Assembly (NCBI GenBank): GCA_018648805.1
Contig: JABGQM010000013.1
Coordinates: 20,067 to 84,066, forward strand
DNA length: 64,000 nucleotides
Direction of reading: 5' to 3'
From: Verrucomicrobiota bacterium
GTDB lineage: Bacteria > Verrucomicrobiota > Kiritimatiellia > UBA8416 > JABMPJ01
In this document: positions 1 to 64,000 of the stretch, piece by piece
Layout of the letters: every line of letters starts with the position of its first letter
How positions within the stretch are numbered: position 1 is the stretch's first letter
Program-made: the position numbers and the translations under genes
Notes under the pieces: generated by a model
What the model was told of the DNA's origin: nothing
The model's database searches: none
What the model saw: only the letters and a program-made list of their open reading frames with translations

Positions 1-1306
1 CTTCCATGCTCTGCGCGCCCGCGTCAAGCCAGGCCTGGTAGTAGTCGCGGTCAAGTAGCTTCGGCATCCAGAGCTCTTGGCGGAAGTGCTCAAAGGTGTG
101 CATGGTATCGACGAAAGTGCCACCGGGGCCGACCTCCTCGATCACATCCAGCCCCAGCGCTTCATCGGAGAAACTGACCTCGCGCATGGTGGATTCGACA
201 TAGCCGATGATCTCGTTCTGCAGCATCAGCATGTCGAGCGAGGTGGCCTGGTCCACGCCACAGATCCCCATATGTCCGAAGATATCCGCGCCGGCCGCTG
301 CGCCCAACGCCAGTGTGATGCCGGCTTCGATACCGGCCTGCGCATCCGGCCGCTTGGAATCAGTCAGTCCGACGTTGATATAGACGGGCAGGCCGTAGTG
401 CTTGCCCATCTGCGTCATCGCCACGCCGAAGATGGCCTGCTCCGGCCCGCAGAAAATCATCTGGGTCGTGCGCATGTCGAAGGCATGGCAGATGCCGCCG
501 TAGCAGACCGGCATGCCCGGCTTCACCAACTGCGTGATGCAGACGCCGGCCAGGATTTCGGCATTCTCAACCGCCAACGTCCCGGCAACGGTGCAGGGCG
601 CGGAGAGCCCCATCTGCGCCATCGGCCCGATCGGCACCGGCAGGTTGAGGCGTGCGGTTTCGTAGAGCAGATCTATGCCCTCGAACGGGAAACGCAGGGG
701 GGTGATCGGCTCCAGGAAGGGATAGCACAGCGGAAACTCCTCCGCCGCTTTCTCGCTGCCCCGCAGCGCAATGAGGATCTCGTTGATGTAGGCGGCCGAA
801 GCGCGATCGTGATACCAGAACGTGATGGGTTTGGTCGTGTTGCGCAGCATCGTGGCGCATACCTCGACGCAGCGGTAACCCACCGGCGTCTCGTGCGGAT
901 CGGCCATCGAGCCGGGAATGTTGATGTTAGGCAGTGCGTCGGCAAACCGGGCGGCCGTGGCCACATCCGCCATGGAGGGAAAGCGGCGTTGCGCGCCGAT
1001 CTCGTCCAGCCACTGTGCTTCACCGGCAATGCTGTTGTAGTTGCGCTTGCCTTGCCCGAAGGCGGCGGTCTGGTTCATGTCGCGCCCGTAGAGCGTGAAC
1101 TGTTTGCCGGCCGATGCAATCGAACGGGCTACGAGGTCCGCAGGAATACGTACACGCTGTTCGGCGCGATCAACCGTCGCCCCGGCATCCTCGAAGCGGT
1201 TGAGCATATCCTCGTGCGGGATGACAACCCCGGTCTTCTCAAGGATGCGTAGGGAGGCGGTGTTGATCCGTGCGATCTGATCGTTTGATAGTACGTGTGA
1301 CTGCAT
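1..1306 (-). CDS. MttB-superfamily methyltransferase (trimethylamine/quaternary-amine:corrinoid methyltransferase family), apparently non-pyrrolysine type; C-terminus runs off the window edge
   Basis: The minus-strand frame has ATG at 1306-1304 (MQSHVLSNDQIARINTASLRILEKTGVVIPHEDML...) and stays open to position 1, so it is absent from the complete-ORF track. It contains MttB-like blocks NAEILAGVCITQLVKPGMPVCYGG and GPEQAIFGVAMTQMGKHYGLPVY. No in-frame TAG is seen in the visible ~435 codons. The + ORF 77..1252 is its antisense shadow. Confidence 0.6.
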   Translation of the reverse strand, partial: MQSHVLSNDQIARINTASLRILEKTGVVIPHEDMLNRFEDAGATVDRAEQRVRIPADLVARSIASAGKQFTLYGRDMNQTAAFGQGKRNYNSIAGEAQWLDEIGAQRRFPSMADVATAARFADALPNINIPGSMADPHETPVGYRCVEVCATMLRNTTKPITFWYHDRASAAYINEILIALRGSEKAAEEFPLCYPFLEPITPLRFPFEGIDLLYETARLNLPVPIGPMAQMGLSAPCTVAGTLAVENAEILAGVCITQLVKPGMPVCYGGICHAFDMRTTQMIFCGPEQAIFGVAMTQMGKHYGLPVYINVGLTDSKRPDAQAGIEAGITLALGAAAGADIFGHMGICGVDQATSLDMLMLQNEIIGYVESTMREVSFSDEALGLDVIEEVGPGGTFVDTMHTFEHFRQELWMPKLLDRDYYQAWLDAGAQSME

Positions 1307-1318
1307 AAGAAAACTCCT

Positions 1319-1840
1319 TTAGAATTTAAGCCCAACGAGGTGCACATCACCAGCGGGCCAACATCTGTCTGCTATCTGTTTCACCATCCCTTTGACCGGC
1401 TTCCAGCCGTCACCCTTCTCATTCGTGTAGAGGTTATCTGCCTCAACGTACCCGCTGGACCCATAGACCTTGGGGTTGCCAAAAAGTATCGAGAACGCAT
1501 AGTCATGCTCCACGAGCCAGCCATGCACGCACTCGAGCAGCGCCCTGACGTATCCCCTGCCCCGGCAGTCAGGGAGCACGCACACTTCACAGATGCCGGC
1601 AATTGGAAAGGCCTCGCCTTCGGCCTCAACGCTCTTCTCATGTATGCCCACATGTGCGACGAGTCTGCCCGCTTCGTTGCGCATGACCCAGCGGTGCTTA
1701 TAGGGCTCACGCCAATACCGTCGCGTCTTGAACACCTCGTCCCCCGGCTTGGTAAAGCAGGTCGACAGCAACTCGCGCAGCTCCGCGTCACCCGCGGCGT
1801 CGATGCTATCGTCTGACAGGTATGTGATGTCTGGACTCAT
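1319..1840 (-). CDS. GNAT-family N-acetyltransferase
   Basis: 173-aa ORF with an acetyl-CoA binding-type block ICEVCVLPDCRGRGYVRALLE (R-x-x-G-x-G/A pattern) and GNAT-like size. Confidence 0.55.
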   Translation of the reverse strand: MSPDITYLSDDSIDAAGDAELRELLSTCFTKPGDEVFKTRRYWREPYKHRWVMRNEAGRLVAHVGIHEKSVEAEGEAFPIAGICEVCVLPDCRGRGYVRALLECVHGWLVEHDYAFSILFGNPKVYGSSGYVEADNLYTNEKGDGWKPVKGMVKQIADRCWPAGDVHLVGLKF

Positions 1841-1879
1841 AGTTCGCCTCTTTCCCCCAGCGTAGAAGACAAAGTAGAA

Positions 1880-1972
1880 AGATTAGGTAGATAGACAAAG
1901 TCTCGGCTGCGGCACTCCCTCTTACTCAATCTGTCTACCTAATCTATCTACTTAATCTATCTACTTAATCTC
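1880..1972. repeat. Intergenic repeat cluster: inverted copy AGATTAGGTAGATAGAC plus three tandem 13-bp units CTAC(C/T)TAATCTAT
   Basis: Read directly: 1880-1896 agattaggtagatagac, then 1936-1972 ctacctaatctat ctacttaatctat ctacttaatct. Located between the GNAT start and the GH4 stop. Confidence 0.6.
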
Positions 1973-2007
1973 TCCCTGCCATAGGACGGAACATATACAG
2001 TTGCCGT

Positions 2008-3381
2008 TCAGAACTGCGGCAGATACTGCTTCTGTGCCGCCAGCAACTCATCGGCCATCCGATAGGCCGTCTCGATCGATTTGACCGCGCCATCAACCAA
2101 CAACGCCTGCACAAACTTGTCGCGGCTGCCTTCCAGCGCGGCCTCAACCGTCAGTTCGGCCCACTGGAAGCGGCTCGCCAGTGTCCCCACCAGGGCGGCG
2201 GAGAGCGGTGCGGTCTGCCGCGTCTGCAGGCCAGCGGCACCGGCGCTCACAGGACACTCCACAATCACACCCTCTGGCAGATTCGGAATCTGCCCCCGGT
2301 TGGGCATGTTCGCATTGTACTCCCTGCCCGCATCATTGCGGATGCTCTCGACAATGTCGCACGCCTGCTCATGCTCGCCCGAGGCTTGTTCCATGAACGA
2401 CTCCGGCAGCGGGTCCGGCGATAGTGCCAGCGCCTTCATCTCGTCGAAGATCGACTGGCCTCCCTCGATACAACGCTCGAAGCTGTAGCAGTCGACCCCG
2501 AGGGTCTTGCCATAGTACCCCTTCTCCCCGCCAAACATCTGGGGGAAGAACTCGACCAGATGGCGGTCGCCCGGTGCCGGATAGGCGCCAAAGAGCTTGG
2601 TCAGCTCCCAGAGCAGCGGCCACCCCAGCGAGAGCTCCTGCTGCTCCTCGCTGTCGCCCGCTTCGGCGAAATAGAGTCCCAGCGAGTCGGCGTCAACCCC
2701 CTGCCCCAGCTTCTCCGCTGCCATCGAGACAAGCTGCGGCATGGCATTCTTGCCATCTACCATCACATCCGTGAACCAGGTGAAGTGGTTGAACCCGACT
2801 GCCGTGTACTGCAGCTGGTCACGCGTGGCACCCAACCGATTGGCAATGCCCTTGGCCATATCAAAGACACCATGGCACAGCCCGATCATCTCGATTCCCG
2901 TCGCCTTTCGGACCCCACGGCAGATTGCAGTCATCGGATTGGAGTAATTGAAGAAGAGTGCGCTCGGAGCGAGTGCCGCCACATCCCTGGCAATGTCCAC
3001 CATTGCTGGAATCATACGCAGCGCACGAGAGGTGCCGCCGGGCATCACACTATCGCCCACCGGCTGGTAGATGCCGTAGGTGCGCGGAATCAGCACATCC
3101 TGCACCCAGGCATCGCGACCACCCACACCAATGGTCGTCATCACCACGGTCGCACCGGGCAGCACATCGCGGCGATCAACCGAGGCACTCAGCTTCAGGT
3201 TGGAACCGGTGGCCTCAAACATCTTGCGGGTCATTTTCTCCGCGACTTCCAGCGCCCCCGGATCGATATCCACCAGCGCAATCTCGCCCTCCCAGCCCAG
3301 CCGCAAGACATCCGCCACCAACCCGCGCGTAAACATCGCGCTGCCGGCGCCAATCAGAACCACTTTTTCGTTCATCTCCAT
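2008..3381 (-). CDS. Glycoside hydrolase family 4 (NAD-dependent alpha-glucosidase/alpha-galactosidase/6-phospho-glycosidase type)
   Basis: N-terminal Rossmann block VVLIGAGSAMFTRGL, then NYSNPMTAICRGV and GLCHGVFD blocks typical of GH4. 457 aa. Confidence 0.7.
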   Translation of the reverse strand: MEMNEKVVLIGAGSAMFTRGLVADVLRLGWEGEIALVDIDPGALEVAEKMTRKMFEATGSNLKLSASVDRRDVLPGATVVMTTIGVGGRDAWVQDVLIPRTYGIYQPVGDSVMPGGTSRALRMIPAMVDIARDVAALAPSALFFNYSNPMTAICRGVRKATGIEMIGLCHGVFDMAKGIANRLGATRDQLQYTAVGFNHFTWFTDVMVDGKNAMPQLVSMAAEKLGQGVDADSLGLYFAEAGDSEEQQELSLGWPLLWELTKLFGAYPAPGDRHLVEFFPQMFGGEKGYYGKTLGVDCYSFERCIEGGQSIFDEMKALALSPDPLPESFMEQASGEHEQACDIVESIRNDAGREYNANMPNRGQIPNLPEGVIVECPVSAGAAGLQTRQTAPLSAALVGTLASRFQWAELTVEAALEGSRDKFVQALLVDGAVKSIETAYRMADELLAAQKQYLPQF

Positions 3382-3454
3382 CTCCTTGACTATATCAAAA
3401 GTCGTTGTCAGCTATCTCCCGCGAATGGGGCAATGACCCGAGCACCACCTCCGG

Positions 3455-3526
3455 GGCCTCGCGCTCGGCGAGCGCGGGCTACATCAGACCCCTTCTCTGT
3501 AGCCCGCTCTCGCCGAGAGCGAGGCC
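3455..3526. repeat. REP-like palindromic element copy 1 (intergenic, GH4 / PDZ-protein)
   Basis: ggcctcgcgctcggcgagcgcgggctac - 17 nt - gtagcccgctctcgccgagagcgaggcc. The arms are near-perfect reverse complements. Confidence 0.85.
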
Positions 3527-3620
3527 GGACGGCAAGCATCGCCCTGCACGTCCCTCTTCTGAATTCGGCACTTGGGTATTTCAGATTTCCTTGGGTGTTT
3601 GGGTGATTGGCATCCATCCT

Positions 3621-6600
3621 CTACCGCTTCAGCACGAACCAGGGGCTGTTCCAGGTGCGGGGATGCTTGTAGTGCTGGCGCTCGTGGTAGAAGGTGAAGC
3701 CGCCGGTTTCGATGAAGAGATACGCCTCGCCATCGATCGTCCTGGTCTTCATCTTCAGGGCTCCCGCCTCCCGGCCCGAAATCTGCATCAGCGTGTCACC
3801 GGACCAGTACCGCTCAGAGCTATCGGTAAAGCCATTCTCCTTCAACGTGATGCTGCGGTAGCGCGGCAGCGCGGGGTCGACCTCCGCGCCCGGCTTGAAG
3901 TCGTCGATCTTCGCTACCTTCCCGATCGGCTTCCAGCTGCCGAGCACACTCTCGTTGGCAACGAACGTGCCATCGAAGCGGAAGAGTCCCTCCTCTGTGC
4001 TGAGCTCGCCCTCATCGGAATCCTGATCCTGCTGCCACTCGCTCGACTGCAGGGAAATGAACTTCAGCCCATCCCACGCCAGCTCATCACTGACCGGCGG
4101 ATTCTTCATCTCCTCCAGCCAAACATTGAGAAAGCCATGAATATTCCCGGTTCGATGATGCTTGTTCAAATGGCAGATGGCAGAGAGCGTCACGTCCTGC
4201 CCCTGGAAGGATGCCATCATGCTCTTGGAGATCAACGCCCCTCGTGCGCGGCCGCCTTGCCCTCGTCTCGGAGCAGCTCTGCCACTGGCTATCTGCTTGC
4301 CGTTTATAGAGACTGTCGGGCCATTTCCAAGACCAACGTGCGAACGCCCCCCAAAGAGGATCCGATAGCTATACCCCTCCCTCATCGGCGGGAACGTGAA
4401 TGTCCCGCGGATCATGAGGACCTCCTTCTCCCAGAGCGTATTGACCTGATCTCCACATCGGCAGACTGGATTATTGCAGCCGATGAACCTGTTAGCGTCT
4501 CCCTCGCCTTGCGCCCGGCCATCAACCTGTCCGAATGGTGCAAGCCCCTTCTTCCAGCCAGCCGACACTGGATCGAACTCCGACGAATTCCACCTATCCA
4601 TGCCCTTGGGCATCGTCATCTTGCGTGAGCGATTACCGCGCGGCACCCACTCCAGCTTCTCGGGTGGATCGAAACTGTAGTAATGCCACTTCATTGCACT
4701 TCGATCCGGCCCAAAGTTCTGCCACTCGTAATCGGTAACACCCGCCTTGCGGTAGAGCGACGAGAGATCGGTCAGACGACAGTGGGCACTGCCCCCCTTG
4801 GTCAACTCACTGCGGAGCGTGCCGAGATTACGAGAAACAAACTCAGGCACCAACTGCTCAAGCACGATCGGTTTGAGTGCCGCCTTCACATCGGGTGAAA
4901 AGCTGGCGTAGTCGGCCCAGAGATACTTCTGCTTATAGGGAAGGATCTCTTCCGGGTGCCGGGCCTTGGCCACCTGATAGAGGGCGCTGAAACCACCCGG
5001 TGCGCTCACGAGTTGGTAGGCAATAGTCCTAAGCGAAACAGGGACGACATACTTCTTCATGTCCCCCTTCAGCTGATCCGCAGCGGCATCACCGGCGGGC
5101 GGCTGCAAATCGGCAGGGAAATCAGTGTAGGACTTGCTGAGCATGACAACCGCAGCTGCCTGCACCTTGGGGCTGGCGGTCGCGAGGCGCTTGGTGAGGC
5201 CACCGATCGGACCGGTCGCAGGACAGTTGACGTTGTTGACCACCATGTCACCAATCTTCGGCAGGATTCTGGCGTAGGTGGCATCATCCACCGCCAGGGG
5301 TGCGAGGGCCTGCAGCGCCGCATGCTGCAGCCACCACTCCTCATGACCAAGGAAGTAGAGCAGGCGATCCAAGTGCGGTGCCGTCTTCTCCTTGGGAAGC
5401 ACACTCATCACCCGCAGCGCATTTTCCACGCACCACCATGACGCTTCGGGATCATTGACCATGGCGATCACCAGGCCCACCATCTCGTCGGTCAGCCTCT
5501 CGGCCGGCAACACATGCGTGCCCTTATGTACCGAGTGAATCACCGAGAGCGCGGCCCGTCGTACCCGGGCGTCCTTGTGTTTGAGCATGGCGACGATCTT
5601 CTCATCCTGCTCATTACGCTTCACATAGCCCGCCCCAACCTCTCGGCGCATCTCATGGTCCGGGTGTAGGCAGTACTGCAGCCCAAGTGCTTTCGTATCC
5701 TCTGTGGCCCGGAAGAGCCGTTCAACACCATTGATAGGACCACCCTCGATACTGTCGTCGAATGCTGGAATCCTGCCGTCGGCGTCGACCGCCGGCGTGA
5801 TCTCGCAGAAATCATCATCCGCCGCCGTACCCCAGGGGCGCTCCGGAAGGGCGTAAGGCTTGGACCACTTGCCGCGCGGCGCGCCCGACAAGCGCAGCGT
5901 CTTGCGGGGGATCGTGTACTGCAGCGCCATCATCTGCCCCCAGGTGGAAGGGGTGTCGTAGCGGCTGGTACCATTGAGGATGCCAAAGGAACCATTGAAA
6001 CGACGGCTCATCTCGAGATGCCAGAGGCGGCCATCCATGAAGGCGCGGTATTTGGCGGGTTCTTTCTCGTAGAGGAAGCCCATCGCAGGGCCACGCCACA
6101 CCTCACCAATGCCGCCGCCGGTGTGTCCGGTGAGCATGTAGTTGGTGCCGTAGAAGCCGCGCAGGGCGCTGACATCCCGCGCCCTGGCATAGACCGACTG
6201 CTCACCTCTGGGGGTGAGTGCCGCGGCCGCCGCCATGGTAAAGGCCAGCGCACCGGTCTTGCCGTTGTCGATGAAGTAGGTCTCGGGAAAGCCGTCGCCA
6301 TAGGGCACGCTGCCCTTGCCGGCAAAGCGATAGAACTGCCTGAGCGACTCCAGCATGATGGACTCGTTCACCTCGACGCCGCACTCCTTGGCCAGCATCA
6401 GAAAGGTAGGCCCGTGAATACCGGCCGCATTCATGTGTCCGCCAACCATGTAACCAAAGACCAAGCCGCCCCGACCGCTCCAGGCGCCGTTGAACATCGT
6501 CCCCTCCACGTGCCTGACCAGTTTCTGGATTACAGGGAGAATGCTCTTGTCGCCCGTGCGTAGGTAATACTCGGCCAGGGGAATGGCGGCCGAGCCGAAG

Positions 6601-7280
6601 ACCCACGGTTTGAGGAGGATCTTCTCTTCATGCTTGTACTGTTCGACCACCCGCTTGATCCAGCCACGCACATGTTCCAGATCGCTCTCGTCGCCAGTGG
6701 AGAGAAGGAACAGCATGCCGAACCCATTCAGGGACTTCCATCCCTGCGTATCGAGATCGTAGCCACCCTCGGTCTTCACCCAGTGGGCCATGTTGCGGAC
6801 GATCTTGTCCGACTTCTTGCAGTTGAGCGGCCATGTCTTGCTGTAGGCGCCGAGTACAGGTAGCTGCACAACCACCTCTTCCGCCTCCTCGGCCGCTTTG
6901 ATCATCAGCTTGATCTTACCGTCCGTCGCCTCGGCCGCCGCAATGATCCTGGCCAACTGGATGCGCGGATCAATGTCCTTGAGCACCTGACCGTTGATCG
7001 ACTCGATCCTTTGGCCGGTCACGAGCTTGCCGGTCGCTTCTGCAGGGGAGCCTTCCTCGATCTTACCCACGTACATCTGATACGGCGGCAGGCGCAATTC
7101 GAGGCTCATTCCCACGGGACCAAAGCGGTCGATGCTTTGGCTGGCCGACGTCTCATTCGGATGCCAGAAATTGAACAGGTTGGGCTGCTTATAGAAGGAC
7201 TCCGCCATCGCATGGCTGCCCACCCCGACCCACAACGCTGCCATCATCCCTATCATCCGCATCATCAGTTGCCGCTTCAT
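3621..7280 (-). CDS. Large secreted PDZ-domain protein with alpha/alpha-toroid-like central region, HEAT-like repeats and Cys-rich C-terminal region (paralog 1 of 3)
   Basis: ORF 3621..7310; the probable start is the internal Met MKRQLMMRMIGMMAALWVGVGSHAMA (signal peptide). PDZ-like block GKIEEGSPAEATGKLVTGQRIESINGQVL. Blocks shared with 12695..15121 and 49813..51573: AYSKTWPLNCKKSDKIV, EYYLRTGDKS, TGHTGGGIGEVWR, SFGI, TPRKTLRLSGAPR. Confidence 0.6.
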   Translation of the reverse strand: MKRQLMMRMIGMMAALWVGVGSHAMAESFYKQPNLFNFWHPNETSASQSIDRFGPVGMSLELRLPPYQMYVGKIEEGSPAEATGKLVTGQRIESINGQVLKDIDPRIQLARIIAAAEATDGKIKLMIKAAEEAEEVVVQLPVLGAYSKTWPLNCKKSDKIVRNMAHWVKTEGGYDLDTQGWKSLNGFGMLFLLSTGDESDLEHVRGWIKRVVEQYKHEEKILLKPWVFGSAAIPLAEYYLRTGDKSILPVIQKLVRHVEGTMFNGAWSGRGGLVFGYMVGGHMNAAGIHGPTFLMLAKECGVEVNESIMLESLRQFYRFAGKGSVPYGDGFPETYFIDNGKTGALAFTMAAAAALTPRGEQSVYARARDVSALRGFYGTNYMLTGHTGGGIGEVWRGPAMGFLYEKEPAKYRAFMDGRLWHLEMSRRFNGSFGILNGTSRYDTPSTWGQMMALQYTIPRKTLRLSGAPRGKWSKPYALPERPWGTAADDDFCEITPAVDADGRIPAFDDSIEGGPINGVERLFRATEDTKALGLQYCLHPDHEMRREVGAGYVKRNEQDEKIVAMLKHKDARVRRAALSVIHSVHKGTHVLPAERLTDEMVGLVIAMVNDPEASWWCVENALRVMSVLPKEKTAPHLDRLLYFLGHEEWWLQHAALQALAPLAVDDATYARILPKIGDMVVNNVNCPATGPIGGLTKRLATASPKVQAAAVVMLSKSYTDFPADLQPPAGDAAADQLKGDMKKYVVPVSLRTIAYQLVSAPGGFSALYQVAKARHPEEILPYKQKYLWADYASFSPDVKAALKPIVLEQLVPEFVSRNLGTLRSELTKGGSAHCRLTDLSSLYRKAGVTDYEWQNFGPDRSAMKWHYYSFDPPEKLEWVPRGNRSRKMTMPKGMDRWNSSEFDPVSAGWKKGLAPFGQVDGRAQGEGDANRFIGCNNPVCRCGDQVNTLWEKEVLMIRGTFTFPPMREGYSYRILFGGRSHVGLGNGPTVSINGKQIASGRAAPRRGQGGRARGALISKSMMASFQGQDVTLSAICHLNKHHRTGNIHGFLNVWLEEMKNPPVSDELAWDGLKFISLQSSEWQQDQDSDEGELSTEEGLFRFDGTFVANESVLGSWKPIGKVAKIDDFKPGAEVDPALPRYRSITLKENGFTDSSERYWSGDTLMQISGREAGALKMKTRTIDGEAYLFIETGGFTFYHERQHYKHPRTWNSPWFVLKR

Positions 7281-7443
7281 AAGCTCCAACCTTCCATTAT
7301 CGCCCCACATCTCCGCGCGACCAAATCCTCACACCCCTTTGGGATAATCCCCGACGGCCCATCATTATAGTTACCTCGCATCTAAAAAAAGAAGGGTGAC
7401 ATTGCGACGGTCATCATGTCATTTCGCGACAACTAGTAGACGT

Positions 7444-8559
7444 CTACACAAAGACATTACGCACGGCCTGCAAATAGCGATAGCCCCAGCGCATATCGGG
7501 CAGCAGGTAGCTGCCTTCAGTCCATTCGTTCCAGCTGTTGATGGTCATCAGCGGCGCCTGTTGCGGGCGCGCATCCACCCACGCCTTGGCTTTCCACAGA
7601 CAGGCCTCGAAGGCATCCGGCGTGGCGTTAAGGACGACCTTCTCCCCACCGAAACCGGGATTGCGGTGGGTATTATCCCAGCCAATGGAGACGTGGGGGT
7701 AGTAGGTGCCGTAGGTGTCTTCATACGTCGGCCAGTTGCCGATGGAGGCGTTGGCCCAACTCACGTAGTCGCCCGTCTGCCCGGCGTCCTGACAGAACTG
7801 ATAGCCGGTGGCACTATCAAAGGCGAGTGTACGCGCGACCGCCTCTTCGGTGCCGGCCTCGAGACTGGCACCGGCCTCAACCCCGGCACAGAGGCGGGCG
7901 ATGGCCTGAATATCCAGCCCGCCGAGCCCCTCCTCCTCGCATCGGCGGCGCATCCACGCGAAGGCATCGGCGGCTTCATCTGCGCCACCCAGTCCCTCTA
8001 CCAGATTGGGATAGGCGAAGATCGACAAGACCGGTTTGTCATCAATTCGGTAGTAGTTGTCGTGGCCGAGATACTTCTCAATGATGCGGTCGAACATCGG
8101 CTCAAGCACCTCACGCGAGACCTGCCCGCTCCAGAGTTGCTTACCATCGGGGCCATCGCCCCAGTAGGTGTCCTTGTGCATATTCCAGAGGGTATCCACA
8201 TCGTGGTTGGCCCACATCAGGAAGAACTTGCAATCTGTGCCCTCAATCGCCGGGAGCAGCCCCTCGTTAAGCTGGCGTTCGAAGCAGGGGGAATTCTCGT
8301 ACCAGTACCAGTCCACAATGAAGACGTTGACCCCATGGGCCATGGCCAACTCCACATGCTGGCGCATCACTTCCGGGTCGGCTTCATCCTGCCATCCGAG
8401 CAGTGGGATCCGTGGCTGGTCGTGCCCCTCAAAGCGCGGGGTCGCCCGCCGCACCGTATACCACTCGCCATCCTTCTCAGGCCAGAAGTGTTCGCAGCGG
8501 GGCTCATAGTGATAGGAGGGCCACATGTAGGCCGCCACGTCATAGTGTCTCTTTGTCAT
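7444..8559 (-). CDS. GH99-like / WbsX-like TIM-barrel glycoside hydrolase family protein
   Basis: N-terminal AAYMWPSYHYEP...EHFWPEKDGEW and C-terminal INSWNEWTEGSYLLPD blocks resemble the WbsX (GH99-like) family. 371 aa. Confidence 0.5.
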   Translation of the reverse strand: MTKRHYDVAAYMWPSYHYEPRCEHFWPEKDGEWYTVRRATPRFEGHDQPRIPLLGWQDEADPEVMRQHVELAMAHGVNVFIVDWYWYENSPCFERQLNEGLLPAIEGTDCKFFLMWANHDVDTLWNMHKDTYWGDGPDGKQLWSGQVSREVLEPMFDRIIEKYLGHDNYYRIDDKPVLSIFAYPNLVEGLGGADEAADAFAWMRRRCEEEGLGGLDIQAIARLCAGVEAGASLEAGTEEAVARTLAFDSATGYQFCQDAGQTGDYVSWANASIGNWPTYEDTYGTYYPHVSIGWDNTHRNPGFGGEKVVLNATPDAFEACLWKAKAWVDARPQQAPLMTINSWNEWTEGSYLLPDMRWGYRYLQAVRNVFV

Positions 8560-8618
8560 CGGGTTCCCTTTCCTCCAAAGTCGACGTCCGTCTCGAAACG
8601 GTGATCAGGTCAGCTTGC

Positions 8619-10910
8619 TCAGCGCCCTGCCCATGTGAACCGCTCGCCGGGCTTCAACGTCAGCGTCTGACGGCGGTCGCCCCAACGCAGCGTGCAGGTC
8701 TCTCCCCCTCGCGACAGAATCGTGGCCTCGACCAACTCGCCGTCACTCCAGTTCAGATCGACCACGAAGCCGCCGCGCGCGCACAACCCACGCACGGTCC
8801 CACTCGACCAGGCCTGCGGCAAGGCGGGCAACAGATGCAACACATAGCCGCCCTCCCCGCCCGGCCCCGTCTTCAGGTGGCTCTGCAACAGCATCTCGGC
8901 CACACCGGCGGTGTATCCGAAATTGCCATCGATCTGGAATGGCGGATGGGTGCAGAACAGGTTGGCCTCGGTGAGCTGGCTGATAAAGGCGCGTATATCT
9001 TCATGTGCCTTCTCGGCATCGCGCAGGCGTGCCCGAAAGTTGATCAGCCAGCAGCGACTCCACCCGGTCTGGCCGCCGCCATGCGCGAGTCGTCCATCGA
9101 GGGATTTCTCGGCCGCGGCGATCAGTTCCGGAGACTCCTCGTGGCTATACTGATTCCCGGGGTGGAGACCATAGAGGTGGGAGACATGACGGTGCCCGGA
9201 TTCAAATTCTTCATGCTCCTGCGACCACTCCATCAGGCGACCATCGCTCGCGATGCCCGGAAGCGCCAACGTGCCCAGCGCGGCTTCGACCTCTGCGGAC
9301 AGGTCATCCGTCTCGCCCGCGGCTGCGACGGCTTCGAGGTAGTTGGTGAATACCTCCCGGATGATCTGCTGATCCATGGCGCAGCCCATCGTCAGCATGG
9401 CGCGGCCCTTGTCGGTCACGAAGCTGTTCTCCGGCGAGGTGCTGGGCCCGGAGACGAGCTGGCCTGTCTTCGGATCTTCAACCAGCCAGTCCAGGAAGAA
9501 GAGCGCGCACTCCCGCAGCATCGGCAGGGCGCGTTCCTTGAGGAATCTCATGTCACCGCTGAATCGGACATGCTCCATGAAGTGCTGACTGCACCAGGCC
9601 AGCCCCATGACCCACATGCCGTAACCGGGGCGGCCGTAGAAGGTGGTGTAGAGCCAGGCGTCAGTGGTCACCCCGGCAAAGGCACCGCGGCATCCCAACT
9701 GCCGGGCAGCGGCGCGCGCGTTCGGCAGCAGCTTCTCCATCAGGTCAAAGAAGGGCTCATGGCAGTCGCTCAGATTGGTGGACTCGGCGAGCCAGTAGTT
9801 CATCTGCGTGTTGATGTTGATGTGGTAGTCGCCGTCCCACGGCGCGGCCAGCGATTCATTCCAGACGCCCTGCAGATTGGCCGGCATCGAACCGGGAGGC
9901 GAACTGGTGATCAGCAGATAGCGGCCATAGTGGAACTGCAGCGCCTCCAACGCCGTGTCGGCACCGCCCTCCCTGATCGCCTCTACGCGCGCATCAATCG
10001 GACGCTCGTCACATACGTCTGACGCCAGAGTCAGTTCCACGCGGTTGTAGTGCGCGCCGTGGTCGGCCAGATGCCTCTCCAGAAGTTGTCCGTAGGGCGT
10101 TGCTGCCGCGGTCTCTGCGCGGGTACGCGCCGTTGCGATGAGATCTCCCGGCAAGGGACTGCCGGGAGCACTGAAGTTGTAGTCTGTCGCAGCCGCGAGG
10201 ATCAGAACGACCGAATCAGCCCCCTTTACATGGAGCGTGTCGGTATCCTGCCGGACCACGCCCCCCGTGGCGACCACCTTCAGGACGCCTGCAAACTTAG
10301 TGCCGAGGTGCTTGCCGTTCTGGGAGGCCTGTCCCTGGAGCAGCAGCGTATCATCGGCCAGGCAGCGGCACGTGGCTCCTGATTCGCGTCTTAGCTGGAT
10401 GGCGCCGTTCAATGTGCCTGGCGTACTAGCGCTGTACCGCGCGACGCAGACATTCGCGCTGGCGCTGCAGAAGACCTCCGCTTCAGTTCGCGTGTCAGCA
10501 ATCTGCCAGGATGACACCGCCACCGCCCGCCGAAGATCAAGCTCGCGATGGTAGTCGGTCGCCTCGGCGGGACGCCATCCCCGGTCGAAGCGGATCAGAA
10601 GATCGCCCAACGGCTGTTGCGAACGGGGCGCGATGCGAGGAGCCAACGCCTTCTCCAGAATCAGGTTGTCGGCATCGACATACTTGCCGTCGAAGATGAG
10701 CTGGCGCGCCTCCTCAATGGCCTCTCTGGCCGTCGGCGGCATTTCCGGAACCGGAGGACCGCCCCAGATCGACTCCTCGGTGATCTGGATCCGTTCGGCT
10801 ACCGGATCGCCAAAGACCATGGCGCCAAGCGACCCATTGCCGATCGGCAGTGCGGCATGCCAGTCGGTGGCGGGGGTGTCGTACCAAAGCGTATGCGCAT
10901 CTGTTCTCAT
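8619..10910 (-). CDS. GH95 alpha-L-fucosidase
   Basis: GH95 N-terminal signature LWYDTPATDWHAALPIGNGSLGAMVFGDPVAERIQITEESIWGG. The track ORF extends to 11039, but the probable start is MRTDAHTLWY (about 10910), which removes the overlap with the sulfatase. Long six-hairpin region follows. Confidence 0.8.
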   Translation of the reverse strand: MRTDAHTLWYDTPATDWHAALPIGNGSLGAMVFGDPVAERIQITEESIWGGPPVPEMPPTAREAIEEARQLIFDGKYVDADNLILEKALAPRIAPRSQQPLGDLLIRFDRGWRPAEATDYHRELDLRRAVAVSSWQIADTRTEAEVFCSASANVCVARYSASTPGTLNGAIQLRRESGATCRCLADDTLLLQGQASQNGKHLGTKFAGVLKVVATGGVVRQDTDTLHVKGADSVVLILAAATDYNFSAPGSPLPGDLIATARTRAETAAATPYGQLLERHLADHGAHYNRVELTLASDVCDERPIDARVEAIREGGADTALEALQFHYGRYLLITSSPPGSMPANLQGVWNESLAAPWDGDYHININTQMNYWLAESTNLSDCHEPFFDLMEKLLPNARAAARQLGCRGAFAGVTTDAWLYTTFYGRPGYGMWVMGLAWCSQHFMEHVRFSGDMRFLKERALPMLRECALFFLDWLVEDPKTGQLVSGPSTSPENSFVTDKGRAMLTMGCAMDQQIIREVFTNYLEAVAAAGETDDLSAEVEAALGTLALPGIASDGRLMEWSQEHEEFESGHRHVSHLYGLHPGNQYSHEESPELIAAAEKSLDGRLAHGGGQTGWSRCWLINFRARLRDAEKAHEDIRAFISQLTEANLFCTHPPFQIDGNFGYTAGVAEMLLQSHLKTGPGGEGGYVLHLLPALPQAWSSGTVRGLCARGGFVVDLNWSDGELVEATILSRGGETCTLRWGDRRQTLTLKPGERFTWAGR

Positions 10911-10980
10911 CGTCGTATCCCTATTCTCTGCTCGTGAATCTATAGTTTCATGAAAGGTGCGGCACCTGGACCACATCGGC

Positions 10981-12471
10981 TCAGGTTGCGGTGACCGCCG
11001 CCAGCCCCAGTCGGGTGAACTGCTCAGATGGGGCATCATTCTGTCGCATCAGCTCTCTGATCTGCTCGCATAGCCTCGCTTCCACGTCTGGATTCTGAAG
11101 GGGCTGCAGCTGATCAGGGTCGCTGGCCAGGTCGTAGAGCGCGGTTGGGAACGTCACCTGACGGTCAGCTCCGCCCTGCCCCAGTCGCGCCTTGGCATCC
11201 ACCTTGAGCGTCCGAAGCCCCTTGGTGAAGCTGAACGGCTCAGCCAGCTCGGCCGTTGCGAGCATCTCGTGTGGCATAAAGGCGCGCCCGCCACCGTGCT
11301 CCGTGGGCATCAGCGTGTACTCATGCAAGGGCGCGTTCTCCGCGACGGGACCGCGCATGTAGACGTAGCGACCATCCGTGCAGTTGACGTGGCCACCGAA
11401 CAGACCGAACAGCGCGGCTTCGCGCACCGGTTGGTCGGTCGCGACCGTCTCACGCAGTGGCACCCCTTGCATATCCGGCGGCAACGGCTGGTCAAAATAG
11501 TCGAGCACGGTCGGTGCCAGATCAATGGTCTGCACCAGCGCCTCGCGTCGCTCCCCACGTATCCCGCTGCGCGGATCCCAGATAAAGAGCGGCGTCTGCG
11601 CCACCTCATTGTAGAACGGGGCCCAGCACTTGGCCCAGCAGCCATGCTCACCCAACAGGAAGCCGTGGTCGGTGTTGACAATGAGGAGGGTGTCCTGCCA
11701 CATGTCATGCTCATCCATAAAATCGAGCACGCGCCCCAGCGACGCGTCGCACATGGTATGCAGCGCGGCACACTCCCGACGACAACGCTCGATCTCCTCA
11801 GGTGTCTCCTTCACCCCACGATAGGGTGGCCAGTCGAAATGCGGGCCCTCCGTCTTGGGATATAGCTCACGAAACCGCGCCGGTGCGAAGTAGGGCTCAT
11901 GCGGGTCAAAGGTTTCGACATGCAGAAACCAGTTGTCTGCATCGTGGTTCTGCTCAAGGAACTCCACCGCATGATCAAACGTGCGCGTCTGATAGTGGTC
12001 CTTCTCGTCGGCCAAGTAGGTGCGATTGGTCCAGTAGTTGGGCGACGTACCCGTCCCGTTCACCGTCTCAGGGATGGCCGGTGGCTTCACGGCGGCCTTC
12101 CAGGCATCGAATTCCTGACCCCGTACGATCTCCCAACTCGAGTAGCGGCTGTGATAGGTCGCCCCGCCATCCTCCCAGTAGTGGTAGTGATCACTGATCA
12201 GGTGGCTGTAGATGCCATGGTCCTTCAGCAACTCCGGCATCGAATCATCGAACGGTTCTATCGGTCCCCAACTCGCATGCAGAAAGTTGTAGCGCCCCGT
12301 ATGCAGCTCGCGGCGTGCCGGCATGCAAGGCATGCTGCCCACATAGGCGTTCTCAAAGGTCACCGCCCGCTCAGTCAGACGCTTGAAGTTGGGTGTCTGC
12401 ACCCAATCGCACCCATAGGGCTCAAGCATCCGCCGATTCAGCGAATCAAACATCACCATGATTGCATTCAT
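10981..12471 (-). CDS. Sulfatase (alkaline-phosphatase superfamily, formylglycine CxPxR type)
   Basis: Active-site block SMPCMPARRELHTGRY (C-x-P-x-R) and metal-binding N-terminus MNAIMVMFDSLN. The ATG at 12471 follows the GTG-start track ORF. No signal peptide in this frame. Confidence 0.75.
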   Translation of the reverse strand: MNAIMVMFDSLNRRMLEPYGCDWVQTPNFKRLTERAVTFENAYVGSMPCMPARRELHTGRYNFLHASWGPIEPFDDSMPELLKDHGIYSHLISDHYHYWEDGGATYHSRYSSWEIVRGQEFDAWKAAVKPPAIPETVNGTGTSPNYWTNRTYLADEKDHYQTRTFDHAVEFLEQNHDADNWFLHVETFDPHEPYFAPARFRELYPKTEGPHFDWPPYRGVKETPEEIERCRRECAALHTMCDASLGRVLDFMDEHDMWQDTLLIVNTDHGFLLGEHGCWAKCWAPFYNEVAQTPLFIWDPRSGIRGERREALVQTIDLAPTVLDYFDQPLPPDMQGVPLRETVATDQPVREAALFGLFGGHVNCTDGRYVYMRGPVAENAPLHEYTLMPTEHGGGRAFMPHEMLATAELAEPFSFTKGLRTLKVDAKARLGQGGADRQVTFPTALYDLASDPDQLQPLQNPDVEARLCEQIRELMRQNDAPSEQFTRLGLAAVTAT

Positions 12472-12683
12472 AGGCGGGTCGCTCCCCCTGCCGCACACAA
12501 CGAATCCGTCACCGACGCGCGAACAGTGCGTACGGCGCGCGTGCTACCCCCCACCACGACAACATCCACATCATAGGCCACGGGAATTTCACGGGCGCGC
12601 TCAAGAACGGTTGCTGTGGCAGATGCCGTCGCTACAGCGCACAGCAACACAAGGGCGGACAGGTAGACTTTCTTCATACTCAT
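12468..12683 (-). CDS. Orphan signal-peptide ORF immediately upstream of the sulfatase (possible frameshifted sulfatase leader or gene remnant)
   Basis: MSMKKVYLSALVLLCAVATASA is a canonical signal peptide. The ORF stops 1 codon before the sulfatase ATG in a different frame. The sulfatase frame has a TAG stop about 25 codons upstream and no leader of its own. Confidence 0.25.
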   Translation of the reverse strand: MSMKKVYLSALVLLCAVATASATATVLERAREIPVAYDVDVVVVGGSTRAVRTVRASVTDSLCAAGGATRL

Positions 12684-12694
12684 CTCGACCTCTC

Positions 12695-15121
12695 TTACTT
12701 GGCCTTCTTTTGCGCTTCCAGCTGCTTGTGTTCCTCCATCGCAGCTTTGGCCGCCGGGCTGAGTTTAGCGGGGTCCTGCTTCATGTAGATTCGACTGTGA
12801 GGCAGCACGGCATCAGGGAACCGCTTCCGTGCAGGGGCGAATAGCTTGTTTAGCCCGTCCGGGAACTGGGCTGCATTCTGAAGAATGGTGTTCAGCATCG
12901 TTTCCTCCGCGCGCCACATACTGATCTTGTCCGGGCCGTGGATTTCGGCCGCCCGCGGGAAGTCTGTGTAGGACGTGGCCAGTACGTCCAGAGCGAGCTT
13001 CCGCACCTCTGGCGTCGCGCTCTTCAGGCCACCGAAGATCTTTCCAACGGGAGACGAGCGAGGGACGTTGGTGTTCCTGGCCATGATCTTGCCCACGGCG
13101 GGCAGGATTCTGCGGCAAAATCGCTCGTCGCCGGCCACCTTGGCCAGGGGCAGCATTGCGGCCGCCGAAAGCCACCACTCTTCGTGGTCCAGCCAGTAGA
13201 GCAACCGATCCACCTGCGGTGCGATCTGTTCCGCGCTCAGCAGGCTCAACCCTCTAAGCGCGTCGTGCACGACCCACAGAGATTCATCCGCATCGTTGAT
13301 GATGGAATAGAGCTGTTTGACCATGTCGTCCGTGATCCGATTGGCCGGCATGGGGCGTCGCTTGAAGGTACAGTAGATCGCCATCGTTCCCGTGTGCCGC
13401 ACACGAGGGTCCTTGGATGTGAGCAGCTTGACGACCAGATGATCACGCTTGTGCTTCCAGATGAAGCTTGCCGCACCCCGCCGCATCCCGTGATCCGCGT
13501 GATGTGCATATTTGAGCAGGACGTCGTCGCTCACGTCCGGGGCGCTCATGATCCCCCAGACAGGCTGAGACGCGTCCGTTACGAACACTTCGCGGTCAAC
13601 ATCCTGCACGGTGCCGCCATCCTGCATAGCCGGCACATTCGAGCAGAAGGCATCGTCGGCGGCATTCCCCCAAGCACGTTCCGGCAGTTTGTATGGCTTC
13701 AGAAACTTGCTCCGCGGTGCGCCGGTCAACTGCAGCGTCTTGCGCGGCGCCGTGTACGACATGCCCATCGTGATGCCCCATGATTCGGGTTTATCGTATC
13801 GCCCCCCACCGCCCACGATACCAAAGGAGCCGTCGTGGCGTCTGGAAAGCTCATAGAACCACTGCCGCTTGTCCATGAACTCGCGGTGCTTCTTCGGCTT
13901 CTTGTCCTGCATCAGGCCCATGGAATAGCTCCGCCAGATTTCGCCCACGCCACCACCGGTATGCCCGATCAGCATCCACGACGTGGAGTAGAATCCTTTG
14001 ACTGCCGAGTTGTCGCGTGCCCGGGCGTAGATCGAGTTCTCGCCATCGGGTGTCAGCCGGGCGGCCGCAGCCATGGTGAATGCAAGACCGCCGGTCTTGC
14101 CGTTGTCGACGAAGCTCTGCTCAGGGATGCCATCGCCATACGGCACGTTGCCCCGGCAGGCAAAGCGGAAGAAATGCTTAAACGACTTCTGCAATGTGGC
14201 TTCATCGACCTCAGCACCGCAGGCCTGGGCCATCAGCAGAAACGTCACCACGTGTACGCCACAGGCATTGATATGTCCGCCGCCCATGTAGGGGAATGCC
14301 ATATGCGCATCCGGGCCGCGTCGGCCCTGGTACGTACCGTGTGCCCAGCCGTCGTTATACATGTCCCACCGGGCGTGGTCTGCGATCATGCTGATGAGGG
14401 GCAGCACCGATTTGTCACCGGTGCGCAGGTAGTACTCGCACAGCGGAACGCCCGCATAGCCAACGGTCCAGTTCTGGATCGGGGCCACGTCGGCCGGCGT
14501 CTTGTACGTCTCGACCAGTTTTCCGGCCCAGCGGCGAGCGACCGCGAGATCCTTCTCCTCGCCTGTTGAAAGCATGAACAGCATGGCCGGGCCCGTAAGA
14601 TGGCTCAGCGGGAAGTCTTCGCGCGTTCTGAGATAGTCGGCCAGATCAGTGACGATCTTGTCGGACTTCTTGCAGTTCAGCGGCCAGGTCTTGCTGTAGG
14701 CACCGATCGCCGGAATCTTCACCGCGACCTCCCGGGCATCAGCGTCTGCCTTATCGCGAATGATGAACTTCAGCACGCCGTCCTTCGCTTCAGCCTTCGT
14801 GATCATGTTGCCGAGCTGAATGCGGGGGTCGATATCCTGCAGCTTCTCGCCGTTGATCGTGTCGATGATCTGCCCCGTCTTCAGGCCACTCTTCTCGGCA
14901 GGTGATCCGGGCTCCACGCTCTTAATCTTCATGCCGAACGCCGGCAGCGTCAGCTCAATGCTCAGTCCTGCCGGGCCAAACCGGTTGACGAGCTGCCCCC
15001 CTCGCGTCTCACTGGGACGGAACGCAAAGTAAATGGCGTCCGGTGCATAGTATGCGGCCTCCACGGCTGCGGCCGTGATAAGCACCATGATGATCGCAAC
15101 AATCCACTTCGTCTGTTTCAT
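12695..15121 (-). CDS. Secreted PDZ-domain / alpha-alpha-toroid-like protein (paralog 2 of 3)
   Basis: Start at MKQTKWIVAIIMVLITAAAVEA, preceded by an AGGAGA RBS. PDZ-like block KIKSVEPGSPAEKSGLKTGQIIDTINGEKL. Blocks shared with 3621..7280: AYSKTWPLNCKKSDKIV, EYYLRTGDKS, GHTGGGVGEIWR, TAPRKTLQLTGAPR. Confidence 0.6.
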   Translation of the reverse strand: MKQTKWIVAIIMVLITAAAVEAAYYAPDAIYFAFRPSETRGGQLVNRFGPAGLSIELTLPAFGMKIKSVEPGSPAEKSGLKTGQIIDTINGEKLQDIDPRIQLGNMITKAEAKDGVLKFIIRDKADADAREVAVKIPAIGAYSKTWPLNCKKSDKIVTDLADYLRTREDFPLSHLTGPAMLFMLSTGEEKDLAVARRWAGKLVETYKTPADVAPIQNWTVGYAGVPLCEYYLRTGDKSVLPLISMIADHARWDMYNDGWAHGTYQGRRGPDAHMAFPYMGGGHINACGVHVVTFLLMAQACGAEVDEATLQKSFKHFFRFACRGNVPYGDGIPEQSFVDNGKTGGLAFTMAAAARLTPDGENSIYARARDNSAVKGFYSTSWMLIGHTGGGVGEIWRSYSMGLMQDKKPKKHREFMDKRQWFYELSRRHDGSFGIVGGGGRYDKPESWGITMGMSYTAPRKTLQLTGAPRSKFLKPYKLPERAWGNAADDAFCSNVPAMQDGGTVQDVDREVFVTDASQPVWGIMSAPDVSDDVLLKYAHHADHGMRRGAASFIWKHKRDHLVVKLLTSKDPRVRHTGTMAIYCTFKRRPMPANRITDDMVKQLYSIINDADESLWVVHDALRGLSLLSAEQIAPQVDRLLYWLDHEEWWLSAAAMLPLAKVAGDERFCRRILPAVGKIMARNTNVPRSSPVGKIFGGLKSATPEVRKLALDVLATSYTDFPRAAEIHGPDKISMWRAEETMLNTILQNAAQFPDGLNKLFAPARKRFPDAVLPHSRIYMKQDPAKLSPAAKAAMEEHKQLEAQKKAK

Positions 15122-15289
15122 ATCGGATACGTCTCCTGTTTCGCCATTCTGTTCCTGGTGCCCGGCACCGTTCAAACTATTTCTCGTTCGCAAGCCGCGG
15201 CCATCACCGCGCCCCCACCTTCAGCATGCACAATATTCAGAAGTAAGTATACTCGATCAACACGCAGGCAATACACATCACTACCTTTT

Positions 15290-16369
15290 TCATTCTGGCG
15301 TCCCCATCGTTGCTGCATGATTCTCTGCCAGTAGTCGCGCCAGCATTCCGCCGGGGGTGACGTGGGGCGTGAAGAGAGAACTGCCCTGGTCGATCACAAA
15401 GCGGTTCCTCTGCTCTGCGGCCGCGAGATCGCCATCGCGGTTGCGCATCTCCAGCACGAGCATCCGATTCTCCTGAAGGGCCTCAGCGAATCCGGGCGCG
15501 TAGCCCGCGCGCTCAAGATCCCAAGCCGGGCAGGCGATTACGCGCTTCTTGTGCTTCAGGAGCCAGGCGAGAATCTCTTTCTCCTTCGGGGAATGCCAGC
15601 CACCCAGGTAAACATCCGCTTCAGGCAGATTGCCGATGTGCGGGGCGTTGCGGCTGCAGAGTACGCCAAGGGTTTCCGCATTCCAAAGGGCGGGATTCCC
15701 AATGCCGCGCAACCCATTGCCAAAAGTCTGCACGCATTTCCACGGGTTCATGCGGATGTATTGGGCAATCTTCTTCTCGGCCTCGGCAGAGCGCACAATC
15801 ATTTCATAATAATTGCGGTGCCAGATTTTCTTTTTGAACGGCGGAAATCTTCCGGCCTTCACGCCCTGAATATAGGCGTGCGTGGAGCGCGATTTGAAAG
15901 CGCAGATGAAATCGCCCAGCCCTTTTTCGCCCTTTTGAATTCGGATCAGCGCATGAAAATGATCAGGCATAATGCAATAAGCTAAGAGCGAGGGCGAAGG
16001 CGCAGAAGGGGCAGAATGCGGGGAAAGAGGGGGAAGAGGGGAAAGAGGGGGAAGAGGGGCAGACACAAGGCCTGCCCGTACGGGCGCGCCTTGTGTGCGC
16101 CCCTCCCCAGAGCGCTCCTCCCCAGAGCGCTCCTCCCCTGAGCGCCCCTCCCCAGAGCGCCCCCTTCCTGCGCCTTGGGCCTCTAGAGCAATTTCTTCCC
16201 AGATGAGAATCAGGATTTCTTTCGCCCCCTCAGCCGCAAAAATATCGCCCGCCTCCCGATGCGCGCAGAGGGTGATGAAATAGGTTCCTCCGCCGGCATA
16301 ATCATGCCCTTTGAGCCGAATGCTTCGGCGGTGATGCTTTTGGGGATCATAGGTCATTGAGGCGGCCAA
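15290..16369 (-). CDS. REP-associated tyrosine transposase (RAYT, IS200-like HuH Y1) with an internal low-complexity insertion and a C-terminal DprA/SLOG-like Rossmann domain
   Basis: HDYAGGGTYFITLC (beta1), YCIMPDHFHALI (HuH) and WHRNYYEMIVRS (catalytic Tyr) match the RAYT/IS200 pattern. The C-terminal ~140 aa (GVLCSRNAP...VIACPAWDLE...EQRNRFVIDQGSSLFTPHVTPGGMLARLLAEN) resemble DprA motifs (IVGSRNAS; RRNRII..SG.LITAR). A continuous 359-aa ORF. Confidence 0.65.
   Translation of the reverse strand: MAASMTYDPQKHHRRSIRLKGHDYAGGGTYFITLCAHREAGDIFAAEGAKEILILIWEEIALEAQGAGRGRSGEGRSGEERSGEERSGEGRTQGAPVRAGLVSAPLPPLSPLPPLSPHSAPSAPSPSLLAYCIMPDHFHALIRIQKGEKGLGDFICAFKSRSTHAYIQGVKAGRFPPFKKKIWHRNYYEMIVRSAEAEKKIAQYIRMNPWKCVQTFGNGLRGIGNPALWNAETLGVLCSRNAPHIGNLPEADVYLGGWHSPKEKEILAWLLKHKKRVIACPAWDLERAGYAPGFAEALQENRMLVLEMRNRDGDLAAAEQRNRFVIDQGSSLFTPHVTPGGMLARLLAENHAATMGTPE
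15985..16175. repeat. Repeat-rich in-frame insertion inside the RAYT gene: GA-rich tandem repeats, a 34-bp near-palindrome, and CT-rich tandem repeats
   Basis: 16019-16060 (gaggggaaagaggggga)x2; 16063-16096 acacaaggcctgcccgtacgggcgcgccttgtgt (contains the perfect 12-bp palindrome gcccgtacgggc); 16101-16170 (ctccccagagcgctc)x4. It encodes GRGRSGEGRSGEERSGEERSGEGR...LPPLSPLPPLSPHSAPSAPS between the beta1 strand and the HuH motif. Confidence 0.8.
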
Positions 16370-17274
16370 TCCAGCGTGTAGCTGTGCCCTGGCTCCTTGT
16401 TATGCTGCTTCAGAAGCGGCGAATAGGCCGCAACACGGATCTTCCCGGCAACCGGGTCGAAACGCATGGTCTGCAGCCAGCCGTTCCCGCCATTGGGAGC
16501 CCCCTGGTAGTCGCAGAGAATCTCAAGAACGTCGCCACCGCTGTCGTTGACAGAGACTCCGTGGGCAACCGCGGGCACATGGCCGCCGACCACGATCCGG
16601 ATATTGGGGCTCATGCGCACAAGTTCATCCCAGATCAGGCGGCCGCGCGGGCCCTTCTTGTCGCCCCTCAGGAGATAGGCGTGGGTGGCCAGAATGATCG
16701 TCTCTTTCGGATGATCGGCGGCAGTCTTCCGCGCCCAGGCCAGCTCCGACTCCGTCGGGTCGTAGGTCAGAGAGAGGACCATCCATTGCCGTCCACCCGC
16801 GGAAAAGCGGCAGGTGTTGACCCCGTTATTGGTGGGGCTGACCGATCCCCCGTACCACGGCTGCGCGGCAAAGCGGGCGGGGCCGAAATACGTGTTGTAG
16901 AGGGTCAGCTTTCCGGGGGCCCCGTCATGGTTGCCGGGCAGCACGCTGTAGGGCACATGACCGTCGAGCACCTTGTGGGCCCGATCGGCGGCCTCCCATT
17001 CGGACTTGTTCTGCGGGGTCTGAACAATATCGCCGAGGTGTATCACAAAGGTCGTATTCAGTTCCGCGGCCGTCTCCTTGATCCAGCGGGTCTGCGCCAC
17101 GTAGGTCTCAGGGAACTTCTGACTGTAGAACTGCGTATCCGGGAGCAGAACGATGGTGAATGGATTGTCAATCCGTGGGGTGCTGCGCGGCACCGTCGCG
17201 CAACTGGTCAGCAGCAGCGCCACAACCAGCATCAGGACATTACCAACCACTAGTCTCACCCTCTTCATAACCAT
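16354..17274 (-). CDS. Calcineurin-like metallophosphoesterase lipoprotein
   Basis: HLGDIVQ and LPGNHD phosphoesterase motifs. N-terminal lipoprotein signal MVMKRVRLVVGNVLMLVVALLLTSC. Its ATG overlaps the stop of the upstream gene (TGATG). Confidence 0.7.
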   Translation of the reverse strand: MVMKRVRLVVGNVLMLVVALLLTSCATVPRSTPRIDNPFTIVLLPDTQFYSQKFPETYVAQTRWIKETAAELNTTFVIHLGDIVQTPQNKSEWEAADRAHKVLDGHVPYSVLPGNHDGAPGKLTLYNTYFGPARFAAQPWYGGSVSPTNNGVNTCRFSAGGRQWMVLSLTYDPTESELAWARKTAADHPKETIILATHAYLLRGDKKGPRGRLIWDELVRMSPNIRIVVGGHVPAVAHGVSVNDSGGDVLEILCDYQGAPNGGNGWLQTMRFDPVAGKIRVAAYSPLLKQHNKEPGHSYTLDWPPQ

Positions 17275-20153
17275 CACCTCTCCTCGTGTGCCAAACGCCA
17301 TGCATTCAACTGCTCATGAAACTGCTTGTAGATACTCAAGTGCTCCTCGCGTGCGGGCTGCTGGGAGCGCCGCCGCGTTTGCGCCGCCTCATCCTTGCGA
17401 CCCAGCGCCTCCAGAATGATCGCCTTGATCGCCCATAGCTCGGTCAGAATGTCATCCGGCTCCTTCACGGTCACCGTTGCCGCGTCCTTGCGCCAATGCT
17501 CGATCCCCTTACTCCGCCGGCCCCGATAGTAGCGCAATTTACGCGCATCAATCGCCTTATCGATGCACTCCAGCGCCCCGTCCCAATCCTTGAGTGCCAT
17601 CTGGGCCAGCGCGCCACCATGATGCCGCGGGGCACGCCACCCGTAACGCTCCGGTAGAAATGGAAGGAAGGGACCCGCAAAGGTGCGTGCCGCCAGCGTG
17701 TAGTCGCCCGCCGTCAACGCACGGTACGCCAGCTGGATATCACTGATCTCGATGTGGACCTTCATGGCCAGCGTAACGGCAAAGGGGAAACCGAACTCCG
17801 ACTTGTAGACGAGCCCTGAGCAATGCCAGGCAACGGTTCCGTCGCGGCGCAACAGGAAGACATTGGGCAGGCGATCGGCCGACAGAATCCCCAACTGCTG
17901 CACCATCGGATTATCCAACCCACCGGGAACCATGGCGGCAGCGCAGCTCCATTCGTTCGTCTTCATCAGCCGCTCGACCCGCTGCGCATCGTCGGTCAAA
18001 AAGGCCAGGCGTACATCGACCTCTTTGTTCACATGCTGATCGGCCAAGCTCAATGCACTGCTCACCACGCCCCTGACGTAATCACGCAATTGAAAAACAT
18101 ATTTGGGCACGAAGCCCTTCTTGCCCTGCACCACCGCGAAATCTGCTTCAGACTCGGGGGGCGGCTCGATAAAGAGCAGCAGCGTCAGACGGCCCTCTGT
18201 GTCATCCGGCAGGGAGAGAGCGCTGCCATCGAGATTCTTGAGTTCACACTTCGGGAAGGGCACCGCGTTGGTATTCCATCCGTGATTGACGATATGAGCA
18301 CGGCTCCATCCCATGCGGTCGCCACGCGTGCTGTTGGGCTTCAGCAGGTAGAAACGGTGGTAGCGGTTGAGGAGAAATGAGCGCACGCCCCACATGGGAT
18401 GTGCGCTGTCGGCCAGCAATGCCAGCGTCCGGGTGCGGTACTCCTCATGCAGCTCCCGGCTATTGGCTTCCAGCGCCAGAATCGCTGCGGCGGCCAGTGC
18501 CGATGCCGGTGCCGCATCGCCCCCCGATGCCTCGACCAGCTGTCGGATTTCTCGTTCGGCATGGGGACCTTCTTCGCGAAAAGAAGCCTTGGCCAGACAG
18601 AAGCGCGCCACCACGCCCTCGGCCGGCGATACCTTTGCCGCCAACACGGTGTTCGCCTCCTGCACCGCCTGCTCCAAATGCGCGGGGTCACAAGCCAGAT
18701 TCCACATTCCCAGCAGGGCAATGATTCGCCGGTTGCGTACCAGCCACAGTTCCGGCGCGTTGGCGTGTTGCTTGATGGCCTCACCGCACAGCTTCTCAGC
18801 CCTCTGGTAGTTCGCCATCGCCTCTTCGCGCGTCAGTCTGTAACGGAACGGTGGCGGAGTGAAGCACGCTTGGATAGCGCGGAGTATCTCATTGGGCTCC
18901 GCTCCTGCTGGCCTCGCGCTCGGCGAGCGCGGGCTACTTTGGAGCCCGCTTCCCTGTAGCCCGCTCTCGCCGAGAGCGAGGCTCTCTGAGGGCGCATTCG
19001 GTGCCACCGGATCGGCCACCAGGAAATCCCCAATAAACAACGACTGCAGCTGAGCCAAGTAGCGGTCGTGCGACAGGCGTGCCTCGCTGATCTTGAAAAT
19101 TCCGCCGTCAAGACTCATCACCCCCACGTTCGAATCCGGGTTGACCCCGAACGGATTCAGCACCGTGTAGCCGAAGGCGTTGACGAACAGGGCGTTGGGG
19201 TTGGCACCGCCATAGGCTTGATAGGCCACATTCCGTTCACCCTCCGGCAAATGCATGGCGTGCCAGTCCAGTCCCATCTTGCGCAGCACCTTTTCGCCGG
19301 CATCAGGTAGCTCATCGAGATTGAAGCTGTAGACTTCAAAGGCCCCCGGGAAGAGCTCCTGCTGCTCTTTAACCTGCTGCATGAAGCGCTCAATACCAGA
19401 GCTCTCCTGCGACCAGTAGACCAGCAGGCACTGATGCCCGATGCGGTCACCCGGAATGTAGAGGGTGGTGCCATCGGAACGCTGATAGCTCCCTTTGCAT
19501 TTCACGGCCAGCGACTTCAGACTCAGCACGTTACGGCGAAATGCGATGACTTCAGGATTGCCTGCGCAGCGCTCGTCCATGGATCGCTCTATGAAGTAAT
19601 CCAACTCGCCTGAGTCAAGGTCCTTCGCGATCGTCGCCCCGATCATCAGGCTCTTGGGCTCCGCCGACGTGCCGCGGTAGCGTATGATCAATGCTTCCAG
19701 AGCCTCTGCCCGCTCCTCAAGCGAGGCGTCACTATTGGACTGATCCCGCTCCGACAGCAGCAGGTCGGCTTCGAGCCTGACGCCTGCCCATTCATCCGGC
19801 GCCTGCATCAACTGAGTGCAAATATCATACAGGACCTCCCGGTTACGGTCGGTTCTCTCCAGCGTCAGCACCACCTTCTGGTTCTGGAGCATCATGCCTA
19901 ACAGCTGAAACCGTTTGGGGTCGTCGGGGTGGCTTTCAAGAAGCTTGTCTCCCCCACGGACCACACGCTTGCAGGCCCGTCGCTGCTCGGCAGAACCCGG
20001 CTTGCCTGCTCTGGCCTTCTGACTCGCCGCTTGCAGGGCGGCCATCTCAGCAGCGGGAACGGGAGCGGCACCGAACGCAGCAGGCAGCAGCGCCAGCAGC
20101 AGCGCCAGCAGACAGGCGCCCCGTATCAAAACATCCATGGCCCGAGTCAGCAT
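17274..20153 (-). CDS. Secreted protein A: N-terminal helical region plus two TlpA/thioredoxin-like domains lacking CxxC (paralog of 22350..25346); carries an in-frame REP element
   Basis: Signal peptide MLTRAMDVLIRGACLLALLLALLPAAFGAAPVPA. TlpA-like fold pattern ELKNLDGSALSLPDDTEGRLTLLLFIEPPPE...LPNVFLLRRDGTVAWHCSG, with IEPPPE in place of WCxxC. 959 aa. Confidence 0.55.
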   Translation of the reverse strand: MLTRAMDVLIRGACLLALLLALLPAAFGAAPVPAAEMAALQAASQKARAGKPGSAEQRRACKRVVRGGDKLLESHPDDPKRFQLLGMMLQNQKVVLTLERTDRNREVLYDICTQLMQAPDEWAGVRLEADLLLSERDQSNSDASLEERAEALEALIIRYRGTSAEPKSLMIGATIAKDLDSGELDYFIERSMDERCAGNPEVIAFRRNVLSLKSLAVKCKGSYQRSDGTTLYIPGDRIGHQCLLVYWSQESSGIERFMQQVKEQQELFPGAFEVYSFNLDELPDAGEKVLRKMGLDWHAMHLPEGERNVAYQAYGGANPNALFVNAFGYTVLNPFGVNPDSNVGVMSLDGGIFKISEARLSHDRYLAQLQSLFIGDFLVADPVAPNAPSESLALGESGLQGSGLQSSPRSPSARPAGAEPNEILRAIQACFTPPPFRYRLTREEAMANYQRAEKLCGEAIKQHANAPELWLVRNRRIIALLGMWNLACDPAHLEQAVQEANTVLAAKVSPAEGVVARFCLAKASFREEGPHAEREIRQLVEASGGDAAPASALAAAAILALEANSRELHEEYRTRTLALLADSAHPMWGVRSFLLNRYHRFYLLKPNSTRGDRMGWSRAHIVNHGWNTNAVPFPKCELKNLDGSALSLPDDTEGRLTLLLFIEPPPESEADFAVVQGKKGFVPKYVFQLRDYVRGVVSSALSLADQHVNKEVDVRLAFLTDDAQRVERLMKTNEWSCAAAMVPGGLDNPMVQQLGILSADRLPNVFLLRRDGTVAWHCSGLVYKSEFGFPFAVTLAMKVHIEISDIQLAYRALTAGDYTLAARTFAGPFLPFLPERYGWRAPRHHGGALAQMALKDWDGALECIDKAIDARKLRYYRGRRSKGIEHWRKDAATVTVKEPDDILTELWAIKAIILEALGRKDEAAQTRRRSQQPAREEHLSIYKQFHEQLNAWRLAHEER
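18910..18982. repeat. REP-like element copy inside the protein A coding frame
   Basis: ggcctcgcgctcggcgagcgcgggctac...gtagcccgctctcgccgagagcgaggc is translated in-frame as ESLALGESGLQGSGLQSSPRSPSARP. Confidence 0.85.
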
Positions 20154-20259
20154 GTATTCCTCTTTGCGAGCGGGAGAGATCAGGTAATGAGATTAAGTAA
20201 CAGGATTAAGAAAGACGAGCCTCATACTTCATCTCGTTACATAATCTTCTATGTGGGCT

Positions 20260-22203
20260 CTACTCCACTGGTGTCAGCGTGAAGTCTCTTACGGTGAGGC
20301 CTTTGTTGGGGGCCTTGCAAGTGAACTGGAGTTTGTTCCTGCCGGCTTTCAGATCCATGGTGACCGGCTTGGTGTCCACCCAGTCGCCCATGGAGAGCGG
20401 GATCTCGATCTCATACATGTTGCGGCGGTTGACCCGCATCAGGAAAATGCGGTCTATGGTTACCGACACAATCTGGGCCGAGAAGGCATACTTGCCGGCC
20501 TCGGGCAGCTCCAGCGTGTATGAAAGCAACTCGGGGCGGATGCCCCCCAGGCTGTAGTGCGCTTGAACGAACGAGTCGTCGAAGCTCTTCATGAAGCGGA
20601 TCTTCTCGGTGCTGGACTCCTTTGAACAGGCGGCTACGGGCACCGTGATGACCCCATTGGCATCGGTGGTGATGGTGGTGTCCGCTTCGGTCAGCTCAAT
20701 TTGCGGGACGTCTGGTGCCTCGGGAACCGCATCGGCCTCAGGAGCCCACCCGGTCTTGTCCGACACAGCCGCCTCATTGGACTCGGCAAACTCGGCCCCG
20801 GTCATCGCCTGCTCTTTCAGATCCTCTGCTTCAACGACAGCCAGTTTCTTGTAGAAGGCCAGCGCTTTCCAGAACCCGCCGCCAACGCCAAAGCTCATGC
20901 GATTAACGCCGCCTTCTCCGAACGCATCACCCAACCAGTTGGCGCGGTGCACCTGCCTATACGCATCTGTGATCGGGCGCACTCTGGATTCCAGTTCGAA
21001 GTCGAGACCACACTGTCCGCGGAAGCGATTAAAGGTCCAGTGTGCGCCAAAGACGGTCGTCCACCCGTCCGGTGTCCAGTGGCTCATGGCCGCATGTCCC
21101 GTCTGAGGAGCGGGTCGGGACGGAATACCAAACGCGTGCGTCGCCATCCGGCCCGTAAAGGCACGGGGGCCACAGATCCCGCCCACAAGAAAGTAGCTCT
21201 GCATAGCAGACAGGTTGTGGGCCTCGCGACCGGCAGCACGCGCGCCGCCAGCGTTTGATGTATAGGGAACATCGCTCTTGGTGATGCGACAGTACCGCCA
21301 CCTATAGTCTTCCTTGCGCATGTGGTCGGGGCGATAGTTGCGCATCATCTTGCGCATCCAAACGGCATCCTCAAGCGGGCGAAAGGCAAATATGAAGCGG
21401 CAGTCCCAACCCGTCAATGTGCCAAAGGCCGGGTCCAACTCACCACCCGCGTAGGCCTTCTCATAACTCAGATAGAAGTCCACCATGGCCTCGGCGGGCG
21501 TCTTGCCTTCCGGTACGTGGCTACCATCGGGGTGTTCCAGCGAGCTGGCCAGCGCCCACAGGCGAAAGAAACCACCCTGGGCATCCGAGGCGGCATTCTT
21601 GCTGGCCTTCTGGATGGCCTTGTAGTTGCGTATGGCCTGACCGTATTTGGCCTCATAAGCGCCGCCCAGCTCCATCACATCCACGATCAGAGCGTCGTCG
21701 TTGAGCAGCAGATCCACATACCCCTTCTCTGTTTCGCCCTGCTGAGCGAATTCGGCCATCTGCTTAGCGCCATGTGTCAGCAATGCGCACTTTGCCAACT
21801 TAGCGTGCATCTCATCGCCGCTCAGGAAGGGAGTCGCCTCTTCAAGCAAGGCCTCGACAGCAATGATGGCATTGCTCTGCGCTGCCGCGTATGGGGGATA
21901 GCCTCTACAGAAGGTAACCGGCGCCATCTTGAGGTCGTTCGGATTCGGCGCCTTTGGGATCTTTGCAATCTTGCCATGCGCCTCCACAAAAACGCTCTTC
22001 TTCGCCTCGTCGACAGCTGGAGCCGCGGCGGTGATCTCTTTCTTCAGACCTTCAAGCATCTCGGTGTACGATGCCAGCAGCTTCTCCCCTGCGGGGCTAA
22101 GCGGAGTCTTCTCCCCGCGGGCCTGAGTAAAGGATGCGATCACGCAGAAGGCGAGGCAGGCGGCCATGATGAACGTGCCCAGAGATCCACAACTGCTTCC
22201 CAT
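20260..22203 (-). CDS. Secreted transglutaminase-like (Cys-His-Asp) domain protein C with C-terminal beta-sandwich region (paralog of 35628..37772)
   Basis: The probable start is MGSSCGSLGTFIMAACLAFCVIASFTQA (signal peptide); the track ORF start at 22350 would translate a REP element. Core GGICGPRAFTGRMATHAFGIPSRPAPQTGHAAMSHWTPDGW resembles the transglutaminase-like core G.C..FA...GIP.R...G.H.W...P..GW. Shared blocks NYRPDHMRKEDYRWRY, HWTPDGW. Confidence 0.55.
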   Translation of the reverse strand: MGSSCGSLGTFIMAACLAFCVIASFTQARGEKTPLSPAGEKLLASYTEMLEGLKKEITAAAPAVDEAKKSVFVEAHGKIAKIPKAPNPNDLKMAPVTFCRGYPPYAAAQSNAIIAVEALLEEATPFLSGDEMHAKLAKCALLTHGAKQMAEFAQQGETEKGYVDLLLNDDALIVDVMELGGAYEAKYGQAIRNYKAIQKASKNAASDAQGGFFRLWALASSLEHPDGSHVPEGKTPAEAMVDFYLSYEKAYAGGELDPAFGTLTGWDCRFIFAFRPLEDAVWMRKMMRNYRPDHMRKEDYRWRYCRITKSDVPYTSNAGGARAAGREAHNLSAMQSYFLVGGICGPRAFTGRMATHAFGIPSRPAPQTGHAAMSHWTPDGWTTVFGAHWTFNRFRGQCGLDFELESRVRPITDAYRQVHRANWLGDAFGEGGVNRMSFGVGGGFWKALAFYKKLAVVEAEDLKEQAMTGAEFAESNEAAVSDKTGWAPEADAVPEAPDVPQIELTEADTTITTDANGVITVPVAACSKESSTEKIRFMKSFDDSFVQAHYSLGGIRPELLSYTLELPEAGKYAFSAQIVSVTIDRIFLMRVNRRNMYEIEIPLSMGDWVDTKPVTMDLKAGRNKLQFTCKAPNKGLTVRDFTLTPVE

Positions 22204-22322
22204 GTAGCCCGCTCCCCGCGGAGCGGGGTAAACTCGCCGCTTGCCCCGCCTTGACGGGGAGAGCGAGGCCGATGTGCCGATGTCTACGCGTGGCCTCGCG
22301 CTTGGCAAGCGCGGGCTACGTA
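22204..22322. repeat. Composite REP-like element (long-variant arm with nested palindrome plus a second arm) in the B-C spacer, abutting the C start codon
   Basis: gtagcccgctccccgcggagcggggtaaactcgccgcttgccccgccttgacggggagagcgaggcc, a 22-nt spacer, then gcctcgcgcttggcaagcgcgggctac. The long arm matches the 46233..46342 variant. Confidence 0.8.
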
Positions 22323-22349
22323 CAGAACGATTCAACATGCGTAACTTCA

Positions 22350-25346
22350 TTATCTGATCTCCTTTGCAACGATACTCATTCTCTCTTCAAAAACTTCATA
22401 GGGTTCATTGAACCCGCGTATGCGACTGTAGTGGGTCGGATAATGGGTGGGCTTTACAGCGGCCTTGTTGCGAGCGGTTCTCGCTTCGGAACTACGACCC
22501 AGACCATCAAGCGCCTTGGATCGTGTGGTCTGCAGATGCAACATCGTGGTGCACGGATCTTCAGGATCGTGGTTGAACTGCCCTTTCCTGAGATGCCAGG
22601 CGATCGCGCTATCGACATCTTCCAAGGCAGCTTCATACTCCTTCAGGCCCAGATGGGCCAGGGCCCTACCATGGTAGCGCGAGGCCTTCCATTTGCTGGA
22701 GACCTCGTGTTGCGGCAGAATCGGTGTGTCCGCTTCGACCTTCTCGAGATAGGTGCCGGAGAAGAGCTGGACGGCCTTCTCGTACGCCTTTGCCTTCAAG
22801 GCTCGATATCCCGCTTCCGTGTCGACCCCATGGACCTGGGCCTCCCACGCGAGGGCACTGATGTGGGCAAACTTGCCAGACATCTGATAGGGCAGACCAT
22901 TCTTCTTCCAGGCAATGGTGCCATCCCGCCGGACAAGGAAGGAGTTGACATTCCGGTCGGCCGACAGAATCCCCAGCTGATTCACCACCGGGTTGCTCAG
23001 CCCCCCCGGGAGAATCGTGACCAGCCCCGGAAGGCCATACTTGTCGCGAATGGCCTTCACCATAGCGACATCATCGCTCAGGAAAACGGTCACGCACTGA
23101 AGACCGTTGTTATGCCTTCTGGCAAACCCGTAGGCACTGCCGAGAATACCGCCGGGCTGCGGGTTTTTGTTCTTCTTGGTCGCTTCGCCGGGCGGGGCGT
23201 AGATCGCGCGGGCCAGTTCATTGCTGCCATCGGAAGACGGTTCAACGAACAGCAACAGAGTCAACCGCTCACGCTTCGTGTCGGGGAGCGACACCGTCTT
23301 GCCATCCAGGTTCTTCAAATGAATCTCTGGAAGCGGCAGCGTCACCGGGGTGAGACCCACATCAATCATGTGGCGGCGTTCCGTGAATCGGTACTCGCGG
23401 GAGTAGAGATAGAAAATCGGGTTGCCGCGAAAGAGGTAGTACTGGTGGTAGCGGTCGCGCAGGAAGGCAACGAACGGGGCGATATCCTGCGACTGCGCGT
23501 CCGACACCAGAATCATGTCGCGGCACTGATGGTAAAGCTCCCGTGAGTCGGCATGGATAGCGAGGATGACCGCCGCGGCGTGTGTCTTCAGGCCCGCCTT
23601 CTCTCCGCCGCAATCCGCAACAAACCCCTCTACGATCACTTTCGCGCTGGCGTCCCCTTGGCGCAGCGCCGCTTTGGCCAGACAGAAGCGGGCGACCACC
23701 CCTGCCCCATCAGGGAGATCCAAACCAACCGTCGTGCGCGCCTCCTTGACGGCGTCCGGGAAATGCGTGGGCGATCCGCTGATGTTGGCCATCCCCATCA
23801 GTGCAATGATGCGATAGTTGCGCACCCGCCACAGATCCGACGCTTTGGGAGTGGCCGCAATCGCCTTGACGCAGAGGTCGTTCGCCTTCTTGTATTGGGC
23901 CAGTGCTTCGGCCTTGGTTAGGCGGTAGCGCTGTGGGATGGGCAGGAAGCAGGCGCGGATCGCCTTGAGCGTGTCAGCAGGCACGGCTACTGCCGGCCTC
24001 GCGCTCGGCGAGCGCGGGCTACTTTGGAGCCCGCCTCCCTGTAGCCCGCTCTCGCCGAGAGCGAGGCTCTCTGAGGGTGAATCAGCCACGAGCAGATCGC
24101 CGATCAGCAGCGACTGGATCTGGCTCAAGTGCCGGTCGTATTCGCCATAGCTGGCAACGTGACCGGTGGGCACCAGTCGCGGATAGGCAAACTCGTCATA
24201 CACGCTGGAGTGGGCGAATTCCTTGGCCTCTTCTGCGTTCTTGAAGTGGATCGCCATGCTGGGCGGCACAATGGCGTGGCCGAAGTGGTTGACCCGCAGC
24301 GCCGCGGGCATATGCAGCGCATAGGTGCGGAAGGTCTCGCTCTGCACACCGCCCGCCAACCGTAGCACGGTGCACGCTAGCCCAACCGACTTGATAATGG
24401 ACGCCCCAGCATCGGGCAGCTCGTCGACATTGAAGCTGTAGAGCTCCAACAGCCCCGGCGCCTCATCCTGCTGCTGCTTGAGCTGCTTGAGTTTCGCCAG
24501 CGAGGCCTCCGAATCCTTCGACCAGAAGACCGCATAGTAGGCGTGTCCCAGACGGTCATAGGGAAAAGTCATGGTACTGCCATCGAGGCGCTCGAACCTA
24601 CCGGAAAAGACAATATCCATCCGGGTGGCGCCGATCAGCGTACGCCGATAGTTGATGGCAGTCGGGTTTTCGGCGAACCGTTCGCTCAGGTCTGTGACCA
24701 GCTGTTCCTTGAAATCATAGTCACCCAGCTGGGTTGCGAGGCGCACGGCCGCCATCAGAAACTCAAGTTCGCCCGCTGTATCGCGGTAGCGCAGCCGCAT
24801 CTCTGACAGCGCCTTGATGCGCTCCGCCGCATCGGCGTCGCGCGCCGAAAGATCCCGCTCGGAGAGCATCAGCTCGGCATTGAGCCGATAGCTGCTGTAT
24901 GCATCGGGGGCCTCTCTCAACGCCTTGCAGGTCGCAAAGAAGGCCTCCCGGTTGCGTTCGGTGTTCTCCATCTGAAGCAGGCGCTGCTGCGCCTTCAGTT
25001 GGAGCGCGAGCACAGGAAACCGATTGGCCGCATCCGGCTGGGCCCGCACCAGAGCCTGCGCATCGCGGATCACGCCCTTGCACATGCGGCGCTTGGTGGA
25101 GGACGAGGCGCGGGAGGTCGCAAGGGCGGCGAGCTCGGCCTGGAGTGGGTCGAGGGACGCTTCGGGGATGAGCGCGGGCGATTGTGCCGCTGCCGGCAGC
25201 ACAGCAAGCATTAGCGAGAAGCCCAGGAGGAGAGAGCCGAGAGCTCTCGATAGAGCGTTGATTGCTGTCGATTGCTGCCGACTGCTGCCGACAGCTGTCG
25301 ATTCTAGACTCTCCCCATTCGGAAATCGACAATCGGAAATCGGCAT
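22350..25346 (-). CDS. Secreted protein B: paralog of protein A (double Cys-less TlpA-like domains), with an in-frame REP element and a 10-bp tandem repeat in its 5' coding end
   Basis: Collinear similarity to A, for example RLTLLLFVEPSSDG and NVNSFLVRRDGTIAWKKNGL. The same REP-encoded block ESLALGESGLQGGGLQSSPRSPSARP sits at the same relative position. The ATG is coupled 5 nt after the upstream gene stop with an AGGTAGAGAA RBS. Confidence 0.55.
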   Translation of the reverse strand: MPISDCRFPNGESLESTAVGSSRQQSTAINALSRALGSLLLGFSLMLAVLPAAAQSPALIPEASLDPLQAELAALATSRASSSTKRRMCKGVIRDAQALVRAQPDAANRFPVLALQLKAQQRLLQMENTERNREAFFATCKALREAPDAYSSYRLNAELMLSERDLSARDADAAERIKALSEMRLRYRDTAGELEFLMAAVRLATQLGDYDFKEQLVTDLSERFAENPTAINYRRTLIGATRMDIVFSGRFERLDGSTMTFPYDRLGHAYYAVFWSKDSEASLAKLKQLKQQQDEAPGLLELYSFNVDELPDAGASIIKSVGLACTVLRLAGGVQSETFRTYALHMPAALRVNHFGHAIVPPSMAIHFKNAEEAKEFAHSSVYDEFAYPRLVPTGHVASYGEYDRHLSQIQSLLIGDLLVADSPSESLALGESGLQGGGLQSSPRSPSARPAVAVPADTLKAIRACFLPIPQRYRLTKAEALAQYKKANDLCVKAIAATPKASDLWRVRNYRIIALMGMANISGSPTHFPDAVKEARTTVGLDLPDGAGVVARFCLAKAALRQGDASAKVIVEGFVADCGGEKAGLKTHAAAVILAIHADSRELYHQCRDMILVSDAQSQDIAPFVAFLRDRYHQYYLFRGNPIFYLYSREYRFTERRHMIDVGLTPVTLPLPEIHLKNLDGKTVSLPDTKRERLTLLLFVEPSSDGSNELARAIYAPPGEATKKNKNPQPGGILGSAYGFARRHNNGLQCVTVFLSDDVAMVKAIRDKYGLPGLVTILPGGLSNPVVNQLGILSADRNVNSFLVRRDGTIAWKKNGLPYQMSGKFAHISALAWEAQVHGVDTEAGYRALKAKAYEKAVQLFSGTYLEKVEADTPILPQHEVSSKWKASRYHGRALAHLGLKEYEAALEDVDSAIAWHLRKGQFNHDPEDPCTTMLHLQTTRSKALDGLGRSSEARTARNKAAVKPTHYPTHYSRIRGFNEPYEVFEERMSIVAKEIR
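23995..24067. repeat. REP-like element copy inside the protein B coding frame
   Basis: ggcctcgcgctcggcgagcgcgggctactttggagcccgcctccctgtagcccgctctcgccgagagcgaggc. Confidence 0.85.
25258..25303. repeat. Imperfect 10-bp tandem repeat (GATTGCTGYC x4) within codons 14-29 of protein B, followed by 2x CGGAAATCG
   Basis: gattgctgtc gattgctgcc gactgctgcc gacagctgtc. The unit length is not a multiple of 3. The same unit recurs at 39111..39142. Confidence 0.7.
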
Positions 25347-25350
25347 TTCT

Positions 25351-26460
25351 CTACCTCTGATAGATGGGAATATACCGATGTGGCGTGCTCAAGATAATGA
25401 TCGCCATCGGCGTGCCGTATTTTTCTTTCTTATGCCAGGAACCGTCGGCGCCTTGCTTGGCAATGAGGGCGTCCCGGATCTGCGGATACCACGCATCATA
25501 CTCTTTGTCGCCTGCCTGAACCATGGCTTGCAGCGCGTAGTAGTGACAATAAAAATAGTGGCCGGCATTGTTGAAGATGTTTTCCTGCTTTTTCAAAAGG
25601 CGAAGCGCCCCGTTGATCACCTCGGTGTCGCGCATCCCGGCCAACTGGCCAGCGTAGGCGATCCCCGCCGTACAGGGAATTGAGGTGCCGCCATTACCGT
25701 TGGGGGCATAGGAGAAGCCGCCGGTCGAACCATCGCGCGCCCCTTTGACGTACTTGCGGAATTTCTCAATGACCTCATTCTCTACCATGACGCCCGCCTG
25801 GCGAGCCGAGGCCAGGGCAATGAAGACCATCGCCGTCACCGATGAGTCCTCGCCCCCATCCGCCTTGGGCTGGTAACGCCAGCCGCCGCCGGGGTTCTGC
25901 GAGCGCTTGATCACTTCGACCGCCTTCTCGACCGCCTTCTGCACGGCGTCATCGTCGTCGCGGTCCTTGGTCATGCCCCAGATCTCGGAAAGCGCCAGTG
26001 TAGCCAAGCCATGTTCGTACATGGTGCTGCCCAGGTAGCCGTCCTTACGGGACTTAGCGTACTTCATCATGAACGCCTTGGCCTTGTCCATTTCCGCGCT
26101 GTACTTGCCGAAACCAGGGAAATGGGCATTGGCCATAAAGGCCATCATCGCCAGCGGGGTAATCGCCATCACGCGGCCACCCTCGCCATTGCTATCCCAG
26201 GAGCCGTCAGCTTTCTGGGTCTGGAGCAGATACTTCAGTCCCCGGTCGATCGCCGCCGAGGCCTCTTCGGTCAACTCAGGCGCGCCATCTGTGGTGGAAG
26301 CCTCGACCGCCGTCCTCCTGATGATGGCGTCGAGCTTGTCGGCAGCGATCGCGGGCTGCAGCGAAGCGCACAGGATACCGGCCAGTAGTAGCCACCGGAC
26401 GCCACCGACCTTTCGCGACCACTCGCCACTCGCCACTCGCCACTCGCCACGTCTCATCAT
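25351..26460 (-). CDS. Prenyltransferase / squalene-hopene-cyclase repeat (alpha-alpha toroid) secreted protein
   Basis: Repeated QxxxGxW blocks: QKADGSWDSNG, QNPGGGWRYQ, AKQGADGSWH. Signal-like VRWLLLAGILCASLQPAIAA. ATGA overlap with the upstream gene stop. Confidence 0.65.
   Translation of the reverse strand: MMRRGEWRVASGEWSRKVGGVRWLLLAGILCASLQPAIAADKLDAIIRRTAVEASTTDGAPELTEEASAAIDRGLKYLLQTQKADGSWDSNGEGGRVMAITPLAMMAFMANAHFPGFGKYSAEMDKAKAFMMKYAKSRKDGYLGSTMYEHGLATLALSEIWGMTKDRDDDDAVQKAVEKAVEVIKRSQNPGGGWRYQPKADGGEDSSVTAMVFIALASARQAGVMVENEVIEKFRKYVKGARDGSTGGFSYAPNGNGGTSIPCTAGIAYAGQLAGMRDTEVINGALRLLKKQENIFNNAGHYFYCHYYALQAMVQAGDKEYDAWYPQIRDALIAKQGADGSWHKKEKYGTPMAIIILSTPHRYIPIYQR
26421..26448. repeat. 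Perfect 7-bp tandem repeat (ACTCGCC x4) in the first codons of the prenyltransferase-repeat gene
   Basis: actcgcc actcgcc actcgcc actcgcc, translated as GEWRVASGEW. The unit length is not a multiple of 3. Confidence 0.8.
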
Positions 26461-29400
26461 TGCGCCAACCTTTCGTAATAATCCTTGAGGACGCCACGAT
26501 ACTCCAATGGCAGCTCACGGGCAAAGTTCTCATTGAGGGCGGCGCGGTCGCGACGGCCCAGCACCTGCCACTCCTGCTTGCCGCCTTTGACCTTACGGCC
26601 ACTCACCGAGCCCGGGGCAAACATGTCAAAACTGTCTGCGGTGGAAATGTCGTAGGATGGCGCTGGATCCGCCGGGGGAGGAGGACCGGGCACGGTCATG
26701 AACATGAGGACGTTGTCGATGTAGAATGCCCGCATGGCTTCGGCGGCCTGACGCTGGGCTGCAATGGCCTCCTTGACCTTGCCGCCCCTGAGTCTTGCCG
26801 CAGCCTGCTGCATCTGCTTGTGCGCAGCGGTGAGCCGGCTGCTTGACTGAGCAAAGAACGCCCCAGCCGCCTTCTGCTCGGCCGCCAGCGCCGCAACCAG
26901 TGGCGTTGCCGGGTTGCGCAAACGTGCGTAGCTCGCCTTCAGGGCCGCTTTCTTCTGGGCTGAAATCTGGGTCCCCAGTCCGGCATAGCGGTTGATGAAC
27001 TGCTCGCACTGTTTGGCTAACTTCTCCTGCTCGGCGGCGAGCGCAGCCGCCCCCTTCGGCGACGCCATATGGGTGGTGCGATACAGCAGCGTGTGGTGGG
27101 TGGCCAGCGACGTAAAGTCGACCATGAAGGAGAACTCCGGGGGGATCTGAGGTGCAATCGGCGGCGCCAGTACCATGACGAGGAGTTGGTTCAGCCTCAG
27201 CAGCTCAGCATTGGCTCCCGCCAGGGCCTCGACAGCCAGATTCATCTGCTCAGCGGCACCGGCGGCATCCCCGGCCTCCAGCGGTTTGAGAGCCGACTCC
27301 ATCAAGGTAATGTTCTCGGAGAACTGATCCATGCCCGTTACCTCAACCAGCAGGTCGGTATTGGCTCTGGACCGCTCCAGCAGCGTCTTCTGCCGTGCAG
27401 CCAGTGCGGGTAGCGCCGCCTTATCGGGTGCTGCCGCGCAGGTCGCGCTCAATTGCCTCTGCAGAGCCTGTACGTTAATGCCCTCAGCGAGGCGTTCATG
27501 ACTGAACTCCACCAACTCCATCACATAAGTGTACTGGGGAGCGAGGGCATCCAGCTGGTCGAGAATCTCCTGCATCGATTTCGCGACGAAACTACCGGCA
27601 TCCAAGGCCTCTTCATGATCCTTCGCTTCCAGCGCGATGGCGGCGGCCCCCATATCATCCTTGGCAAAGAGCATGACGCTGCCGGTCTCAATATGATGCG
27701 AGAACGGATCGAGATAGCCCAGAACGGCATTGACGGCATGCACCAGATTCTTCTGCCCCATGGCCATGGCTGGCAGGTCGTCGTCTTTGGCCGCCTCGGC
27801 GGCCTTGACCATATCAAGCTGCTCGGACTGGATATCACGCATGAGTGGACCGGGCCCCTGAATCACGCGGTCCATCGAGAGGGCTGCCGAGAAGGAACCG
27901 ACATCTTCGCTCTGGCTGGTCAGCAACGCGACCATCTCCTCGAACATCTCGGCGGCGACTTCCTGCTGTTCAACGGCCTCACCCAGCTGCTTGTCGCCGA
28001 TCTCGCGGGCAGACTGCTGGAGCGCGCGAACGGTTCCCTCAACATAGGCGAGCAGCGGCTCGCTTCCCGCCTTGGATGTCCCCATGCTCTCATCCTTCTT
28101 GACGATGCCCTGCTTGAAGCCCTCTGCGTCCTTTGCCAGGCGTTCCAGAAGCGGAATGATAAAGGCGCTGTCGCTCTCATAGGCCTCGGCGTCCTCGGTC
28201 TTTTCGAGGATGCTGGAAAGCTGTTCGGTGAAGATAGCGATCTTGGAAATACGCGATCCAGCGGCCGCAGCCGTGGCACCGATGCGCTGCGCCTCAGACA
28301 GCTGCCCCAGTCGCTCGTGGGTGAGCGCCGCCAACGTGGTGAAGGTCTTCTCGGCCTTGACCAGTTCGGCCATTGCCTTCTCCCGGTCGCTCGCCTCGAT
28401 CGCCTGGGCAATACTGCCCTGTAGCCGTACCGACTCCGCGAGCAATCGCTCCGTCTCCGGTTTCGGCGGTGGGGTCGCATCCAGCAGGCGGTAACGCGGG
28501 GCGGGCATGGCGGGCATCAGCAAGAGAGCCAGCCGCTTGGAGAGGAGCTGCTGCACCCCCTTGACATCTGCCTGGCGCGTCTTGAACTCCGCATCGCTCA
28601 TCTCGTCGACGGCCTCACGCAGCTCCTTCTGGGCCGCGGCCTGCTCGAGAAGTAGGCCCTCAGCTTTGGCCAAGGCGGCGTGTTCCAGTCCGCGGCGTAG
28701 CCTGAATTCAGCTTTCAGCAGGTCCTTGATTACCTCAGCCTGAAGCGCGGCGGTCGTCTCAGAAGCGGCTTGCCCCATCGACTCAGCAGCCTTGCGCATG
28801 GTGTCGGCCGTGGCGGCACGGGTCAGCTCCTTGCCCAGTCGTGACAGTTTGAAGGCCACCAGGGCATCCTCGACCGTGCTTTCGCGATCCCGTGGAACTG
28901 AGGCCAACAGACGGAGGATCCAGTCAGCCAGCTCGCGTTGCCGCGCGTCCAAATCCTGAAGTTCCGCTTGCGCCGCCTTGCCGGCGACGATCGTTCGCCA
29001 CCTGATCGTGGCCTGATCCTCGCAAATCGTGTAGATCTCCCGCGCCATCACCTCGGTCGCTTCCTTGAAGCCAAGCTGTAGCACCATGACACCCAGCTCA
29101 CGGGCCGCGAAGTTGACCGCATCGACGGCGTCGGTCGTATCGGCCGTTCTCGAGACGTCGGTCGCAGCTGTGCTCAGCGCCTTCAGCTTTGATGAGACCA
29201 CCTTGATGTGATCATCGGCAATACGCTGCATGTCCGCCTGTAGACGGATCAGCTCGCCGGTATAGAGTGCTTCAGTGAAGCTGTTGGCCGCCAGATCGTC
29301 AACCAGGGCTGCCATGCGCTGCTTGATCTCCAGCAGACGATCCCGGATCAACTCCTGACGCACCACTTCCAGCTGACACGTCTGAATGAAGCTGTCCGAA

Positions 29401-31010
29401 CCGGGTTCAAACTCCTTGACCAGCAGATGAACCCCACGCTCCTCGCGGTAGATGTTCTTAACCATCGTCAGGAGGCGGAGCTTCTGTCTGTACATCCGCG
29501 TCAGGTAGTCGTTCTTGGAGAGAATGGAAAGGCGGCGCGCCTGTGTGCGTACGCGGTGCGGTCCCTCTTCGCCCGGGTAGCGGTCGGCCATCTCGACGAC
29601 GAAGGTGACGCTGTCGCCAACAACCAGATTGGTCAGGGCCGTGCGATAGTCCCAGTCGATCTCCACTTCGCCCAGCTGGTCGGGCGCGGGCGCAGGGATC
29701 GTGACGCTCTTCTCTTCGACCTTGTTGACCCGATACCGGATAGAGGCGTCCCCGATGCCGTGGTCATCCCGGGCGCGGTAGGTCAGACCCACTTCGCGGC
29801 CTAGTGTGGCAAAGATGTTCTTCTCGGGTTGGGTCAGTTCTACCTGTGGCTCTTCGTCCGGTCTCACCTGTAGATAGCTGCTCGGGCTGGTGAAGTCATA
29901 GCCCTTGCTCTTTTCGGTCCAGGAGAAGCTATAGGCGTGGGAGCTGGTGGCCACTTCTTCCATGGAAACCAGCCAGCCATCATCCAGGAGCGTCAGGGCA
30001 CGCGGCTCGCCGTCAGACGTGCTGACCGTGGCATCACTGACCGCGCGATCCAGCTGGAGCACCCACTTCAGGGACGTCCCTTCAGGGACGGTCAGCGTCA
30101 ACGCATCGATCGTTTCGGTGGCTCGCCGGGTATACTCGGGGTAGGTGAGCGTGACATCGGCGTGCTTGATACGCGGGGCGGCAATGACGGTGACCGTCTG
30201 CCAACCCGTGCGGTCGTCACCGGCAACAAGCCGGTACGCGAAGCTCTGGTGCGCCGAACTGATCTCGTATTCGAAAGCCCCCTCCTCAATCGCAACCTTA
30301 CGCTTGAAGGGCTTGCCGGATGCGGGGCGCAGTGTGATGTCAGCCTCTTTGGGGATCACGCCGGAAATCGCGGCCTGCAGCAGGGCCCGTTCCCCCTCCT
30401 TGACGACCAGGTCGTTGGTCTTCAGTTCGATGGTGGTGCGCGTCGGGTATTTTCCCGATCCCCAGGGGGGGAGCAGTCGCGTCAGGCCGACCTCGAGGAA
30501 CTCGGGACCCACCAGAGCGAACATCCCCACAAAGAGCGAGGCGGCAAGCAGCCATATGACGGGACGCTTCAGCCCGGCGTAGGTGACGACGTGCTTCTTC
30601 CCCAGCAAGGCTACCTCATCTTCGGCCCGCTGACAGGTATGCGCCGTCAGCTTCTCGGCTACACCACTCTCGCCCGCACTGCCGTCAAGCTGCACCGCCG
30701 TAACCAGCAGACTCTCGCGGCCACCGACACTCTCTTCGACTTGGAGCGCTATGTTGCGGGCATTGAAGAGACGCAGGTGCTTCCAGCCCCCACGCCAGGC
30801 CATCACCAACGCCCCGACAAGCATCATGGCAAAGAGAACCACGCGGCCGATCGCCGGCATGAAGGTCAGCCAGTCGATGAGCATTCCCGCGAGGAACAGC
30901 ATGACGCCCCAGACGATAAAGGCCAGCGCACCAGAGGTCCAACTGAGCGCCTGCTTCTTCTGCCAGACACCGTGAATATAGGCAGTGAGTTTTGAGTGTT
31001 GAGTAGCCAT
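26457..31010 (-). CDS. Giant (1517 aa) membrane-anchored coiled-coil protein of the Bat-like operon (DUF4175-like architecture)
   Basis: Two N-terminal TM helices (ALAFIVWGVMLFLAGMLIDWL, VVLFAMMLVGALVMAW), then more than 1200 aa of predicted helical/coiled-coil sequence. Stop and start are coupled with both flanking genes. Confidence 0.5.
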   Translation of the reverse strand: MATQHSKLTAYIHGVWQKKQALSWTSGALAFIVWGVMLFLAGMLIDWLTFMPAIGRVVLFAMMLVGALVMAWRGGWKHLRLFNARNIALQVEESVGGRESLLVTAVQLDGSAGESGVAEKLTAHTCQRAEDEVALLGKKHVVTYAGLKRPVIWLLAASLFVGMFALVGPEFLEVGLTRLLPPWGSGKYPTRTTIELKTNDLVVKEGERALLQAAISGVIPKEADITLRPASGKPFKRKVAIEEGAFEYEISSAHQSFAYRLVAGDDRTGWQTVTVIAAPRIKHADVTLTYPEYTRRATETIDALTLTVPEGTSLKWVLQLDRAVSDATVSTSDGEPRALTLLDDGWLVSMEEVATSSHAYSFSWTEKSKGYDFTSPSSYLQVRPDEEPQVELTQPEKNIFATLGREVGLTYRARDDHGIGDASIRYRVNKVEEKSVTIPAPAPDQLGEVEIDWDYRTALTNLVVGDSVTFVVEMADRYPGEEGPHRVRTQARRLSILSKNDYLTRMYRQKLRLLTMVKNIYREERGVHLLVKEFEPGSDSFIQTCQLEVVRQELIRDRLLEIKQRMAALVDDLAANSFTEALYTGELIRLQADMQRIADDHIKVVSSKLKALSTAATDVSRTADTTDAVDAVNFAARELGVMVLQLGFKEATEVMAREIYTICEDQATIRWRTIVAGKAAQAELQDLDARQRELADWILRLLASVPRDRESTVEDALVAFKLSRLGKELTRAATADTMRKAAESMGQAASETTAALQAEVIKDLLKAEFRLRRGLEHAALAKAEGLLLEQAAAQKELREAVDEMSDAEFKTRQADVKGVQQLLSKRLALLLMPAMPAPRYRLLDATPPPKPETERLLAESVRLQGSIAQAIEASDREKAMAELVKAEKTFTTLAALTHERLGQLSEAQRIGATAAAAGSRISKIAIFTEQLSSILEKTEDAEAYESDSAFIIPLLERLAKDAEGFKQGIVKKDESMGTSKAGSEPLLAYVEGTVRALQQSAREIGDKQLGEAVEQQEVAAEMFEEMVALLTSQSEDVGSFSAALSMDRVIQGPGPLMRDIQSEQLDMVKAAEAAKDDDLPAMAMGQKNLVHAVNAVLGYLDPFSHHIETGSVMLFAKDDMGAAAIALEAKDHEEALDAGSFVAKSMQEILDQLDALAPQYTYVMELVEFSHERLAEGINVQALQRQLSATCAAAPDKAALPALAARQKTLLERSRANTDLLVEVTGMDQFSENITLMESALKPLEAGDAAGAAEQMNLAVEALAGANAELLRLNQLLVMVLAPPIAPQIPPEFSFMVDFTSLATHHTLLYRTTHMASPKGAAALAAEQEKLAKQCEQFINRYAGLGTQISAQKKAALKASYARLRNPATPLVAALAAEQKAAGAFFAQSSSRLTAAHKQMQQAAARLRGGKVKEAIAAQRQAAEAMRAFYIDNVLMFMTVPGPPPPADPAPSYDISTADSFDMFAPGSVSGRKVKGGKQEWQVLGRRDRAALNENFARELPLEYRGVLKDYYERLAQ

Positions 31011-33397
31011 TAGGGTAAGTCATACCTCCTGCGCAAGATCCATTCAAACCCCATCAGGGCGATCAAGAGAAGAGCCAGCCAGCCATTCCGCCAAAGGGAA
31101 TGATCGGTAACGGTGGTCGCCGTATGTGGCGTGCGGTCAACGATGGTGGCGAGCTTGTTGAACTCGGAAAGAGAGAGGCACTCGCCGCCGGAGATGTCGG
31201 CAATGCGTTGCAGCGTCTCCAGCTGCATATCGGTATTGGCCATCTCGGGGTTGAGATCGGTCACCTGAAACTCGGAGGTGTTTGAGTAGTCAGCATCATC
31301 CGCGTTGGAGCGCACCTGGTAGCGTCCGGCAGTGGCAGGATTGAAGTAGCCCTCGAAGAGGCCCGGCTTGGTCACATTCGGCACCAGCCGCAATGAGCTG
31401 ATCGCCCCGGCAGCATCATCGAGTGAGGTGACCTCAACCCGGAAACCGGAGCGGTTCTCGGGGTTGTAGCTGTCATCAAGCACATTGGCGTAGAGCAGGA
31501 CGCGTTCCCCCTCCTGATAGGTCGAGCGGTCGGTCTCCAGACGGATGCGCTTATGTTCACCCATCAGGCGGGAAAGCGTCAGGAACTGCAGGCTCTGGGA
31601 CCACACCCGCCAGTGGTATTTATCGCCCATCTTGAACCGCAGCATCCAGAGACGGTCGGAGGCGATCGCCATGCATTTACCGGCCCCGTAGCGCTGCCAC
31701 GTCACAAAGGGATAGGCCTCGTTGCGCGCCGAGGTGTCGGAAAGTGACGCCAGTACCGTGGCACCGGGTTTGGGCACCCCCAGGGGAGGGAGATGATGCA
31801 GAGGGGCCACCCGGCTCCAAATGCGGTCATTCTTCTCCCTGTCGGTTTCCAGTGTCATCACCAGACTGCTGCGCCCCTCGGGGGTGAGCACGGGGTAGAC
31901 ACTATCATCGACATCCTCCCACTCGCCTTCCGGTTCGAAGGCCACGGGCAGCATCTTCTCGACGACGGTGCCACCATAACTGGTTGGCGTGAAGCGCGAG
32001 CCGCAGAGCACCAGCAGGGAGCCCCCGCGATCGCGGATCAGTTCCTCGAGGATCGAGAGCTCTTCAGTCGTAAAGAACTCCGCATCCACATCGCCCAGAA
32101 TCACCAGATCGTACTCGAACGCCTCTTCGCGCAGCTCCGGAAAACGAGGAATGTATTCAGCTGAGCTCTTGGCCACATCCGGCTTGGCCCGGGTGGCGAT
32201 AAAGGTGGTGTCGAAGCGGGGGTCGCGTTTGAGCATAGCCCTGAGGTAGCGGTATTCCCAGCGGGCGCTTCCTTCGATGCAGAGGATGTTGATCTTCTCA
32301 TTGACCACACTGACGCTGCGCTCGGCGCGGTTGTTCTCAGCGGTGGCCTCATCCTTGAAGGGCTCAATCACGACGCCCACCTTCGCCGCCGCCTTTTCGT
32401 AGATATCGACGTGGAAGAAGATATCCTCGAACTGCAGACCGCCCTTGAGGGAGATGCTTTTGCGCGAGACGACTCGACCATTGAGCTCCACCTTGAGCGT
32501 GGCGAGTCGCTTCTCATAGCCCTTGGACTTGATCTGCGCCCGCACGGGGACCTTGTCGCCGGAGAAAGCCACCTCCTGGATCACGACCGTGCGAATGGAG
32601 ACGTCATCAGGATCCGCAATGCCCACTGGAACCGGATAGATCGGAACGCCATGCTCACCCAGATCACTGATGGCTGCCTCCGACCGGCGCAGCGAGGTGT
32701 CGAGACCATCGGAGAGCAGCACAATACCGGCCAACGGCAAGCCGCGCCCGGTGCCCGCCAGTCGCGAGAGCGATTCAGCGAGCGTCGTGCTGGTTTCAAC
32801 CGCCTTCAAGGAGGCCAGTGAGTTGGTTCCACCGATCTGACCGTGCTTGAGCATCTTGAGCGACGAGCCGAAGGCGTAGTAGTTGACATCCAGGTCGTTA
32901 CCCAGATCCTGAAGTGTGGCGGCACCTCTGCCCTCCAATAGGCTCTTCGCCAGATCGAGCCTCGATGCCTCGGCAATGTTGCGCCGCTGCTTGCCACCCA
33001 ACGCCCTCACCGCGACTTGGGCGTTGGCTTCATTCGTAGCGGGGGCATACCCCATGGCCGTCGCCGCTTCCATGATATCGGTGTCACGCTTGCGCTGATC
33101 CTGGATAGACATGCTTTGCGAGACGTCGACCATGACCGAGAGACGCTTCTTCGTGGTCCGCTTACGATTCACCGTGAGCGTCGGCTCAAAGAGCGCCGTG
33201 ACCAGGATGCACAGCATGGCAAAGCGCGATGCGCCCAGCAGGATGCGGATCCCAAGCGGCATGCCCGGCGCGCGGCGGTAGAGCGCCAGGGTCAAGAGCA
33301 GGGCCCCGAGCAGGGCCAGGATGAGCACGCTGCTCGACACAGGGCGTGCCCACAAAAGGGATTCGACCTGACTGTTCCCAGTTATCCAGTCCAACAT
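31010..33397 (-). CDS. Membrane-anchored von Willebrand factor A (vWA) domain protein with a GATase1/ThuA-like middle domain
   Basis: N-terminal TM helices. vWA MIDAS block LSVMVDVSQSMS (DxSxS). Middle block INILCIEGSARWEYRYL...YDLVILGDVDAEF...LLVLCG. C-terminal TM WLALLLIALMGFEWIL. Confidence 0.6.
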   Translation of the reverse strand: MLDWITGNSQVESLLWARPVSSSVLILALLGALLLTLALYRRAPGMPLGIRILLGASRFAMLCILVTALFEPTLTVNRKRTTKKRLSVMVDVSQSMSIQDQRKRDTDIMEAATAMGYAPATNEANAQVAVRALGGKQRRNIAEASRLDLAKSLLEGRGAATLQDLGNDLDVNYYAFGSSLKMLKHGQIGGTNSLASLKAVETSTTLAESLSRLAGTGRGLPLAGIVLLSDGLDTSLRRSEAAISDLGEHGVPIYPVPVGIADPDDVSIRTVVIQEVAFSGDKVPVRAQIKSKGYEKRLATLKVELNGRVVSRKSISLKGGLQFEDIFFHVDIYEKAAAKVGVVIEPFKDEATAENNRAERSVSVVNEKINILCIEGSARWEYRYLRAMLKRDPRFDTTFIATRAKPDVAKSSAEYIPRFPELREEAFEYDLVILGDVDAEFFTTEELSILEELIRDRGGSLLVLCGSRFTPTSYGGTVVEKMLPVAFEPEGEWEDVDDSVYPVLTPEGRSSLVMTLETDREKNDRIWSRVAPLHHLPPLGVPKPGATVLASLSDTSARNEAYPFVTWQRYGAGKCMAIASDRLWMLRFKMGDKYHWRVWSQSLQFLTLSRLMGEHKRIRLETDRSTYQEGERVLLYANVLDDSYNPENRSGFRVEVTSLDDAAGAISSLRLVPNVTKPGLFEGYFNPATAGRYQVRSNADDADYSNTSEFQVTDLNPEMANTDMQLETLQRIADISGGECLSLSEFNKLATIVDRTPHTATTVTDHSLWRNGWLALLLIALMGFEWILRRRYDLP

Positions 33398-33398
33398 G

Positions 33399-35570
33399 CT
33401 ACGCCTCCAATCGGGTTGATGAAGCTGCCGATTGGCGCGTTTGTCGCTTGGGCACTCGGCAGGCCAGCAAACTCTCCATCAATAGGATCCCGACACAAAT
33501 CATGGCGCAGAGGTGCCAGAACGAGCTGATGCCGCGCGACTCCTCGAGGTACGCCACAAGCGCCTCTCCGGGCTGGACAAGCTGAATGCCGGTGTTGGCG
33601 AAAACGCGCTGTTGTGCCTCCACCGAAAGCGACGTCACATTCGACTCGCGGGTATCGACGTTGACCGCAATGGGAACCGGGGCCGACTGCAGACTACCGC
33701 GGGCCTTGTAGTAGCCGACCTCTTTGGCATGGCCCAACAGGGCCCGATACTGATTGCGGTGTTCGTGGACCGGCACCGTGATCGACTCCCCGGAGGGCGT
33801 CTCGAAGACAGCCTCGGCCGCATCGGGCTGCCGGACATAGGAGAGACTCAATGAGCTGCCGACAACGCGGGGCTTTTCGAATTCCCGTGCGGTCAGGTAG
33901 GTAACCATCTGCTGCAGCAGCATGGGGAAGATCGGCGTAATCGCCATGGTGTTCCACGTGGGTTCGGCGGTACTGGTGAACATGAAAACCTGACCGCGAC
34001 CCAGCGAGTGCTCCAGCAACAGAGGAGAGCCACTCCCCGCAAGGGTCAAGAGCGTGGTGGCGGCCGGATGCGGGTCAACCCGCAGTCGTTTGAGGAATCG
34101 CGCTTCACTGAGCAGATCCTCGGACAGCGACAGCAGGGATGCGGAGACACTGTGCTCCGGGATTGTCGGGTTGAGCGGGCGCCCTACCCCCAGTGCATCC
34201 GCGGCTGACACCTGCTCTTCGATGACCGCAGGCAGCAGGGGCGAGCCCTCCTGCACGGAACGCTCATTCCAGGCCTCGCTCTTGGTGCTCTCCCCGGGGA
34301 ACCAGATGAGGCCATTGCCTTCACGAACAAAGGCATCGAAGCGCTTGGTTTGATCCTCGGTGATCGTAGGAACGTCAGCCAGAATCACCACATCGAATGC
34401 CGACAGATCCTGTGCCGGCAGCGCGACCCACGGAATCGAGGTGACGGAAAACTCCTTCTCGGCGACACCACCGTCACGGGCCTTGAGTGCCGAGGCAATG
34501 AAGCCTTTGAACGTGGTGCCCTTCTTGGCGCTACCTTCGACACTGAGGACCGACACCTTGTCGCGAATGATGGCCACGGTGCGGCGTACATTATCAATCT
34601 CCAGGCCATCACCACTGATCTTGGCCGCGATGCGGGCAGGCCCGGGGTTCTGGAAGGGAATGAAGAGGGAGATGGTGGTCGCCGCGCCGGGCGCAATCGT
34701 GGGAATGACCTTGGAGTCGACCGTGATGTTGTTGATCTGCCCGCTAACCTTGACGCCATCGACGGGAACCCGACCATAGTTGTGGACCGTGACGCTGTAG
34801 CGCGCGGTGGAACCTTTGCGCAGCACACCTGACACCAGCTCGAATCCGGTAATGGTCAGATTATCCTGCTCCCCGGTCACCGGCAGCATGAACACACTCG
34901 CGCTCTTGCCAAGGTCGACGAGGGCGTGCCGCAGGCGTTCGGCACCAAGCTCCCAGTCCTGCTTCTGTGCGTCGGAAATCAGATAGATCTCCTTCTGGGG
35001 TGCATCCAGCTCATCGACCAGCTCCTTGAGCTGGCGCGGGATGCTGTCGATGTCCAGTGCTTCCGGTGTAGCCTCCTGCTCCGCCAGAATCGCGGAGAAG
35101 CGCTCTGGATCATAGATCCGGTTGCGCAAGATGACCTTGTGCTCCGTGGCAAGCATCACGAGTGTGACGGGGTTGCCCGGTCCCACCTGCTCCATGACGG
35201 TCTCAACCCTCTGCACAGCACGATCGAAGCGACTCTTGCTGCCATCGCTGTGCCGCATACTGAACGAGGCATCCAGCGCCACAATCACGCCCGTCCGTGC
35301 TTCGCCAACCGCAGCCGCCTTGCCGGTAGCGTCGTTAAGGAGTGGCTGCGCCGCGACCAGCACCAGAAGCAGTACCGCGAGGCAACGCAGGATCAGCAGC
35401 AGGATGTCACGCAGACGAATCTCTTTGGACTTCACCCTGAGGGTGTTGTTGAGGAACTGCATGGCCGCCCACTCAGTAACCTGCGGCTTGTTGTTATTGA
35501 GAATGTGCGCAATAACCGGTAGCGCAATACCCAGAGCCCCAAGCAGAAACAGTGGTGCCATAAAACTCAT
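33399..35570 (-). CDS. BatA-like protein (BatA_N aerotolerance N-terminal domain plus vWA domain, membrane protein)
   Basis: N-terminus MSFMAPLFLLGALGIALPVIAHILNNNKPQVTEWAAMQFL matches the BatA N-terminal pattern. vWA MIDAS block GVIVALDASFSMR. C-terminal TM helix. Confidence 0.65.
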   Translation of the reverse strand: MSFMAPLFLLGALGIALPVIAHILNNNKPQVTEWAAMQFLNNTLRVKSKEIRLRDILLLILRCLAVLLLVLVAAQPLLNDATGKAAAVGEARTGVIVALDASFSMRHSDGSKSRFDRAVQRVETVMEQVGPGNPVTLVMLATEHKVILRNRIYDPERFSAILAEQEATPEALDIDSIPRQLKELVDELDAPQKEIYLISDAQKQDWELGAERLRHALVDLGKSASVFMLPVTGEQDNLTITGFELVSGVLRKGSTARYSVTVHNYGRVPVDGVKVSGQINNITVDSKVIPTIAPGAATTISLFIPFQNPGPARIAAKISGDGLEIDNVRRTVAIIRDKVSVLSVEGSAKKGTTFKGFIASALKARDGGVAEKEFSVTSIPWVALPAQDLSAFDVVILADVPTITEDQTKRFDAFVREGNGLIWFPGESTKSEAWNERSVQEGSPLLPAVIEEQVSAADALGVGRPLNPTIPEHSVSASLLSLSEDLLSEARFLKRLRVDPHPAATTLLTLAGSGSPLLLEHSLGRGQVFMFTSTAEPTWNTMAITPIFPMLLQQMVTYLTAREFEKPRVVGSSLSLSYVRQPDAAEAVFETPSGESITVPVHEHRNQYRALLGHAKEVGYYKARGSLQSAPVPIAVNVDTRESNVTSLSVEAQQRVFANTGIQLVQPGEALVAYLEESRGISSFWHLCAMICVGILLMESLLACRVPKRQTRQSAASSTRLEA

Positions 35571-35627
35571 TGAAAACCTTTCGCGCTACACGAACGGACC
35601 CGTCTTTCGGCAGCTGTCGGCAGCACT

Positions 35628-37772
35628 CTATCGGTTGTCAGGGCTCACCGGCTTCAGCGTGAAGTCCTTAATAGTCAGCCCCCTGATGTTCTCGCCGCCG
35701 CGTGAGAATGTCACTGCATTCTTCCCCTTAACAAGCGCTACCTCAACAGGCTCTGACGTGTCCCACATGCCCACGGTTAGAGGCAAAACCATGTCGACCG
35801 GTTCGGTGGCGCCATTAACCGAAATGAGCAGGTGCTGATCACCGGTAGGCGTCACCACTCTCGCGCTGACGGCGTATGTACCTGCCTTCGGCGCTGCAAT
35901 GGTATATTCACACTCCGCCAGTCCTCCACCCGTCCGGCTGTAGTGAAGCTGCTTGCCGCCCAGAACGCTGTCCATGAAGAGTATCTTTCCCGTGCTGCTT
36001 GTCGGGTTTGAGCAGGCCACTGCGGGAACCGTAATGGTCCCATCTTTCGCCACAACGATCGCCTTGTCCTCATCGGTCAGGCCGACCTTTTCGATAAGGA
36101 TCTCTTCCTTAGTCTCGTTCGCTTCGCCAATGTCGGTACCGACGGCGGCGAGTGCCACGGCCTTGGCCTCTTCAATAATCTTGCGCTGACGATAGAGGGA
36201 CACCCCGTACCAGAAACCAGGCTCACCTGAAAGGAGACCGAAGACCTGCTTCTCGCCAAACACATCGCCCATCCACTGAGCGCGCTTGACCTCAACAAAG
36301 GCCTCATCGTTCTCCCGCGCCTGCGTACTCGCCAGAAAGTCACGGTCTTTGGTATAGCGTCCCTTGGTCGTACCCGCACCCCAACCGCCGCCCAGGCAGA
36401 CCACCCAGCCGTCTGGCGTCCAGTGCGTCAAAGCGGCATGGCCCGGCTGCGGGCGCGCCGTCGTCGGCACGCCAAAACTGCGCAGGATGAAACGACCAAA
36501 GAACGCGCGGCGTCCGCATACCCCGCCGTTCATAAGGATGTTCTGGAAGAACTGCAGTTCAGGTTTATCAAACTTATTGAACTGCGACCCATACCGGATA
36601 TCCGTTCTGACCGCCGCCACATAGCGCCACCGATAGTCGGGCGTTGAGATGTGATCAGGCCGATAGTTGTGGAGCATCTCACGCCCCCAGGCGAGAATCT
36701 CATCGGGTTCCTCTCCGTCCACCGTCATGCGATAGTCCCAAACGCTATGCGCCTTGAACCCAGGATCCAGCTCATCGGCCAGATACGCCTTCTCGAAATG
36801 CATATAGCGCTTCAGAGGGTCCACATACTTCGGTGCATCGGTGTCGCCAACCGCGCTTCTCTGTCCACGCGGCGTCGCATGCTCCAGGCTCACAGCCAGC
36901 GCTAGACGCTGTAGCTCGCCGTCTTGCGCCTTCTTGCTCGCCTTCTGGATATCCATGTAGATCTTCATCGCCTGACCGTACTTGCCGTTTGCTTCGCCAT
37001 CAGCAATGGCCATCTGCTTCATCAGGTCAGCGTCCGACAGGAGCGTCTTGACCAGCTTCGCCTGCTTCTTGCCCTGCTGAGAAAATTCAGCCAAACCGCG
37101 CGGCGTGGCCTCGGACATAACCACATACTTCGCAAGCTTCGCATCCAACCTGTCGCTGCTAAGGGCATCCTCGAGACCGAGATCCTTGATCGCCTTCATC
37201 GTCGCCGCCTGCGCCTTTGCCAGCGCTTCCTTGGCGTCCTCCAGATCTTTGATCAACTTCGGCTCTTCCTGCTTTGCGGCGTCATAGACCGCCTGCCGCT
37301 CCTTGAGGGCTGCGAGACCGTCCTCCTTGTTCTTCTGCCAGTTGGCCAGCTCTTGCTTCGCCGCGTCTCGTTCGGCATCTGTGGTCGCGTTCTTGAGCTT
37401 TTCGGTAGAGGAAACGATGCCCTTTTCGGCTCCGCCGATCCACTTGCCCTTTGCATGGTTCACTGAACCCGCTGCTCTACCGATCTTGCCAAGCGCCTTC
37501 TGCTTGGTGTTTCGATCCGTTTCTGCTGTCTTCTCAAAGGCGCGGGCCTCGAGACAGGCGCTCTTCTTCTGCGCGTCCACGGTCGGTATGGCCTTCTGAA
37601 GCTCGGCCTGCAGGGCCTTGAGCTGGCCGGAATACTGCGCTTCAAGTTTCTGCCCGGCCTCCGTGAGCGGGACCACCGGTGGCGCTGCTCTTCTGGCCGC
37701 AAGCGCGCCGTCGGTGCACATGACCATCGCAACAACCAGACATACAGTACGAATCACAGTTCTTCCTGACAT
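35628..37772 (-). CDS. Secreted transglutaminase-like (Cys-His-Asp) domain protein D with a coiled-coil N-terminal region and a C-terminal beta-sandwich (paralog of C)
   Basis: Start MSGRTVIRTVCLVVAMVMC, preceded by an AAAGGGAGAGAG RBS. Core NGGVCGRRAFFGRFILRSFGVPTTARPQPGHAALTHWTPDGW. Shared blocks NYRPDHISTPDYRWRY. Confidence 0.55.
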   Translation of the reverse strand: MSGRTVIRTVCLVVAMVMCTDGALAARRAAPPVVPLTEAGQKLEAQYSGQLKALQAELQKAIPTVDAQKKSACLEARAFEKTAETDRNTKQKALGKIGRAAGSVNHAKGKWIGGAEKGIVSSTEKLKNATTDAERDAAKQELANWQKNKEDGLAALKERQAVYDAAKQEEPKLIKDLEDAKEALAKAQAATMKAIKDLGLEDALSSDRLDAKLAKYVVMSEATPRGLAEFSQQGKKQAKLVKTLLSDADLMKQMAIADGEANGKYGQAMKIYMDIQKASKKAQDGELQRLALAVSLEHATPRGQRSAVGDTDAPKYVDPLKRYMHFEKAYLADELDPGFKAHSVWDYRMTVDGEEPDEILAWGREMLHNYRPDHISTPDYRWRYVAAVRTDIRYGSQFNKFDKPELQFFQNILMNGGVCGRRAFFGRFILRSFGVPTTARPQPGHAALTHWTPDGWVVCLGGGWGAGTTKGRYTKDRDFLASTQARENDEAFVEVKRAQWMGDVFGEKQVFGLLSGEPGFWYGVSLYRQRKIIEEAKAVALAAVGTDIGEANETKEEILIEKVGLTDEDKAIVVAKDGTITVPAVACSNPTSSTGKILFMDSVLGGKQLHYSRTGGGLAECEYTIAAPKAGTYAVSARVVTPTGDQHLLISVNGATEPVDMVLPLTVGMWDTSEPVEVALVKGKNAVTFSRGGENIRGLTIKDFTLKPVSPDNR

Positions 37773-37903
37773 AATACTCTCTCCCTTTATGATGCTTCCG
37801 GGTTTCCCGGGTGTTCTTCTGTTCGCCTTCATGCTTACCTGTTCCCAACTGAATCGGTTCTTGTCTGCTTGTGGAGGAAGGTCTGTCGGTTAAGTGTATC
37901 CGA

Positions 37904-38049
37904 GTTCACGACAAAGTTCTCGAAGCAGTTTTCCCGATTCAGTTCACGACAAAGTTCACGCAACAGATGAGGCGAAGACAGGAACTACCCCGTAAACATT
38001 GTCGTGAACTATCCCGGAACTAACTATTCCGTGAACATTGTCGTCAACT
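37904..38049. promoter_or_regulatory. Array of four copies of a 16-20-bp motif AGTTCACGACAA(A/T)GTT (two direct, two inverted) in the DUF58 / protein D intergenic region
   Basis: 37904-37919 agttcacgacaaagtt; 37941-37960 agttcacgacaaagttcacg; 37995-38010 aacattgtcgtgaact (reverse complement of the motif); 38030-38049 cgtgaacattgtcgtcaact (reverse complement of copy 2, 17/20). About 170 nt upstream of the D start. Confidence 0.6.
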
Positions 38050-38131
38050 ACTTCGAATCCTCTCTCCCTTTGTTCTCCATGCCCCATACCACATGTAGGG
38101 GCCCTTGAATAAGTCCGCCGACCAAACTAAC

Positions 38132-39106
38132 TTATGTCCGTGCGCCTACGGCGGCGCCGGTTAGTGAGGCGGACCGCTCGGCAAAGAATTCATTCAGCAC
38201 CTCATCAACCGGGCGCGAGATATCAACGGTCTTGTAATCGATGTTGGCCCCGATGCAGCCCGACCGCAGCCTCTCAAGATAGGTCTTCAGATTGGTCATA
38301 TAGTCATCGCGGATGCGCTCGGGCTGGGTCGTCAGCGGCATTTCCTGCTCGAGTCCCTCGAAACGCCAGGTGCCCTTGAACGGGAATTCCAGCTCATGGG
38401 GGTCGAGCGTATGGAGTACCATCACGTTGTGACCGTCGAAGCGAAGATGGTCGAGCCCAGCCAGAACATCTTCCGGATCGGCGAGTAGATCGGAGATGAG
38501 CACCACAAAAGAGCGGCGCTTCATCATCAGGGCAATGTCATGCAGCTGTTTGGCGATGGTGGTCTTGGGCGTCGGCTTGATGTCGCGAAGCAGTCGGTCG
38601 ATCTCGACAATGATCCCCTTTGCCGAACGCGGCGGCATATAGGCGCGCACTTCCGAATCGAAGATGGAAAGCCCCACCGAATCGCGCTGTTTGAGCACCA
38701 GATAGGCCAACGAGGCCGCCAGGTACTTGGTGTATTCCAGCTTGTTGACCTTGCCGGATCCATAGCTCATCGAGGCACTGGCATCCACCAGGATATGGCA
38801 GTCGAAGTTGGTCTCGGCCTCGTAGAGCTTGGTGTAATAGCGGTCGGTGCGGCCATACACGCGCCAGTCGATGTCGCGAATCGGGTCGCCCGGCGCATAT
38901 TGCCGGTGATGCGCAAACTCGGTGCTGAAGCCGCGCAGCGGACTGCGATGGCTCCCCACGCGCAATCCTTCCACCACTTCGCGGGCGACCAACTCAAGGT
39001 CGCCCAGTTTCTGCAGCAGCTCCGGGTCGAGGTAGTTGATTTGGGTTAAGTGCTCAGACATAGGTTCACCGTCTTCCTCGCGTCGGGTTTCAGATGTCAG
39101 AATCAA
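38132..39106 (-). CDS. DUF58 family protein (vWA-like, MoxR partner)
   Basis: Hallmark DUF58 block SPLRGFSTEFAHHRQYAPGDPIRDIDWRVYGRTDRYYTKLYEAE, then HILVDASASMSYG. Lies immediately downstream of MoxR. Confidence 0.85.
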   Translation of the reverse strand: MILTSETRREEDGEPMSEHLTQINYLDPELLQKLGDLELVAREVVEGLRVGSHRSPLRGFSTEFAHHRQYAPGDPIRDIDWRVYGRTDRYYTKLYEAETNFDCHILVDASASMSYGSGKVNKLEYTKYLAASLAYLVLKQRDSVGLSIFDSEVRAYMPPRSAKGIIVEIDRLLRDIKPTPKTTIAKQLHDIALMMKRRSFVVLISDLLADPEDVLAGLDHLRFDGHNVMVLHTLDPHELEFPFKGTWRFEGLEQEMPLTTQPERIRDDYMTNLKTYLERLRSGCIGANIDYKTVDISRPVDEVLNEFFAERSASLTGAAVGART

Positions 39107-39110
39107 TCGC

Positions 39111-39142
39111 GATCGATTGCTGCCGATTGCTATCGATCTGCT
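39111..39142. repeat. 10-bp tandem repeat CGATTGCTRY x2 (+CGATCTGCT) in the MoxR-DUF58 spacer
   Basis: gatcgattgctgccgattgctatcgatctgct. The unit is shared with 25258..25303. Confidence 0.7.
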
Positions 39143-39151
39143 CTCTCCGCG

Positions 39152-40171
<1,020 letters not shown>

Positions 40172-40228
40172 TCTCTCTCCCTCACGCTTCATGCTATTGC
40201 TGATCACCTATTCGAGTGCCCTGCCTGA

Positions 40229-40301
40229 GGCCTCGCTTTCGGCGAAAGCGGGCTACAAAGAAGGCGCGTTCCTGTAGCCCGCTCTCGCCGAGAGCGAGGC
40301 C
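40229..40301. repeat. REP-like element copy directly upstream of moxR
   Basis: ggcctcgctttcggcgaaagcgggctacaaagaaggcgcgttcctgtagcccgctctcgccgagagcgaggcc. Confidence 0.85.
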
Positions 40302-40459
40302 CCACGGATAACTGATTCCATCGACCACACTTTGTCAGCACACAACCTAGTATGCCCAACGACGGCCACGAAAGGTGCTTTTGCGACAAACGCCCTGCTT
40401 CTTTGCGACAGATCAACACCTGTTCGCCTTGGTTGCTGCCACTCAGTGCTTCTCGACCG

Positions 40460-42121
40460 TCACCCTTTCACGCCGCTCATGACTACACCCTGGATGAAGT
40501 ATCGCTGGGCCAGGAAGAAGATGACCAGCACCGGGGCCACCATAATCAGAGACCCGGCCATAAGCAGGGAGAAGCTGCCGCCACTCTGGAGCTGGAAGCT
40601 GAAGAGGCCCAGCGCCAGATTGTAGAGGCGCTGATCGTTGACGTAGATCAGCGGTCCCATGAAGTTGTTCCACGAGCCCATGAACGTGAAGATGGCCACA
40701 GCGGCCAGGGCGGGTCGGACGTTGGGAAGGATGACATTCCAGTAGGTCCTTAGGAAACCGCACCCGTCGATCTTGGCTGCATCCGTGAGGTCCTTGGGAA
40801 TGCCCTTCATCGCCTGCACCAGCAGGAAGACGAAAAACGCATTCCCGAACATGGACGGCACCCACAGCGGAAAGAGGGTGTTGTACCACCCGAGGGACTT
40901 AAAGATGATGAATTGTGGAATCATTGTCACTTGCGCCGGGATCATGAGCGTCGACAGCAGCAGGACGAAGCAGAGCTTTCTGCCCGGCCACTCCATCCGC
41001 GCAAAGGCGTAGGCCACGATCGACGAACTGAGAATCGTCAAGGTGATGTTGGCACAGGCCAGGAATATGCTGACCCAGAGGTAACGGTCGAACGGGACCT
41101 GTTTGAGGACACGCCGGAAGTTCGCGCTGAGCTTGCCCCTCCAGGCGCGCACCGGCCCGCTGCGCACCAGGGTGGCTTCGATCTGCAGTTCATTGGGGGC
41201 GAGGTTATCGACATCGGCCACGGCATGTACAAGCGTCCAGTTCCTCTGCATCGGCTTGCTGTCGTCGGCACTGGGCTCCTGGAAGATCACCTCGGACCAG
41301 CGTGACCCGACGAGCACGAAATCCTCTTCCGCTTCAAAGCGCTTGCCCTTCATGCTGACCGCCACGCGCACCCGGTGGCAGCTCCGGTCGGCCCGGATCG
41401 GGATAGAGATCTGCTTGATCTCTCTCGGGTCGAAGGGCAGCGTGAAGCGGGTGGTCAGCCTGATGGTACCCGAAGGGCCGAACCGGTAGTGCAGATCGCG
41501 TACGGTCTGATCCCCTCCCCCGAAGGGCTCAGCCAGCGTCAGCCCCCCCTCGGTCACGACCCACCGGGACCCGGGCGCGACCTCCACGAAGTCGCGTTTG
41601 CGGAGTATCGGCGAACTGATAGCGGCACGCCGGTAGACCGCATCAAAGACCTTCGCCAGGCGGCCGGGCACGGCAGCGGCTGTCCCGATCTCGGCCATGA
41701 TCCGGTCATCGGCCTCACTCCAGAGCGTGTCGGGTAGCACGCCCAGCAGGTTGGCCCAGAGACCATTCACGAGCGAGGGTATCGCGCCGGCTTGATCAAC
41801 CGGCAGCTCCGCGGCGATATCACTCTGTTCGACCTGCGCACGCAGTGCAGAGCGGATAGCGGGCTGCAGCCGGGCCCAGCCGGGCCCCGCGAGCGCCTCG
41901 GGGCAGGCCATCTCGCCGAAATAGCTACGGTCGACGTAGGGCGATGCGGCGCGCGGCTCGGGGGCCGACGGCAGGATGCGCAGGCGTTCCGGCACCAGCT
42001 CTTCGTCTTCCTTCATGGCCGTGAGCAGCAGCCAGAGGAACGGGATCAGGAAGACAGCACTGCCGATAAACAGGCAGGCATGCAGGGCGAAGCGGGAGCG
42101 TTTTCTGAAGTGCAAGCCCAT
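40460..42121 (-). CDS. Carbohydrate ABC transporter permease (MalG-like) with a ~330-aa periplasmic insertion after TM1
   Basis: EAA-loop region DAAKIDGCGFLRTYWNVILPNVRPAL and a typical C-terminal TM pattern. TM1 FALHACLFIGSAVFLIPFLWLLL, then a long non-membrane segment. Its ATG overlaps the upstream stop (ATGA). Confidence 0.7.
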   Translation of the reverse strand: MGLHFRKRSRFALHACLFIGSAVFLIPFLWLLLTAMKEDEELVPERLRILPSAPEPRAASPYVDRSYFGEMACPEALAGPGWARLQPAIRSALRAQVEQSDIAAELPVDQAGAIPSLVNGLWANLLGVLPDTLWSEADDRIMAEIGTAAAVPGRLAKVFDAVYRRAAISSPILRKRDFVEVAPGSRWVVTEGGLTLAEPFGGGDQTVRDLHYRFGPSGTIRLTTRFTLPFDPREIKQISIPIRADRSCHRVRVAVSMKGKRFEAEEDFVLVGSRWSEVIFQEPSADDSKPMQRNWTLVHAVADVDNLAPNELQIEATLVRSGPVRAWRGKLSANFRRVLKQVPFDRYLWVSIFLACANITLTILSSSIVAYAFARMEWPGRKLCFVLLLSTLMIPAQVTMIPQFIIFKSLGWYNTLFPLWVPSMFGNAFFVFLLVQAMKGIPKDLTDAAKIDGCGFLRTYWNVILPNVRPALAAVAIFTFMGSWNNFMGPLIYVNDQRLYNLALGLFSFQLQSGGSFSLLMAGSLIMVAPVLVIFFLAQRYFIQGVVMSGVKG

Positions 42122-44565
42122 CACGCGTCTCCTTGATAGTGAACCCACCGCTTCGAGTAGCGCATCTGCAGCAGCGTCAAGACGAGCACCAGCACGAACA
42201 GAACCCAGGCCAGTGCGGACGCATACCCCATCCTGAAGAAACGGAACGCCTCATTGAAGATCTTGTAGGCGTAGAACAGGGTGCTGTTGACCGGTCCACC
42301 GTCGGTCATGACATAGGCCTGGTCAAAGATCTGGAAGGTGGCGATGAACCCCATGATCATGTTGAAGAAGATGTAGGGACTCAGCATCGGCAGCGTGATG
42401 GCAGAGAAGCGCCGCACGGCGCCCGCGCCGTCGATGCTGGCCGCCTCATACAGCGATTCGGGGATGGATTTGAGCCCGCCGAGCCAGATGACCAGTCCGC
42501 CGCCAGCGCTCCACAGTCCCATAATAATGAGGGCCGGCTTGGCCCACATCTCGTCCAGCAGCCATTTGGGTCCCACGATGCCAAACAGACTCAACGCCGT
42601 ATTCAAGAGTCCGCGATTCGGCTCAAACATCCAGATCCAGAGGACCGAGGAGGCCACCACCGGCATCACGGCCGGCATATAGAAGATCGTGCGGTAGACC
42701 GACATCCCTTTGAGTTCGCGGTGCAGCAGAAGCGCCAGACCGAGACCCACACCGAGTGATAGTGGCAGGCCGAGCAGCATGAACACCGTGTTGCCGAGGG
42801 CTTTGTAGAACAGCGTGTCGTTAAAAAGCATCTCCCGGTAGTTATCGAGCCCCACGACAACCGCCGGCGTAAACACATCGTAGGAGCAGAAGCTGATGAT
42901 CAGCGAGAACAGGATCGGGCCGCCACCGAAGATGATGAAACCGAAGATCCACGGTGAGGCACATAGAGCACCGTCCCACAATTCGCGGCGGAAGATCCCT
43001 TTGACGTGGCGGCCGCCAACCTTCCATATCACCATCCCGGCCACGGCGATCAGCGCGATATACAAACCGATGACAATCGGCCAGGGCGCCTCAGCACCTT
43101 GCGGCGGCTGTAGCACGCCATCCAAGTCACGCTGAACGATGGCCGTCCCCTTCTTCAGAGCCTCCTCCGGTATCAGCTTGTGGAAGAGCGCCGCCTCCAT
43201 GGCGTTGACATGTTCCTCCCAGAGGCGCTGGCCCACCGGGGTAACCGGCCGGAAGCGGCTGTGGGACAGCAGGGCGAGTATCTGGCTGTAGGCCTCTCGC
43301 AGTTCCGCGGGAATCTCGTGGGCGTTCGCGACATATTTCTCATACAACAGCCGCGAGGTCGCCCTGTTGGGGCTGTACCGGGGGATGTACATGCGTCCCA
43401 TGCTGCGCGCCTGCTGGGCACGGCGCGCGTGCAACATCATTTCCGCCTTCCGGGAAACCAGTGACTGGATCAGCATCCAGGAGGCCTCTGGGTTGCGCGC
43501 GGTCTTGGGTACGGAGAACGCATAGCCGCCGCTCCAGCTGATGGGCTCAGCCCCCTCATCGCTACGGCGCTGGGGAATCGGTGCCGGGGCCACGAGGAAT
43601 TCCATGTCAGGCTTGTAAGCAGCGATGGAGTCGAAACACCAGTTCCCATCGATCTTCATGGCGACCTGATCGTTGAGGAACGGGTCCAGCGGGCCGGTCT
43701 GCAACGACTGCTGGAACGCGTATACCTCCTGTACGCCGCCCAGCGCGTCATAGACGTCGACCATGTACTCAAGCGCCTCCACGACCTCAGGGGAGTCCAT
43801 CGTGCAGGTTTGGCCATCCTCGCTCATGAAGCGGGCACCGTTCATCCAGCCATACAGGTACAGCCAGGCATTGCCGAAGTTGGGCGCGAAGCCAAGCGTC
43901 TTGATGCCGCCATCAGGATGCTTGCGAGTGAGCTTGATCGCGTAGGCCTTCAGTTCGGCCCAGTTCTGCGGTGGCCGCACGTCGCCGGCCCTGGCCTTCC
44001 CGGCCTTCACCTGCGGCTCGTCGGCCTTCCAAACATAGCCCGCGCGACGCAGCAGGGCCTTGTTGCAGTAGAGCGCACGGTTGTCGATGCTGTGCGGGAT
44101 ACCGTAGCAGCGTCCGCGGTAGACCGTTTCGTCCCAGGCGGCGCTGAAGTAGTCCTCGCGCTGAATACCGTCGGGGCTGTCCTGGTCCCGTGCGAGAAAG
44201 GCATCCAGCGAGAGAAAGGTGCCCCGTGCCGCCCATTCGGTGATGGCGAAACGGTCGTAGAAAATGACATCCGGCGGCACGCCACCCGCGGTACCCAGGA
44301 GGAAGCGCGTCGGATCGCCGGTCAGGTTACGCACCGACGCCGTACCACTGATCACGCGATACGCCGGGTTCTCGCGCTCGAAGTGTTCCACCACCGGACG
44401 GTAGTCTTCGATCTGCTCAGGGCTGGCAAACCAGATCGAGATCTCGGTGCGGGTATCCCGTTCCCACTTCACATGCAGCGTCAGGAATCCCGCGACAAAC
44501 AGGCCTACAATCAGACAGACAATGGCATTCGATCGCAGCCATGTGATAGGAGCATGCATAGACAT
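42121..44565 (-). CDS. Fusion protein: membrane-anchored extracellular solute-binding protein (SBP family 1) fused to an ABC permease (MalF-like)
   Basis: An N-terminal TM anchor, then ~450 aa of sugar-SBP-like sequence (WFASPEQIEDYRPVVEHFERENPAYRV...), then six TM helices with the EAA region EAASIDGAGAVRRFSAITLP. One 814-aa ORF. Confidence 0.65.
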   Translation of the reverse strand: MSMHAPITWLRSNAIVCLIVGLFVAGFLTLHVKWERDTRTEISIWFASPEQIEDYRPVVEHFERENPAYRVISGTASVRNLTGDPTRFLLGTAGGVPPDVIFYDRFAITEWAARGTFLSLDAFLARDQDSPDGIQREDYFSAAWDETVYRGRCYGIPHSIDNRALYCNKALLRRAGYVWKADEPQVKAGKARAGDVRPPQNWAELKAYAIKLTRKHPDGGIKTLGFAPNFGNAWLYLYGWMNGARFMSEDGQTCTMDSPEVVEALEYMVDVYDALGGVQEVYAFQQSLQTGPLDPFLNDQVAMKIDGNWCFDSIAAYKPDMEFLVAPAPIPQRRSDEGAEPISWSGGYAFSVPKTARNPEASWMLIQSLVSRKAEMMLHARRAQQARSMGRMYIPRYSPNRATSRLLYEKYVANAHEIPAELREAYSQILALLSHSRFRPVTPVGQRLWEEHVNAMEAALFHKLIPEEALKKGTAIVQRDLDGVLQPPQGAEAPWPIVIGLYIALIAVAGMVIWKVGGRHVKGIFRRELWDGALCASPWIFGFIIFGGGPILFSLIISFCSYDVFTPAVVVGLDNYREMLFNDTLFYKALGNTVFMLLGLPLSLGVGLGLALLLHRELKGMSVYRTIFYMPAVMPVVASSVLWIWMFEPNRGLLNTALSLFGIVGPKWLLDEMWAKPALIIMGLWSAGGGLVIWLGGLKSIPESLYEAASIDGAGAVRRFSAITLPMLSPYIFFNMIMGFIATFQIFDQAYVMTDGGPVNSTLFYAYKIFNEAFRFFRMGYASALAWVLFVLVLVLTLLQMRYSKRWVHYQGDA

Positions 44566-44590
44566 TCTGCTTTGTGACCCTTCTCGGCAG

Positions 44591-44663
44591 GGCCTCGCGC
44601 TCGGCGAGCGCGGGCTACAGGGACGCGGATTCTCTGTAGCCCGCTCTCGCCGAGAGCGAGGCC
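44591..44663. repeat. REP-like element copy (intergenic, esterase / transporter)
   Basis: ggcctcgcgctcggcgagcgcgggctacagggacgcggattctctgtagcccgctctcgccgagagcgaggcc. Confidence 0.85.
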
Positions 44664-44707
44664 GGATTCAACCCCACTCTCTACCCCAATTTCAGTCCCA
44701 TCACCTT

Positions 44708-46186
44708 CTACGGCGCGAAGAACGACTCCATCTTCGAGGTCGATTCAGGACCGGCGTCCCCAAAGTATTTATCGGCCAGGTCCACACGGCCCAGACTCTC
44801 CAGGTAGACGCCCGCCAGGGCTCGCGCGTCACGGTTGTCCGGCTTGAGCTGTGTGACGAGGACGGCCAGATTGGCGAAGTCGACCGGCTTGAGATCCGTG
44901 GACCTGATGGCGACGCTCTTCCCTGAGCCCGCGCTAAACGTCAAGCTGTTGGCGTCCTCGACCGACACCAGGGAAACCTTCGCCCGCGTCAGGCTCAGCG
45001 GGACCGCCTTGCCGGTGCGCAGCAAGCCGGCATCACTCACCTTCACCAGGGCCTTCATCATCGTGTGGTTAAGCAATTGGATCTTCATGGGCGACACGCC
45101 GCGTGCTTTGCGCAGAGGTGGCGCGGCCGTGCGGGATGTCGCGCTCTTGCGTCCCCCGCCCCCGCGGCTCTCCTCCAGCATCTCGGCCATGGCCCGCCCC
45201 ATGCCTTCACCAACATTCATGTAGGTTTCCGAGTTTCCGCCGTAGTGGCCGTTGGCACTACCGGGCTTGGAGACAGGGTTGGAATAGAAGGTGGCCACGT
45301 TGCCCTTGAACTCGGGGTGCTTTCCGCTCTTGCCGTCAACCGCGAGCTGGGCATCCGTAATGGTGCCACCAGCGCCGCCGCTCCCCTTCTGGGCCTGTCC
45401 CATGGTGGCACAGACGAAGAGGGCGTCCGGGGCATTGAAGTCCTTGCGCAGGTCCTTGATGAAATGGACGAGGTTCTCTTCATACTTGTCCGCATTGCCA
45501 CCTCGGCCCAGATCCTTGGCGCCCTGCCAGAAGCAGAATCCCGCGACTTCGAATGTCTTGGCGCCCGGGTAGTAGGTGCTCAGGTCCTCAAGGACCTCCT
45601 TGGCGGCTCTTGTGTCCCCGTCATACTGCACACCGGCATACCAGCCTCCCGGTTTCGGTGTTCGGGTGGGATCGCCCTTGTCCCCTTCATAACCGTCCGC
45701 GCTGGGTGGCAGAAGATCGTAGCCCAAACTGCGGTTGCCGATGCAGCTCTTCAGGATCAAGACGGGTTCGTCCAGCACCCGGCCGACATAGTGTCCGATG
45801 CCGACCTCCGGGCCGATGTGCTTGCCACTGATCGTCATCCACTCATTCTTGTAAGTCTTCCAGGGGCCGGAGCCGGAACACATGACCCGCACGTTGCGCA
45901 CGTCTTGGCGCACGGTCCAGTTGCCGGCATCATCCACAAGGTAGGGGTACAGCTGCTTATTCTTCACGGCGTTATCAAGTGATCCTTCGCCGCCGGCGAC
46001 CTTGCCGAAGCCCAGCATGTTTGACTGTCCGAGCAGGATAAACACCTGGACCGGCTTCCTCATGTCGGCCGGCTCGCCGTCCGGGTCAGGAAGCTCTGCG
46101 GGAAGTCCCACCGCCATACCGCTTAGCAGGTGACTCGCGATCACCGCAACGAGAAGACTCCATACGATTCTGGTCTGCGCTCTCAT
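44708..46186 (-). CDS. Sialate O-acetylesterase-like (SASA / SGNH-type) carbohydrate esterase with a C-terminal extension
   Basis: VFILLGQSNMLG (GQSN catalytic block). Start MRAQTRIVWSLLVAVIA, preceded by an AGGAGGGG RBS. The track ORF extends upstream into a REP element. Confidence 0.65.
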   Translation of the reverse strand: MRAQTRIVWSLLVAVIASHLLSGMAVGLPAELPDPDGEPADMRKPVQVFILLGQSNMLGFGKVAGGEGSLDNAVKNKQLYPYLVDDAGNWTVRQDVRNVRVMCSGSGPWKTYKNEWMTISGKHIGPEVGIGHYVGRVLDEPVLILKSCIGNRSLGYDLLPPSADGYEGDKGDPTRTPKPGGWYAGVQYDGDTRAAKEVLEDLSTYYPGAKTFEVAGFCFWQGAKDLGRGGNADKYEENLVHFIKDLRKDFNAPDALFVCATMGQAQKGSGGAGGTITDAQLAVDGKSGKHPEFKGNVATFYSNPVSKPGSANGHYGGNSETYMNVGEGMGRAMAEMLEESRGGGGRKSATSRTAAPPLRKARGVSPMKIQLLNHTMMKALVKVSDAGLLRTGKAVPLSLTRAKVSLVSVEDANSLTFSAGSGKSVAIRSTDLKPVDFANLAVLVTQLKPDNRDARALAGVYLESLGRVDLADKYFGDAGPESTSKMESFFAP

Positions 46187-46232
46187 CTTGCCCCTCCTGT
46201 TCCTGGCTCCTTGATTCTGCATACACCGCCCC

Positions 46233-46342
46233 GGCCTCGCGCTCCCCGCCAAGGCGGGGCAAGCGGCGAGTTCACCCCGCTCCGCGGGGCGCGGGCTACA
46301 AAGAATCCGCCTCCTGTAGCCCGCTCGCGCCGCGAGCGAGGC
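46233..46342. repeat. Long-variant REP-like element with nested palindrome CCCCGCCAAGGCGGGG
   Basis: ggcctcgcgctccccgccaaggcggggcaagcggcgagttcaccccgctccgcggggcgcgggctac - spacer - gtagcccgctcgcgccgcgagcgaggc. Confidence 0.85.
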
Positions 46343-46595
46343 AGGCTGAACCCGATCACTTCACCCGCAGGTGTACCAATCCCAGCGGCCATGGACGCCT
46401 ATCGGTCAGCGTTCTGGATCTCCCCATAATAGCGCCGACAATGACAGACCAGCCAGTGATAGATCGCGACATTGCGCCTGCAATTTTGCGACAGGGCAAG
46501 CCGTCAGACGCGGACGGAACAGTGTGTGCAGAGGGCTATCGATCTGCACGGACACGCTCAACATCTACCCGTCAACCGATCTCCGCTAACTCCAT

Positions 46596-49500
46596 TCACC
46601 CCCGACACAGGGCCGGGGGGATCTTAATACCGAATCCGGCAAGCGTGTAGTCGCCCTGCCCGTTGCCCCTGCGCTGACACGGATGCAGCGCGACGCCCAA
46701 GTTTCTGCGATGCGGTCCATATAGATTCTGGGCCGTATTGTGGAGGGTCAGCACGATCGTGTTCATGCCCTCAGCCAGGTGATCCGCCAGGCGGAAGCGG
46801 TACGGCGCCATGTAGCGACAGCCGACCTCGCGCCCGTTGACGGCGAAGGTCACGACCCCATCGACCTCCCCGCAATCGAGCCAGGCCGCGCCTTTGGCCC
46901 CATCGATCGTCGTTTCATAGCGCATCCCACCCCAATAGAACGGCCATCCCGATTCCACCAGATCGCCAAAGGCATAGCGCGGCGCGGTCAGCTGGGGGCG
47001 CATGCCGTCGTCGGTGGGCACCAAATCGACCCCGAAATCTCCCATCAGGTAGAACGGTTCAAACAGAACATCCCCGGCCAGACGCTGCATCGTGATCCGG
47101 TTCTCACCCGCCTGAATCAGCCCGACCACATCAACCACCACCAAGTCCTGGCTCGACGGATGCCGACCGGCTGCCGCCGGCAGGGGGATGCCATTGATGC
47201 GCATAGAGGAAAGGGTCACCGCCTCGCCGACGATGGCGGTGATCCTGTCAGGTCCGGAAACGTCAATGCGGACCACAAGCGTCTCCGGCTCACCCGCAAG
47301 TTGCTCGGTATGCGTCGCCTGCTCGCCATCCGGTCCTTCGCACCAATCGATCAGCATCAGGTTCGGCTGCTCGGCAGTGATGGTCCAGCGGGGGACGGCA
47401 AGGGCGGATTCCGTATGTCGGTGAGGGCTTCGCTCTCGGCGAGAGCGGGCCACATGGGGACCACTGTCGCCGGACGTGGGCTTTCCCGGCACATGCGCAC
47501 TGAACAGCGTCTCTTGCAGCGGCTTCACCACCACACCTTCCGGTAACTCCGGCAGTAGATGAACCGCATGGAATGGCGGCAATACCACCCCGACCGGGCT
47601 TGCCCCGAGCCCGCAACGCGCCACCCCCACCGGGCTTGCGTCCTGCCCGCACGCTCCCGCCCCCACCGGGCTTGCCCCGGTGGAGCGAAAGATCCCCACA
47701 TCCCCCGCCGGATCATACACATGCCACTCCCCACCCCACCCCACACGTTGCGGGCGGTCGGACATGTTGCAGATATAATGTTCCTTGCGTCCGCCAACCA
47801 CGCGCGTGTGACTGATAACGGGCGCGCCCGCCTCTTCTAGCTGCAGCTCAATCGTCGGTGTGAGGCCACACTCGCGCAGCGCCATGGGGGTGGCGATGGC
47901 CTCCGGAGAGAGCCTCGCTCCCGGCGAGAGCGGGCTACATAGAGACAACTCGCCGGCAGCACGAACATCCCCGAATACCGCCTGCGGCGGGACCACGCCA
48001 TCCACCCGACAGTCCCGCGCGGGATTGAGCGCGATGATCCTTCCGCCCGCAGCCTGGAACGCCTCGAGCAGCGCCACCGTGGTTTCAAGCAGGTTGCAGG
48101 TCTCGGGAATGATCACCGTGGTATAGCGCATGGCCCCCATCTGCAGTCCAGCGTCCTTCACGGCGCCGTGTTTGGCCAGCAGCCACTCATCGCCATACTC
48201 GAATCCTACCTGCAATTTAAGCAGCTCATGGGAGACGGCGGCCAACGACTCCTCCAACGCCCGCGGATCCGGCAGCGTCTCCTCGGTGCCGGTCTCGAAG
48301 GGATGGCCGATGCTGCAGCTGCGCCCATCCATCGCAGTCCAGCAGGCGGACATCGGGTGGATCACAAGGGCGCTCGCGTCATAGGTTCCGCGCGTGAGCA
48401 GCTGCGTACTGCGGGCGATGGCATCGTGAAACCGCTTGTACTGAGGCCAATAGGGTTGCTGGAAAAAGTAGCTCGGCGGGCAGTCCCGCTTGGCCACCCC
48501 GCCCGTGGCGTAGCTGAAGGCGTGATGGACCATCAGGTTGACCCCCAGGGCGAGCTCGTAGTTCAGGAAGGCCGACTGCCCCCACATCGACGCACCCCAC
48601 CCCAGAAAGGTGAGCACCTCGCAACTGCAGGCACCGTCCTTCAACTGGTTGGCCACCGACGAGGCCTGCTTGAAAAGGATCACCGGACAGTGCCCCTGCC
48701 CGTTGCGCAGTTGGTCGAGGTAACACCCGCTGGAAACAGAACAAAGGAAGTCGTCGATGCCGGGGATATGCTCGTGCTCGTAGAAAGCCATCGCCGAGCC
48801 GAAGCGCTGGACCGACTTTGTGATGTCTCCCTCATCCCCACTCAGATGACCGGTAAAGCGGACCCCATGCTCGTCGCACCAGCGGTACATGGGATCGACG
48901 AACTCATTGAGAAAGAGATCGAGCACCAGCCCCCGGTAATCGAGCCGGACCTCTTCACGGCCGGGCAGCGCCTCGATAAGCGCCGGGAGATGATCCAGCA
49001 GACTGTAGCCCAGTCGTGCTTCGAAGATTTGTGGCAGCCGTTCGGTCCACGGCAGACTGGCTTCACGATCCAGGTAACTGTTCAGATCATCCGTGTAGAG
49101 ATGGGTGATGGGGTTGCCGAAGAACTCCTTGAGCTCGCGAAAGTAGACCTCGTGGGTCATCGCGATAAAGCGATCCGCCGTTTCCCGCTTGAGCGTGTCG
49201 ACGTAGCGTGGCAGGCGCGTCATCCAGAACGCGAGCACCTCCTGGTCCGGCGCAACATGCTCCACACTGAGTCGCTCAAATCCGACGGCATCATACACCG
49301 CCACCAGGTCCTGTATCCTGTCGAGTTCCGCGACCCGCTGATAGCCATAGCAGAGCAGTTTCTGCTGGTAGAACGGATCGTCCTTCTGCAGGCGATGCCC
49401 GACCGTGCCGCTGGGGAACCCCTCTTCGTCGTAGAGCCAGATCTCCAGTCCCAGCCGGCGGGCCTCCTCGCAGGTATGGCGCATCAGCGCAAGCCAGCGC

Positions 49501-49712
49501 GTCGACATGTAGTCGGTCTGGTTGCCCTCCCGCGCGTGCACGGTCATGCCTCTCAGACCCCCTGCCGCCGCCAGTTCAAGCTGACGGGAGATCTCCTCCT
49601 CCCGCTGATCCCCGTTCCAGAACCAGAACGGAACGGCGCCATTCGCGCGTGTATTGAATTCAATCATCGGTAGCGGTGCCGCTCTCCTCTTGTCCTCCGC
49701 GATCGTCTTCAT
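46596..49712 (-). CDS. Putative glycoside hydrolase (uncharacterised family; N-terminal TIM-barrel-like region with FWFWNG block, C-terminal beta-sandwich) containing REP-derived in-frame segments
   Basis: Start MKTIAEDKRRAAPLPMIEFNTRANGAVPFWFWNGDQ, preceded by an AAGGA RBS. A continuous 1038-aa frame reads through two REP half-sites and a 30-bp tandem repeat. Family assignment is tentative. Confidence 0.45.
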   Translation of the reverse strand: MKTIAEDKRRAAPLPMIEFNTRANGAVPFWFWNGDQREEEISRQLELAAAGGLRGMTVHAREGNQTDYMSTRWLALMRHTCEEARRLGLEIWLYDEEGFPSGTVGHRLQKDDPFYQQKLLCYGYQRVAELDRIQDLVAVYDAVGFERLSVEHVAPDQEVLAFWMTRLPRYVDTLKRETADRFIAMTHEVYFRELKEFFGNPITHLYTDDLNSYLDREASLPWTERLPQIFEARLGYSLLDHLPALIEALPGREEVRLDYRGLVLDLFLNEFVDPMYRWCDEHGVRFTGHLSGDEGDITKSVQRFGSAMAFYEHEHIPGIDDFLCSVSSGCYLDQLRNGQGHCPVILFKQASSVANQLKDGACSCEVLTFLGWGASMWGQSAFLNYELALGVNLMVHHAFSYATGGVAKRDCPPSYFFQQPYWPQYKRFHDAIARSTQLLTRGTYDASALVIHPMSACWTAMDGRSCSIGHPFETGTEETLPDPRALEESLAAVSHELLKLQVGFEYGDEWLLAKHGAVKDAGLQMGAMRYTTVIIPETCNLLETTVALLEAFQAAGGRIIALNPARDCRVDGVVPPQAVFGDVRAAGELSLCSPLSPGARLSPEAIATPMALRECGLTPTIELQLEEAGAPVISHTRVVGGRKEHYICNMSDRPQRVGWGGEWHVYDPAGDVGIFRSTGASPVGAGACGQDASPVGVARCGLGASPVGVVLPPFHAVHLLPELPEGVVVKPLQETLFSAHVPGKPTSGDSGPHVARSRRERSPHRHTESALAVPRWTITAEQPNLMLIDWCEGPDGEQATHTEQLAGEPETLVVRIDVSGPDRITAIVGEAVTLSSMRINGIPLPAAAGRHPSSQDLVVVDVVGLIQAGENRITMQRLAGDVLFEPFYLMGDFGVDLVPTDDGMRPQLTAPRYAFGDLVESGWPFYWGGMRYETTIDGAKGAAWLDCGEVDGVVTFAVNGREVGCRYMAPYRFRLADHLAEGMNTIVLTLHNTAQNLYGPHRRNLGVALHPCQRRGNGQGDYTLAGFGIKIPPALCRG
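47424..47456. repeat. REP half-site (left-arm-like) inside ORF 46596..49712
   Basis: gggcttcgctctcggcgagagcgggccacatg, read in-frame as ...HVARSRRERSPHR... Confidence 0.7.
47588..47680. repeat. ~30-bp tandem repeat x3 (core CCCCACCGGGCTTGC) inside ORF 46596..49712
   Basis: ccccgaccgggcttgcccc... / cccccaccgggcttgcgtcc... / cccccaccgggcttgcccc, encoding ASPVGAGACGQDASPVGVARCGLGASPVGV. Confidence 0.7.
47911..47940. repeat. REP half-site inside ORF 46596..49712
   Basis: agcctcgctcccggcgagagcgggctacat, read in-frame as ...SLCSPLSPGARLS... Confidence 0.7.
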
Positions 49713-49733
49713 GTCCTTCGCGCTCGTCCTTGT

Positions 49734-49761
49734 GTAGCCCGCTCTCGCCGAGAGCGAGGCC
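49734..49761. repeat. Truncated REP element (right arm) immediately upstream of the 46596..49712 start and RBS
   Basis: gtagcccgctctcgccgagagcgaggcc, preceded by a degenerate left arm ccttcgcgctcg. It ends about 20 nt before the ATG. Confidence 0.8.
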
Positions 49762-49812
49762 GACCGGTCCGGTGGAGGCAAACGCTGCGTGTTCGATGTT
49801 CGAAAGAAGGGG

Positions 49813-51573
49813 CTACTTGGCTCCGGTGATTTGCAGGACACGCCGGGGGAGCGAGAGTATCAGTGCGGCATTGGCGCTGGCCATGGTGTGGGGGCCGTAG
49901 TTCTTATTGGCACCCGTCGGCCGGTCGCGGTTGGGGCAATTCAGATAGCTGCCGTCGTGGGTCTGCTGCATGATAAACCACCACTTGACGCCGTCCATGA
50001 AGGTTCTGAATTTCGCCTCTTCGGCACGCGATGCGCCTAGCCCGACCCACAGATGATGCATGCCGGCGGCCGCGTGTCCGTCAAACCAGGTGCCATAGCC
50101 CAGCGCGCAGCTGTTGCCACAGTGCCGGCCCAGGTGCTGCCATGAGGTGTCATTGTTCCCGATCGAATGCGCCAGTGCGCCTAGCCCGACGGGTGCCTGG
50201 GCGTGCCCTCTGGTCGTCTTGTAGGGCGCGGTGGGTTCGGGGAGCGTCAACGCGCGCACCACGATTCTGGAGGCCGGCTGATTCTTGAAGCCCATATAGA
50301 CCTCATTGGAGTCTTTCTCGTTCGCAACCCATGCAGTGTCATTGCCCGCCGGACCGAGGTGGATCTTGCGATTCTCTTTCGGCGTCGGCCAGCCAATGGT
50401 GTAATTGCCGATATTCTTCATCCCGGTCGGGACCCTGAACCCCGGGCCCTCATCGCTCCTGGCCCGCGTCGGATCTTTCAGTGTGATGGCCGCATGATCC
50501 GGCGATGCCGGGAAGCAATAGGTGATACCGACCACATCCGGGGTTGCGGAACGAAGGTACGACTGGTGCAAGCTCTCGTGGGTGCGCACCGCATAGTCGA
50601 CACCAGCGCCCTTGAACACGCTCATCGCCAGCATAGACAGCCCCGCGGGAGCGGCCATCGCGCCATAGCCTTTGGAGTTTACCGTCCACATCGCCGGTGT
50701 CGGTCTGTGCGAGTAGGCCCCGCGTCCGTAATTCATGGCGTCTTCATAGAACTGAGCCAGCTTCTTCATGGCCGGCAGGACGCTCGCGTCCCCGGTCAGC
50801 TTATAGTATTCACCCAGAATAATGCCGCTATAGGCGTTGGCCCAGCTGGACTTGCCGTCTCGGCGCGCGTCGGGATTGCCCGCAACCAGTTTGGCGATGT
50901 ATGGCTTGATGATCGGATCGTACTTCTTGTCGCCGCTGGCCATTAGCGCCAGGATCATGTGCGAGGGTGTGTAGCCGCCCTTGCTCGCATCCTTGCGGTT
51001 GAAATCACTGGCCAGGTAGTCGTAGAGGTCGCTTACCAGCTTCTCCGAACGCTTGCAGTTGTACGGGAAGGTCGGCGAAAACCGGCCCACCGCTTCAATC
51101 TGAACCGTGACCGTCTTCTGTGCGTCCTGCTTGCCGCCGGGCCAGATGATCAGCTCAAGCTTGCCGTCCTTGCCCTGGCTATCCTCGATCAGCTTGGCCA
51201 TATCCACCAGCGGGCCATCCCAGCTTTTGGAGCTCTTCGCAAAGCTGTGCGGCCGGGTCAGCATGGTGCCATTGGCCCCGACAATGACATCGTTGATAGT
51301 GACCTTGCCAGTTGCCGGGGAGTCCTTGAACACATAGCGCACCGTGAAGTAGTGGGGCTGTTCGGTGGTGATCTGGGCGCGGATACCGGTCGGTCCCACC
51401 GGCAGGTACCAGGACGTCCCGATCGCGTCGAACATCTCCTTCTCCTGCCAGGTAGTGCGGCCCTTCTTCCAGGGGTAGTCGCCCCGCTGCCGCAGTGCCA
51501 GCGCATCGCGGCACGTCAAACCCGCCACCAGCATCACCATCACCACTCCGAGACTCGCCTTGGCTCGTTTCAT
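49813..51573 (-). CDS. Secreted PDZ-like / alpha-alpha-toroid-like protein (paralog 3 of 3, shortest form)
   Basis: Start MKRAKASLGVVMVMLVAGL (signal peptide). Blocks shared with the other two paralogs: FPYNCKRSEKLV, GEYYKLTGDASVLP. 586 aa. Confidence 0.55.
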   Translation of the reverse strand: MKRAKASLGVVMVMLVAGLTCRDALALRQRGDYPWKKGRTTWQEKEMFDAIGTSWYLPVGPTGIRAQITTEQPHYFTVRYVFKDSPATGKVTINDVIVGANGTMLTRPHSFAKSSKSWDGPLVDMAKLIEDSQGKDGKLELIIWPGGKQDAQKTVTVQIEAVGRFSPTFPYNCKRSEKLVSDLYDYLASDFNRKDASKGGYTPSHMILALMASGDKKYDPIIKPYIAKLVAGNPDARRDGKSSWANAYSGIILGEYYKLTGDASVLPAMKKLAQFYEDAMNYGRGAYSHRPTPAMWTVNSKGYGAMAAPAGLSMLAMSVFKGAGVDYAVRTHESLHQSYLRSATPDVVGITYCFPASPDHAAITLKDPTRARSDEGPGFRVPTGMKNIGNYTIGWPTPKENRKIHLGPAGNDTAWVANEKDSNEVYMGFKNQPASRIVVRALTLPEPTAPYKTTRGHAQAPVGLGALAHSIGNNDTSWQHLGRHCGNSCALGYGTWFDGHAAAGMHHLWVGLGASRAEEAKFRTFMDGVKWWFIMQQTHDGSYLNCPNRDRPTGANKNYGPHTMASANAALILSLPRRVLQITGAK

Positions 51574-51646
51574 CGTCTTTTTCTCTTTCTTGTTGCAATA
51601 GGGTACCGGGAAGCACTCAGCGCACGCCACACTACTCAATTCCGGC

Positions 51647-52780
51647 TCACATAGCCTCTACAATATCGATGATTGTCTCGTAATTCTTCATCGTCAAAGG
51701 GGCAAGCTCCCTGCCGTAGGGACAGGCGGAGGGCATCAGAATAAAGCCACGCCCCTCCCCCGCCGTGCCTTCGTCGAGGGCGCGCTTCACCTTCTCGGCA
51801 AACAGGTCCGTGGGCAGGTTCTCGATGTCGGCAATTTCAAGATTCCCGAACAATACCAGTTCCTTTCCGTAGCGCGCACGTACATCGCACAGTTCCATGT
51901 CGCCCTGCGGTGGTGGCTCGATAGGATCGAGCCCATCGGCTCCGGTCGATACGATATCAGGCAGGATCGCCTGCAGATTGCCGTGCGAATGGATGCGGGC
52001 ATAGCCACCGTAGCGGTGAATCGCCTCGATCATCGGGGTGACGTAGCGGCAGACATACTCCCGAAAAAGATGCGGCGGCAGATACGGGGGCGAGGCATAC
52101 TCCGGGCCGTAAATGCGCCACAGACGCCCGGGCAGCGCTTTGGCGACTGCTTCGGTCTTGGGCAGCAGCGTCGCCGCGAAGCGCTCCAATAGCTCGCGGA
52201 ACAGGGTCGGCTCCGTCATGGCGATGATGGTGTATTCCGCCATATCGAACAGGCCGGCGGCTAGACAGAGCGGGTCGGGCGTATCGATCATCACAATCCC
52301 CGTCTCGCCCAGCGCCTCCTCGGCGCGCAACACCCTCGAGGGATCAACCTGACCCTCCATCGGCGCCGGCGGCACCGCAAGCAGCGCATGCAGATCACCG
52401 ATGTCCTTGAGCAGGTGTTCTTCGGTCCAGACCGTGTTGACATCCTGGTCGCGCCGGGTGCGCGTCGTGAGCGTCCGCCCCCCCGCCCGCACGCGGCGGG
52501 TCGTGATGCGGCTGCCATCGCGAGTGACGGTCTCGGTCGCGGAGAGTTCCTCAATGGGATCCGGCGTCATCGATGCGTAAGCCACCCCACGCATGACGAT
52601 CCGGTCGGTTCTCTCGCGGGTCAGTTCGATCAGCGGCTGCCACGATGGGTGTGAGTAGATGTTGTACGGATCCACATCCGCCGGACGCTCATCCAGGCCG
52701 TTCAGCTCGTAGAACGAGACGGGCGGACGATCAACCGTCTCGCCACGCAACGAAGCCATCACTCTTTCACGTCGGGTCAT
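51647..52780 (-). CDS. Uroporphyrinogen-decarboxylase (URO-D) family protein (MtaA/CmuA-like methyltransferase fold)
   Basis: N-terminus MTRRERVMASLRGETVDRPPVS is typical of the URO-D/MT2 family. 377 aa. Confidence 0.55.
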   Translation of the reverse strand: MTRRERVMASLRGETVDRPPVSFYELNGLDERPADVDPYNIYSHPSWQPLIELTRERTDRIVMRGVAYASMTPDPIEELSATETVTRDGSRITTRRVRAGGRTLTTRTRRDQDVNTVWTEEHLLKDIGDLHALLAVPPAPMEGQVDPSRVLRAEEALGETGIVMIDTPDPLCLAAGLFDMAEYTIIAMTEPTLFRELLERFAATLLPKTEAVAKALPGRLWRIYGPEYASPPYLPPHLFREYVCRYVTPMIEAIHRYGGYARIHSHGNLQAILPDIVSTGADGLDPIEPPPQGDMELCDVRARYGKELVLFGNLEIADIENLPTDLFAEKVKRALDEGTAGEGRGFILMPSACPYGRELAPLTMKNYETIIDIVEAM

Positions 52781-52849
52781 GGAGTTCCTTCTCTACGTCA
52801 CCTGATAGGGCCTGACACGCGAATGCCGTCTCAGACTTCAGCGGGGAGT

Positions 52850-54199
52850 TCACCGGCCGAGCGGCGCCGGCAGTGCACCCATCGCCTTCCACTCCTTGAC
52901 CTCCGCCGCACTCCGGCGCATGCGCGGCCACGTTTCGTCGCTTGCGGCCCGTAGTAGAATGCGGGCTGAGAATGCCGCTGAGTCACGCAGGTCTGTCAGC
53001 GAGACCTTCTCGGGCGTGTCCGCGGCCATGTGGTAGTAGTGCTGGATCGGTGCGGAAAATCGTCCCCCGCCAACACCGGCGGTCGGAACCCCCTGCAGAA
53101 TGAAGGGATAGTGATCCGAATGGCAGTGAGCCCGATTCTGGCAGACAATCTCTGTATCCATCTGCTTGCCAAGTCTCTCCAGATAAGGCGCTCCCTTGGG
53201 GCACTTGTGGAAGCCCAGCCCCCGGGGGCGTCCCAGCGAAGGGGTATCGGAATTGAGCATGAAGCGCGCCTTGCGCATCTCGGCGGCATGGGCCTTCGCA
53301 TGATAGTGCGAGCCCAGCAGGCCGATCTCCTCGCCCGCAAACCCGATGAAGCGAACGGTGCGCTTGAGGTGCTTGCGCTGACGCGCCAACAGTCGGGCGA
53401 CCTCCATCACCTGCACGGCCCCTGCCCCATTGTCAAACGCTCCCGGGCCAATCTCGTGGGAGTCGAGATGCCCCCCCATGATCACCAGTTCATCCGGATG
53501 CTCGGTTCCGCGCAGGTCACCCACCACGTTCCAGGTGGTACTCTCCTCCAGGACGGCATGCTCCGCCAGGGTCAGGCGCACCGTGCCGTCCTTGAGTTGA
53601 CGCTGAAGCTGAAGCGCACTTTCGTGACCGATGCTGACCGCCGGGATGGTTCCGTCGTGGCCACTCGATACACTTCCCGTCCCCAGCAGCATGCCCTCCA
53701 TGGACATGCTGAAGATGAACCCGGCCGCCCCCAGGGCGGCACAGTGTGCATAGGTCTCGGTGCGATGCACACCGGTACAGGTTGACATCACAAAGCGCCC
53801 CTTGATCCGCTTGCGCTGGGCCTCAATGTCGGCACGCGACCCCGGCCCGAGATCCAGCAGTACCGCCGTGACTCCCGCGGGTGGGGTCGCCGCACTGTAG
53901 GGCAGTGCATAACAGGCAATCTCACGCACATGGGGATCCTGCATCACCAGCGTGGCGGGTGCCCCCCTGCGCCAGGCCGTGAAGGCAAAGGGCTCAAGAT
54001 GCGCATCGTCCAACTTGTACGCCTTGAACTGGTCCAGCATGTACTCCGCCGCGCGGCGGTAGCCATCGGTGCCGGCAAAGCGGGGGCCAATGCCATCACA
54101 CAGCGCGAACAGGTTCCTCCCGGATGCATTCGAGGTGCCGGAGTCGGCCAGAATGCGCCTGTCGATTGCCAGAAATGGGTTCTTCGTTTGCATATGCAT
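52850..54199 (-). CDS. M28-family zinc aminopeptidase
   Basis: Metal-ligand blocks IMGGHLDSHEIG, DNGAGAVQVMEVARLL, FAGEEIGLLGSHYH. Confidence 0.8.
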   Translation of the reverse strand: MHMQTKNPFLAIDRRILADSGTSNASGRNLFALCDGIGPRFAGTDGYRRAAEYMLDQFKAYKLDDAHLEPFAFTAWRRGAPATLVMQDPHVREIACYALPYSAATPPAGVTAVLLDLGPGSRADIEAQRKRIKGRFVMSTCTGVHRTETYAHCAALGAAGFIFSMSMEGMLLGTGSVSSGHDGTIPAVSIGHESALQLQRQLKDGTVRLTLAEHAVLEESTTWNVVGDLRGTEHPDELVIMGGHLDSHEIGPGAFDNGAGAVQVMEVARLLARQRKHLKRTVRFIGFAGEEIGLLGSHYHAKAHAAEMRKARFMLNSDTPSLGRPRGLGFHKCPKGAPYLERLGKQMDTEIVCQNRAHCHSDHYPFILQGVPTAGVGGGRFSAPIQHYYHMAADTPEKVSLTDLRDSAAFSARILLRAASDETWPRMRRSAAEVKEWKAMGALPAPLGR

Positions 54200-54208
54200 A
54201 TCCTTGGA

Positions 54209-56524
54209 TTAGTGTAGGGCAGATAAGTCACTGCTCAGCAGCGTTTTTCCCTGTTCGATGCGATAGGTTGTCGACGCGTCGCCGTAGCGGACGACGCAGT
54301 GGTCATCCGGGCTTGAGATATTCCGAATCTCCGCCCGCTCCAACGTGCCGTCCCGCCATTCCATATCCACCTCGAATCCGCCGCGGGTGCGCAGACCTCT
54401 GACGTGTCCCGTCGGCCATTGTCGCGGTAGGGCCGGCAGGAGGTGGATCACGTATGCGTGCGGGTCCGCCTGCAGATGCGACTGCACCAGCAGTTCATTC
54501 ACCCCGGCCGCATAGCCGAAGTTGGCGTCAATCTGGTAGGGCGGATGAACCGCCCATAGATTGCCAAAGATATGGGTGCCCAGTGTTTCGGCCAACTGAC
54601 CATAGGCCGACTCGCCATCCAGCAGGCGTGCAAATAGGCACGCCTTCCACACCCGACTCCAGGCCGGATGGCCCTGACCGTGATCGCGTCTTGCCACGAG
54701 GCCGACCTTAGCCGCTTCGGCCAACTCGGGGGTGATGCCGGGATGGATCTGCCGACCGGGATAGACGCCGATCAGGTGGTTGATATGGCGGTGATCATCC
54801 TCAGGGTCGTCACGGTCATCCATCCACTCCTGGAGCTGCCCCCAGCGCCCGATCTTCGGCCCCAGCAGCCTGGCGCGCTTGGCGCTCAGCTCCTCGCGGA
54901 GATCACCATCAACGCCCAGGATCTCACTGGCCTCGATCGTATTGGTGAACAGGTCCCAGCAAAGCGATTGGTCGTAGGTAACCCCGTCAACCCCAACGGG
55001 GCCATGTTCGGGTGAGCGTCCGTCGGGCGCCACCAACGTGCCCTCCGCCTCTCCTGAGCCTGCCTGCGGTGAGCCTGTCGAATCTGCCGAACGGGGCAAT
55101 TCCTTAAGATGGTCGATCCAGAACTCGCTGATCTCCTTCATCACGGGATAGGCGTAGCGCTCCAGGTACGCCTTGTCCTGCGTGAAGCTGTAGTGGTCCC
55201 ATAGGTTCTGACAGAGCCAGGCAGAGTCGCCCTTCTGGAAGTGCCAGGTGGACCCGCCGAAGATGCCGTTCTCCGAGCGCATGAGCCAGCCGCGCTTCAC
55301 GCCCAACACCTTGCGCGTCTCCTCCTTGCGGACCTCACGTATCGAATCCACCCATTCCGCCAGGGGCCGGAAGCAGTCGCACAGATTCGAGGCGGAGGTG
55401 AACCAGTAGTTCATCTGCACGTTGATATCGGTATGGAAATCGCAGCGCCAGGCGGGATGCCTGTTGAGCAGCCAGATGCCCTGGAGATTCGCAGGCAGAC
55501 CGCCATGACCCGGCCGTGAACTGCTGATCATGAGGTAGCGGGCAAACTGGTAGAGAAGCCCTTCCAGATCCCGATCAGGAATGACACCGCCCTGCGCCAC
55601 AGCCGCACGGTAGGCCTCGATCCGCTCAGGAGTGGAGCACGCGCTCACCGCAGGCGGCGTCTCTCCGAGGTCGATGGACATCCGGTTGTAGAGTCCCTGA
55701 TAGTCGGCCAGGTGCTCGTCGAGAAGTTCGGAATATGTGCAGCTCTCGGCCGCTTCGATGCGCGCACAGATCCCCTCATGCGGATGCACGCCGCGCCAGC
55801 CCTTGTTTCGATCTGCGAGGTAGTTTGTATCCGCGGCGAGCAGCAGCGTGAGACTGTCGCAGTTCTCGAAGACCACGCTGTCCCCGACCGCCCTAACCGT
55901 GCCGCCATCATGTAGCACCCGGACCCGGGCTTCGAAATCCAGATCAATGTTCTTCGGCGACGTGTACTCCCGGCCGGCGATGAGACGTTCAGGCTGTTCA
56001 TGATGCAGACGCCAAAACCAGAAGTTGCTCGTGTCGCCTTGCATAACCAGCGAGTCGTTCTCTGCCGTGACGGGGATCTCATGCAGGTTGCCCATACAGA
56101 TCGTGCCCGAAAGCGATGCCGCCTGATCGGCCGAGAATCGAAGTACCGCAAGCTGTCGCGGATAGCTGGCAAAGTACTCGCGCGTGTAGCGCACACCGCT
56201 GGAGCGGTACGTGATGGTCTGTACCGCGCGGCTGATATCCAGTTCGCGCCGGTAATCGTAGTCGTCGTCGTGCCCCAGTGCGACGTAGATATCTCCAAAT
56301 GGCTGGTACCCGCCGGTGCTGTCCTCGTTGCCAACCCAGAGCGAGTCGTGATTGAACTGGATGCGCTCGCGCGTCGGCTCACCGAAGGCGGTGCATCCCA
56401 GACGACCGTTACCAATAGGATAGACCGCCTGCTCCCAGGCCGCCTGTTCCCTGGCGGGCCGCGGCGGGTCGCTGGAATCCATGCTCAGCGGTTTATCTGT
56501 CCACAAGATGGGGTTCATTTGCAT
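54209..56524 (-). CDS. GH95 alpha-L-fucosidase (second copy)
   Basis: N-terminal GH95 signature YPIGNGRLGCTAFGEPTRERIQFNHDSLWVG. Collinear with 8619..10910. Confidence 0.8.
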   Translation of the reverse strand: MQMNPILWTDKPLSMDSSDPPRPAREQAAWEQAVYPIGNGRLGCTAFGEPTRERIQFNHDSLWVGNEDSTGGYQPFGDIYVALGHDDDYDYRRELDISRAVQTITYRSSGVRYTREYFASYPRQLAVLRFSADQAASLSGTICMGNLHEIPVTAENDSLVMQGDTSNFWFWRLHHEQPERLIAGREYTSPKNIDLDFEARVRVLHDGGTVRAVGDSVVFENCDSLTLLLAADTNYLADRNKGWRGVHPHEGICARIEAAESCTYSELLDEHLADYQGLYNRMSIDLGETPPAVSACSTPERIEAYRAAVAQGGVIPDRDLEGLLYQFARYLMISSSRPGHGGLPANLQGIWLLNRHPAWRCDFHTDINVQMNYWFTSASNLCDCFRPLAEWVDSIREVRKEETRKVLGVKRGWLMRSENGIFGGSTWHFQKGDSAWLCQNLWDHYSFTQDKAYLERYAYPVMKEISEFWIDHLKELPRSADSTGSPQAGSGEAEGTLVAPDGRSPEHGPVGVDGVTYDQSLCWDLFTNTIEASEILGVDGDLREELSAKRARLLGPKIGRWGQLQEWMDDRDDPEDDHRHINHLIGVYPGRQIHPGITPELAEAAKVGLVARRDHGQGHPAWSRVWKACLFARLLDGESAYGQLAETLGTHIFGNLWAVHPPYQIDANFGYAAGVNELLVQSHLQADPHAYVIHLLPALPRQWPTGHVRGLRTRGGFEVDMEWRDGTLERAEIRNISSPDDHCVVRYGDASTTYRIEQGKTLLSSDLSALH

Positions 56525-56873
56525 CTCGCAACCGTAGCGGACCCCCGCCAGATATTCAACTCACGGCTGCACCTTTCTCGATCTTCGCGGGTGCGCGTAC
56601 AGCGGAAGCGCCACAAAGATGACAATGGTGGTTGCTATCCGCTCCACCCCCCTCCATAATTCTTTGCTTGGTCGCTTCCGGCCGACACCGATCCGCACAC
56701 GTGTCATCGTGCCGTATTGGACAATAGGCGTCTCGTCCGACCTCTTCCTCGGCGCAAGAGAATTGCGGGATGATTCGCCGTTGTGACTCGGGAGCTGTTA
56801 TCGGAACCGCGCGGTGCGAGGCAGGTCGTTTTACGCGCTGTGTTGCGACAACGCACTAACCAGAAGGATTGAC

Positions 56874-57026
56874 ATGGCAAAGAACACGAATACTTTTGAG
56901 AAGCGACGCAAGGAAGTGGAAAAGAAGCGCAAGGCTGATGAGAAGCGCGAGCGGCGGCACGCCCGCAGGCAGAGAGGCAGTGAACCGGAAGAGGCGGCGG
57001 CTCCGCCAGAGCCCGACGTCGAGTAG
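56874..57026 (+). CDS. Small (50 aa) highly basic K/R/E-rich protein
   Basis: MAKNTNTFEKRRKEVEKKRKADEKRERRHARRQRGSEPEEAAAPPEPDVE. AAGGAT RBS-like sequence 5 nt upstream. Lies in a locally lower-GC islet. A hairpin cttcgc-tgtcag-gcgaag follows the stop. Confidence 0.45.
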   Translation: MAKNTNTFEKRRKEVEKKRKADEKRERRHARRQRGSEPEEAAAPPEPDVE

Positions 57027-57127
57027 CGTACCCTTCGCTGTCAGGCGAAGCGCTTGCCAATCCTCTTCCCCGTCTCTTCCCCACGGGGTACTGCATCTGA
57101 CTGGATGAGATAATAGGTCTATTTGAG

Positions 57128-57316
57128 ATGAAATCAGAACCAACAGAAGCACGACTGCGGAAGATTGAAGAACAGAAAGCCGTCTGGACTGCGATTACTC
57201 AGCAATGGGACAATCTGGGTCCCTATGATGCGGTCCCATCCTTCACAAAACTGCACGCCGAGAAGATGCTTCAGAAACTGCATGATGAAGTCCATCATGG
57301 GGTCGATGAGGTCTGA
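57128..57316 (+). CDS. Small hypothetical protein (62 aa)
   Basis: MKSEPTEARLRKIEEQKAVWTAITQQWDNLGPYDAVPSFTKLHAEKMLQKLHDEVHHGVDEV. Non-repetitive, coding-like composition in the same low-GC islet. Confidence 0.4.
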   Translation: MKSEPTEARLRKIEEQKAVWTAITQQWDNLGPYDAVPSFTKLHAEKMLQKLHDEVHHGVDEV

Positions 57317-57366
57317 TCACGATCCTGATAGCCGCCCTGCCCTTTGCAGGCCGTAGCCTCTTCCCT

Positions 57367-58329
57367 TTAGTGCCGAGCATGCTGCACGGCTAGCGCGCTC
57401 TCCGCGGGCAAGCATCTCTTGACCGCTACGCCGTCTCTCACGCACTGGAGGAAGTAGACAAGCTCGGCCCGGTGTCCGCCCATCTCTCCGGACAGATCCA
57501 CAACGTCCTTGCCGTCCCGGGCTATAACCGTCAGCTTTCCCGCCTCGTAGACGAGCGTGCCCTTCTCAAGAACAATACGGAAACCCGCTGCGAACCCGGA
57601 TCCGGCGTCCCAGGATGCCTCTATTTGCACTTCAGGACCATCGTCATAGCTCCACTGACTGAGAACACTCGATGCCCCAGGCTGGGCATCCAGAGAGCGC
57701 GACGTTATTTTGTCAGGTTTACCCCACCACCACAGCGCAGCATCTATATCATGAATATGCAGGTCCAGGTTGACGCCGCCACTTCGCTCTGTCTCTGCAA
57801 ACCAGCCGCCCGGACTGCCGCCATGGCGATGCATCGTCGCCGTCAGAACCCGACCGTACGTGCCCGATCGCATCATCTCGTCTGCGGCAACGTATTCGGC
57901 GTAGAAGCGCAGGCACTGGCCGACCATAAGCGTACGACCGTTCGCCTTGGACGCGTCTATCATGCGCCCGCAATCCTGCTCATTGAGTGCCATGGGCTTC
58001 TCGGTGAAGACGTGTTTACCACTCTCCATAGCCAGAATGGCAGCCGCCGCATGCAAGTCACTCGGCGTCGCAATCACCACCACATCAAGCGCGTCATCCT
58101 CGCAAAGAGGTCGATAATCATCATAGGAGCGGACATCTGAGGCCGCGGCGCTTTCGTCCGCACCCAGATTGAGGTTCAAATCTTCCGTCTTAAGATTCTT
58201 CCCCAACCGCTTCTCTTCAATCGGATCAGCCAACGCATCAACCGAGACTAGATCCGGCACCGAAAGCAGACTGCTTACATGCAGCTTACCCAGATTCCCA
58301 ACACCCGCAACACCTGCTCGCAACATCAC
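57367..58329 (-). CDS. Gfo/Idh/MocA-family NAD(P)-dependent oxidoreductase
   Basis: N-terminal Rossmann MMLRAGVAGVGNLGKLHV and the Gfo/Idh/MocA core HVFTEKPMALNEQDCGRMIDAS (EKP motif). Confidence 0.8.
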   Translation of the reverse strand: MMLRAGVAGVGNLGKLHVSSLLSVPDLVSVDALADPIEEKRLGKNLKTEDLNLNLGADESAAASDVRSYDDYRPLCEDDALDVVVIATPSDLHAAAAILAMESGKHVFTEKPMALNEQDCGRMIDASKANGRTLMVGQCLRFYAEYVAADEMMRSGTYGRVLTATMHRHGGSPGGWFAETERSGGVNLDLHIHDIDAALWWWGKPDKITSRSLDAQPGASSVLSQWSYDDGPEVQIEASWDAGSGFAAGFRIVLEKGTLVYEAGKLTVIARDGKDVVDLSGEMGGHRAELVYFLQCVRDGVAVKRCLPAESALAVQHARH

Positions 58330-58343
58330 TCACATCCTTTCGA

Positions 58344-59168
58344 TTAGCGCAGCGGTTCCAGCATAGCGATGCACTCACGAAGATCAGCGATCTCGTCAGC
58401 GGCATCCCCGCATTCACGCTCCAATGTCAATGGGCCAGTGTACCCCAACTCCTTCAGCCTGCTCACCACCGCCTTGAAATCGACCTTGCCCTTACCGAGC
58501 GGCACCTGCTTGCCCAGGTGGTCGCCCGTTGTCGGATAGAACCCGTCCTTGAGGTGGAGGTCCTTCACATACGAGCCGAACACATCAAGGGAATCAACGG
58601 GATTGCCCTTCCCGTAGAGTATGACATTCGCCGTATCAAGATTGATGCCCATATTGTCCAGGCCTATGCGTTCGATCGTTCGCAGAAGCGTCACCGGCGT
58701 CTCCTGACCGGTTTCAAACCAGAACTCAATGCCGAGTTCATCGCAATGGCTCACAACGTCCTTCAATGCGTCAACGGTTCCTCCATAGAGCGGATCATTC
58801 GGATCCTCTGGCAAAAAGCCGACATGTGTTGTGATCGAGGGCAGACCATGCTTAGCCGCCCAGGTTGCCGCCTCCTTCAACTCGCCTACACGCGTATCCC
58901 TATACTTCTCAGGCACCAATCCTATCGTGGACGGCCCTTCAAGAAAGTTCCAGACAGCCGGGCCGGAATAGCCCGCCCAAAACGTCGACACACCCACGTC
59001 GTGGGTTGCGCAGGCCGCCGTGAGCTTCTCGCCCGTGCTGTCCGTGCAGAGAGCGATGTTCCATGTGCATATCTGACAACTTTTCAGTCCCAAATCCGCG
59101 ACCTTTTTGATTTCCGGGTCAGGCTCAGCCTTAAGCCCTACCAGCACTCCCACATCAAGCTTAGACAT
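58344..59168 (-). CDS. Sugar phosphate isomerase/epimerase (xylose-isomerase-like TIM barrel)
   Basis: TIM-barrel blocks TTHVGFLPEDPND, IEFWFETGQE, GINLDTANV. Probable start MSKLDVGVLVGL. Confidence 0.7.
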   Translation of the reverse strand: MSKLDVGVLVGLKAEPDPEIKKVADLGLKSCQICTWNIALCTDSTGEKLTAACATHDVGVSTFWAGYSGPAVWNFLEGPSTIGLVPEKYRDTRVGELKEAATWAAKHGLPSITTHVGFLPEDPNDPLYGGTVDALKDVVSHCDELGIEFWFETGQETPVTLLRTIERIGLDNMGINLDTANVILYGKGNPVDSLDVFGSYVKDLHLKDGFYPTTGDHLGKQVPLGKGKVDFKAVVSRLKELGYTGPLTLERECGDAADEIADLRECIAMLEPLR

Positions 59169-59297
59169 ATCTACTGTTCCTATCCTCTTAGGTTTGCCGC
59201 CAATCATAACTCAATGGCTATACTGATACTCTATAAAAACAGGGACTTCAGAAGAATCCGTGCGCCTGATCCCGTCTTGCACCTTTTCGGATAAGCT

Positions 59298-60188
59298 CTA
59301 ACCCGACGGCTCAGTGATCGAAAACAGTGAATTGGTCCTGGCCCTGCGCCCCTGCATATCTTCGATCTCCAGGTAGGCATACTGCCAGTCCTTTGGGACC
59401 TCTACGCTGAGGGACTCGATGGGCGCACTGTCGAAATCACCGACTCTTGTGCCTCGCGAAGCCGGCCCCACCAATCTGGCGAATTTTATGGGAGAGGTCT
59501 CGGCATGCAACAGCTCACCATCGAAAGAGAGTGAGTTTATCTGCGGGCCGCAACTGGAATAGAAATTGCCGCGACGAATAGCGGGTATGAGCTCATCGGC
59601 CGTACAATCCGGGGCGTTGACCACGATCCAGCCACCGTTCCAGCCCATATGTTCGGGCTTCAGGTGGGCGTCATCGACGGCCAGCGCCAGCGTATTCGGA
59701 TCTTGCATGAGTGCCGCATCCCAATGAATCATCCCGCAGCTCTTGCCATTCAGCCAGTGACAGACGTGGTTGTATACTTCCACGCCGTCGAACTGCCACC
59801 GCAGGCAATCATCAAGTGAATTGCCGCTCCAATGAGGGTGCGCAAGGATCAGTAGTGCGCCTTGTTCTCGCGCCGATTTCAGTCCTGCCTCCAGTCCGTC
59901 CTCACGGGAAATCCCATCCACCTTCCCCAGGCAGACCACGTGAAAATAGGATCCTTTCGCATCGTGACCGTCAAGTTCCACCCCGTCGAGCCATAGCAGG
60001 GGGAAAGACGCCGGATCAGAAGCGACATCCGACGTCACCCAGTGGTCAGTGCGGAAAAGGAAATCATAGTCGGCTGAGGCATATAGCTCCGCCAATTCGT
60101 CAAAGGTCTTGCCTCCGTCGGAGGCCGTACTGTGCAGGTGGGTGTTGCCTTTGAACCAGCGTCCTGATGTATCATAACGGAATGTCAT
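59298..60188 (-). CDS. PHP-domain (CehA/McbA-like) metal-dependent phosphoesterase
   Basis: GNTHLHSTASDG PHP motif 1, LAHPHW, and later His/Asp blocks. Confidence 0.7.
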   Translation of the reverse strand: MTFRYDTSGRWFKGNTHLHSTASDGGKTFDELAELYASADYDFLFRTDHWVTSDVASDPASFPLLWLDGVELDGHDAKGSYFHVVCLGKVDGISREDGLEAGLKSAREQGALLILAHPHWSGNSLDDCLRWQFDGVEVYNHVCHWLNGKSCGMIHWDAALMQDPNTLALAVDDAHLKPEHMGWNGGWIVVNAPDCTADELIPAIRRGNFYSSCGPQINSLSFDGELLHAETSPIKFARLVGPASRGTRVGDFDSAPIESLSVEVPKDWQYAYLEIEDMQGRRARTNSLFSITEPSG

Positions 60189-60386
60189 ATGTTCCTATCT
60201 CCTCGTGTCATGTTGCGGCCGGACTCAGAAATGCAGGACACAACCGCAAGCAGGTCGTCGCGCGCAAATGGTCCGGAACTATCCATGTGTCTCAGATCAC
60301 AGTCGAATCGTAGTCTTCATGTGCCCGTCTATGCAGCTCTAATTTACAGTGGAATGCAAAACAGGCGATCACAAGGCGCCGCTACA

Positions 60387-61874
60387 TCACCCCATCACAT
60401 CCACAATCGTCAGCGAATGTGGCGGCAGTGACACGACACCGTCGATACCACTCACCTCGACCTCTTGGGGCGCCACCCGCTCCGGATGCTCGATATCGTT
60501 GAAAGCGTCCGGTGAATCACCGGCAAGCACTGTCGCCTTGAAGCGGCCGTTCAACGAGTGCTCAGGTAGCGTCACCGTGCAGTCCACGGTCGCTGAAGGA
60601 TGACGGTTGATCAGCGCGATCGAGCAGCGCCCCCCTGCCCCGTCCACCGTGACGATCGCATCCACGGTCGCCACCGAGTTGCCGGCGTGGGTCAAGGTCT
60701 CCGCCTGCACCTCCGCCTCTACCACGCACTCCTGCAGCAGGTTGGCGTACATCGCCATCGCGTGGAAGCTGGTGCGCTTGACAATGCCGTCCGGATGCAC
60801 AAACAGCGGCCCGCGCGTATTCACCAGTGGCGCAACATTGGCCATAGTCACATGCTCACAATGCCGCAGACAGGCATTCAGAAACGAGGCCGAGAACAGC
60901 GCATCGGCCATGGTGTATTGTCCGGCAAAATCATTTTCGCGTACCCGCTGTTCAACCAGCGCCCGTACCTCCTGATCATCGTAGTCCTCAACAGAATCCC
61001 GCGGAAACCCCGGATGCTGCCAGGCGCGCAGGTTCCACTCATCAAAGGAGATCTTGAGTCGCGCCAGTTGTCCTGCCTCACGAAGCGCTTCAATGGTGTC
61101 GCTGATATAGCGATCAGGCATCTCCGCTTTCATCACAGCATCCAGGTAGCTGTACCGAAGCAGCGTGCGCCCTCGGTCCAGCCAGTAATTATGTATGGAC
61201 ACCAAGTCGAGCGCTTCACCGGCCTCTTCGAACAGGTAATCGTTGATCACCGCTCGATGGCCCCCATGTGAAGCCGAGGCCATAACCTTGAGAGCCGGGT
61301 CAAACGCCTTCATACCTTTCGCGGTGTCTCGCACACGGTCAATGTAGTCCCGATCGCTTCGTTCGTTCCCTACGCTCCAGAACGTCACGTTCAGCGGCTC
61401 CGGATACCCATTAGCCTTGCGCAGTTCTGCCATCGGCCCTTCGGTCGCATTGCAGTAGAGGACCCAGTCTATGCTTTCCTGAGGATCGCACACACCGTTG
61501 AGGCAAATATAGGGCTCTGCACCCATGCGCCGGCAGAGCTCAACAAACTCGTGCGTCCCGAACCTGTTGGGCTCAATGACACCCCAGCGACAATCACCAT
61601 AGGGTTCGCGATTCGGCCCGACACCTTTCTGCCAGTGATACGCATCCACAAAACAACCGCCCGGCCAGCGAATCACCGGCACCTTCAGCCCCTTCAACGC
61701 CTCAATGACATCGAGCCGGAAACCCCGTTCATCTGCCAGCGGTGAACCGGGATCATAGACCCCACCATAGATTTGGCTGTCGAAATGCTCGAGAAACCCG
61801 CCAAAGATCATAGGATCGTAGGCTAGGGGTTGGGGGTCCGCTGAAATGACTAAGTTGGCTACTTGTTTGTTCAT
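60387..61874 (-). CDS. GH51 alpha-L-arabinofuranosidase
   Basis: YDPMIFGGFLEH...IYGG, RWPGGCFVDAYHW, FWSVGNE (acid/base), ISFDEWN (nucleophile region), plus the C-terminal beta-sandwich. Probable start MNKQVANLV. Confidence 0.8.
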   Translation of the reverse strand: MNKQVANLVISADPQPLAYDPMIFGGFLEHFDSQIYGGVYDPGSPLADERGFRLDVIEALKGLKVPVIRWPGGCFVDAYHWQKGVGPNREPYGDCRWGVIEPNRFGTHEFVELCRRMGAEPYICLNGVCDPQESIDWVLYCNATEGPMAELRKANGYPEPLNVTFWSVGNERSDRDYIDRVRDTAKGMKAFDPALKVMASASHGGHRAVINDYLFEEAGEALDLVSIHNYWLDRGRTLLRYSYLDAVMKAEMPDRYISDTIEALREAGQLARLKISFDEWNLRAWQHPGFPRDSVEDYDDQEVRALVEQRVRENDFAGQYTMADALFSASFLNACLRHCEHVTMANVAPLVNTRGPLFVHPDGIVKRTSFHAMAMYANLLQECVVEAEVQAETLTHAGNSVATVDAIVTVDGAGGRCSIALINRHPSATVDCTVTLPEHSLNGRFKATVLAGDSPDAFNDIEHPERVAPQEVEVSGIDGVVSLPPHSLTIVDVMG

Positions 61875-61881
61875 AGGGGCA

Positions 61882-62868
61882 TTATCCATTCTTTGTGCAC
61901 AGGCAAGCAGTGGGGTCATTGACGACATTGACACTCTCGCCGCTGAGAAAGGCCTTCAGGTTACCGATGGCTGTGTCCATCAGACGCTCGCGCGCTCCAT
62001 GGGTGGCCCAGGCAATATGAGGCGTGATAAAGCAGTTCTTTGCCGTCAGCAACCGACAGTCGGGAGACGGAGGTTCCTCGGCCAAGACATCGAGCCCGGC
62101 TCCTGCGATGTCGCCCCGGTTAAGCGCATCCGCCAATGCCGACTCATCAATCAGCGGGCCCCGCCCGGTGTTGACAAGAAAGGCGCTGCGCTTCATCCGC
62201 CCAAGCCATCCTGCATTGACGAATCCCTTGTTCTGTTCGGTCAGTGGACAGTGCAGGCTCACCACATCGCTCTCTTCAAGCACCTGTCCGAGATCTGCCA
62301 GGACCACGCCCTCGGGCAGACGCGACGGAACCGAACGACTGTGCGCCAGAACACGCATTCCGAATGCCACAGCAGCCGTTGCGACGGCGGAACCGATCTT
62401 CCCCAGTCCGACGATCCCCAGGGTCTTGCCCTGAAGCTCGACCAGTGGATACTCCCAGAAACAGAAATCCTTTGACCGACACCACGTCCCCTCGCGAACG
62501 CTCGCGCTGTGCTCAGCTACGTGATTGTAGTGGTTCAACACATGCGCAAACACCATCTGAACCACAGATCCCGTCCCATACTCGGGAACATTCGTCACCG
62601 GGATTCCGCGTCGCGCCGCGGCATCGGTGTCGACGACATTGTAGCCCGTGGCCAGGACGCCGATATATTTCAAGCTGGGCAGTTGGGCCATAGTGCCATC
62701 ATCCAGAACGGTCTTGTTTGTGAGGAGAACATCCGCGCCTTGTGAACGGGTAAGGATCTCGTCTGCTGATGTTCTTTCATGGATCTCACAATCTCCCAGA
62801 GCACGGAGATCGTCCCATGACAGGTCTCCGGGATTAAGGGTGTGTCCGTCGAGTACTACCAGTCGCAT
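61882..62868 (-). CDS. D-isomer-specific 2-hydroxyacid dehydrogenase (glycerate/hydroxypyruvate reductase type)
   Basis: NAD-binding block GKTLGIVGLGKIGSAVA and catalytic-region blocks SLHCPLT, RGPLID. Confidence 0.85.
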   Translation of the reverse strand: MRLVVLDGHTLNPGDLSWDDLRALGDCEIHERTSADEILTRSQGADVLLTNKTVLDDGTMAQLPSLKYIGVLATGYNVVDTDAAARRGIPVTNVPEYGTGSVVQMVFAHVLNHYNHVAEHSASVREGTWCRSKDFCFWEYPLVELQGKTLGIVGLGKIGSAVATAAVAFGMRVLAHSRSVPSRLPEGVVLADLGQVLEESDVVSLHCPLTEQNKGFVNAGWLGRMKRSAFLVNTGRGPLIDESALADALNRGDIAGAGLDVLAEEPPSPDCRLLTAKNCFITPHIAWATHGARERLMDTAIGNLKAFLSGESVNVVNDPTACLCTKNG

Positions 62869-62983
62869 ATCTATCTCCCTACCTGATCGCCGTGTCGATC
62901 AGCTTGTCTATCTCGGTCCAGTCATCAACCTCTACCATCATATCGTTGCCGGACATCCGCCGGTTCTATGAGCTTCGACGCCG

Positions 62984-63256
62984 CTACTTCCGCAGAATGG
63001 CAACCAACAAGAGTATTTGCATCAGAGAGGCGATGCCGTTGGTAAGCCATAGTGCAGGCCGTTTGAAGCGTAGACCATAGACCGTCCAGTAGGCAAAGAT
63101 GAAGAAGAAACCGAAGGCATAGGCACTCGACACGGTCGATGGCACATGGGTTGTGAATTCAGCATGAACCTGCGCGGCAATGCTCACAGACGCAAGCAGG
63201 CCAAAGCCTGTGCCTGCGATCTCGAAGTAGTTATCTGGAATCCTCTGCAGTATCAT
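62984..63256 (-). CDS. SemiSWEET-like (PQ-loop / MtN3 family) 3-TM sugar transporter
   Basis: 90 aa with three hydrophobic segments. The pattern IAGTGFGLLASVSIAAQV...FGFFFIFAYWTVYGL..RPALWLTNGIASL parallels bacterial SemiSWEETs (IGyvAa.lTt.SflPQv...W.vYGil). Confidence 0.45.
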   Translation of the reverse strand: MILQRIPDNYFEIAGTGFGLLASVSIAAQVHAEFTTHVPSTVSSAYAFGFFFIFAYWTVYGLRFKRPALWLTNGIASLMQILLLVAILRK

Positions 63257-63565
63257 TCCCCTAATCCCTCCCCTTGGTAGGGCTAGTATCGACCCAGTTA
63301 TCAGGTCTTTCTAAAACCATGGTGGATCTGGCTCTGGCGGTCTCGTGGCTGTCACCCTCTCCTCGAGCGCACGCGTCTCTTCCTACTGAGCTTTACACGC
63401 AGCTGCACGTCACCGGGATCCCAGTCACGCAGTACCAGCTGAGGCGGGCGACGGGGCGGGCGACGGCGGGCGACGGTCCCCGTCTGTAACTCATTCATAT
63501 TGGATATGTTGCACGTACTTTATGGCTGATTTTAGACCTTAGAGCCGACGTTCCGCGGGTCAGCG

Positions 63566-63949
63566 TCACGCTTTCTGGTCACGGTTGTTTTCGGCCTTTT
63601 TGTGCTGCAATATCAGGTCAAATGCCTGCTCCGACACGGCCATCATGCTGTCGACGATCTGCTTGAGCTCCTGCCGGTTGGCTATCCACTCCTCAAGCAC
63701 CTGCGCTTCGTCGACAGAGAGTTTTCTTGATAGGGTCTTGCCAGCCTTCTTCGTGCTCCAATAGGTGTAGGGGCCGTGCCGAGCGTCGGGATCTTTTCGG
63801 CAAGCGCACCGGGGATTGCCACATTTCAGATAGCGGTGGTTGATGCTTCCCGCCCACAGAAAGCCTATTTTGGACAGGCTATCGGCCAGAGCCCGGTGCT
63901 CCTTCTCGTAATCGGCCAGAGCTTTTGATGATGTTGTTTTCTGTGACAT
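63566..63949 (-). CDS. Small Cys4 zinc-ribbon protein (DUF6788-like)
   Basis: KCGNPRCACRKDPDARHGPYTYWSTKKAGKTLS block (C-x4-C-x-C...H). 127 aa. The family name is from memory of similar motifs; low certainty. Confidence 0.45.
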   Translation of the reverse strand: MSQKTTSSKALADYEKEHRALADSLSKIGFLWAGSINHRYLKCGNPRCACRKDPDARHGPYTYWSTKKAGKTLSRKLSVDEAQVLEEWIANRQELKQIVDSMMAVSEQAFDLILQHKKAENNRDQKA

Positions 63950-64000
63950 GGGTTCTTGCTTTATTGTCTGACCGTACTATACTGTAGGTTATGGATGATG

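Follow-up and report, generated by a model that had tools for sequence, protein, structure and literature searches.

The closest described relatives of the repeats considered here are the GTAG-tagged REPs of Di Nocera et al. (2013, PMC3733652). These have a GTAG foot, sometimes GTGG, on a stem of 6-10 bp, and form head-to-head and tail-to-tail dimers with short spacers. They lie mainly between unidirectional ORFs; a minority is in frame, where dimers encode 20-30 aa, and the highest intragenic count belongs to a verrucomicrobium (PMC3733652). For Opitutus terrae, Rhodopirellula baltica and Planctomyces, the study reports GTAG REPs, intragenic in-frame copies among them (PMC3733652). The earlier note's view that little is documented about such systems in PVC bacteria is thus only partly true: GTAG REPs in these bacteria, REPs in frame and REPs inside RAYT genes have all been published.

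In REPINs (Bertels & Rainey 2011, PMC3116915) and in the BIMEs of E. coli (Ton-Hoang et al. 2012, PMC3333891), an inverted pair of REPs with a short spacer is the repeated unit and makes one long hairpin. E. coli TnpAREP needs both GTAG and a stem mismatch for binding and cleavage and cuts between C and T (PMC3333891); five of its residues, including W94, E100 and R104, contact GTAG (PMC6006769). By the published criterion, a tnpAREP gene has members of its own REP family on its flanks (PMC6006769), and REPs with bulged stems and those with perfectly palindromic ones are each recognised by co-evolved TnpAREP groups of their own (PMC8266576). One of the TnpAREP/RAYT subclasses, 2.4, corresponds to Bertels group 4 (Quentin et al. 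2018, PMC6006769).

A dispersed family of GTAG-footed hairpins

The window, by which we mean the whole 64-kb stretch of DNA analysed, contains dispersed repeats, here named family A, and a second hairpin type inside a RAYT-like ORF, here named family B (Table 1). Scanning the window with up to 6 mismatches gave 15 family A units of 27 nt at 10 loci spanning 3455-49761, and no copies in 1-3454 or 49762-64000. The two arm motifs matched 11 and 14 times at up to 3 mismatches, against 0.00 expected from 100 shuffles, and the dispersed palindromic family that had been proposed for this DNA is therefore real. No other GT[AG][GC]-footed hairpin family is dispersed in the window, and family A provides 17 of the 26 footed hairpins found (shuffles, 7-10).

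The family A consensus, GTAG-CCCGC-NNNN-GCC-NNNN-GCG-A-GGC, describes a GTAG foot, a 10-bp stem with a single bulged A (A24) and a GCC loop. The foot is GTAG in 14 of the 15 units and GTGG in the other one, and it is kept in related family A-like units of other PVC genomes. Five stem variants occur in the window (GCTC/GAGC, TCTC/GAGA, TTTC/GAAA, TCGC/GCGA and GCTT/AAGC), each compensated within its unit. A set of 12 distinct units was drawn from the window and from other PVC genomes, in part pre-selected for complementarity at the four apical pairs; in it, 99.2% of cells pair and 8 of the 10 stem pairs vary on both sides; this level was reached by 0 of 500 shuffles, and slid controls pair at 25-49%. 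Such compensated changes, which a GTAG-type REP would be expected to show, point to a unit hairpin under selection. The folding energy of a single unit is about -9 to -10 kcal/mol. Family A thus combines a 5' GT[AG]G foot with an imperfect palindrome of 20-40 nt that shows compensatory change, two of the features by which GTAG-type REPs are recognised.

Most units are paired: the 10 loci are five head-to-head doublets, two composites with a 68-nt long-loop variant and three singles. The full copies reported earlier at 3455, 18910, 23995, 40229 and 44591 are the doublets, 72-74 nt long with spacers of 16-18 nt, and all five have one polarity relative to transcription. The two arms are unlike each other in four of the five, so that the long hairpin has mismatches and each unit hairpin none. 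Folded as single-stranded DNA, as the earlier note had suggested, the doublets reach -35 to -40 kcal/mol (z = -6.6 to -8.5). The long variant with its nested palindrome was also found as described: its units (22204-22271 and 46233-46300, mutually 94% complementary), paired with the 27-nt units 22293-22319(-) and 46316-46342(+) respectively, carry an apical insert of ~45 nt with two hairpins, CCCCGCCAAGGCGGGG standing at 46245-46260 and its near reverse complement CCCCGCCTTGACGGGG (1 mismatch) at 22244-22259. The supposed half-sites are the three single units, at 47427-47453(-), 47912-47938(-) and 49734-49760(+). One composite is head to head and the other tail to tail, and together with the five doublets this is the arrangement of REPINs and BIMEs. 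Judged by its anatomy, family A is a GTAG-type REP, mostly paired as REPINs or heterodimeric BIMEs of two slightly different unit types. Moreover, a ..YCT run stands directly 5' of GTAG in the spacers; foot, bulged A24 and this run fit the requirements of E. coli TnpAREP.

Table 1. Hairpin loci and the RAYT-like gene in the 64-kb window
Feature	Coordinates	Strand	Structure and position
Family A doublet, head-to-head	3455..3526		GCTC-type arm (-), 16-nt spacer, TCTC-type arm (+); in spacer between stop of ORF 3621..7310(-) and ATG 3381 of ORF 2008..3381(-)
Family B doublet	16056..16103		inside RAYT ORF; head to head around palindrome CGTACG
RAYT-like gene	15290..16357	-	355 aa from ATG 16357; ORF to 16369 with TTG
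Family A doublet, head-to-head	18910..18983		in frame within 959-aa ORF 17274..20153(-); encodes ...SESLALGESGLQGSGLQSSPRSPSARPA... in variable linker
Family A composite, tail-to-tail	22204..22319		long-loop unit 22204-22271(+), 20-nt spacer, GCTT-type unit 22292-22319(-); between stop of ORF 22350..25346 and ATG 22203 of next gene
Family A doublet, head-to-head	23995..24068		in frame within paralogous 998-aa ORF 22350..25346(-); same linker position and same spacer as copy 18910
Family A doublet, head-to-head	40229..40301		TTTC-type and TCTC-type arms; in spacer between ORF 40460..42148(-) and ORF 39152..40207(-)
Family A doublet, head-to-head	44591..44663		26 nt upstream of ATG 44565; downstream of stop of ORF 44708..46252(-)
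Family A composite, head-to-head	46233..46343		long-loop unit 46233-46300(-), spacer, TCGC-type unit 46316-46342(+); ~47 nt upstream of likely start ATG 46186 of SASA-esterase gene
Family A single unit, GTGG foot	47427..47453	-	in frame within GH106-like ORF 46596..49841(-); encodes ..HVARSRRERSP..
Family A single unit	47912..47938	-	in frame within GH106-like ORF 46596..49841(-); encodes ..CSPLSPGARLSP..
Family A single unit	49734..49761	+	between stop of ORF 49813..51639(-) and likely ATG 49712 of GH106-like gene

The copies had been placed at gene boundaries, which is correct for the five clearly intergenic loci, and for a sixth if the one at 22204 is counted; those at 18910, 23995, 47427 and 47912 lie in frame inside long ORFs. 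The locus at 22204 is ambiguous between a 5' UTR and an in-frame N-terminus, the latter applying if ATG 22350 is the true start. Each clearly intergenic copy lies in the short gap between two genes that both run on the minus strand, 22-74 nt ahead of a likely start. The in-frame hosts are two paralogs of a ~950-aa protein and one GH106-like ORF, and translation of family A does produce the recurring peptides SPLSPRARP and ARSRRERG. The paralogs are tandemly duplicated, with their copies 5085 nt apart; 37% identical overall, they are near-identical across the element and have ~10 nt of identical flank in common on each side, a pattern that may reflect gene conversion rather than two insertions. 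In the empty-site comparison recommended earlier, the closest orthologs (74-77% identity) are without the element, as would follow from an in-frame insertion, and in a 68% ortholog that linker holds three units, which belong to a different variant. Independent assemblies of the source population (L092-L095, L176, L180 and L181) show no empty/filled polymorphism at the sites that they cover, where they match the window at 99.5-100% identity.

The family A motif recurs with other compensated stems in MAGs labelled Victivallales, Verrucomicrobia/Verrucomicrobiota, Kiritimatiellae and Planctomycetaceae. Stem-complementary matches number 11 of 92, all 11 from PVC sequences, where ~0.4 would be expected by chance, and the PVC loci with a family A-like motif share no other DNA with the window. 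Doublets were found in L019, L053, L018, L038 and L182; the last, a metagenome contig, has a full doublet in unrelated flanks with a near-identical spacer, matching that of 44591 at 13 of 17 positions.

The RAYT-like gene and its own hairpins

The RAYT-like gene reported at 15290..16369(-) is what it was taken for, a Y1_Tnp gene with HUH, W and Y---NP motifs intact, and the only Y1 gene in the 64 kb. Its ATG 16357 and the stop of the Metallophos gene upstream share the overlap ATGA. The N-terminal Y1 HUH domain is interrupted by a hypervariable insert of ~60 aa; its motif residues, counted from the TTG at 16369, are HFH 137-139, W183 and Y204-IRM-NP. An IS200-like fold with HUH and a putative catalytic Tyr in Y---NP is that of RAYT/TnpAREP class 2, and none of the HUH, W and Y---NP residues varies among 80 homologs. 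The C-terminal domain of ~145 aa has a DprA-like Rossmann fold (DprA/SLOG), structurally similar to the single-stranded-DNA-binding Rossmann domain of DprA. NCBIfam NF047646 (REP-associated tyrosine transposase, equivalog) is by far the best-matching model, at 67.3 bits, or 79.5 with the insert removed, for a cut-off of 80 (IS200, 20-27 bits); the homologs score 53-58 bits, likewise below cut-off. So far this RAYT-DprA clade comes mostly from sequences labelled Kiritimatiellota and Lentisphaeria.

Within the ORF are two perfect palindromes, the family B units GTAC-GGGCAG(gccttgtgt)CTGCCC and GTAC-GGGCGC(gccttgtgt)GCGCCC, and the window has no further copy outside 16056-16103. In-frame tandem repeats adjoin them, at 16097-16171 (15-nt period) and at about 16010-16055 (~9-nt period); across the clade, the in-frame tandem repeats next to such hairpins vary between samples. 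Family B-type hairpins lie in or beside the gene at 30 of the 42 homolog loci examined. Indeed, the perfect hairpins of the clade (GGGC...GCCC, with GTAG or GTAC feet) number 56 in 47 kb of gene and 4 in 473 kb of flanks, so that they are ~140-fold enriched in and next to the homolog genes.

Proposed mobility of family A and probable partner of the RAYT-like gene

The most probable reading, by analogy with known systems, is that family A is a GTAG-type REP/REPIN family mobilised by a Y1 enzyme, while the RAYT of the window probably serves a separate family B system. The elements would be non-autonomous. On single-stranded DNA, for example at a replication fork, a RAYT/TnpAREP Y1 HUH enzyme would bind the GTAG-footed irregular hairpin, cut at nearby CT dinucleotides between C and T and rejoin the strands, so that the element is excised, copied or reinserted. 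Family A would have settled in the short gaps that separate co-directional genes, and transcription there would yield a very stable RNA hairpin; it would also have entered, in frame, large secreted or glycan-related proteins at permissive linkers. No sequence examined has a RAYT with family A on its flanks, and the mobilising enzyme is therefore hypothetical; it is probably encoded elsewhere in the genome.

The earlier note had instead joined the repeats and the RAYT-like gene in one REP-RAYT system, with the enzyme of the window mobilising family A. We now regard this as unlikely. It is true that no other Y1 gene lies in the window, that the catalytic residues are invariant, and that W183, E189 and R193, judged by spacing to the conserved Trp rather than by structural alignment, match W94, E100 and R104 of E. 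coli TnpAREP. The canonical foot, GTAG, also belongs to family A, the hairpins within the gene here having GTAC instead, and the 15 family A units face a family B with no second site in the 64 kb. However, the gene abuts its neighbours and is not flanked by family A: there is no unit within about 1 kb, in the 96-nt 3' spacer or in the overlapping 5' neighbour, and the nearest is 2.5 kb away. Nor did family A co-occur with the clade at the level of homolog loci and proteins: it is absent from 83 homolog loci (about 640 kb), comprising 80 metagenome loci (about 590 kb) and the three closest homologs (67-72% identity, with surrounding DNA up to +-10 kb where the contig allows), and its peptides are encoded by 0 of the 120 best homolog proteins. 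The dispersed units in L103 are GTAC-footed family B, and known RAYT groups are specific for either bulged or perfect REPs (PMC8266576). Since the gene and most homologs examined carry family B, and none of those checked family A, the pairing is unproven and rather unlikely; the sequences most likely describe a RAYT that is not cognate to family A and belongs to a separate family B system. A quite improbable variant would have two separate hairpin systems in which the RAYT-DprA enzyme acts on its own gene, either to regulate itself or to generate variability in a surface loop, instead of or in addition to spreading REPs; in this genome it could then also have been recruited to move family A REPINs in trans. 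If this were true, the RAYT-like gene, not the dispersed repeats, would be the more unusual system.

Mobility itself is the point at issue if family A is now an immobile structure retained by the host, such as an mRNA 3'-end protector, a partial terminator or a protein-binding site in operon spacers, with its sequence kept by functional selection irrespective of how it arose. This we consider somewhat unlikely, although the position of the clearly intergenic copies close upstream of genes, the stability of the hairpins, the single polarity of the doublets and the lack of insertion polymorphism between assemblies would suit it, as would the report that REPs lie mainly between unidirectional and convergent ORFs and probably act as RNA (PMC3733652). 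Against it, a terminator or stabiliser role makes little sense for the four loci inside coding sequence, no T-run follows the hairpins in the window sequence, and Rfam has no match for family A. Moreover, near-identical doublets, spacer included, in the unrelated flanks of L182 and in 37%-identical paralogs imply recent copying. Alternatively, the repeats might have arisen purely locally, by segmental duplication or gene conversion, in which case family A would not be genome-wide; the paralog copies, with their common spacer and short flanks, and the two ends of the window without copies are compatible with this. It is nevertheless very improbable, because flanks are unrelated and spacers differ at the remaining eight loci, 10 loci in 64 kb can well leave a 14-kb gap, and the same element stands in unrelated contexts elsewhere. 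A CRISPR-like or other tandem array, which the earlier note had said would speak against its reading, or a chance GC-rich palindrome, is as good as excluded: palindromy is the sole point in its favour, and the copies, neither tandem nor CRISPR-like, lie irregularly 0.5-16 kb apart in both orientations where shuffles expect 0.

Comparison with known systems

Mobilised or not, family A resembles the Rickettsia palindromic elements (RPE) in that otherwise conserved proteins accept a palindrome in frame within surface loops or linkers, and orthologs without the insert exist; RPE are longer (about 100-150 bp) and AT-rich, unlike family A. We know of no link between RPE and RAYTs. RPE-4 and RPE-6 are of the CGTC type (PMC3733652).

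The RAYT-like gene resembles subclass 2.4 in its class 2 Y---NP motif and in having REPs in frame within the tnpAREP gene, in a variable peripheral loop, and family B resembles the cognate REPs of that subclass in the three G-C pairs at the stem foot (PMC6006769). It differs in its motifs (DHFH / WH / YIRMNPW versus NH[IFV]H / WQ / YIxNNP), in falling, with its homologs, under the NF047646 cut-off, and in a clade length of ~300-320 aa versus 194, which is due to the conserved DprA-like C-terminal domain. Its main insert site precedes the HUH strand, whereas that of subclass 2.4 lies between HUH and Y, and the clade hairpins, unlike those of subclass 2.4, are rare outside the gene.

In its paired arrangement, family A is like REPINs and BIMEs: the arms are of different subtypes, like the Y/Z REP pairs of E. 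coli BIMEs (PMC3333891), and the spacers are partly conserved. In contrast to these, no flanking RAYT (REPtron) was found, and the intragenic share, 40% of window loci, is much above the usual. Family A matches GTAG REPs, including GTAG-17 to -20 of O. terrae, in foot, stem, dimers and location. Its consensus GTAGCCCGC-N4-GCC-N4-GCGAGGC does not appear in the text or the searched supplements of Di Nocera et al. 2013 (PMC3733652), O. terrae REP peptides (e.g. VGPALAAG) are unlike those of family A (PMC3733652), and the family in the window additionally has the long-loop variant. Family A is thus a new member of an ordinary kind of bacterial REP/REPIN hairpin element.

Family A: bulged hairpins arranged as inverted heterodimers

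Family A consists of GTAG-footed, bulged, covarying hairpins arranged as inverted heterodimers. The two arm motifs given in the earlier note recur in this DNA well beyond chance: with up to 3 mismatches they give 11 and 14 matches, against 0.00 expected from 100 dinucleotide-preserving shuffles, in a window whose G+C content is 60.4%. A chance palindrome was considered as the origin of the family and rejected. In a looser scan of the window (up to 6 mismatches), we identified 15 units of 27 nt, distributed over ten loci as listed in the table; the head-to-head doublets are 72 to 74 nt long, with spacers of 16 to 18 nt. Because the copies are 0.5 to 16 kb apart and occur in both orientations, a tandem or CRISPR-like array was also rejected. 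An Rfam search of the repeats returned no match, and a tRNA/tmRNA search found none.

Coordinates of family A elements, and of family B and associated repeats in the RAYT-like gene
Feature	Coordinates (strand)	Number	Remark
Head-to-head family A doublets	3455-3526, 18910-18983, 23995-24068, 40229-40301, 44591-44663	5	
Composites of a family A unit and a 68-nt long variant	22204-22319, 46233-46343	2	
Single family A units	47427(-), 47912(-), 49734(+)	3	
Family B head-to-head doublet	16056-16103		core of the ~60-aa insert
In-frame tandem repeats in the RAYT-like gene	16010-16055 and 16097-16171		either side of the family B doublet

Each arm of a doublet forms its own hairpin. The unit begins with G1-T-A-G4 and has a 10-bp stem (positions 4-13 with 17-27), a bulged A24 and a GCC loop. 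Five stem variants occur in the window (GCTC/GAGC, TCTC/GAGA, TTTC/GAAA, TCGC/GCGA and GCTT/AAGC), all compensated within the unit. In four of the five doublets, the left arm is of the GCTC type and the right arm of the TCTC type, so that the long 73-nt hairpin carries two mismatched positions while the unit hairpins are perfect. In an alignment of 12 distinct units, drawn from the window and from other PVC genomes, 99.2% of the cells paired, compared with only 25-49% in slid controls, and 8 of the 10 stem pairs were changed on both sides, which none of 500 shuffles reached. The non-window units in this set had already been selected for complementarity at the four apical pairs; no such filter applied to the lower-stem pairs or to any window unit. 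Folded as single-stranded DNA, the doublets reach -35 to -40 kcal/mol (z, -6.6 to -8.5) and single units about -9 to -10 kcal/mol. The long variant keeps the basal stem and has, in place of the apical CTC-GCC-GAG, about 45 nt that form two small hairpins. The two long-variant units are 94% complementary to one another, and a compensated difference, T10-A20 versus G10-C20, separates the two copies. Doublet spacers end in ..YCT, directly 5' of GTAG. The five head-to-head doublets share one polarity, and GC skew is negative throughout on that strand, which is compatible with strand-biased, replication-linked insertion, five being too few for a conclusion.

The family was then sought in other genomes. 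A pattern scan of genome contigs with GTAGCCCGCNNNNGCCNNNNGCGAGGC was too degenerate, and its hits were filtered for stem complementarity; among the matches listed (at least 92, mostly chance ones in Streptomyces and other high-GC genomes), 11 had perfectly complementary stems, against about 0.4 expected by chance. All 11 are in PVC MAGs, labeled Victivallales, Verrucomicrobia/Verrucomicrobiota, Kiritimatiellae and Planctomycetaceae. These loci have no other DNA in common with the window, and they contain head-to-head and tail-to-tail doublets with further compensated stems; a tblastn search of family A-bearing PVC loci (2-8 kb each) for RAYT homologs found none. At the protein level, a 34-aa REPIN-encoded peptide had no match in 1.84 billion representative proteins, and four stop-free REPIN translations, concatenated and searched against 5.8 billion proteins, gave one weak match. 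This led to L182, a contig from another metagenome with a full head-to-head doublet in unrelated flanks, whose spacer and the one in copy 44591 agree at 13 of 17 positions. Judged by the related PVC loci and the L182 doublet, family A is not restricted to this stretch. That doublets remain almost identical where their surroundings are unrelated or highly diverged implies recent copying of the family. We saw no presence/absence polymorphism at family A sites, which are identical among independent assemblies of the same population wherever these cover them.

Two further arrangements were seen. In the Planctomycetaceae MAG CAWDLR01, a family A-like unit with an ACAC/GTGT stem and a bulge-less unit (GTAGGCGGCACACGCCGTGTGCCGCC) form a tail-to-tail pair, which is part of a longer conserved element of ~120 nt on three contigs (L005, 1969-2130; L048; L054). 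At L039 (628-880), from a Verrucomicrobiota MAG, a TCGC-variant unit lies within an 89-nt unit present in at least two tandem copies, a clustered rather than dispersed arrangement.

Family A in operon spacers and protein linkers

Nearly all genes in the window are on the minus strand. The earlier note placed the copies at gene boundaries, which is only partly right. Five loci (3455, 40229, 44591, 46233 and 49734) do occupy short gaps between co-directional genes and precede, by 22-74 nt, likely start codons with Shine-Dalgarno-like sequences, but four others (18910, 23995, 47427 and 47912) lie inside ORFs, in frame. Locus 22204 is ambiguous: ATG 22203 adjoins the CTAC end of the element and opens a signal-peptide-like sequence, and the alternative ATG 22350, the start picked by gene callers, comes with an AAGGAG box and an overlap with the upstream stop codon (TAATG); with this second start, the element would be an in-frame N-terminal insert. 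Family A is tolerated in operon spacers and protein linkers alike. A role as an intrinsic terminator was rejected, as there is no T-run. For annotation, the consequence is that ORF callers read through family A, giving over-extended N-termini and the recurrent peptides SPLSPRARP, ARSRRERG and LALGESGLQ, the first two of which are, as the earlier note says, element translations; real proteins here also contain element peptides in frame, at the four loci inside ORFs.

The doublets 18910 and 23995 lie in two paralogous proteins of ~950 aa, 37% identical overall, which have the peptide SESLALGESGLQG(S/G)GLQSSPRSPSARPA in common at the same alignment position. One could read these ORFs as two adjacent genes fused by a stop-free REP. 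This was rejected because the ~950-aa family is full-length across PVC bacteria (one NCBI member, [quoted passage not shown], matches the window ORF at 100% identity) and the two flanks share one frame. The REPIN-encoded peptide sits in a variable linker. At this place the closest orthologs (74-77% identity) show short, unrelated sequence, effectively empty sites, and a 68% ortholog has three TCGC-variant units in the same linker (SLARGASGLQ..SSPLAPRVRPA x2). Since the two copies have the same spacer and about 10 nt of common flank on each side, recent copying or gene conversion between the paralogs is as likely as two independent insertions. The paralogs, which are TPR-like, stem from a tandem duplication (17274-25346, 5085-nt spacing); their family, spread across PVC bacteria, scores below every Pfam gathering cut-off. 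ORFs 3621..7310 and 12695..15193, both annotated as DUF6288 in the source, also have common DNA stretches, 72-74% identical (repeats D1 and D6).

The singles 47912 and 47427 are in frame in a 1081-codon GH106-like ORF. Between them are three in-frame 36-nt tandem repeats (47585-47679, GASPVG...-type peptide), a third kind of repeat insert in this protein. A 10-nt periodic motif (ATTGCTGCCG-like) forms short runs at 25251-25301, near the 5' end of ORF 22350..25346, and at 39106-39136, between ORFs 38132..39106 and 39152..40207.

A RAYT-like gene with hairpins in its own reading frame

The RAYT-like gene, 15290..16369(-), most likely starts at ATG 16357, giving a protein of 355 aa; this ATG and the stop codon of the Metallophos gene upstream overlap as ATGA. 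The protein matches Pfam Y1_Tnp (E, 3.7e-8), and among NCBIfam models it scores best against that of the REP-associated tyrosine transposase, with 67.3 bits, or 79.5 bits once the insert is removed (cut-off, 80). HFH, W183 and Y204-IRM-NP are invariant among 80 homologs, and the AlphaFold model has a pLDDT of 81. Homologs of ~300-320 aa number in the hundreds, with labels including Pontiellaceae, Pontiella, Kiritimatiellia and Lentisphaeria. The gene neighborhood varies among them: the window gene is translationally coupled to the Metallophos gene, the homolog in L177 stands alone, and in two of the closest homolog loci, L178 (7220-13995) and L179 (2407-5709), hsdR ends just where the RAYT-DprA gene begins; in L178, hsdS and hsdM (type I restriction) come after that gene. 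PADLOC gave no meaningful match for the gene.

An insert of ~60 aa splits the HUH domain. Its core is a family B doublet of the units GTAC-GGGCAG(gccttgtgt)CTGCCC and GTAC-GGGCGC(gccttgtgt)GCGCCC, with no copies elsewhere in the window, and tandem repeats in the reading frame adjoin it, with units of 15 nt (GEERS) on one side and of ~9 nt (PLP/PLS) on the other. In assemblies of the same population, the only differences seen in the polymorphism comparison were one extra 15-nt repeat in the RAYT insert (L094, 20-249) and an assembly gap of Ns at the repeat region (L092, 5400-5499). Similar half-hairpin tandem repeats, of 15, 27 and 30 nt, are present in homologs L102, L143, L172 and L174.

At least one GTA[GC]-footed GGGC...GCCC hairpin lies in the gene or within 100 nt of it at 30 of 42 homolog loci. 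Across the 42 loci, the gene region (47 kb) holds 56 such hairpins and the flanks (473 kb) hold 4; relative to these flanks, which extend up to 10 kb to each side, perfect hairpins are ~140-fold enriched. They typically lie at +130 to +400 nt and +600 to +770 nt, and some are 40-75 nt upstream. The stems vary among loci, always with compensation, and the family consensus includes the hairpin-encoded peptide VGAGLV..A...G.HE..PY. Perfect hairpins of the form GGGC-x4-loop-x4-GCCC were seen at 15985-16190 in the window and inside RAYT homolog genes at loci L096-L179.

Enzyme pairing and comparison with known REP systems

The earlier note proposed the RAYT-like gene as the cognate enzyme of family A. 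It is the only Y1 gene within the window, family B is not dispersed within the 64 kb, and family A shows what E. coli TnpAREP requires: the canonical GTAG foot, an irregularity in the stem and a CT next to it (PMC3333891). However, the 2.5 kb on either side of the gene hold no family A unit, none was found at the 80 homolog loci searched in metagenomes (about 590 kb) or at those of the three closest homologs, and none of the homolog proteins checked contains a family A peptide. Moreover, family A is a bulged REP whereas family B is a perfect palindrome, and in tested systems the two types are recognized by different, co-evolved TnpAREP groups (PMC8266576). By published usage, a tnpAREP gene has its own REP family beside it (PMC6006769); for this gene, that family is B, not A. 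We therefore consider the proposed pairing unlikely, and caution that the nearest RAYT gene should not be paired with a REP family by proximity alone. For family A itself, established REP/RAYT biology suggests that a Y1 HUH enzyme would recognize the unit hairpin on single-stranded DNA, and that cleavage between C and T with strand transfer would lead to excision or copying. Transcribed copies would form stable RNA hairpins and may modulate operon expression.

REPs of the GTAG type are already on record for PVC bacteria, as are REPs lying in frame within genes and REPs within RAYT genes (PMC3733652, PMC6006769), and family A is ordinary as a REP/REPIN family. Its exact consensus was not found in the text or available supplements of the GTAG-REP survey (PMC3733652), and it adds one well-defined GTAG family to Kiritimatiellota, Lentisphaerota and Verrucomicrobiota, where few are catalogued. 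The RAYT-DprA-like fusion clade with self-embedded hairpins is the more unusual item. No paper on such a fusion with hairpins inside its own ORF was found in the literature searched, and it could be a useful model for the domestication of Y1 HUH enzymes. The hairpins of the RAYT-like gene match the description of tnpAREP subclass 2.4, whose REPs have three G-C pairs at the foot and lie in frame within tnpAREP (Quentin et al. 2018, PMC6006769). The gene differs from that subclass in its motifs, DHFH / WH / YIRMNPW. Long-tailed tnpAREP subclasses are said to be without REPs, and the RAYT-like protein has a DprA-like tail, of a kind not reported for the tnpAREPs of that study (PMC6006769).

Follow-up and report, generated by a model that had tools for sequence, protein, structure and literature searches.

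Background

Can a RAYT carry a second domain, and if it does, is the gene that encodes it a working host gene or something else? RAYTs (REP-associated tyrosine transposases), which cut hairpins of single-stranded DNA, are widespread domesticated transposases. Those described so far have, to our knowledge, only one domain. A sequence-only reading of a 64-kb stretch of DNA (the window, here meaning the whole stretch that was analysed) proposed one that is fused to a DprA/SLOG-like Rossmann domain, and held this architecture to be undescribed. Literature searches agree, since those on RAYT with DprA, on a RAYT C-terminal domain, on SLOG or DprA with a transposase, and on DprA with IS200 found the fusion described nowhere. 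Joining a RAYT to a DprA-type ssDNA-binding (RecA-mediator-like) domain provides a concrete hypothesis for the fate of the cleaved strand. Here we investigate this gene and its relatives. Two observations go beyond the earlier reading: the association of the family with type I restriction-modification (R-M) operons and the presence of in-frame REP-like hairpins within the family genes.

Results and discussion

A continuous reading frame in the PVC group

The ORF is on the reverse strand (-) at 15290..16369, stop codon included, and encodes 359 aa when read from the TTG at 16369. All of the peptides quoted in the sequence-only reading are present in their places in this single ORF. These are HDYAGGGTYFITLC at aa 22–35, YCIMPDHFHALI, which contains the HUH at aa 137–139, WHRNYYEMIVRS at aa 183–194, and the C-terminal peptides GVLCSRNAP, ACPAW, NRMLVLEM and AAEQRNRFV. 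The true start is likely the ATG at 16355–16357, which would give a protein of 355 aa, because homologues begin M-x-YDP and the ATG forms an ATGA overlap (16354..16357 (-)) with the TGA of the upstream gene. The frame is continuous, with no stop between the two domains.

Other PVC genomes were checked for the same fusion. A continuous two-domain ORF of about 290–370 aa is present in 685 or more database proteins, and species-representative PVC-group genomes carry the fusion, uninterrupted by a stop, at 548 or more loci. With these numbers the two-domain ORF is the result of neither chance nor assembly fusion. The gene is intact, its product has two domains, and it belongs to a large family that is found only in the PVC group.

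The RAYT-type domain

The first domain, at approximately aa 5–211, is identified from family models and a predicted structure as a RAYT-type HUH/Y1 enzyme, with its HUH (H137, H139) and tyrosine (Y204) intact. The Pfam Y1_Tnp model matches the N-terminal half (E 3.7e-8). The NCBIfam model REP_Tyr_transpos (NF047646) scores 67.3 bits (E 1.3e-18), which is under its cutoff of 80 and covers only model positions 49–133, because an insert splits the domain; the NCBIfam IS200 model scores 20.4 bits (E 4.6e-4). When the predicted model was compared with the PDB by Foldseek, the best match was 4er8_A, which is TnpAREP bound to a REP hairpin (E 1e-5, TM (target) 0.59).

The N-terminal segment (aa 5–64; 16178..16357 (-)) is comprised of strand beta1 (GGGTYFITLC) and helix alpha1; it is conserved in all homologues and is modelled as a strand and a helix. 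The metal-binding HUH motif, H137-F-H139 (15953..15961 (-)), is invariant in 118 sequences and aligns to MPDHVH of ISDra2 TnpA. The three RAYT blocks named by the earlier reading are all there, including the signature block WHRNYYEMIVRS (15788..15823 (-)). WHRNYY stands as a RAYT signature but not as the nucleophile. The nucleophile is most likely the tyrosine Y204 (codon 15758–15760). It is in the invariant YIRMNPW (15740..15760 (-)), where the two domains meet, and aligns with the Y132 region of ISDra2 TnpA.

In many respects this resembles the E. coli TnpAREP/RAYT (4er8). The HUH/Y1 fold, the HUH and Tyr motifs, a WxRxYxxxxxR-type block and the best NCBIfam family are shared, as are associated GTAG-headed hairpins, low copy number and divergent paralogues. 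However, TnpAREP has a single domain (the 4er8 chain is 165 aa), whereas here a DprA-type domain of ~140 aa comes right after the tyrosine helix. In addition, the REP-like units are within the coding sequence here, rather than flanking the gene.

The DprA-type domain

Is the remainder of the protein truly related to DprA, as was proposed from motifs seen by eye? Direct Pfam and NCBIfam scans of the C-terminus gave no DprA/SLOG match at E <= 1. Likewise, a search of PDB sequences with the profile of the C-terminal family found no DprA, the single match being a chance one to a proline dipeptidase (E 0.06). On direct searching, then, the proposal did not hold, and by the earlier reading's own terms this would formally refute it, but it did hold through intermediates. 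With the C-terminal domain alone as query against 1.8 billion representatives, phmmer returned 295 matches and reached stand-alone proteins. Among the distant matches 61 of 89 are positive for PF02481 (DNA_processg_A; best E 2.2e-15), and the three distant relatives that were checked are above the PF02481 gathering score. Alignment of the C-terminal family with the PF02481-positive relatives by hhalign gave a probability of 99.7% (E 1.2e-26). Structure prediction, also proposed as a check, returned a DprA-type Rossmann fold (pLDDT 90.2) for which the best structural match is ShosA, whose Rossmann domain binds ssDNA experimentally. The missing direct HMM match is divergence and not a different fold.

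Profile, motif and model evidence together identify aa ~212–352 (15314..15736 (-) for aa 212–352) as a minimal, trimmed DprA-type Rossmann (SLOG) domain with variants of both base-binding motifs of the ssDNA pocket. The published ssDNA motifs of DprA are G-S/T/A-R for motif 1 and F/L/Y-x-x-R-N/D, or the variant A-M-x-R-N/D, for motif 2 (PMC3950713). The counterpart of motif 1 is the invariant C238-S239-R240 (15650..15658 (-)); throughout the family its Ser and Arg are invariant and an invariant Cys replaces the DprA Gly. The counterpart of motif 2, A318-E319-Q-R321-N322 (15404..15418 (-)), in which A, E, R and N are invariant, is nearest to the published variant. Between them is the loop and helix GGWHSPKEKE (15575..15604 (-)), with G257, H259, S260 and E263 invariant, which is common to the stand-alone PsyrA-like relatives (GGFHSPxE) and stands where canonical DprA has SGxAxGID. 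Relative to the stand-alone proteins the domain is without the first Rossmann helix. Because of the Cys for Gly, the deleted helix and the replacement of SGxAxGID by GG(W/F)HSPxE, binding of ssDNA by this domain is plausible but not assured.

The same features set the domain apart from DprA/Smf (PF02481; H. pylori 4ljk, S. pneumoniae 3uqz and R. palustris 3maj), as does the lack of a direct HMM match. Additionally, it has neither the SAM nor the winged-helix accessory domain, its fusion partner is a nuclease, and nothing that was seen links it to competence genes. The proposed fusion of a RAYT-type HUH transposase to a DprA/SLOG-like domain is supported by the RAYT models, C-terminal homology, profiles and motifs, and the second domain may serve as an accessory ssDNA-binding module.

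REP-like hairpins inside the fusion genes

The first domain is split in the alpha1-beta2 loop by a low-complexity, in-frame insert of 66 aa (aa 65–130; 15980..16177 (-)), which is hypervariable in length and sequence in the alignment and is predicted to be disordered (pLDDT 41–63). The earlier reading had passed without comment over this stretch between its first block and the HUH. The insert is encoded by a long, imperfect, REPIN-like palindrome of ~200 nt (15985..16190), with an ssDNA fold of -63 kcal/mol (z = -4.0). Two REP-like units are contained in it: a sense unit, GTAC-GGGCAGGCCTTGTGTCTGCCC (16057..16081 (-)), which has an 8-bp stem with one G.T pair, and an antisense unit, GTAC-GGGCGCGCCTTGTGTGCGCCC (16078..16102 (+)). 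The palindromic GTAC head is common to both. One arm of the palindrome is a 9-nt tandem repeat, GGGGGAAGA x4.4 (16020..16059), and the other is a 15-nt tandem repeat, GCGCCCCTCCCCAGA x4.5 (16097..16163), encoding (G/E)RSGE repeats. No other copies of the embedded GGGC-type units are present in the 64-kb window.

Hairpins headed by GTAG or GTAC are found in frame, in surface loops, in nearly every member of the family. The units were counted in 82 sources, these being 81 loci and the window. Genes from 72 of the 82 contain 153 units consisting of GTA[G/C]GGG and a hairpin, while in 1.116 Mb of flanking sequence there are only 13, of which 6 are within 130 nt of the gene; the density inside the genes is ~167x that of the flanks. 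Typically they lie on either side of the HUH codons and their heads face inward, and the loop sites are recurrent. Units of the same gene share stems in 31% of cases, against 10.6% for those of different genes, and 0 of 2000 permutations came up to the observed figure. Since the units use two reading frames per orientation and several loop sites, the evidence points to independent insertions.

Do these hairpins act in the mRNA or in the DNA? At non-Watson-Crick positions of the stems, the strand with the 5' head has G.T 47 times and A.C only 6 times, for units of either orientation. This excess indicates hairpins formed by DNA and not by mRNA, and a role in mRNA structure was rejected, as the asymmetry tracks the head-carrying strand whichever way the unit is turned.

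The hairpins are not private to the fusion genes. This possibility was rejected by a metagenome scan in which 153 of 165 units of the same type were outside such genes. As REP-type elements the embedded units are ordinary, with a strong concentration in the fusion gene. GTAG REPs inserted in frame within genes are known as a general feature of PVC bacteria, the largest numbers being those of the verrucomicrobium Opitutus terrae (Di Nocera et al. 2013, PMC3733652). As here, those are GTAG hairpins in frame, single or as dimers, that encode 8–30+ residues in the loops of functional proteins. In that description, however, RAYT genes are flanked by REPs/TIRs and intragenic REPs are spread over unrelated genes, whereas here they accumulate in the RAYT gene itself. 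Other ORFs of the window also contain intragenic REPs, which belong to the window's other REP family. Given both the generality of intragenic GTAG REPs in the PVC group and their presence in other window ORFs, embedding alone is no proof of a cognate relationship.

That other, abundant REP family (GTAGCCCGC...) is of a different type from the embedded units, and the earlier reading had suggested a link of the gene to it. No support was found for this. None of the GTAGCCCGC REPs flank the fusion gene, the nearest being at 18911–18982, 2.5 kb away. They have no match in the 203 fetched loci and none in the 81 homologue loci, and the family was dropped as a conserved partner of the fusion protein.

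Pseudogene, insertion sequence or defence cargo?

In public annotations of the identical sequence, the only product called is one of 226 aa that starts at M134 (P0002). Has the gene decayed or been mis-read, such that the REP-palindrome insert disrupts the RAYT and the real product is this 226-aa form, or the whole is a pseudogene left open by chance? The low complexity and predicted disorder of the insert would agree with this. Yet the 60 residues before the insert are in frame and strongly conserved (Y24, G27, G28, Y30, F31, T33, C35 and H37 are invariant) and provide strand beta1 of the Y1 fold. Moreover, the frame is kept in 118 of 118 aligned homologues despite inserts of differing length and sequence at the same loop, and the catalytic and DprA-motif residues are all intact. 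We regard decay as very improbable; REP-encoded inserts lead gene callers to shorten the gene, as for the window sequence, and the C-terminal domain is invisible to Pfam. Could it instead be the transposase of an active, selfish IS200/IS605-type insertion sequence that has an extra domain by chance? The protein belongs to the Y1_Tnp family and is like the TnpA of IS608 and ISDra2 in catalytic fold, chemistry and hairpin-directed ssDNA recognition. Some genomes also have several copies (Pontiellaceae B1224 has three), and the position of the gene within R-M operons is variable. However, copies in the same genome are only about 44–65% identical to the query and differ in REP type, which makes them paralogues and not products of recent transposition; fusion genes are often divergent paralogues within PVC genomes. 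The window has a single copy, as does each locus. Unlike IS200/IS605 elements, the gene is without multiple identical copies in the 64 kb, no TnpB partner was seen in the window, and an inverted-repeat scan found no subterminal (LE/RE) hairpins that flank the ORF. The extra domain is a further difference, NCBIfam prefers the RAYT over the IS200 model by 47 bits, and the fusion occurs in 0 of 2.9 million viral contigs in IMG/VR. An insertion sequence is extremely improbable. The single copy in 64 kb, the divergence of the paralogues and the absence from viral contigs mark the gene as neither an insertion sequence nor a phage gene, and it behaves as a domesticated host gene.

The surroundings of the homologues suggest another role for such a gene. 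In 25 of 81 fetched loci (31%), and in 10 of the 42 that have >=3 kb on both sides, hsdS, hsdM or hsdR is within 4 kb of the fusion gene. These copies are co-oriented with the hsd genes and are mostly <100 nt away. The association is spread over the family and is not restricted to one clade, and it includes four of the five closest relatives of the window protein. RhuM, Schlafen AlbA_2, YhcG nuclease, NYN and Bro-N, typical cargo genes, are in the same operons. Is the fusion protein then an accessory of defence or R-M, carried as cargo of type I R-M or defence islands, with a main role other than REP mobilisation? The DprA-like domain would have ssDNA or a nucleotide as its signal or ligand, or would modulate restriction and methylation as does the DprA of H. 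pylori, which alleviates restriction (PMC3597690), and the HUH domain would be an effector nuclease on invading or damaged ssDNA. The kinship of the second domain fits this as well. Its stand-alone relatives match the PADLOC model PsyrA (E down to 2e-18), one matches ShosA, which is also the best structural match, and one overlaps a PLD and SNF2-helicase gene. PsyrA and ShosA are DprA-like antitoxins of the PsyrTA and Shosta anti-phage systems. The window protein differs from them in the fusion of its DprA-like domain to a Y1 nuclease, and PADLOC, run with the full protein, found no PsyrA or ShosA match, only a noise-level 'Specificity_I' (E 0.006). No PRTase or RecQ-type toxin gene adjoins the window gene. 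Furthermore, R-M genes adjoin neither the window copy nor the gene in about 70% of loci, and the enrichment of REP units in the gene follows more naturally from RAYT activity on REPs. A mainly defensive role is, in our judgement, rather unlikely.

A model for RAYT action with a DprA-type partner

The explanation that we consider probable is an intact, domesticated PVC-family fusion of a RAYT and a DprA-type domain, in which the Y1 domain would cut and rejoin REP hairpins and the second domain would hold the strand. Cleavage of ssDNA hairpins would in this way be assisted by a DprA-type ssDNA clamp. The Y1 domain, like E. coli TnpAREP, would recognise a tetranucleotide head and hairpin in ssDNA, which may be available at replication forks or in transcription bubbles, and would cleave and rejoin the DNA via a 5'-phosphotyrosyl intermediate. 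The DprA-type domain, from its position immediately after the tyrosine helix, may keep hold of the single-stranded flank, and dimerisation of the enzyme or transfer of the strand to RecA may be further roles. It would provide in cis what canonical single-domain RAYTs lack. If the enzyme acts preferentially near its place of synthesis, this would explain the repeated in-frame landing of GTAG/GTAC-GGGC-type units in those loops of its gene that tolerate them. Type I R-M operons carry the gene as cargo in about a third of the fetched loci.

A bolder form of the model, which we think improbable, makes the family a new type of RAYT-REP unit that is complete in itself. The coding sequence of the enzyme would be the chief store of its substrate hairpins and the chief place where they land, and with the inward-headed units around the HUH, excision, copying or gene conversion could regulate itself. 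The DprA-type domain would couple cleavage to RecA-dependent or templated strand exchange, and the unit would be deployed as type I R-M cargo to alleviate restriction or attack foreign ssDNA. If true, this would link REP/RAYT biology to genome defence. The family offers two handles that ordinary RAYTs do not: substrate-like hairpins in the gene itself, with locus-specific variants and a strand signature of DNA and not RNA, and a recurrent physical link to type I R-M operons.

Surroundings of the gene in the window

The neighbours of the fusion gene in the window are a Metallophos (calcineurin-like phosphoesterase) gene upstream (16354–17301) and DUF6288/PDZ genes. Neither Metallophos nor DUF6288 recurs beside the homologues in the fetched loci, and conserved synteny with these neighbours was rejected. 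Promoter and terminator scans around the gene were uninformative, and an Rfam search of 14900–16700 gave only sub-threshold look-alikes of miRNA precursors, reflecting the hairpin. The overlap between the Metallophos gene and the fusion gene at the ATGA is consistent with translational coupling.

The gene and its N-terminal RAYT domain

The minus-strand ORF at 15290-16369, 359 aa counted from TTG, encodes a two-domain RAYT, RAYT-DprA, and the identity of both of its domains is well supported. A sequence-only reading had proposed a RAYT-type transposase fused to a C-terminal DprA/SLOG-like Rossmann domain; all of the peptides that it quoted are found in the translation, and no stop separates the two halves of the ORF. 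Homologues of the protein begin M-x-YDP. The upstream gene, for a calcineurin-like phosphoesterase, ends in a TGA that shares the tetranucleotide ATGA with an ATG at 16355-16357, and the likely product is therefore of 355 aa, with its translation coupled to that of the upstream gene.

In Pfam, aa 128-206 match Y1_Tnp (E 3.7e-8), and with the NCBIfam models the protein scores 67.3 bits (E 1.3e-18) for RAYT and 20.4 bits for IS200. The first of these falls short of the cutoff of 80 bits, since the model matches only the part of the domain that follows an insert. The best Foldseek match of the full-length AlphaFold2 model (pLDDT 82.9) is E. coli TnpAREP with its REP hairpin (4er8), followed by the TnpA proteins of ISDra2 and IS608. 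H137 and H139 are invariant across the homologues, and in a profile alignment the catalytic tyrosine segment of ISDra2 TnpA, IQKY132IE, falls on the invariant Y204 of YIRMNPW. To judge from these residues, the catalytic apparatus of the Y1/HUH domain is intact.

The C-terminal domain

The DprA-type domain starts a few residues past the tyrosine helix. The claim that it belongs with DprA/SLOG was borne out by distant relatives, profile-profile comparison and motifs, but not by direct profile scans, which the sequence-only reading had named as decisive. Pfam and NCBIfam scans of the C-terminus gave no match at E <= 1, which formally tells against the proposal, and a fusion-family profile run against the PDB sequences did not pick up any DprA. 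With the C-terminal domain alone as query, exhaustive phmmer comparison with 1.84 billion representatives gave 295 proteins, the distant ones (E about 1e-5 to 1e-12) being mostly of ~150-250 aa and without a Y1 domain. PF02481 (DNA_processg_A) was matched by 61 of the 89 relatives scanned, with a best E of 2.2e-15, and three PF02481-positive relatives that were individually checked exceed the Pfam gathering score. Profile-profile alignment of the fusion-family domain with the PF02481-positive proteins gave 99.7% probability (E 1.2e-26, 137 columns). The ssDNA pocket of DprA is formed by G-S/T/A-R and F/L/Y-x-x-R-N/D, with the variant A-M-x-R-N/D (Wang et al., PMC3950713); invariant in the RAYT-DprA family are C238-S239-R240 and A318-E319-x-R321-N322. 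Within the SLOG domains, the C-terminal domain belongs to the DprA clade, of which it is a diverged representative.

Some features set it apart. It has neither the SAM nor the winged-helix accessory domain, it lacks a helix that stand-alone DprA-like relatives have after the first strand, and in place of the SGxAxGID of canonical DprA it reads GG(W/F)HSPxE. This last motif is common to the fusion and the stand-alone relatives, and such relatives match the PADLOC model of PsyrA, a DprA-like antitoxin, which suggests that they belong to uncharacterised two-gene defence or TA modules. The Rossmann domain of another such antitoxin, ShosA, binds ssDNA by experiment (PMC11961720), and ssDNA binding by the domain of the fusion is likely. 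Separately, the stand-alone relative P0160 (172 aa) overlaps a gene for a 1134-aa PLD-nuclease and SNF2/helicase protein (locus L203, 318-4224), and a PhdYeFM antitoxin gene lies ~180 nt downstream of that for another, P0176 (locus L202, 2279-3190).

Distribution and novelty

The continuous two-domain architecture, of ~290-370 aa, is present in at least 685 proteins of a 5.8-billion-cluster collection, and other genomes also hold the fusion, with at least 548 loci in the GTDB species-representative genomes. The 80 loci fetched from the GTDB scan come nearly all from Kiritimatiellia/Pontiellaceae, Lentisphaeria/Victivallales and other Verrucomicrobiota; no relatives were found in 2.9 million viral contigs. 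The sequences are thus in the databases with the second domain unannotated: where named they are 'transposase', 'putative transposase', 'REP element-mobilizing transposase RayT' or 'hypothetical protein', and their domain annotation in the collection is PF01797 only, or none. As the sequence-only reading had supposed, the architecture appears undescribed, in that no account of a RAYT-DprA/SLOG fusion was found among 8 million full-text papers; the word 'domain' is nowhere in the text of the main comparative RAYT study.

REP-like units within the coding sequence

Helix alpha1 and the HUH strand are separated by 66 residues of low complexity (aa 65-130), which are predicted to be disordered in the AlphaFold2 model. 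They are encoded by a long imperfect palindrome at about 15985-16190, with outer arms at 15990-16011 and 16162-16183, a 9-nt tandem repeat on one arm and a 15-nt tandem repeat on the opposite arm. As ssDNA the palindrome has a predicted fold of -63 kcal/mol (z = -4.0). Its centre is a perfect core, CACAAGGCCTGCCCGTACGGGCGCGCCTTGTG, which comprises two 25-nt units in opposite orientation with one GTAC head in common (16057-16081, minus strand, and 16078-16102, plus strand), each with an 8-bp GC-rich stem and a 5-nt loop. Read from the sequence, the anatomy of these two units is that of REP elements.

The insert peptides of homologues (VGAGLVSA, GTHEGCPY, GATRMSPV, RRGEACLAP and others) are likewise REP-like units translated in either orientation. 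Units of the form GTA[G/C]-GGG[C/T]-stem-loop-stem were counted in 82 sources, the window and 81 homologue loci. Within RAYT-DprA genes there are 153, in 72 of the sources, whereas 1.116 Mb of flanking DNA holds just 13, six of them within 130 nt of the gene; the density is 1.94/kb against 0.0116/kb, a difference of ~167-fold. Certain loops are used recurrently: relative to the Met of MPDHFH, antisense units typically lie at -31 or -98 nt and sense units at +36 or +100 nt, such that the pair has inward heads on either side of the HUH codons. Further sites are in loops of the DprA-like domain. Examples are found in homologue loci L006 (10169-10292), L079 (10227-10448) and L038 (174-686).

There are 27 distinct 8-nt stems, and between loci both sides of the stem have changed. 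Non-Watson-Crick positions, read on the strand with the 5' head, are G.T in 47 cases and A.C in 6, in sense and antisense units alike. Because G.T so outnumbers A.C on the head-bearing strand in both orientations, the folded form of the units is not mRNA but single-stranded DNA, from either strand, as is true of RAYT substrates. The units occupy two reading frames per orientation, which implies that they inserted independently a number of times and were kept where the frame stayed open. Two units are three times as likely to have the same stem when they lie in one gene (31%) as when they lie in different genes (10.6%), and the observed value was reached in 0 of 2000 permutations. The heads are asymmetric, with 63 GTAG and 12 GTAC in sense units and 70 GTAC and 8 GTAG in antisense units, a bias for which codon constraints offer no explanation.

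The type of unit is not private to the RAYT-DprA gene: a metagenome scan with one variant found 165 units, 153 of them outside such genes. In-frame GTAG REPs within genes are known from earlier work (PMC3733652), in which the verrucomicrobium Opitutus terrae has the most. There, RAYT genes are described with REPs or TIRs on their flanks, and no mention was seen of REPs within RAYT genes, whereas in the RAYT-DprA family the REPs are inside the gene. The RAYT gene itself as a REP hot spot appears to be new.

The inserts also bear on annotation. The exact 359-aa sequence is absent from a public collection of 15 billion proteins, and the sole public call at the locus, P0002, is a 226-aa protein that begins at M134, downstream of the REP-encoded insert. 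Automatic gene callers shorten the gene here, and REP-encoded low-complexity inserts have probably led to systematic truncation of the family in annotations.

Type I restriction-modification operons

The neighbours of RAYT-DprA in the window, an upstream, ATGA-coupled Metallophos gene and those for a DUF6288/PDZ protein and a thioredoxin-like protein, do not recur beside homologues. What does recur is type I restriction-modification (R-M): 25 of 81 loci (31%) carry genes for HsdS, HsdM or HsdR no more than 4 kb away, with Pfam E of 1e-41 to 1e-69 for their defining domains, as do 10 of the 42 loci (24%) that extend for 3 kb or more to each side. These genes are co-oriented with RAYT-DprA (X) and mostly <100 nt away, in the arrangements S-X-M, M-X-S-R and S-X-R. 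The association is spread over the family tree (in 10 of 21 cases the nearest neighbour has R-M genes too, against a background of 33%) and includes four of the five closest relatives of the window protein. The same operons carry further typical cargo, namely RhuM, Schlafen AlbA_2/Fic-like, YhcG PD-(D/E)XK nuclease, NYN, Bro-N, 23S-rRNA-IVP four-helix bundle and HD genes. RAYT-DprA recurs as cargo among the hsdS, hsdM and hsdR genes of such operons in loci L002, L003, L018, L020, L028, L030, L032, L033, L042, L056, L065, L075 and others.

Possible mechanism

IS200/IS605 and TnpAREP enzymes are known to cut ssDNA and rejoin it by way of a 5'-phosphotyrosyl link. Since its HUH/Tyr site is intact and its fold is that of a RAYT, we infer that RAYT-DprA would carry out hairpin-directed ssDNA cleavage and rejoining through the same intermediate. 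Most simply, the DprA-type domain would add a further ssDNA-binding pocket for the strand that flanks the hairpin. The Rossmann domain mediates dimerisation of canonical DprA; among the transposases, IS200/IS605 TnpA is obligately dimeric and TnpAREP monomeric. A further role of the DprA-type domain may thus be to dimerise the enzyme or to hand the strand over to RecA. The extreme clustering of REP units in the gene, with a strand signature that points to DNA and with units more alike within a gene than between genes, is consistent with an enzyme that would prefer to act in cis, on DNA close to where it is encoded.

Could the protein instead serve mainly as an accessory to type I R-M or defence loci? 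This is the main alternative, and it draws on the antitoxin-like DprA proteins that are the nearest relatives of the second domain and on the alleviation of restriction by H. pylori DprA (PMC3597690). It is compatible with REP processing, and the two readings are not exclusive. An active insertion sequence is unlikely, as no identical copies were found, with one copy in the window and one in each locus, and several genomes have two or three divergent paralogues, each with other embedded REP types, a pattern expected of RAYTs and not of insertion sequences. Conservation of the frame and motifs likewise makes a pseudogene unlikely. With R-M operon cargo and self-embedded REPs, the family is well suited as a starting point for experiments on what RAYTs do.

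Other repeats in the window

A GTAG-headed REP family of another type than the units inside the RAYT-DprA gene, GTAGCCCGCnnnCGCCGnnnGCGAGGC, has 15 copies in the 64-kb window against 0 expected. Ten of these form five inverted doublets (REPINs), and the stems co-vary on both sides (GCT/AGC, TCT/AGA, TTT/AAA, TCG/CGA). The sites are 3456-3525, 18911-18982, 22293-22319, 23996-24067, 40230-40300, 44592-44662, 46316-46342, 47427-47453, 47912-47938 and 49734-49760. The sequence-only reading had raised a link between this family and RAYT-DprA, which did not hold up: the family cannot be tied to the protein because it is absent from the flanks of the gene (the nearest copy is at 18911-18982) and from all 203 fetched loci. 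There is no second RAYT within the window.

Like the in-frame intragenic REPs described for Opitutus terrae, several copies lie within long stop-free frames of apparently real genes: 18911-18982 in 17274-20153, 23996-24067 in 22350-25388, and those at 47427, 47912 and 49734 in 46596-49859. One of these genes encodes a 959-aa protein, which includes LALGESGLQGSGLQ across the REP doublet. The genes at 17274-20153 and 22350-25388 are tandem paralogues (several repeat families 5085 nt apart, 72-81% identity) with a REPIN at an equal relative position in both. A second paralogous pair, 6175-6899 and 14013-14752, ~7.8 kb apart, involves the DUF6288/PDZ gene adjoining RAYT-DprA. The frame with three REP units, 46596-49859, also has a 36-nt tandem repeat (x2.6, 80% matches) at 47585-47679.

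An AT-rich patch at 1867-1971 in the otherwise GC-rich window contains a 29-nt inverted repeat (1867-1895/1930-1958) and a 13-nt tandem repeat, TACTTAATCTATC (x3.8). At 37903-38036 a 12-nt tandem repeat, AGTTCACGACAA (x4.7), adjoins a 20-nt inverted repeat (37941-37960/37991-38010), and this region looks iteron-like or operator-like.

Follow-up and report, generated by a model that had tools for sequence, protein, structure and literature searches.

Two paralogous genes, here called A and B, lie 5 kb apart in the same orientation within the 64-kb stretch of verrucomicrobial DNA that was analysed (the window). Both carry, inside the reading frame, a pair of inverted REP units, referred to below as a doublet. 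The genes, the other members of the repeat family and a nearby RAYT-like gene are listed in Table 1. The database version of the B protein has 953 residues, which would place its start near position 25211.

Table 1. Coordinates of genes and repeat features in the window
Feature	Position	Strand	Remarks
RAYT-like (REP-associated tyrosine transposase) gene	15290..16369	-	HUH motif HFHALI; about 1 kb from A
Gene A	17274..20153	-	ORF; secreted, 959 aa; REP doublet in central linker
REP doublet in A	18911..18982		'G..C' variant unit 18911-18937 (+), 18-nt spacer, 'T..A' variant unit 18956-18982 (-)
Near-identity tract, A side	18901..18997		About 97 nt in all, with flanks of about 10 and 15 nt around the doublet
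Gene B	22350..25346	-	ORF; paralogue of A, colinear, 37% identical
REP doublet in B	23996..24067		Units 23996-24022 (+) and 24041-24067 (-); sister of the A copy
Near-identity tract, B side	23986..24082		From DNA alignment with A
Long REP plus normal REP, intergenic	22203..22319		69-nt 'long REP' 22203-22271, REP 22293-22319; between B and the next gene
Intergenic REP doublet	3456..3525		Architecture and orientation as in A and B; spacer unrelated
Intergenic REP doublet	40230..40300		From REP unit scan
Intergenic REP doublet	44592..44662		From REP unit scan and folding
Second long REP plus partner, intergenic	46232..46342		Long REP 46232-46300, REP 46316-46342
GH106-like (alpha-L-rhamnosidase-like) gene	46596..49709	-	Two in-frame single REPs, 47912-47938 and 47427-47453
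Single REP	49734..49760	-	Closely precedes the probable start of the GH106-like gene

Protein A consists of a helical module followed by a thioredoxin-like fold, this arrangement occurring twice, and a C-terminal helical module. The AlphaFold model of A formed one integrated fold (pLDDT 86, pTM 0.84). In the predicted order, the first thioredoxin-like fold (residues 215-332) and a helix (363-378) precede the REP-coded segment, and the second helical module (420-622) and second thioredoxin-like fold (636-778) follow it. The REP was thereby placed between the two thioredoxin-like domains, as had been proposed in the initial annotation. Foldseek matches to ResA, DsbE and TlpA, with target TM-scores of 0.7-0.8, identified the thioredoxin fold in the host protein; the Pfam family Thioredoxin_8 scored 22 bits, under its cut-off of 27. 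As read from the sequence, a redox-active CXXC is absent from both thioredoxin-like domains of A, and domain 1 has WSQESS at that place.

The REP-coded residues 388-416 of A coincided with a coil of pLDDT below 50 (residues 383-418), while the rest of the model was confident. Structure prediction, which had been put forward as a check for a disordered linker, supports the reading of the segment as a tolerated inter-domain linker, located in the main disordered loop that joins the two halves of the protein. Homologues of A were recovered as 615 single proteins, typically of about 940-960 aa, covering 94-100% of the query. Together, the homologues and the predicted fold establish each paralogue as one continuous encoded protein, in agreement with the earlier preference for a true single protein. 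The A and B proteins also have identical records on three contigs, from NCBI, JGI and ENA sources, which argues against an assembly artefact.

The REP family and the RAYT-like gene

The REP unit is 27 nt long (GCCTCGCNCTCGGCGAGNGCGGGCTAC), and two convergent units make up a doublet. Fifteen units were found at 10 loci in the window when up to three mismatches were allowed, and 100 shuffles yielded none. Nearly all units (14/15) end in ...GGGCTAC, or GTAGCCC... on the other strand, which is the GTAG tag; the exception, at 47427, has GTGG. A single unit forms a 3-nt loop on a 10-bp stem that contains one mismatch, at -16.8 to -18.1 kcal/mol (z about -3). The window holds five doublets of identical architecture, with spacers of 16-18 nt, and these fold into a stem of about 25 bp with two symmetric mismatches at -62 to -64 kcal/mol. 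The hairpin energy of the doublet in A was -62 kcal/mol (z = -5 to -6 relative to shuffled sequences). The element is a GTAG-type REP doublet, a REPIN-like hairpin, and belongs to a repeat family that is dispersed in this verrucomicrobial genome.

Six of the 10 loci are intergenic. The other four, two doublets and two singles, lie in-frame inside three genes, the third being the GH106-like gene. This gene also contains a 36-nt tandem duplication (47585-47656), and its homologues lack both REPs and the duplication. The gene next to B, across the intergenic long REP, probably begins 50 codons into the ORF (orthologues 645-651 aa, ORF 696 aa). No target motif or target-site duplication common to the ten loci was evident by eye. 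Rfam returned no family for the doublet at the gathering threshold, and a sub-threshold match to a miRNA hairpin was taken as chance. A scan of a genome collection with the pattern GCGGGCTACN{8,30}GTAGCCCGC gave a full REP in 0/111 loci among the matches listed, which were chance hairpins in unrelated phyla. The spacer specific to A and B had no match in a metagenome collection; the source contig lies outside that collection, so this result is uninformative on other copies.

The translation of the RAYT-like gene contains HFHALI and WHRNYYEMIVR...YIRMNP, and one Tyr of the protein is presumably catalytic. It scored 34 bits against Pfam Y1_Tnp (cut-off 23) and 20-24 bits only against the IS200 model. 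Against NCBIfam NF047646 it reached 67.3 bits, under the curated cut-off of 80. The ORF includes an in-frame hairpin/tandem-repeat insert of about 200 nt and a C-terminal extension of about 150 aa. Removal of the insert raised the NF047646 score to 71.6 bits, with profile positions 5-133 of 146 covered, again below the cut-off. The protein may be inactive because the ORF is interrupted by this insert. A phmmer search of the protein against the PDB gave no match. No REP with up to three mismatches occurs within 2.5 kb of the gene, which is thus not a REPtron.

Age and relatedness of the doublets in A and B

Both ORFs translate ...PSESLALGESGLQG(S/G)GLQSSPRSPSARPA... in the identical frame, confirming the read-through described initially; the doublet in A codes for LALGESGLQGSGLQSSPRSPSAR. 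The element had been described as a REP copy of about 26 codons, or 78 bp. A REP copy is indeed present, and its dimensions are here revised to a doublet of 72 nt (24 codons) within a shared tract of about 97 nt. Linker lengths in comparison with orthologues suggest an inserted length of about 87 nt: with 29 aa subtracted, the linker of A has 16 aa, equal to L115, and that of B has 11 aa, its orthologues having 10-14. Both doublets stand seven codons before the anchor L[RK]AI[QR]ACF, in the same frame and orientation. Four of the six frames of the doublet are open, one frame per strand having TAG, so stop-free read-through is not rare in itself.

The alignment of A and B DNA did not give similar divergence in the REP and its flanks, as an old shared insertion would. 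Of the positions in the doublet, 71/72 were identical; the immediate flanks had 8/10 and 13/15, and beyond them identity was at background level. Nucleotide identity across all aligned codons, the background, is 52.8%, and third positions alone give 38.8%. The A and B spacers match at 17/18 positions and have an identical 12-nt core, TTTGGAGCCCGC (full form TTTGGAGCCCGC(Y)TCCCT). This spacer is common to A and B only, and those of the other three doublets in the window are unrelated apart from a TYCYCT end. The two copies also have in common 10-15 nt of non-canonical flank, which includes TCTCTGAGGG.

The element is missing from all six of the closest A orthologues (P0002-P0007, 75-78% identical). 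It is likewise missing from the closest B orthologues (74-80% identical), namely P0122, P0123 and the B gene of L002; P0005, P0122 and P0123 are on JGI 3300072015 contigs. In a distance tree with 200 bootstraps, A was nested among REP-free orthologues in 200/200 replicates, and P0008 fell outside this clade in 199/200. On these comparisons, the insertion is dated after the A/B duplication. The doublets are recent sister copies, one having given rise to the other or the two having a common parent, given their near-identity against a diverged background, their unique common spacer, the REP-free nearest orthologues and the nested position of A. The identical frame in A and B reflects direct copying of the elements and is no sign of antiquity.

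The same linker is variable throughout the family, with a loop of 11 to 76 residues. At L001 (P0008, 69% identity), it holds a triplet of REPs of the same family, with the orientation, frame and 25-nt distance to the downstream anchor seen in A and B. Descent of this triplet and the A doublet from the same ancestral event was considered and rejected on the tree. Around the REPs of the L001 tandem pair there was no excess identity (83-86% at the REPs, 57-90% elsewhere), and these REPs are therefore as old as that tandem duplication. In L002, L003 and L117, the linker is filled by repeats of other families. In a second genome, an A orthologue (P0005) and a B orthologue (P0122), compared as protein sequences alone, have a similar linker peptide, GAS[TS]Q[LI]PKDPN[TS]QG. 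It derives from a different repeat and is missing from the L002 B orthologue. This may be a second case of linker sharing, and as a candidate it fits exchange between paralogues as well as transposition. A second metagenome scan yielded L118 alone, a contig without relation to these genes.

Possible routes of insertion and copying

We consider the overall account, of a REP doublet from a dispersed family that entered the linkers after the A/B duplication, probable (roughly 80%). Following that ancient duplication and the split from the nearest sequenced relatives, a unit of about 87-97 nt, comprising the doublet and a few flanking bases, entered the disordered linker of each paralogue. It probably persists because its length is a multiple of three, because the frame used is free of stops and rich in Gly, Ser and Pro, and because the site is an already variable loop. 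The data above show what the element is, that each paralogue is a single protein, that the linker is disordered, that the insertion came after the duplication and that the two copies are sisters; from them we infer involvement of a RAYT, the copying route and neutrality of the insert.

The route itself is more finely balanced. The REP/RAYT machinery may have copied the whole doublet as a unit to a permissive site or hot spot in the vicinity, a proposal that we rate at about even odds and to which we commit only tentatively. It would account for an identity tract that stops 10-15 nt from the element and leaves the homologous flanks unhomogenised. Also consistent with it are the independent L001 triplet with its matching orientation, frame and spacing, the unrelated repeats in the linkers of other relatives, the two in-frame REPs that the GH106-like gene has and its homologues lack, and the five ASPIC/UnbV paralogues of Opitutus terrae in which different REP families lie at similar positions (PMC3733652). 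Against it, the RAYT-like gene is interrupted, scores below the NCBIfam cut-off and has its nearest REP 2.5 kb away. Moreover, because a common spacer is found in A and B only, the window gives no independent sign of whole-doublet replication. Random targeting of two homologous linkers of about 40 nt would be very unlikely, and this route therefore requires that a hot spot, hopping over short distances or copying guided by homology was at work. Another route, a serious possibility that we place at somewhat below even odds, is one in which a single insertion in A or B was then copied to the homologous position of the paralogue 5 kb away. Short-tract gene conversion or hairpin-induced template switching could, with the same reserve, have effected such a transfer. 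The agreement of the copies in position, frame and orientation would follow directly, as would their unique spacer and common non-canonical flank; the co-oriented, closely spaced genes and the P0005/P0122 segment, equally explicable by exchange, point the same way. However, homology in the flanks is just 53-80%, with no long identical runs and no homogenisation past 10-15 nt, which would be unusual for RecA-type conversion, and the independent lineages and O. terrae paralogues show that repeated insertion at one site can occur without conversion.

The remaining readings are less probable. REP doublets and other small repeats might be directed to the linker rather than merely tolerated there, either because the REP/RAYT machinery favours a certain DNA sequence or structure or because hairpins trigger copying between nearby paralogues; we regard this as doubtful. 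If true, the A/B pair and L001 would form a natural system for studying how REP doublets choose and enter their targets. To our knowledge, target choice by a RAYT has never been observed directly. Co-option, with the in-ORF hairpin or its Gly/Ser/Pro peptide under selection, is more doubtful again. The selected feature might pause translation between the halves while the protein is exported or folds, act as a site of mRNA processing or stability, or diversify the linker as a hot spot of recombination. The stability of the hairpin, the presence of some repeat at this site in many relatives and the recurrence of orientation and frame in a neighbouring lineage would suit such a role, but close orthologues function with element-free linkers of 9-16 aa, the occupying repeats are mutually unrelated and some are not hairpins, conservation is no greater than in the genomic REP family, and no Rfam family is recognised. 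Insertion into the ancestral gene before the A/B duplication, one of two possibilities raised in the initial annotation, would explain the equal frame and position and the same-family REPs in P0008, yet it appears very improbable. With A inside a REP-free clade, it would need several independent precise losses, together with an unexplained freeze of the doublet at 71/72 where third positions elsewhere retain 39% identity; the orthologue comparison suggested at that time has turned out against it. Hardly credible, and refuted as far as gene structure goes, is the other possibility, that each paralogue is two adjacent genes separated by a stop-free intergenic REP, or its variant in which an assembly artefact created the read-through. 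Open doublet frames and the intergenic location of six of the ten REP loci are compatible with it, but hundreds of REP-free homologues run continuously across the junction as proteins of about 950 aa, the model is integrated, no promoter-like or terminator-like site was found at the element, and the protein records agree between sources.

Comparison with known systems

In-frame GTAG-REP dimers, also at similar positions in paralogues, were already catalogued for Opitutus terrae in 2013, and the A and B doublets reveal no new kind of element or mechanism. They do offer a clean and datable 'exonisation' of a bacterial selfish repeat, in a large host family with known empty sites, where the insert maps exactly to a disordered loop and two sister copies lie in paralogues. 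The linker turns over far faster than the remainder of the protein. For annotators, the lesson is that translation of REPs is frequent in high-GC Verrucomicrobia and that a REP gives no basis for splitting genes; REP/RAYT biology gains candidate target sites for insertion experiments.

A close parallel is that of O. terrae itself (Di Nocera et al. 2013, BMC Genomics 14:522, PMC3733652), with about 70 in-frame intragenic GTAG-REP copies. Dimers or grouped repeats coding for 20-30 aa account for more than half of all intragenic inserts in that study, and the authors suggest flexible linkers or loops as the sites. REPs occur at similar positions in the ASPIC/UnbV paralogues Oter_0490/0491/1795/1797/2953 and in the E2 subunits Oter_4191/4192. 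The two systems are alike in phylum (Verrucomicrobia), in the GTAG-tagged short palindrome, in frequent inverted dimers and in RAYT association. The REP sequence family is different, however, and the supplements of that study do not contain the GTAGCCCGC consensus. In O. terrae the REP families mostly differ from paralogue to paralogue, whereas the copies in A and B are sisters that have spacer and flanks in common, and the A/B insertion, unlike the O. terrae cases, is dated by orthologue comparison and a tree.

The REPIN-RAYT system (Bertels & Rainey 2011, PLoS Genet 7:e1002132, PMC3116915) is similar in having two inverted REPs that form one long hairpin, and in combining dispersed non-autonomous elements with a RAYT-type Y1/HUH transposase gene in the genome. 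It differs in that REPINs are described as extragenic, whereas two of the five doublets here lie inside genes. In addition, the spacers of four of the five window doublets are mutually unrelated, so that replication of whole doublets is putative here, and the RAYT-like gene has no flanking REPs and a score under the curated cut-off. The Rickettsia palindromic elements (Ogata et al. 2000 Science 290:347; 2002 Genome Res 12:808; PMC10969869) are described as selfish palindromes in-frame in many unrelated protein-coding genes, tolerated at fold-compatible positions. Those of the RPE-1 type are about 100-150 bp long, belong to an alphaproteobacterial intracellular parasite and are not known to have a RAYT association or to be related in sequence to the present REP. 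By this description, their likeness to the REPs of A and B is functional only, with both size and host clade differing.

A and B as single proteins

A and B are one gene each, not two. Both read the doublet in frame, translating it as ...PSESLALGESGLQG(S/G)GLQSSPRSPSARPA..., as the initial annotation had claimed. Its alternative, two adjacent genes with an intergenic REP, does not hold, since homologues of about 950 aa are continuous across the junction. With A as query, 615 homologues were recovered; among the matches listed, these were typically 940-960 aa long, covered 94-100% of A, and came from Verrucomicrobia (Akkermansiaceae, Roseibacillus, Luteolibacter), Lentisphaeria and Phycisphaerae MAGs. 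The search with B gave an equal picture, and every aligned homologue spanned the junction continuously. Several sources record the identical proteins, on three contigs in all, which makes an assembly artefact improbable. At 25251-25301, in the 5′ part of ORF B and upstream of the start of the 953-aa database version, lies a tandemly repeated 10-nt sequence (ATTGCTGYCG), with a related copy about 14 kb away at 39106-39136.

An AlphaFold2 model of A (73 sequences; mean pLDDT 86.3, pTM 0.84) was likewise that of one integrated protein. Its folds resembled ResA/DsbE/TlpA, with target TM-scores of 0.7-0.8 (Foldseek), and neither thioredoxin-like domain contained a CXXC motif. The REP-coded residues of A, 388-416, all fall within the low-pLDDT coil, so by this model the doublet occupies a disordered loop within one protein, in agreement with the inter-domain linker proposed initially. 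No promoter-like or terminator-like site was found at the element, nor any Rfam family at gathering threshold.

REP units and neighbouring genes in the window

The REP unit, GCCTCGCNCTCGGCGAGNGCGGGCTAC, is a 27-nt palindrome, present as a convergent pair in both A and B. Fifteen units were found in the window (≤3 mismatches), versus none in 100 shuffles, arranged as five convergent doublets and five singles, two of the singles being the partners of long REPs; four of the ten loci are translated. Each unit has a GTAG end on one strand and folds into a 10-bp hairpin, and a doublet gives a single long hairpin, at about -62 kcal/mol, in which two mismatches lie symmetrically. The family is a GTAG-type REP in REPIN-like doublets (inverted pairs forming one long hairpin), and the element is of the mobile type. 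Four of the five doublets combine a 'G..C' left with a 'T..A' right stem variant; the left unit of the doublet at 40230 is a 'TT..AA' variant. All five share one orientation (+ strand). As GC skew is negative throughout the window and the minus strand holds most genes, this orientation may be tied to the direction of replication or transcription, compare IS200/IS605-type elements, with n = 5 too few to test. Two long REPs, 94% complementary, have normal REP ends (GTAGCCCGC...GCGAGGCC) flanking a 45-nt internal insert, and look like REP units that gained a loop insertion yet were still copied. The first 50 codons of a 696-aa ORF, 20260-22350 (-), traverse an intergenic long REP and REP (RSPRLPSARP...). 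Its orthologues are 645-651 aa long, and its true start probably lies about 50 codons downstream, at MGSSCGS....

Locations of genes, repeats and modelled domains (window positions unless a contig or residues are named)
Feature	Location	Strand	Detail
Gene A	17274..20153	-	959 aa
Gene B	22350..25346	-	998 aa
REP units, A doublet	18911-18937; 18956-18982	+; -	
REP units, B doublet	23996-24022; 24041-24067	+; -	
Convergent REP doublet	3456-3525		
Convergent REP doublet	40230-40300		
Convergent REP doublet	44592-44662		
Long REP	22203-22271		69 nt; paired with normal REP 22293-22319
Long REP	46232-46300		69 nt; paired with normal REP 46316-46342
RAYT-like gene	15290..16369	-	Y1/HUH IS200-like transposase
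Imperfect hairpin in RAYT-like ORF	15985-16185		~200 nt, in frame
Central palindrome of hairpin	16054-16105		
GH106-like gene	46596..49709	-	
Single REPs in GH106-like gene	47912-47938; 47427-47453		in frame
Tandem duplication in GH106-like gene	47585-47656		36 nt, in frame
CCCAAATA/CCCAAGTA octamer repeats	L002:1970-2023, 2434-2478, 8739-8792		
CCCAAATA/CCCAAGTA octamer repeats	L117:7818-7961, 8027-8079, 9200-9267		
Helical module of A	aa 34-208		model
Thioredoxin-like fold 1 of A	aa 215-332		model
Helix of A	aa 363-378		model
Coil of A	aa 383-418		model, pLDDT <50
Helical module of A	aa 420-622		model
Thioredoxin-like fold 2 of A	aa 636-778		model
Helical module of A	aa 791-958		model

The best NCBIfam match of the RAYT-like gene was 'REP-associated tyrosine transposase', at 67 bits, or 72 bits (profile positions 5-133 of 146) once an internal insert was removed, against a cut-off of 80; the IS200 model gave just 20-24 bits. 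The window scan (≤3 mismatches) found no REPs flanking this gene. The hairpin that interrupts its ORF in frame has five tandem copies of a 15-nt repeat (GCGCYCCTCCCCWGA) in one arm, and the opposite arm is rich in pyrimidines; the hairpin encodes GRSGEGRSGEERSGEE...PLPPLSPLPPLSP, which follows the N-terminal part and precedes the HUH motif. The C-terminal extension of ~150 aa matched nothing in NCBIfam or Pfam. GH106-like homologues of ~960 aa lack both REPs and the duplication. A database version of the GH106-like protein, P0176 (704 aa), is identical to residue 682 and diverges exactly at the tandem repeat, which suggests an assembly or copy-number difference there. Diverged paralogous segments were also observed at 6175-6899 and 14013-14752, about 7.8 kb apart and 72-74% identical over 118-278 nt; with this further pair, the region is rich in old local duplications.

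Timing and route of insertion

Between A and B, a single position of 72 differs in the doublet, whereas the proteins are 37% identical and the nucleotides 52.8% identical at aligned codons and 38.8% at third positions. The near-identity tract, about 18901-18997, comprises the doublet plus 10 nt (8/10) and 15 nt (13/15), and identity drops to background outside it. A and B have exactly the same 12-nt spacer core, TTTGGAGCCCGC, to which the spacers in the remaining three doublets show no relationship; the two copies are thus sisters. The six orthologues nearest to A (P0002-P0007, 75-78% identical) lack the element, as do those nearest to B (P0122, 80%; P0123, 74%; and the B gene of contig L002). 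In a neighbour-joining tree (846 gap-free columns, linker excluded, 200 bootstraps), A grouped with P0002-P0007 in 200/200 replicates, these six were monophyletic without A in only 3/200, and A fell inside the REP-free clade. Sequence comparison thus indicates recent acquisition, after the A/B duplication; insertion before it, as the initial annotation had allowed, is refuted. Without 29 residues, A would have a 16-aa linker, the length found in the A orthologue on contig L115, and B an 11-aa linker, versus 10-14 in B orthologues. These lengths argue for the clean insertion of about 87 nt.

The linker itself proved variable. Anchors were recognisable in 142 homologues: 82 of these have a linker of 40-44 aa containing the motif LDPAxPPELKM, 42 have 10-24 residues, and a few are longer. 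In genes closely related to A and B, the linker content differs from one genome to the next. Linkers are short and empty in the A orthologues on L115 and L116 and in the L002 B gene. The L002 A gene and the B gene of contig L117 carry a repeat of the octamer CCCAAATA, also dispersed or arrayed nearby on those contigs; it forms inverted pairs as well as long arrays about the B orthologue start, and a degenerate copy lies in frame in this linker (with peptides like PNTQIPEHPNTQG). The A gene of contig L003 has a CCAACAWC repeat. The outgroup lineage L001 (P0008; 199/200 bootstraps) carries a triplet of the A/B REP family in the same orientation and frame, its REP end 25 nt upstream of the conserved L-x-A-I-Q codons, as in A/B. 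The tandem paralogue in L001 also has REPs, and no excess identity was found around the REPs of this pair. The linker is thus a recurrent sink for whichever small repeat a given genome has active. L001 is a 5.3-kb metagenomic contig with two tandem A-like genes (2-1723, 1957-4908) of about 80% DNA identity, whose 3′ intergenic regions are 97-98% identical with a single REP in each; the pair could reflect either a recent duplication in tandem whose spacers were homogenised or two strains assembled together.

We favour hot-spot transposition, possibly with local hopping across 5 kb, as the source of the sister copies (probability about 0.5), because near-identity ends close to the element, its flanks are unhomogenised and other lineages were hit independently at the site. 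A REP/RAYT system would have copied doublets whole, and copies would have survived at a permissive, even preferred, site. The doublet contains TAG in one frame per strand, leaving four of six frames open; as the length of an insert must also be divisible by three, roughly 2/9 of random insertions would keep the ORF open. The frame used in A and B gives a Gly/Ser/Pro-rich peptide, suited to a linker.

Short patch transfer between A and B is a somewhat less probable source, one supported by the matching position, frame, spacer and flank of the copies. It is also favoured by P0005 and P0122, A and B orthologues on one contig, whose linkers have in common the peptide GAS[TS]Q[LI]PKDPN[TS]QG. Site-directed insertion, or hairpin-driven exchange between the paralogues, seems improbable. 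The hairpin or the peptide may have a selected function, but nothing demands one, since close orthologues carry element-free linkers of 9-16 aa.

Comparison with known systems

We found no earlier description of sister-copy inserts in two paralogues, of a dated, tree-supported REP gain, or of one linker colonised in neighbouring genomes by several repeat families unrelated to each other. The phenomenon itself is known. Di Nocera et al. 2013 (PMC3733652) divided REPs between two super-families, GTAG and CGTC; of all intragenic inserts, more than half were dimers or grouped repeats, which encoded 20-30 aa, and a location in flexible linkers was proposed. About 70 intragenic cases in Opitutus terrae are given in Additional file 3; five ASPIC/UnbV paralogues carry REPs of three families at residues ~552-651, and the E2 acyltransferase paralogues Oter_4191/4192 are two further cases (PMC3733652). 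Selfish palindromes read in frame are a classic theme, going back to the Rickettsia RPEs (Ogata 2000, 2002, as summarised in PMC10969869). The in-frame doublets of A and B therefore belong to the kind already described for O. terrae REPs and Rickettsia RPEs.
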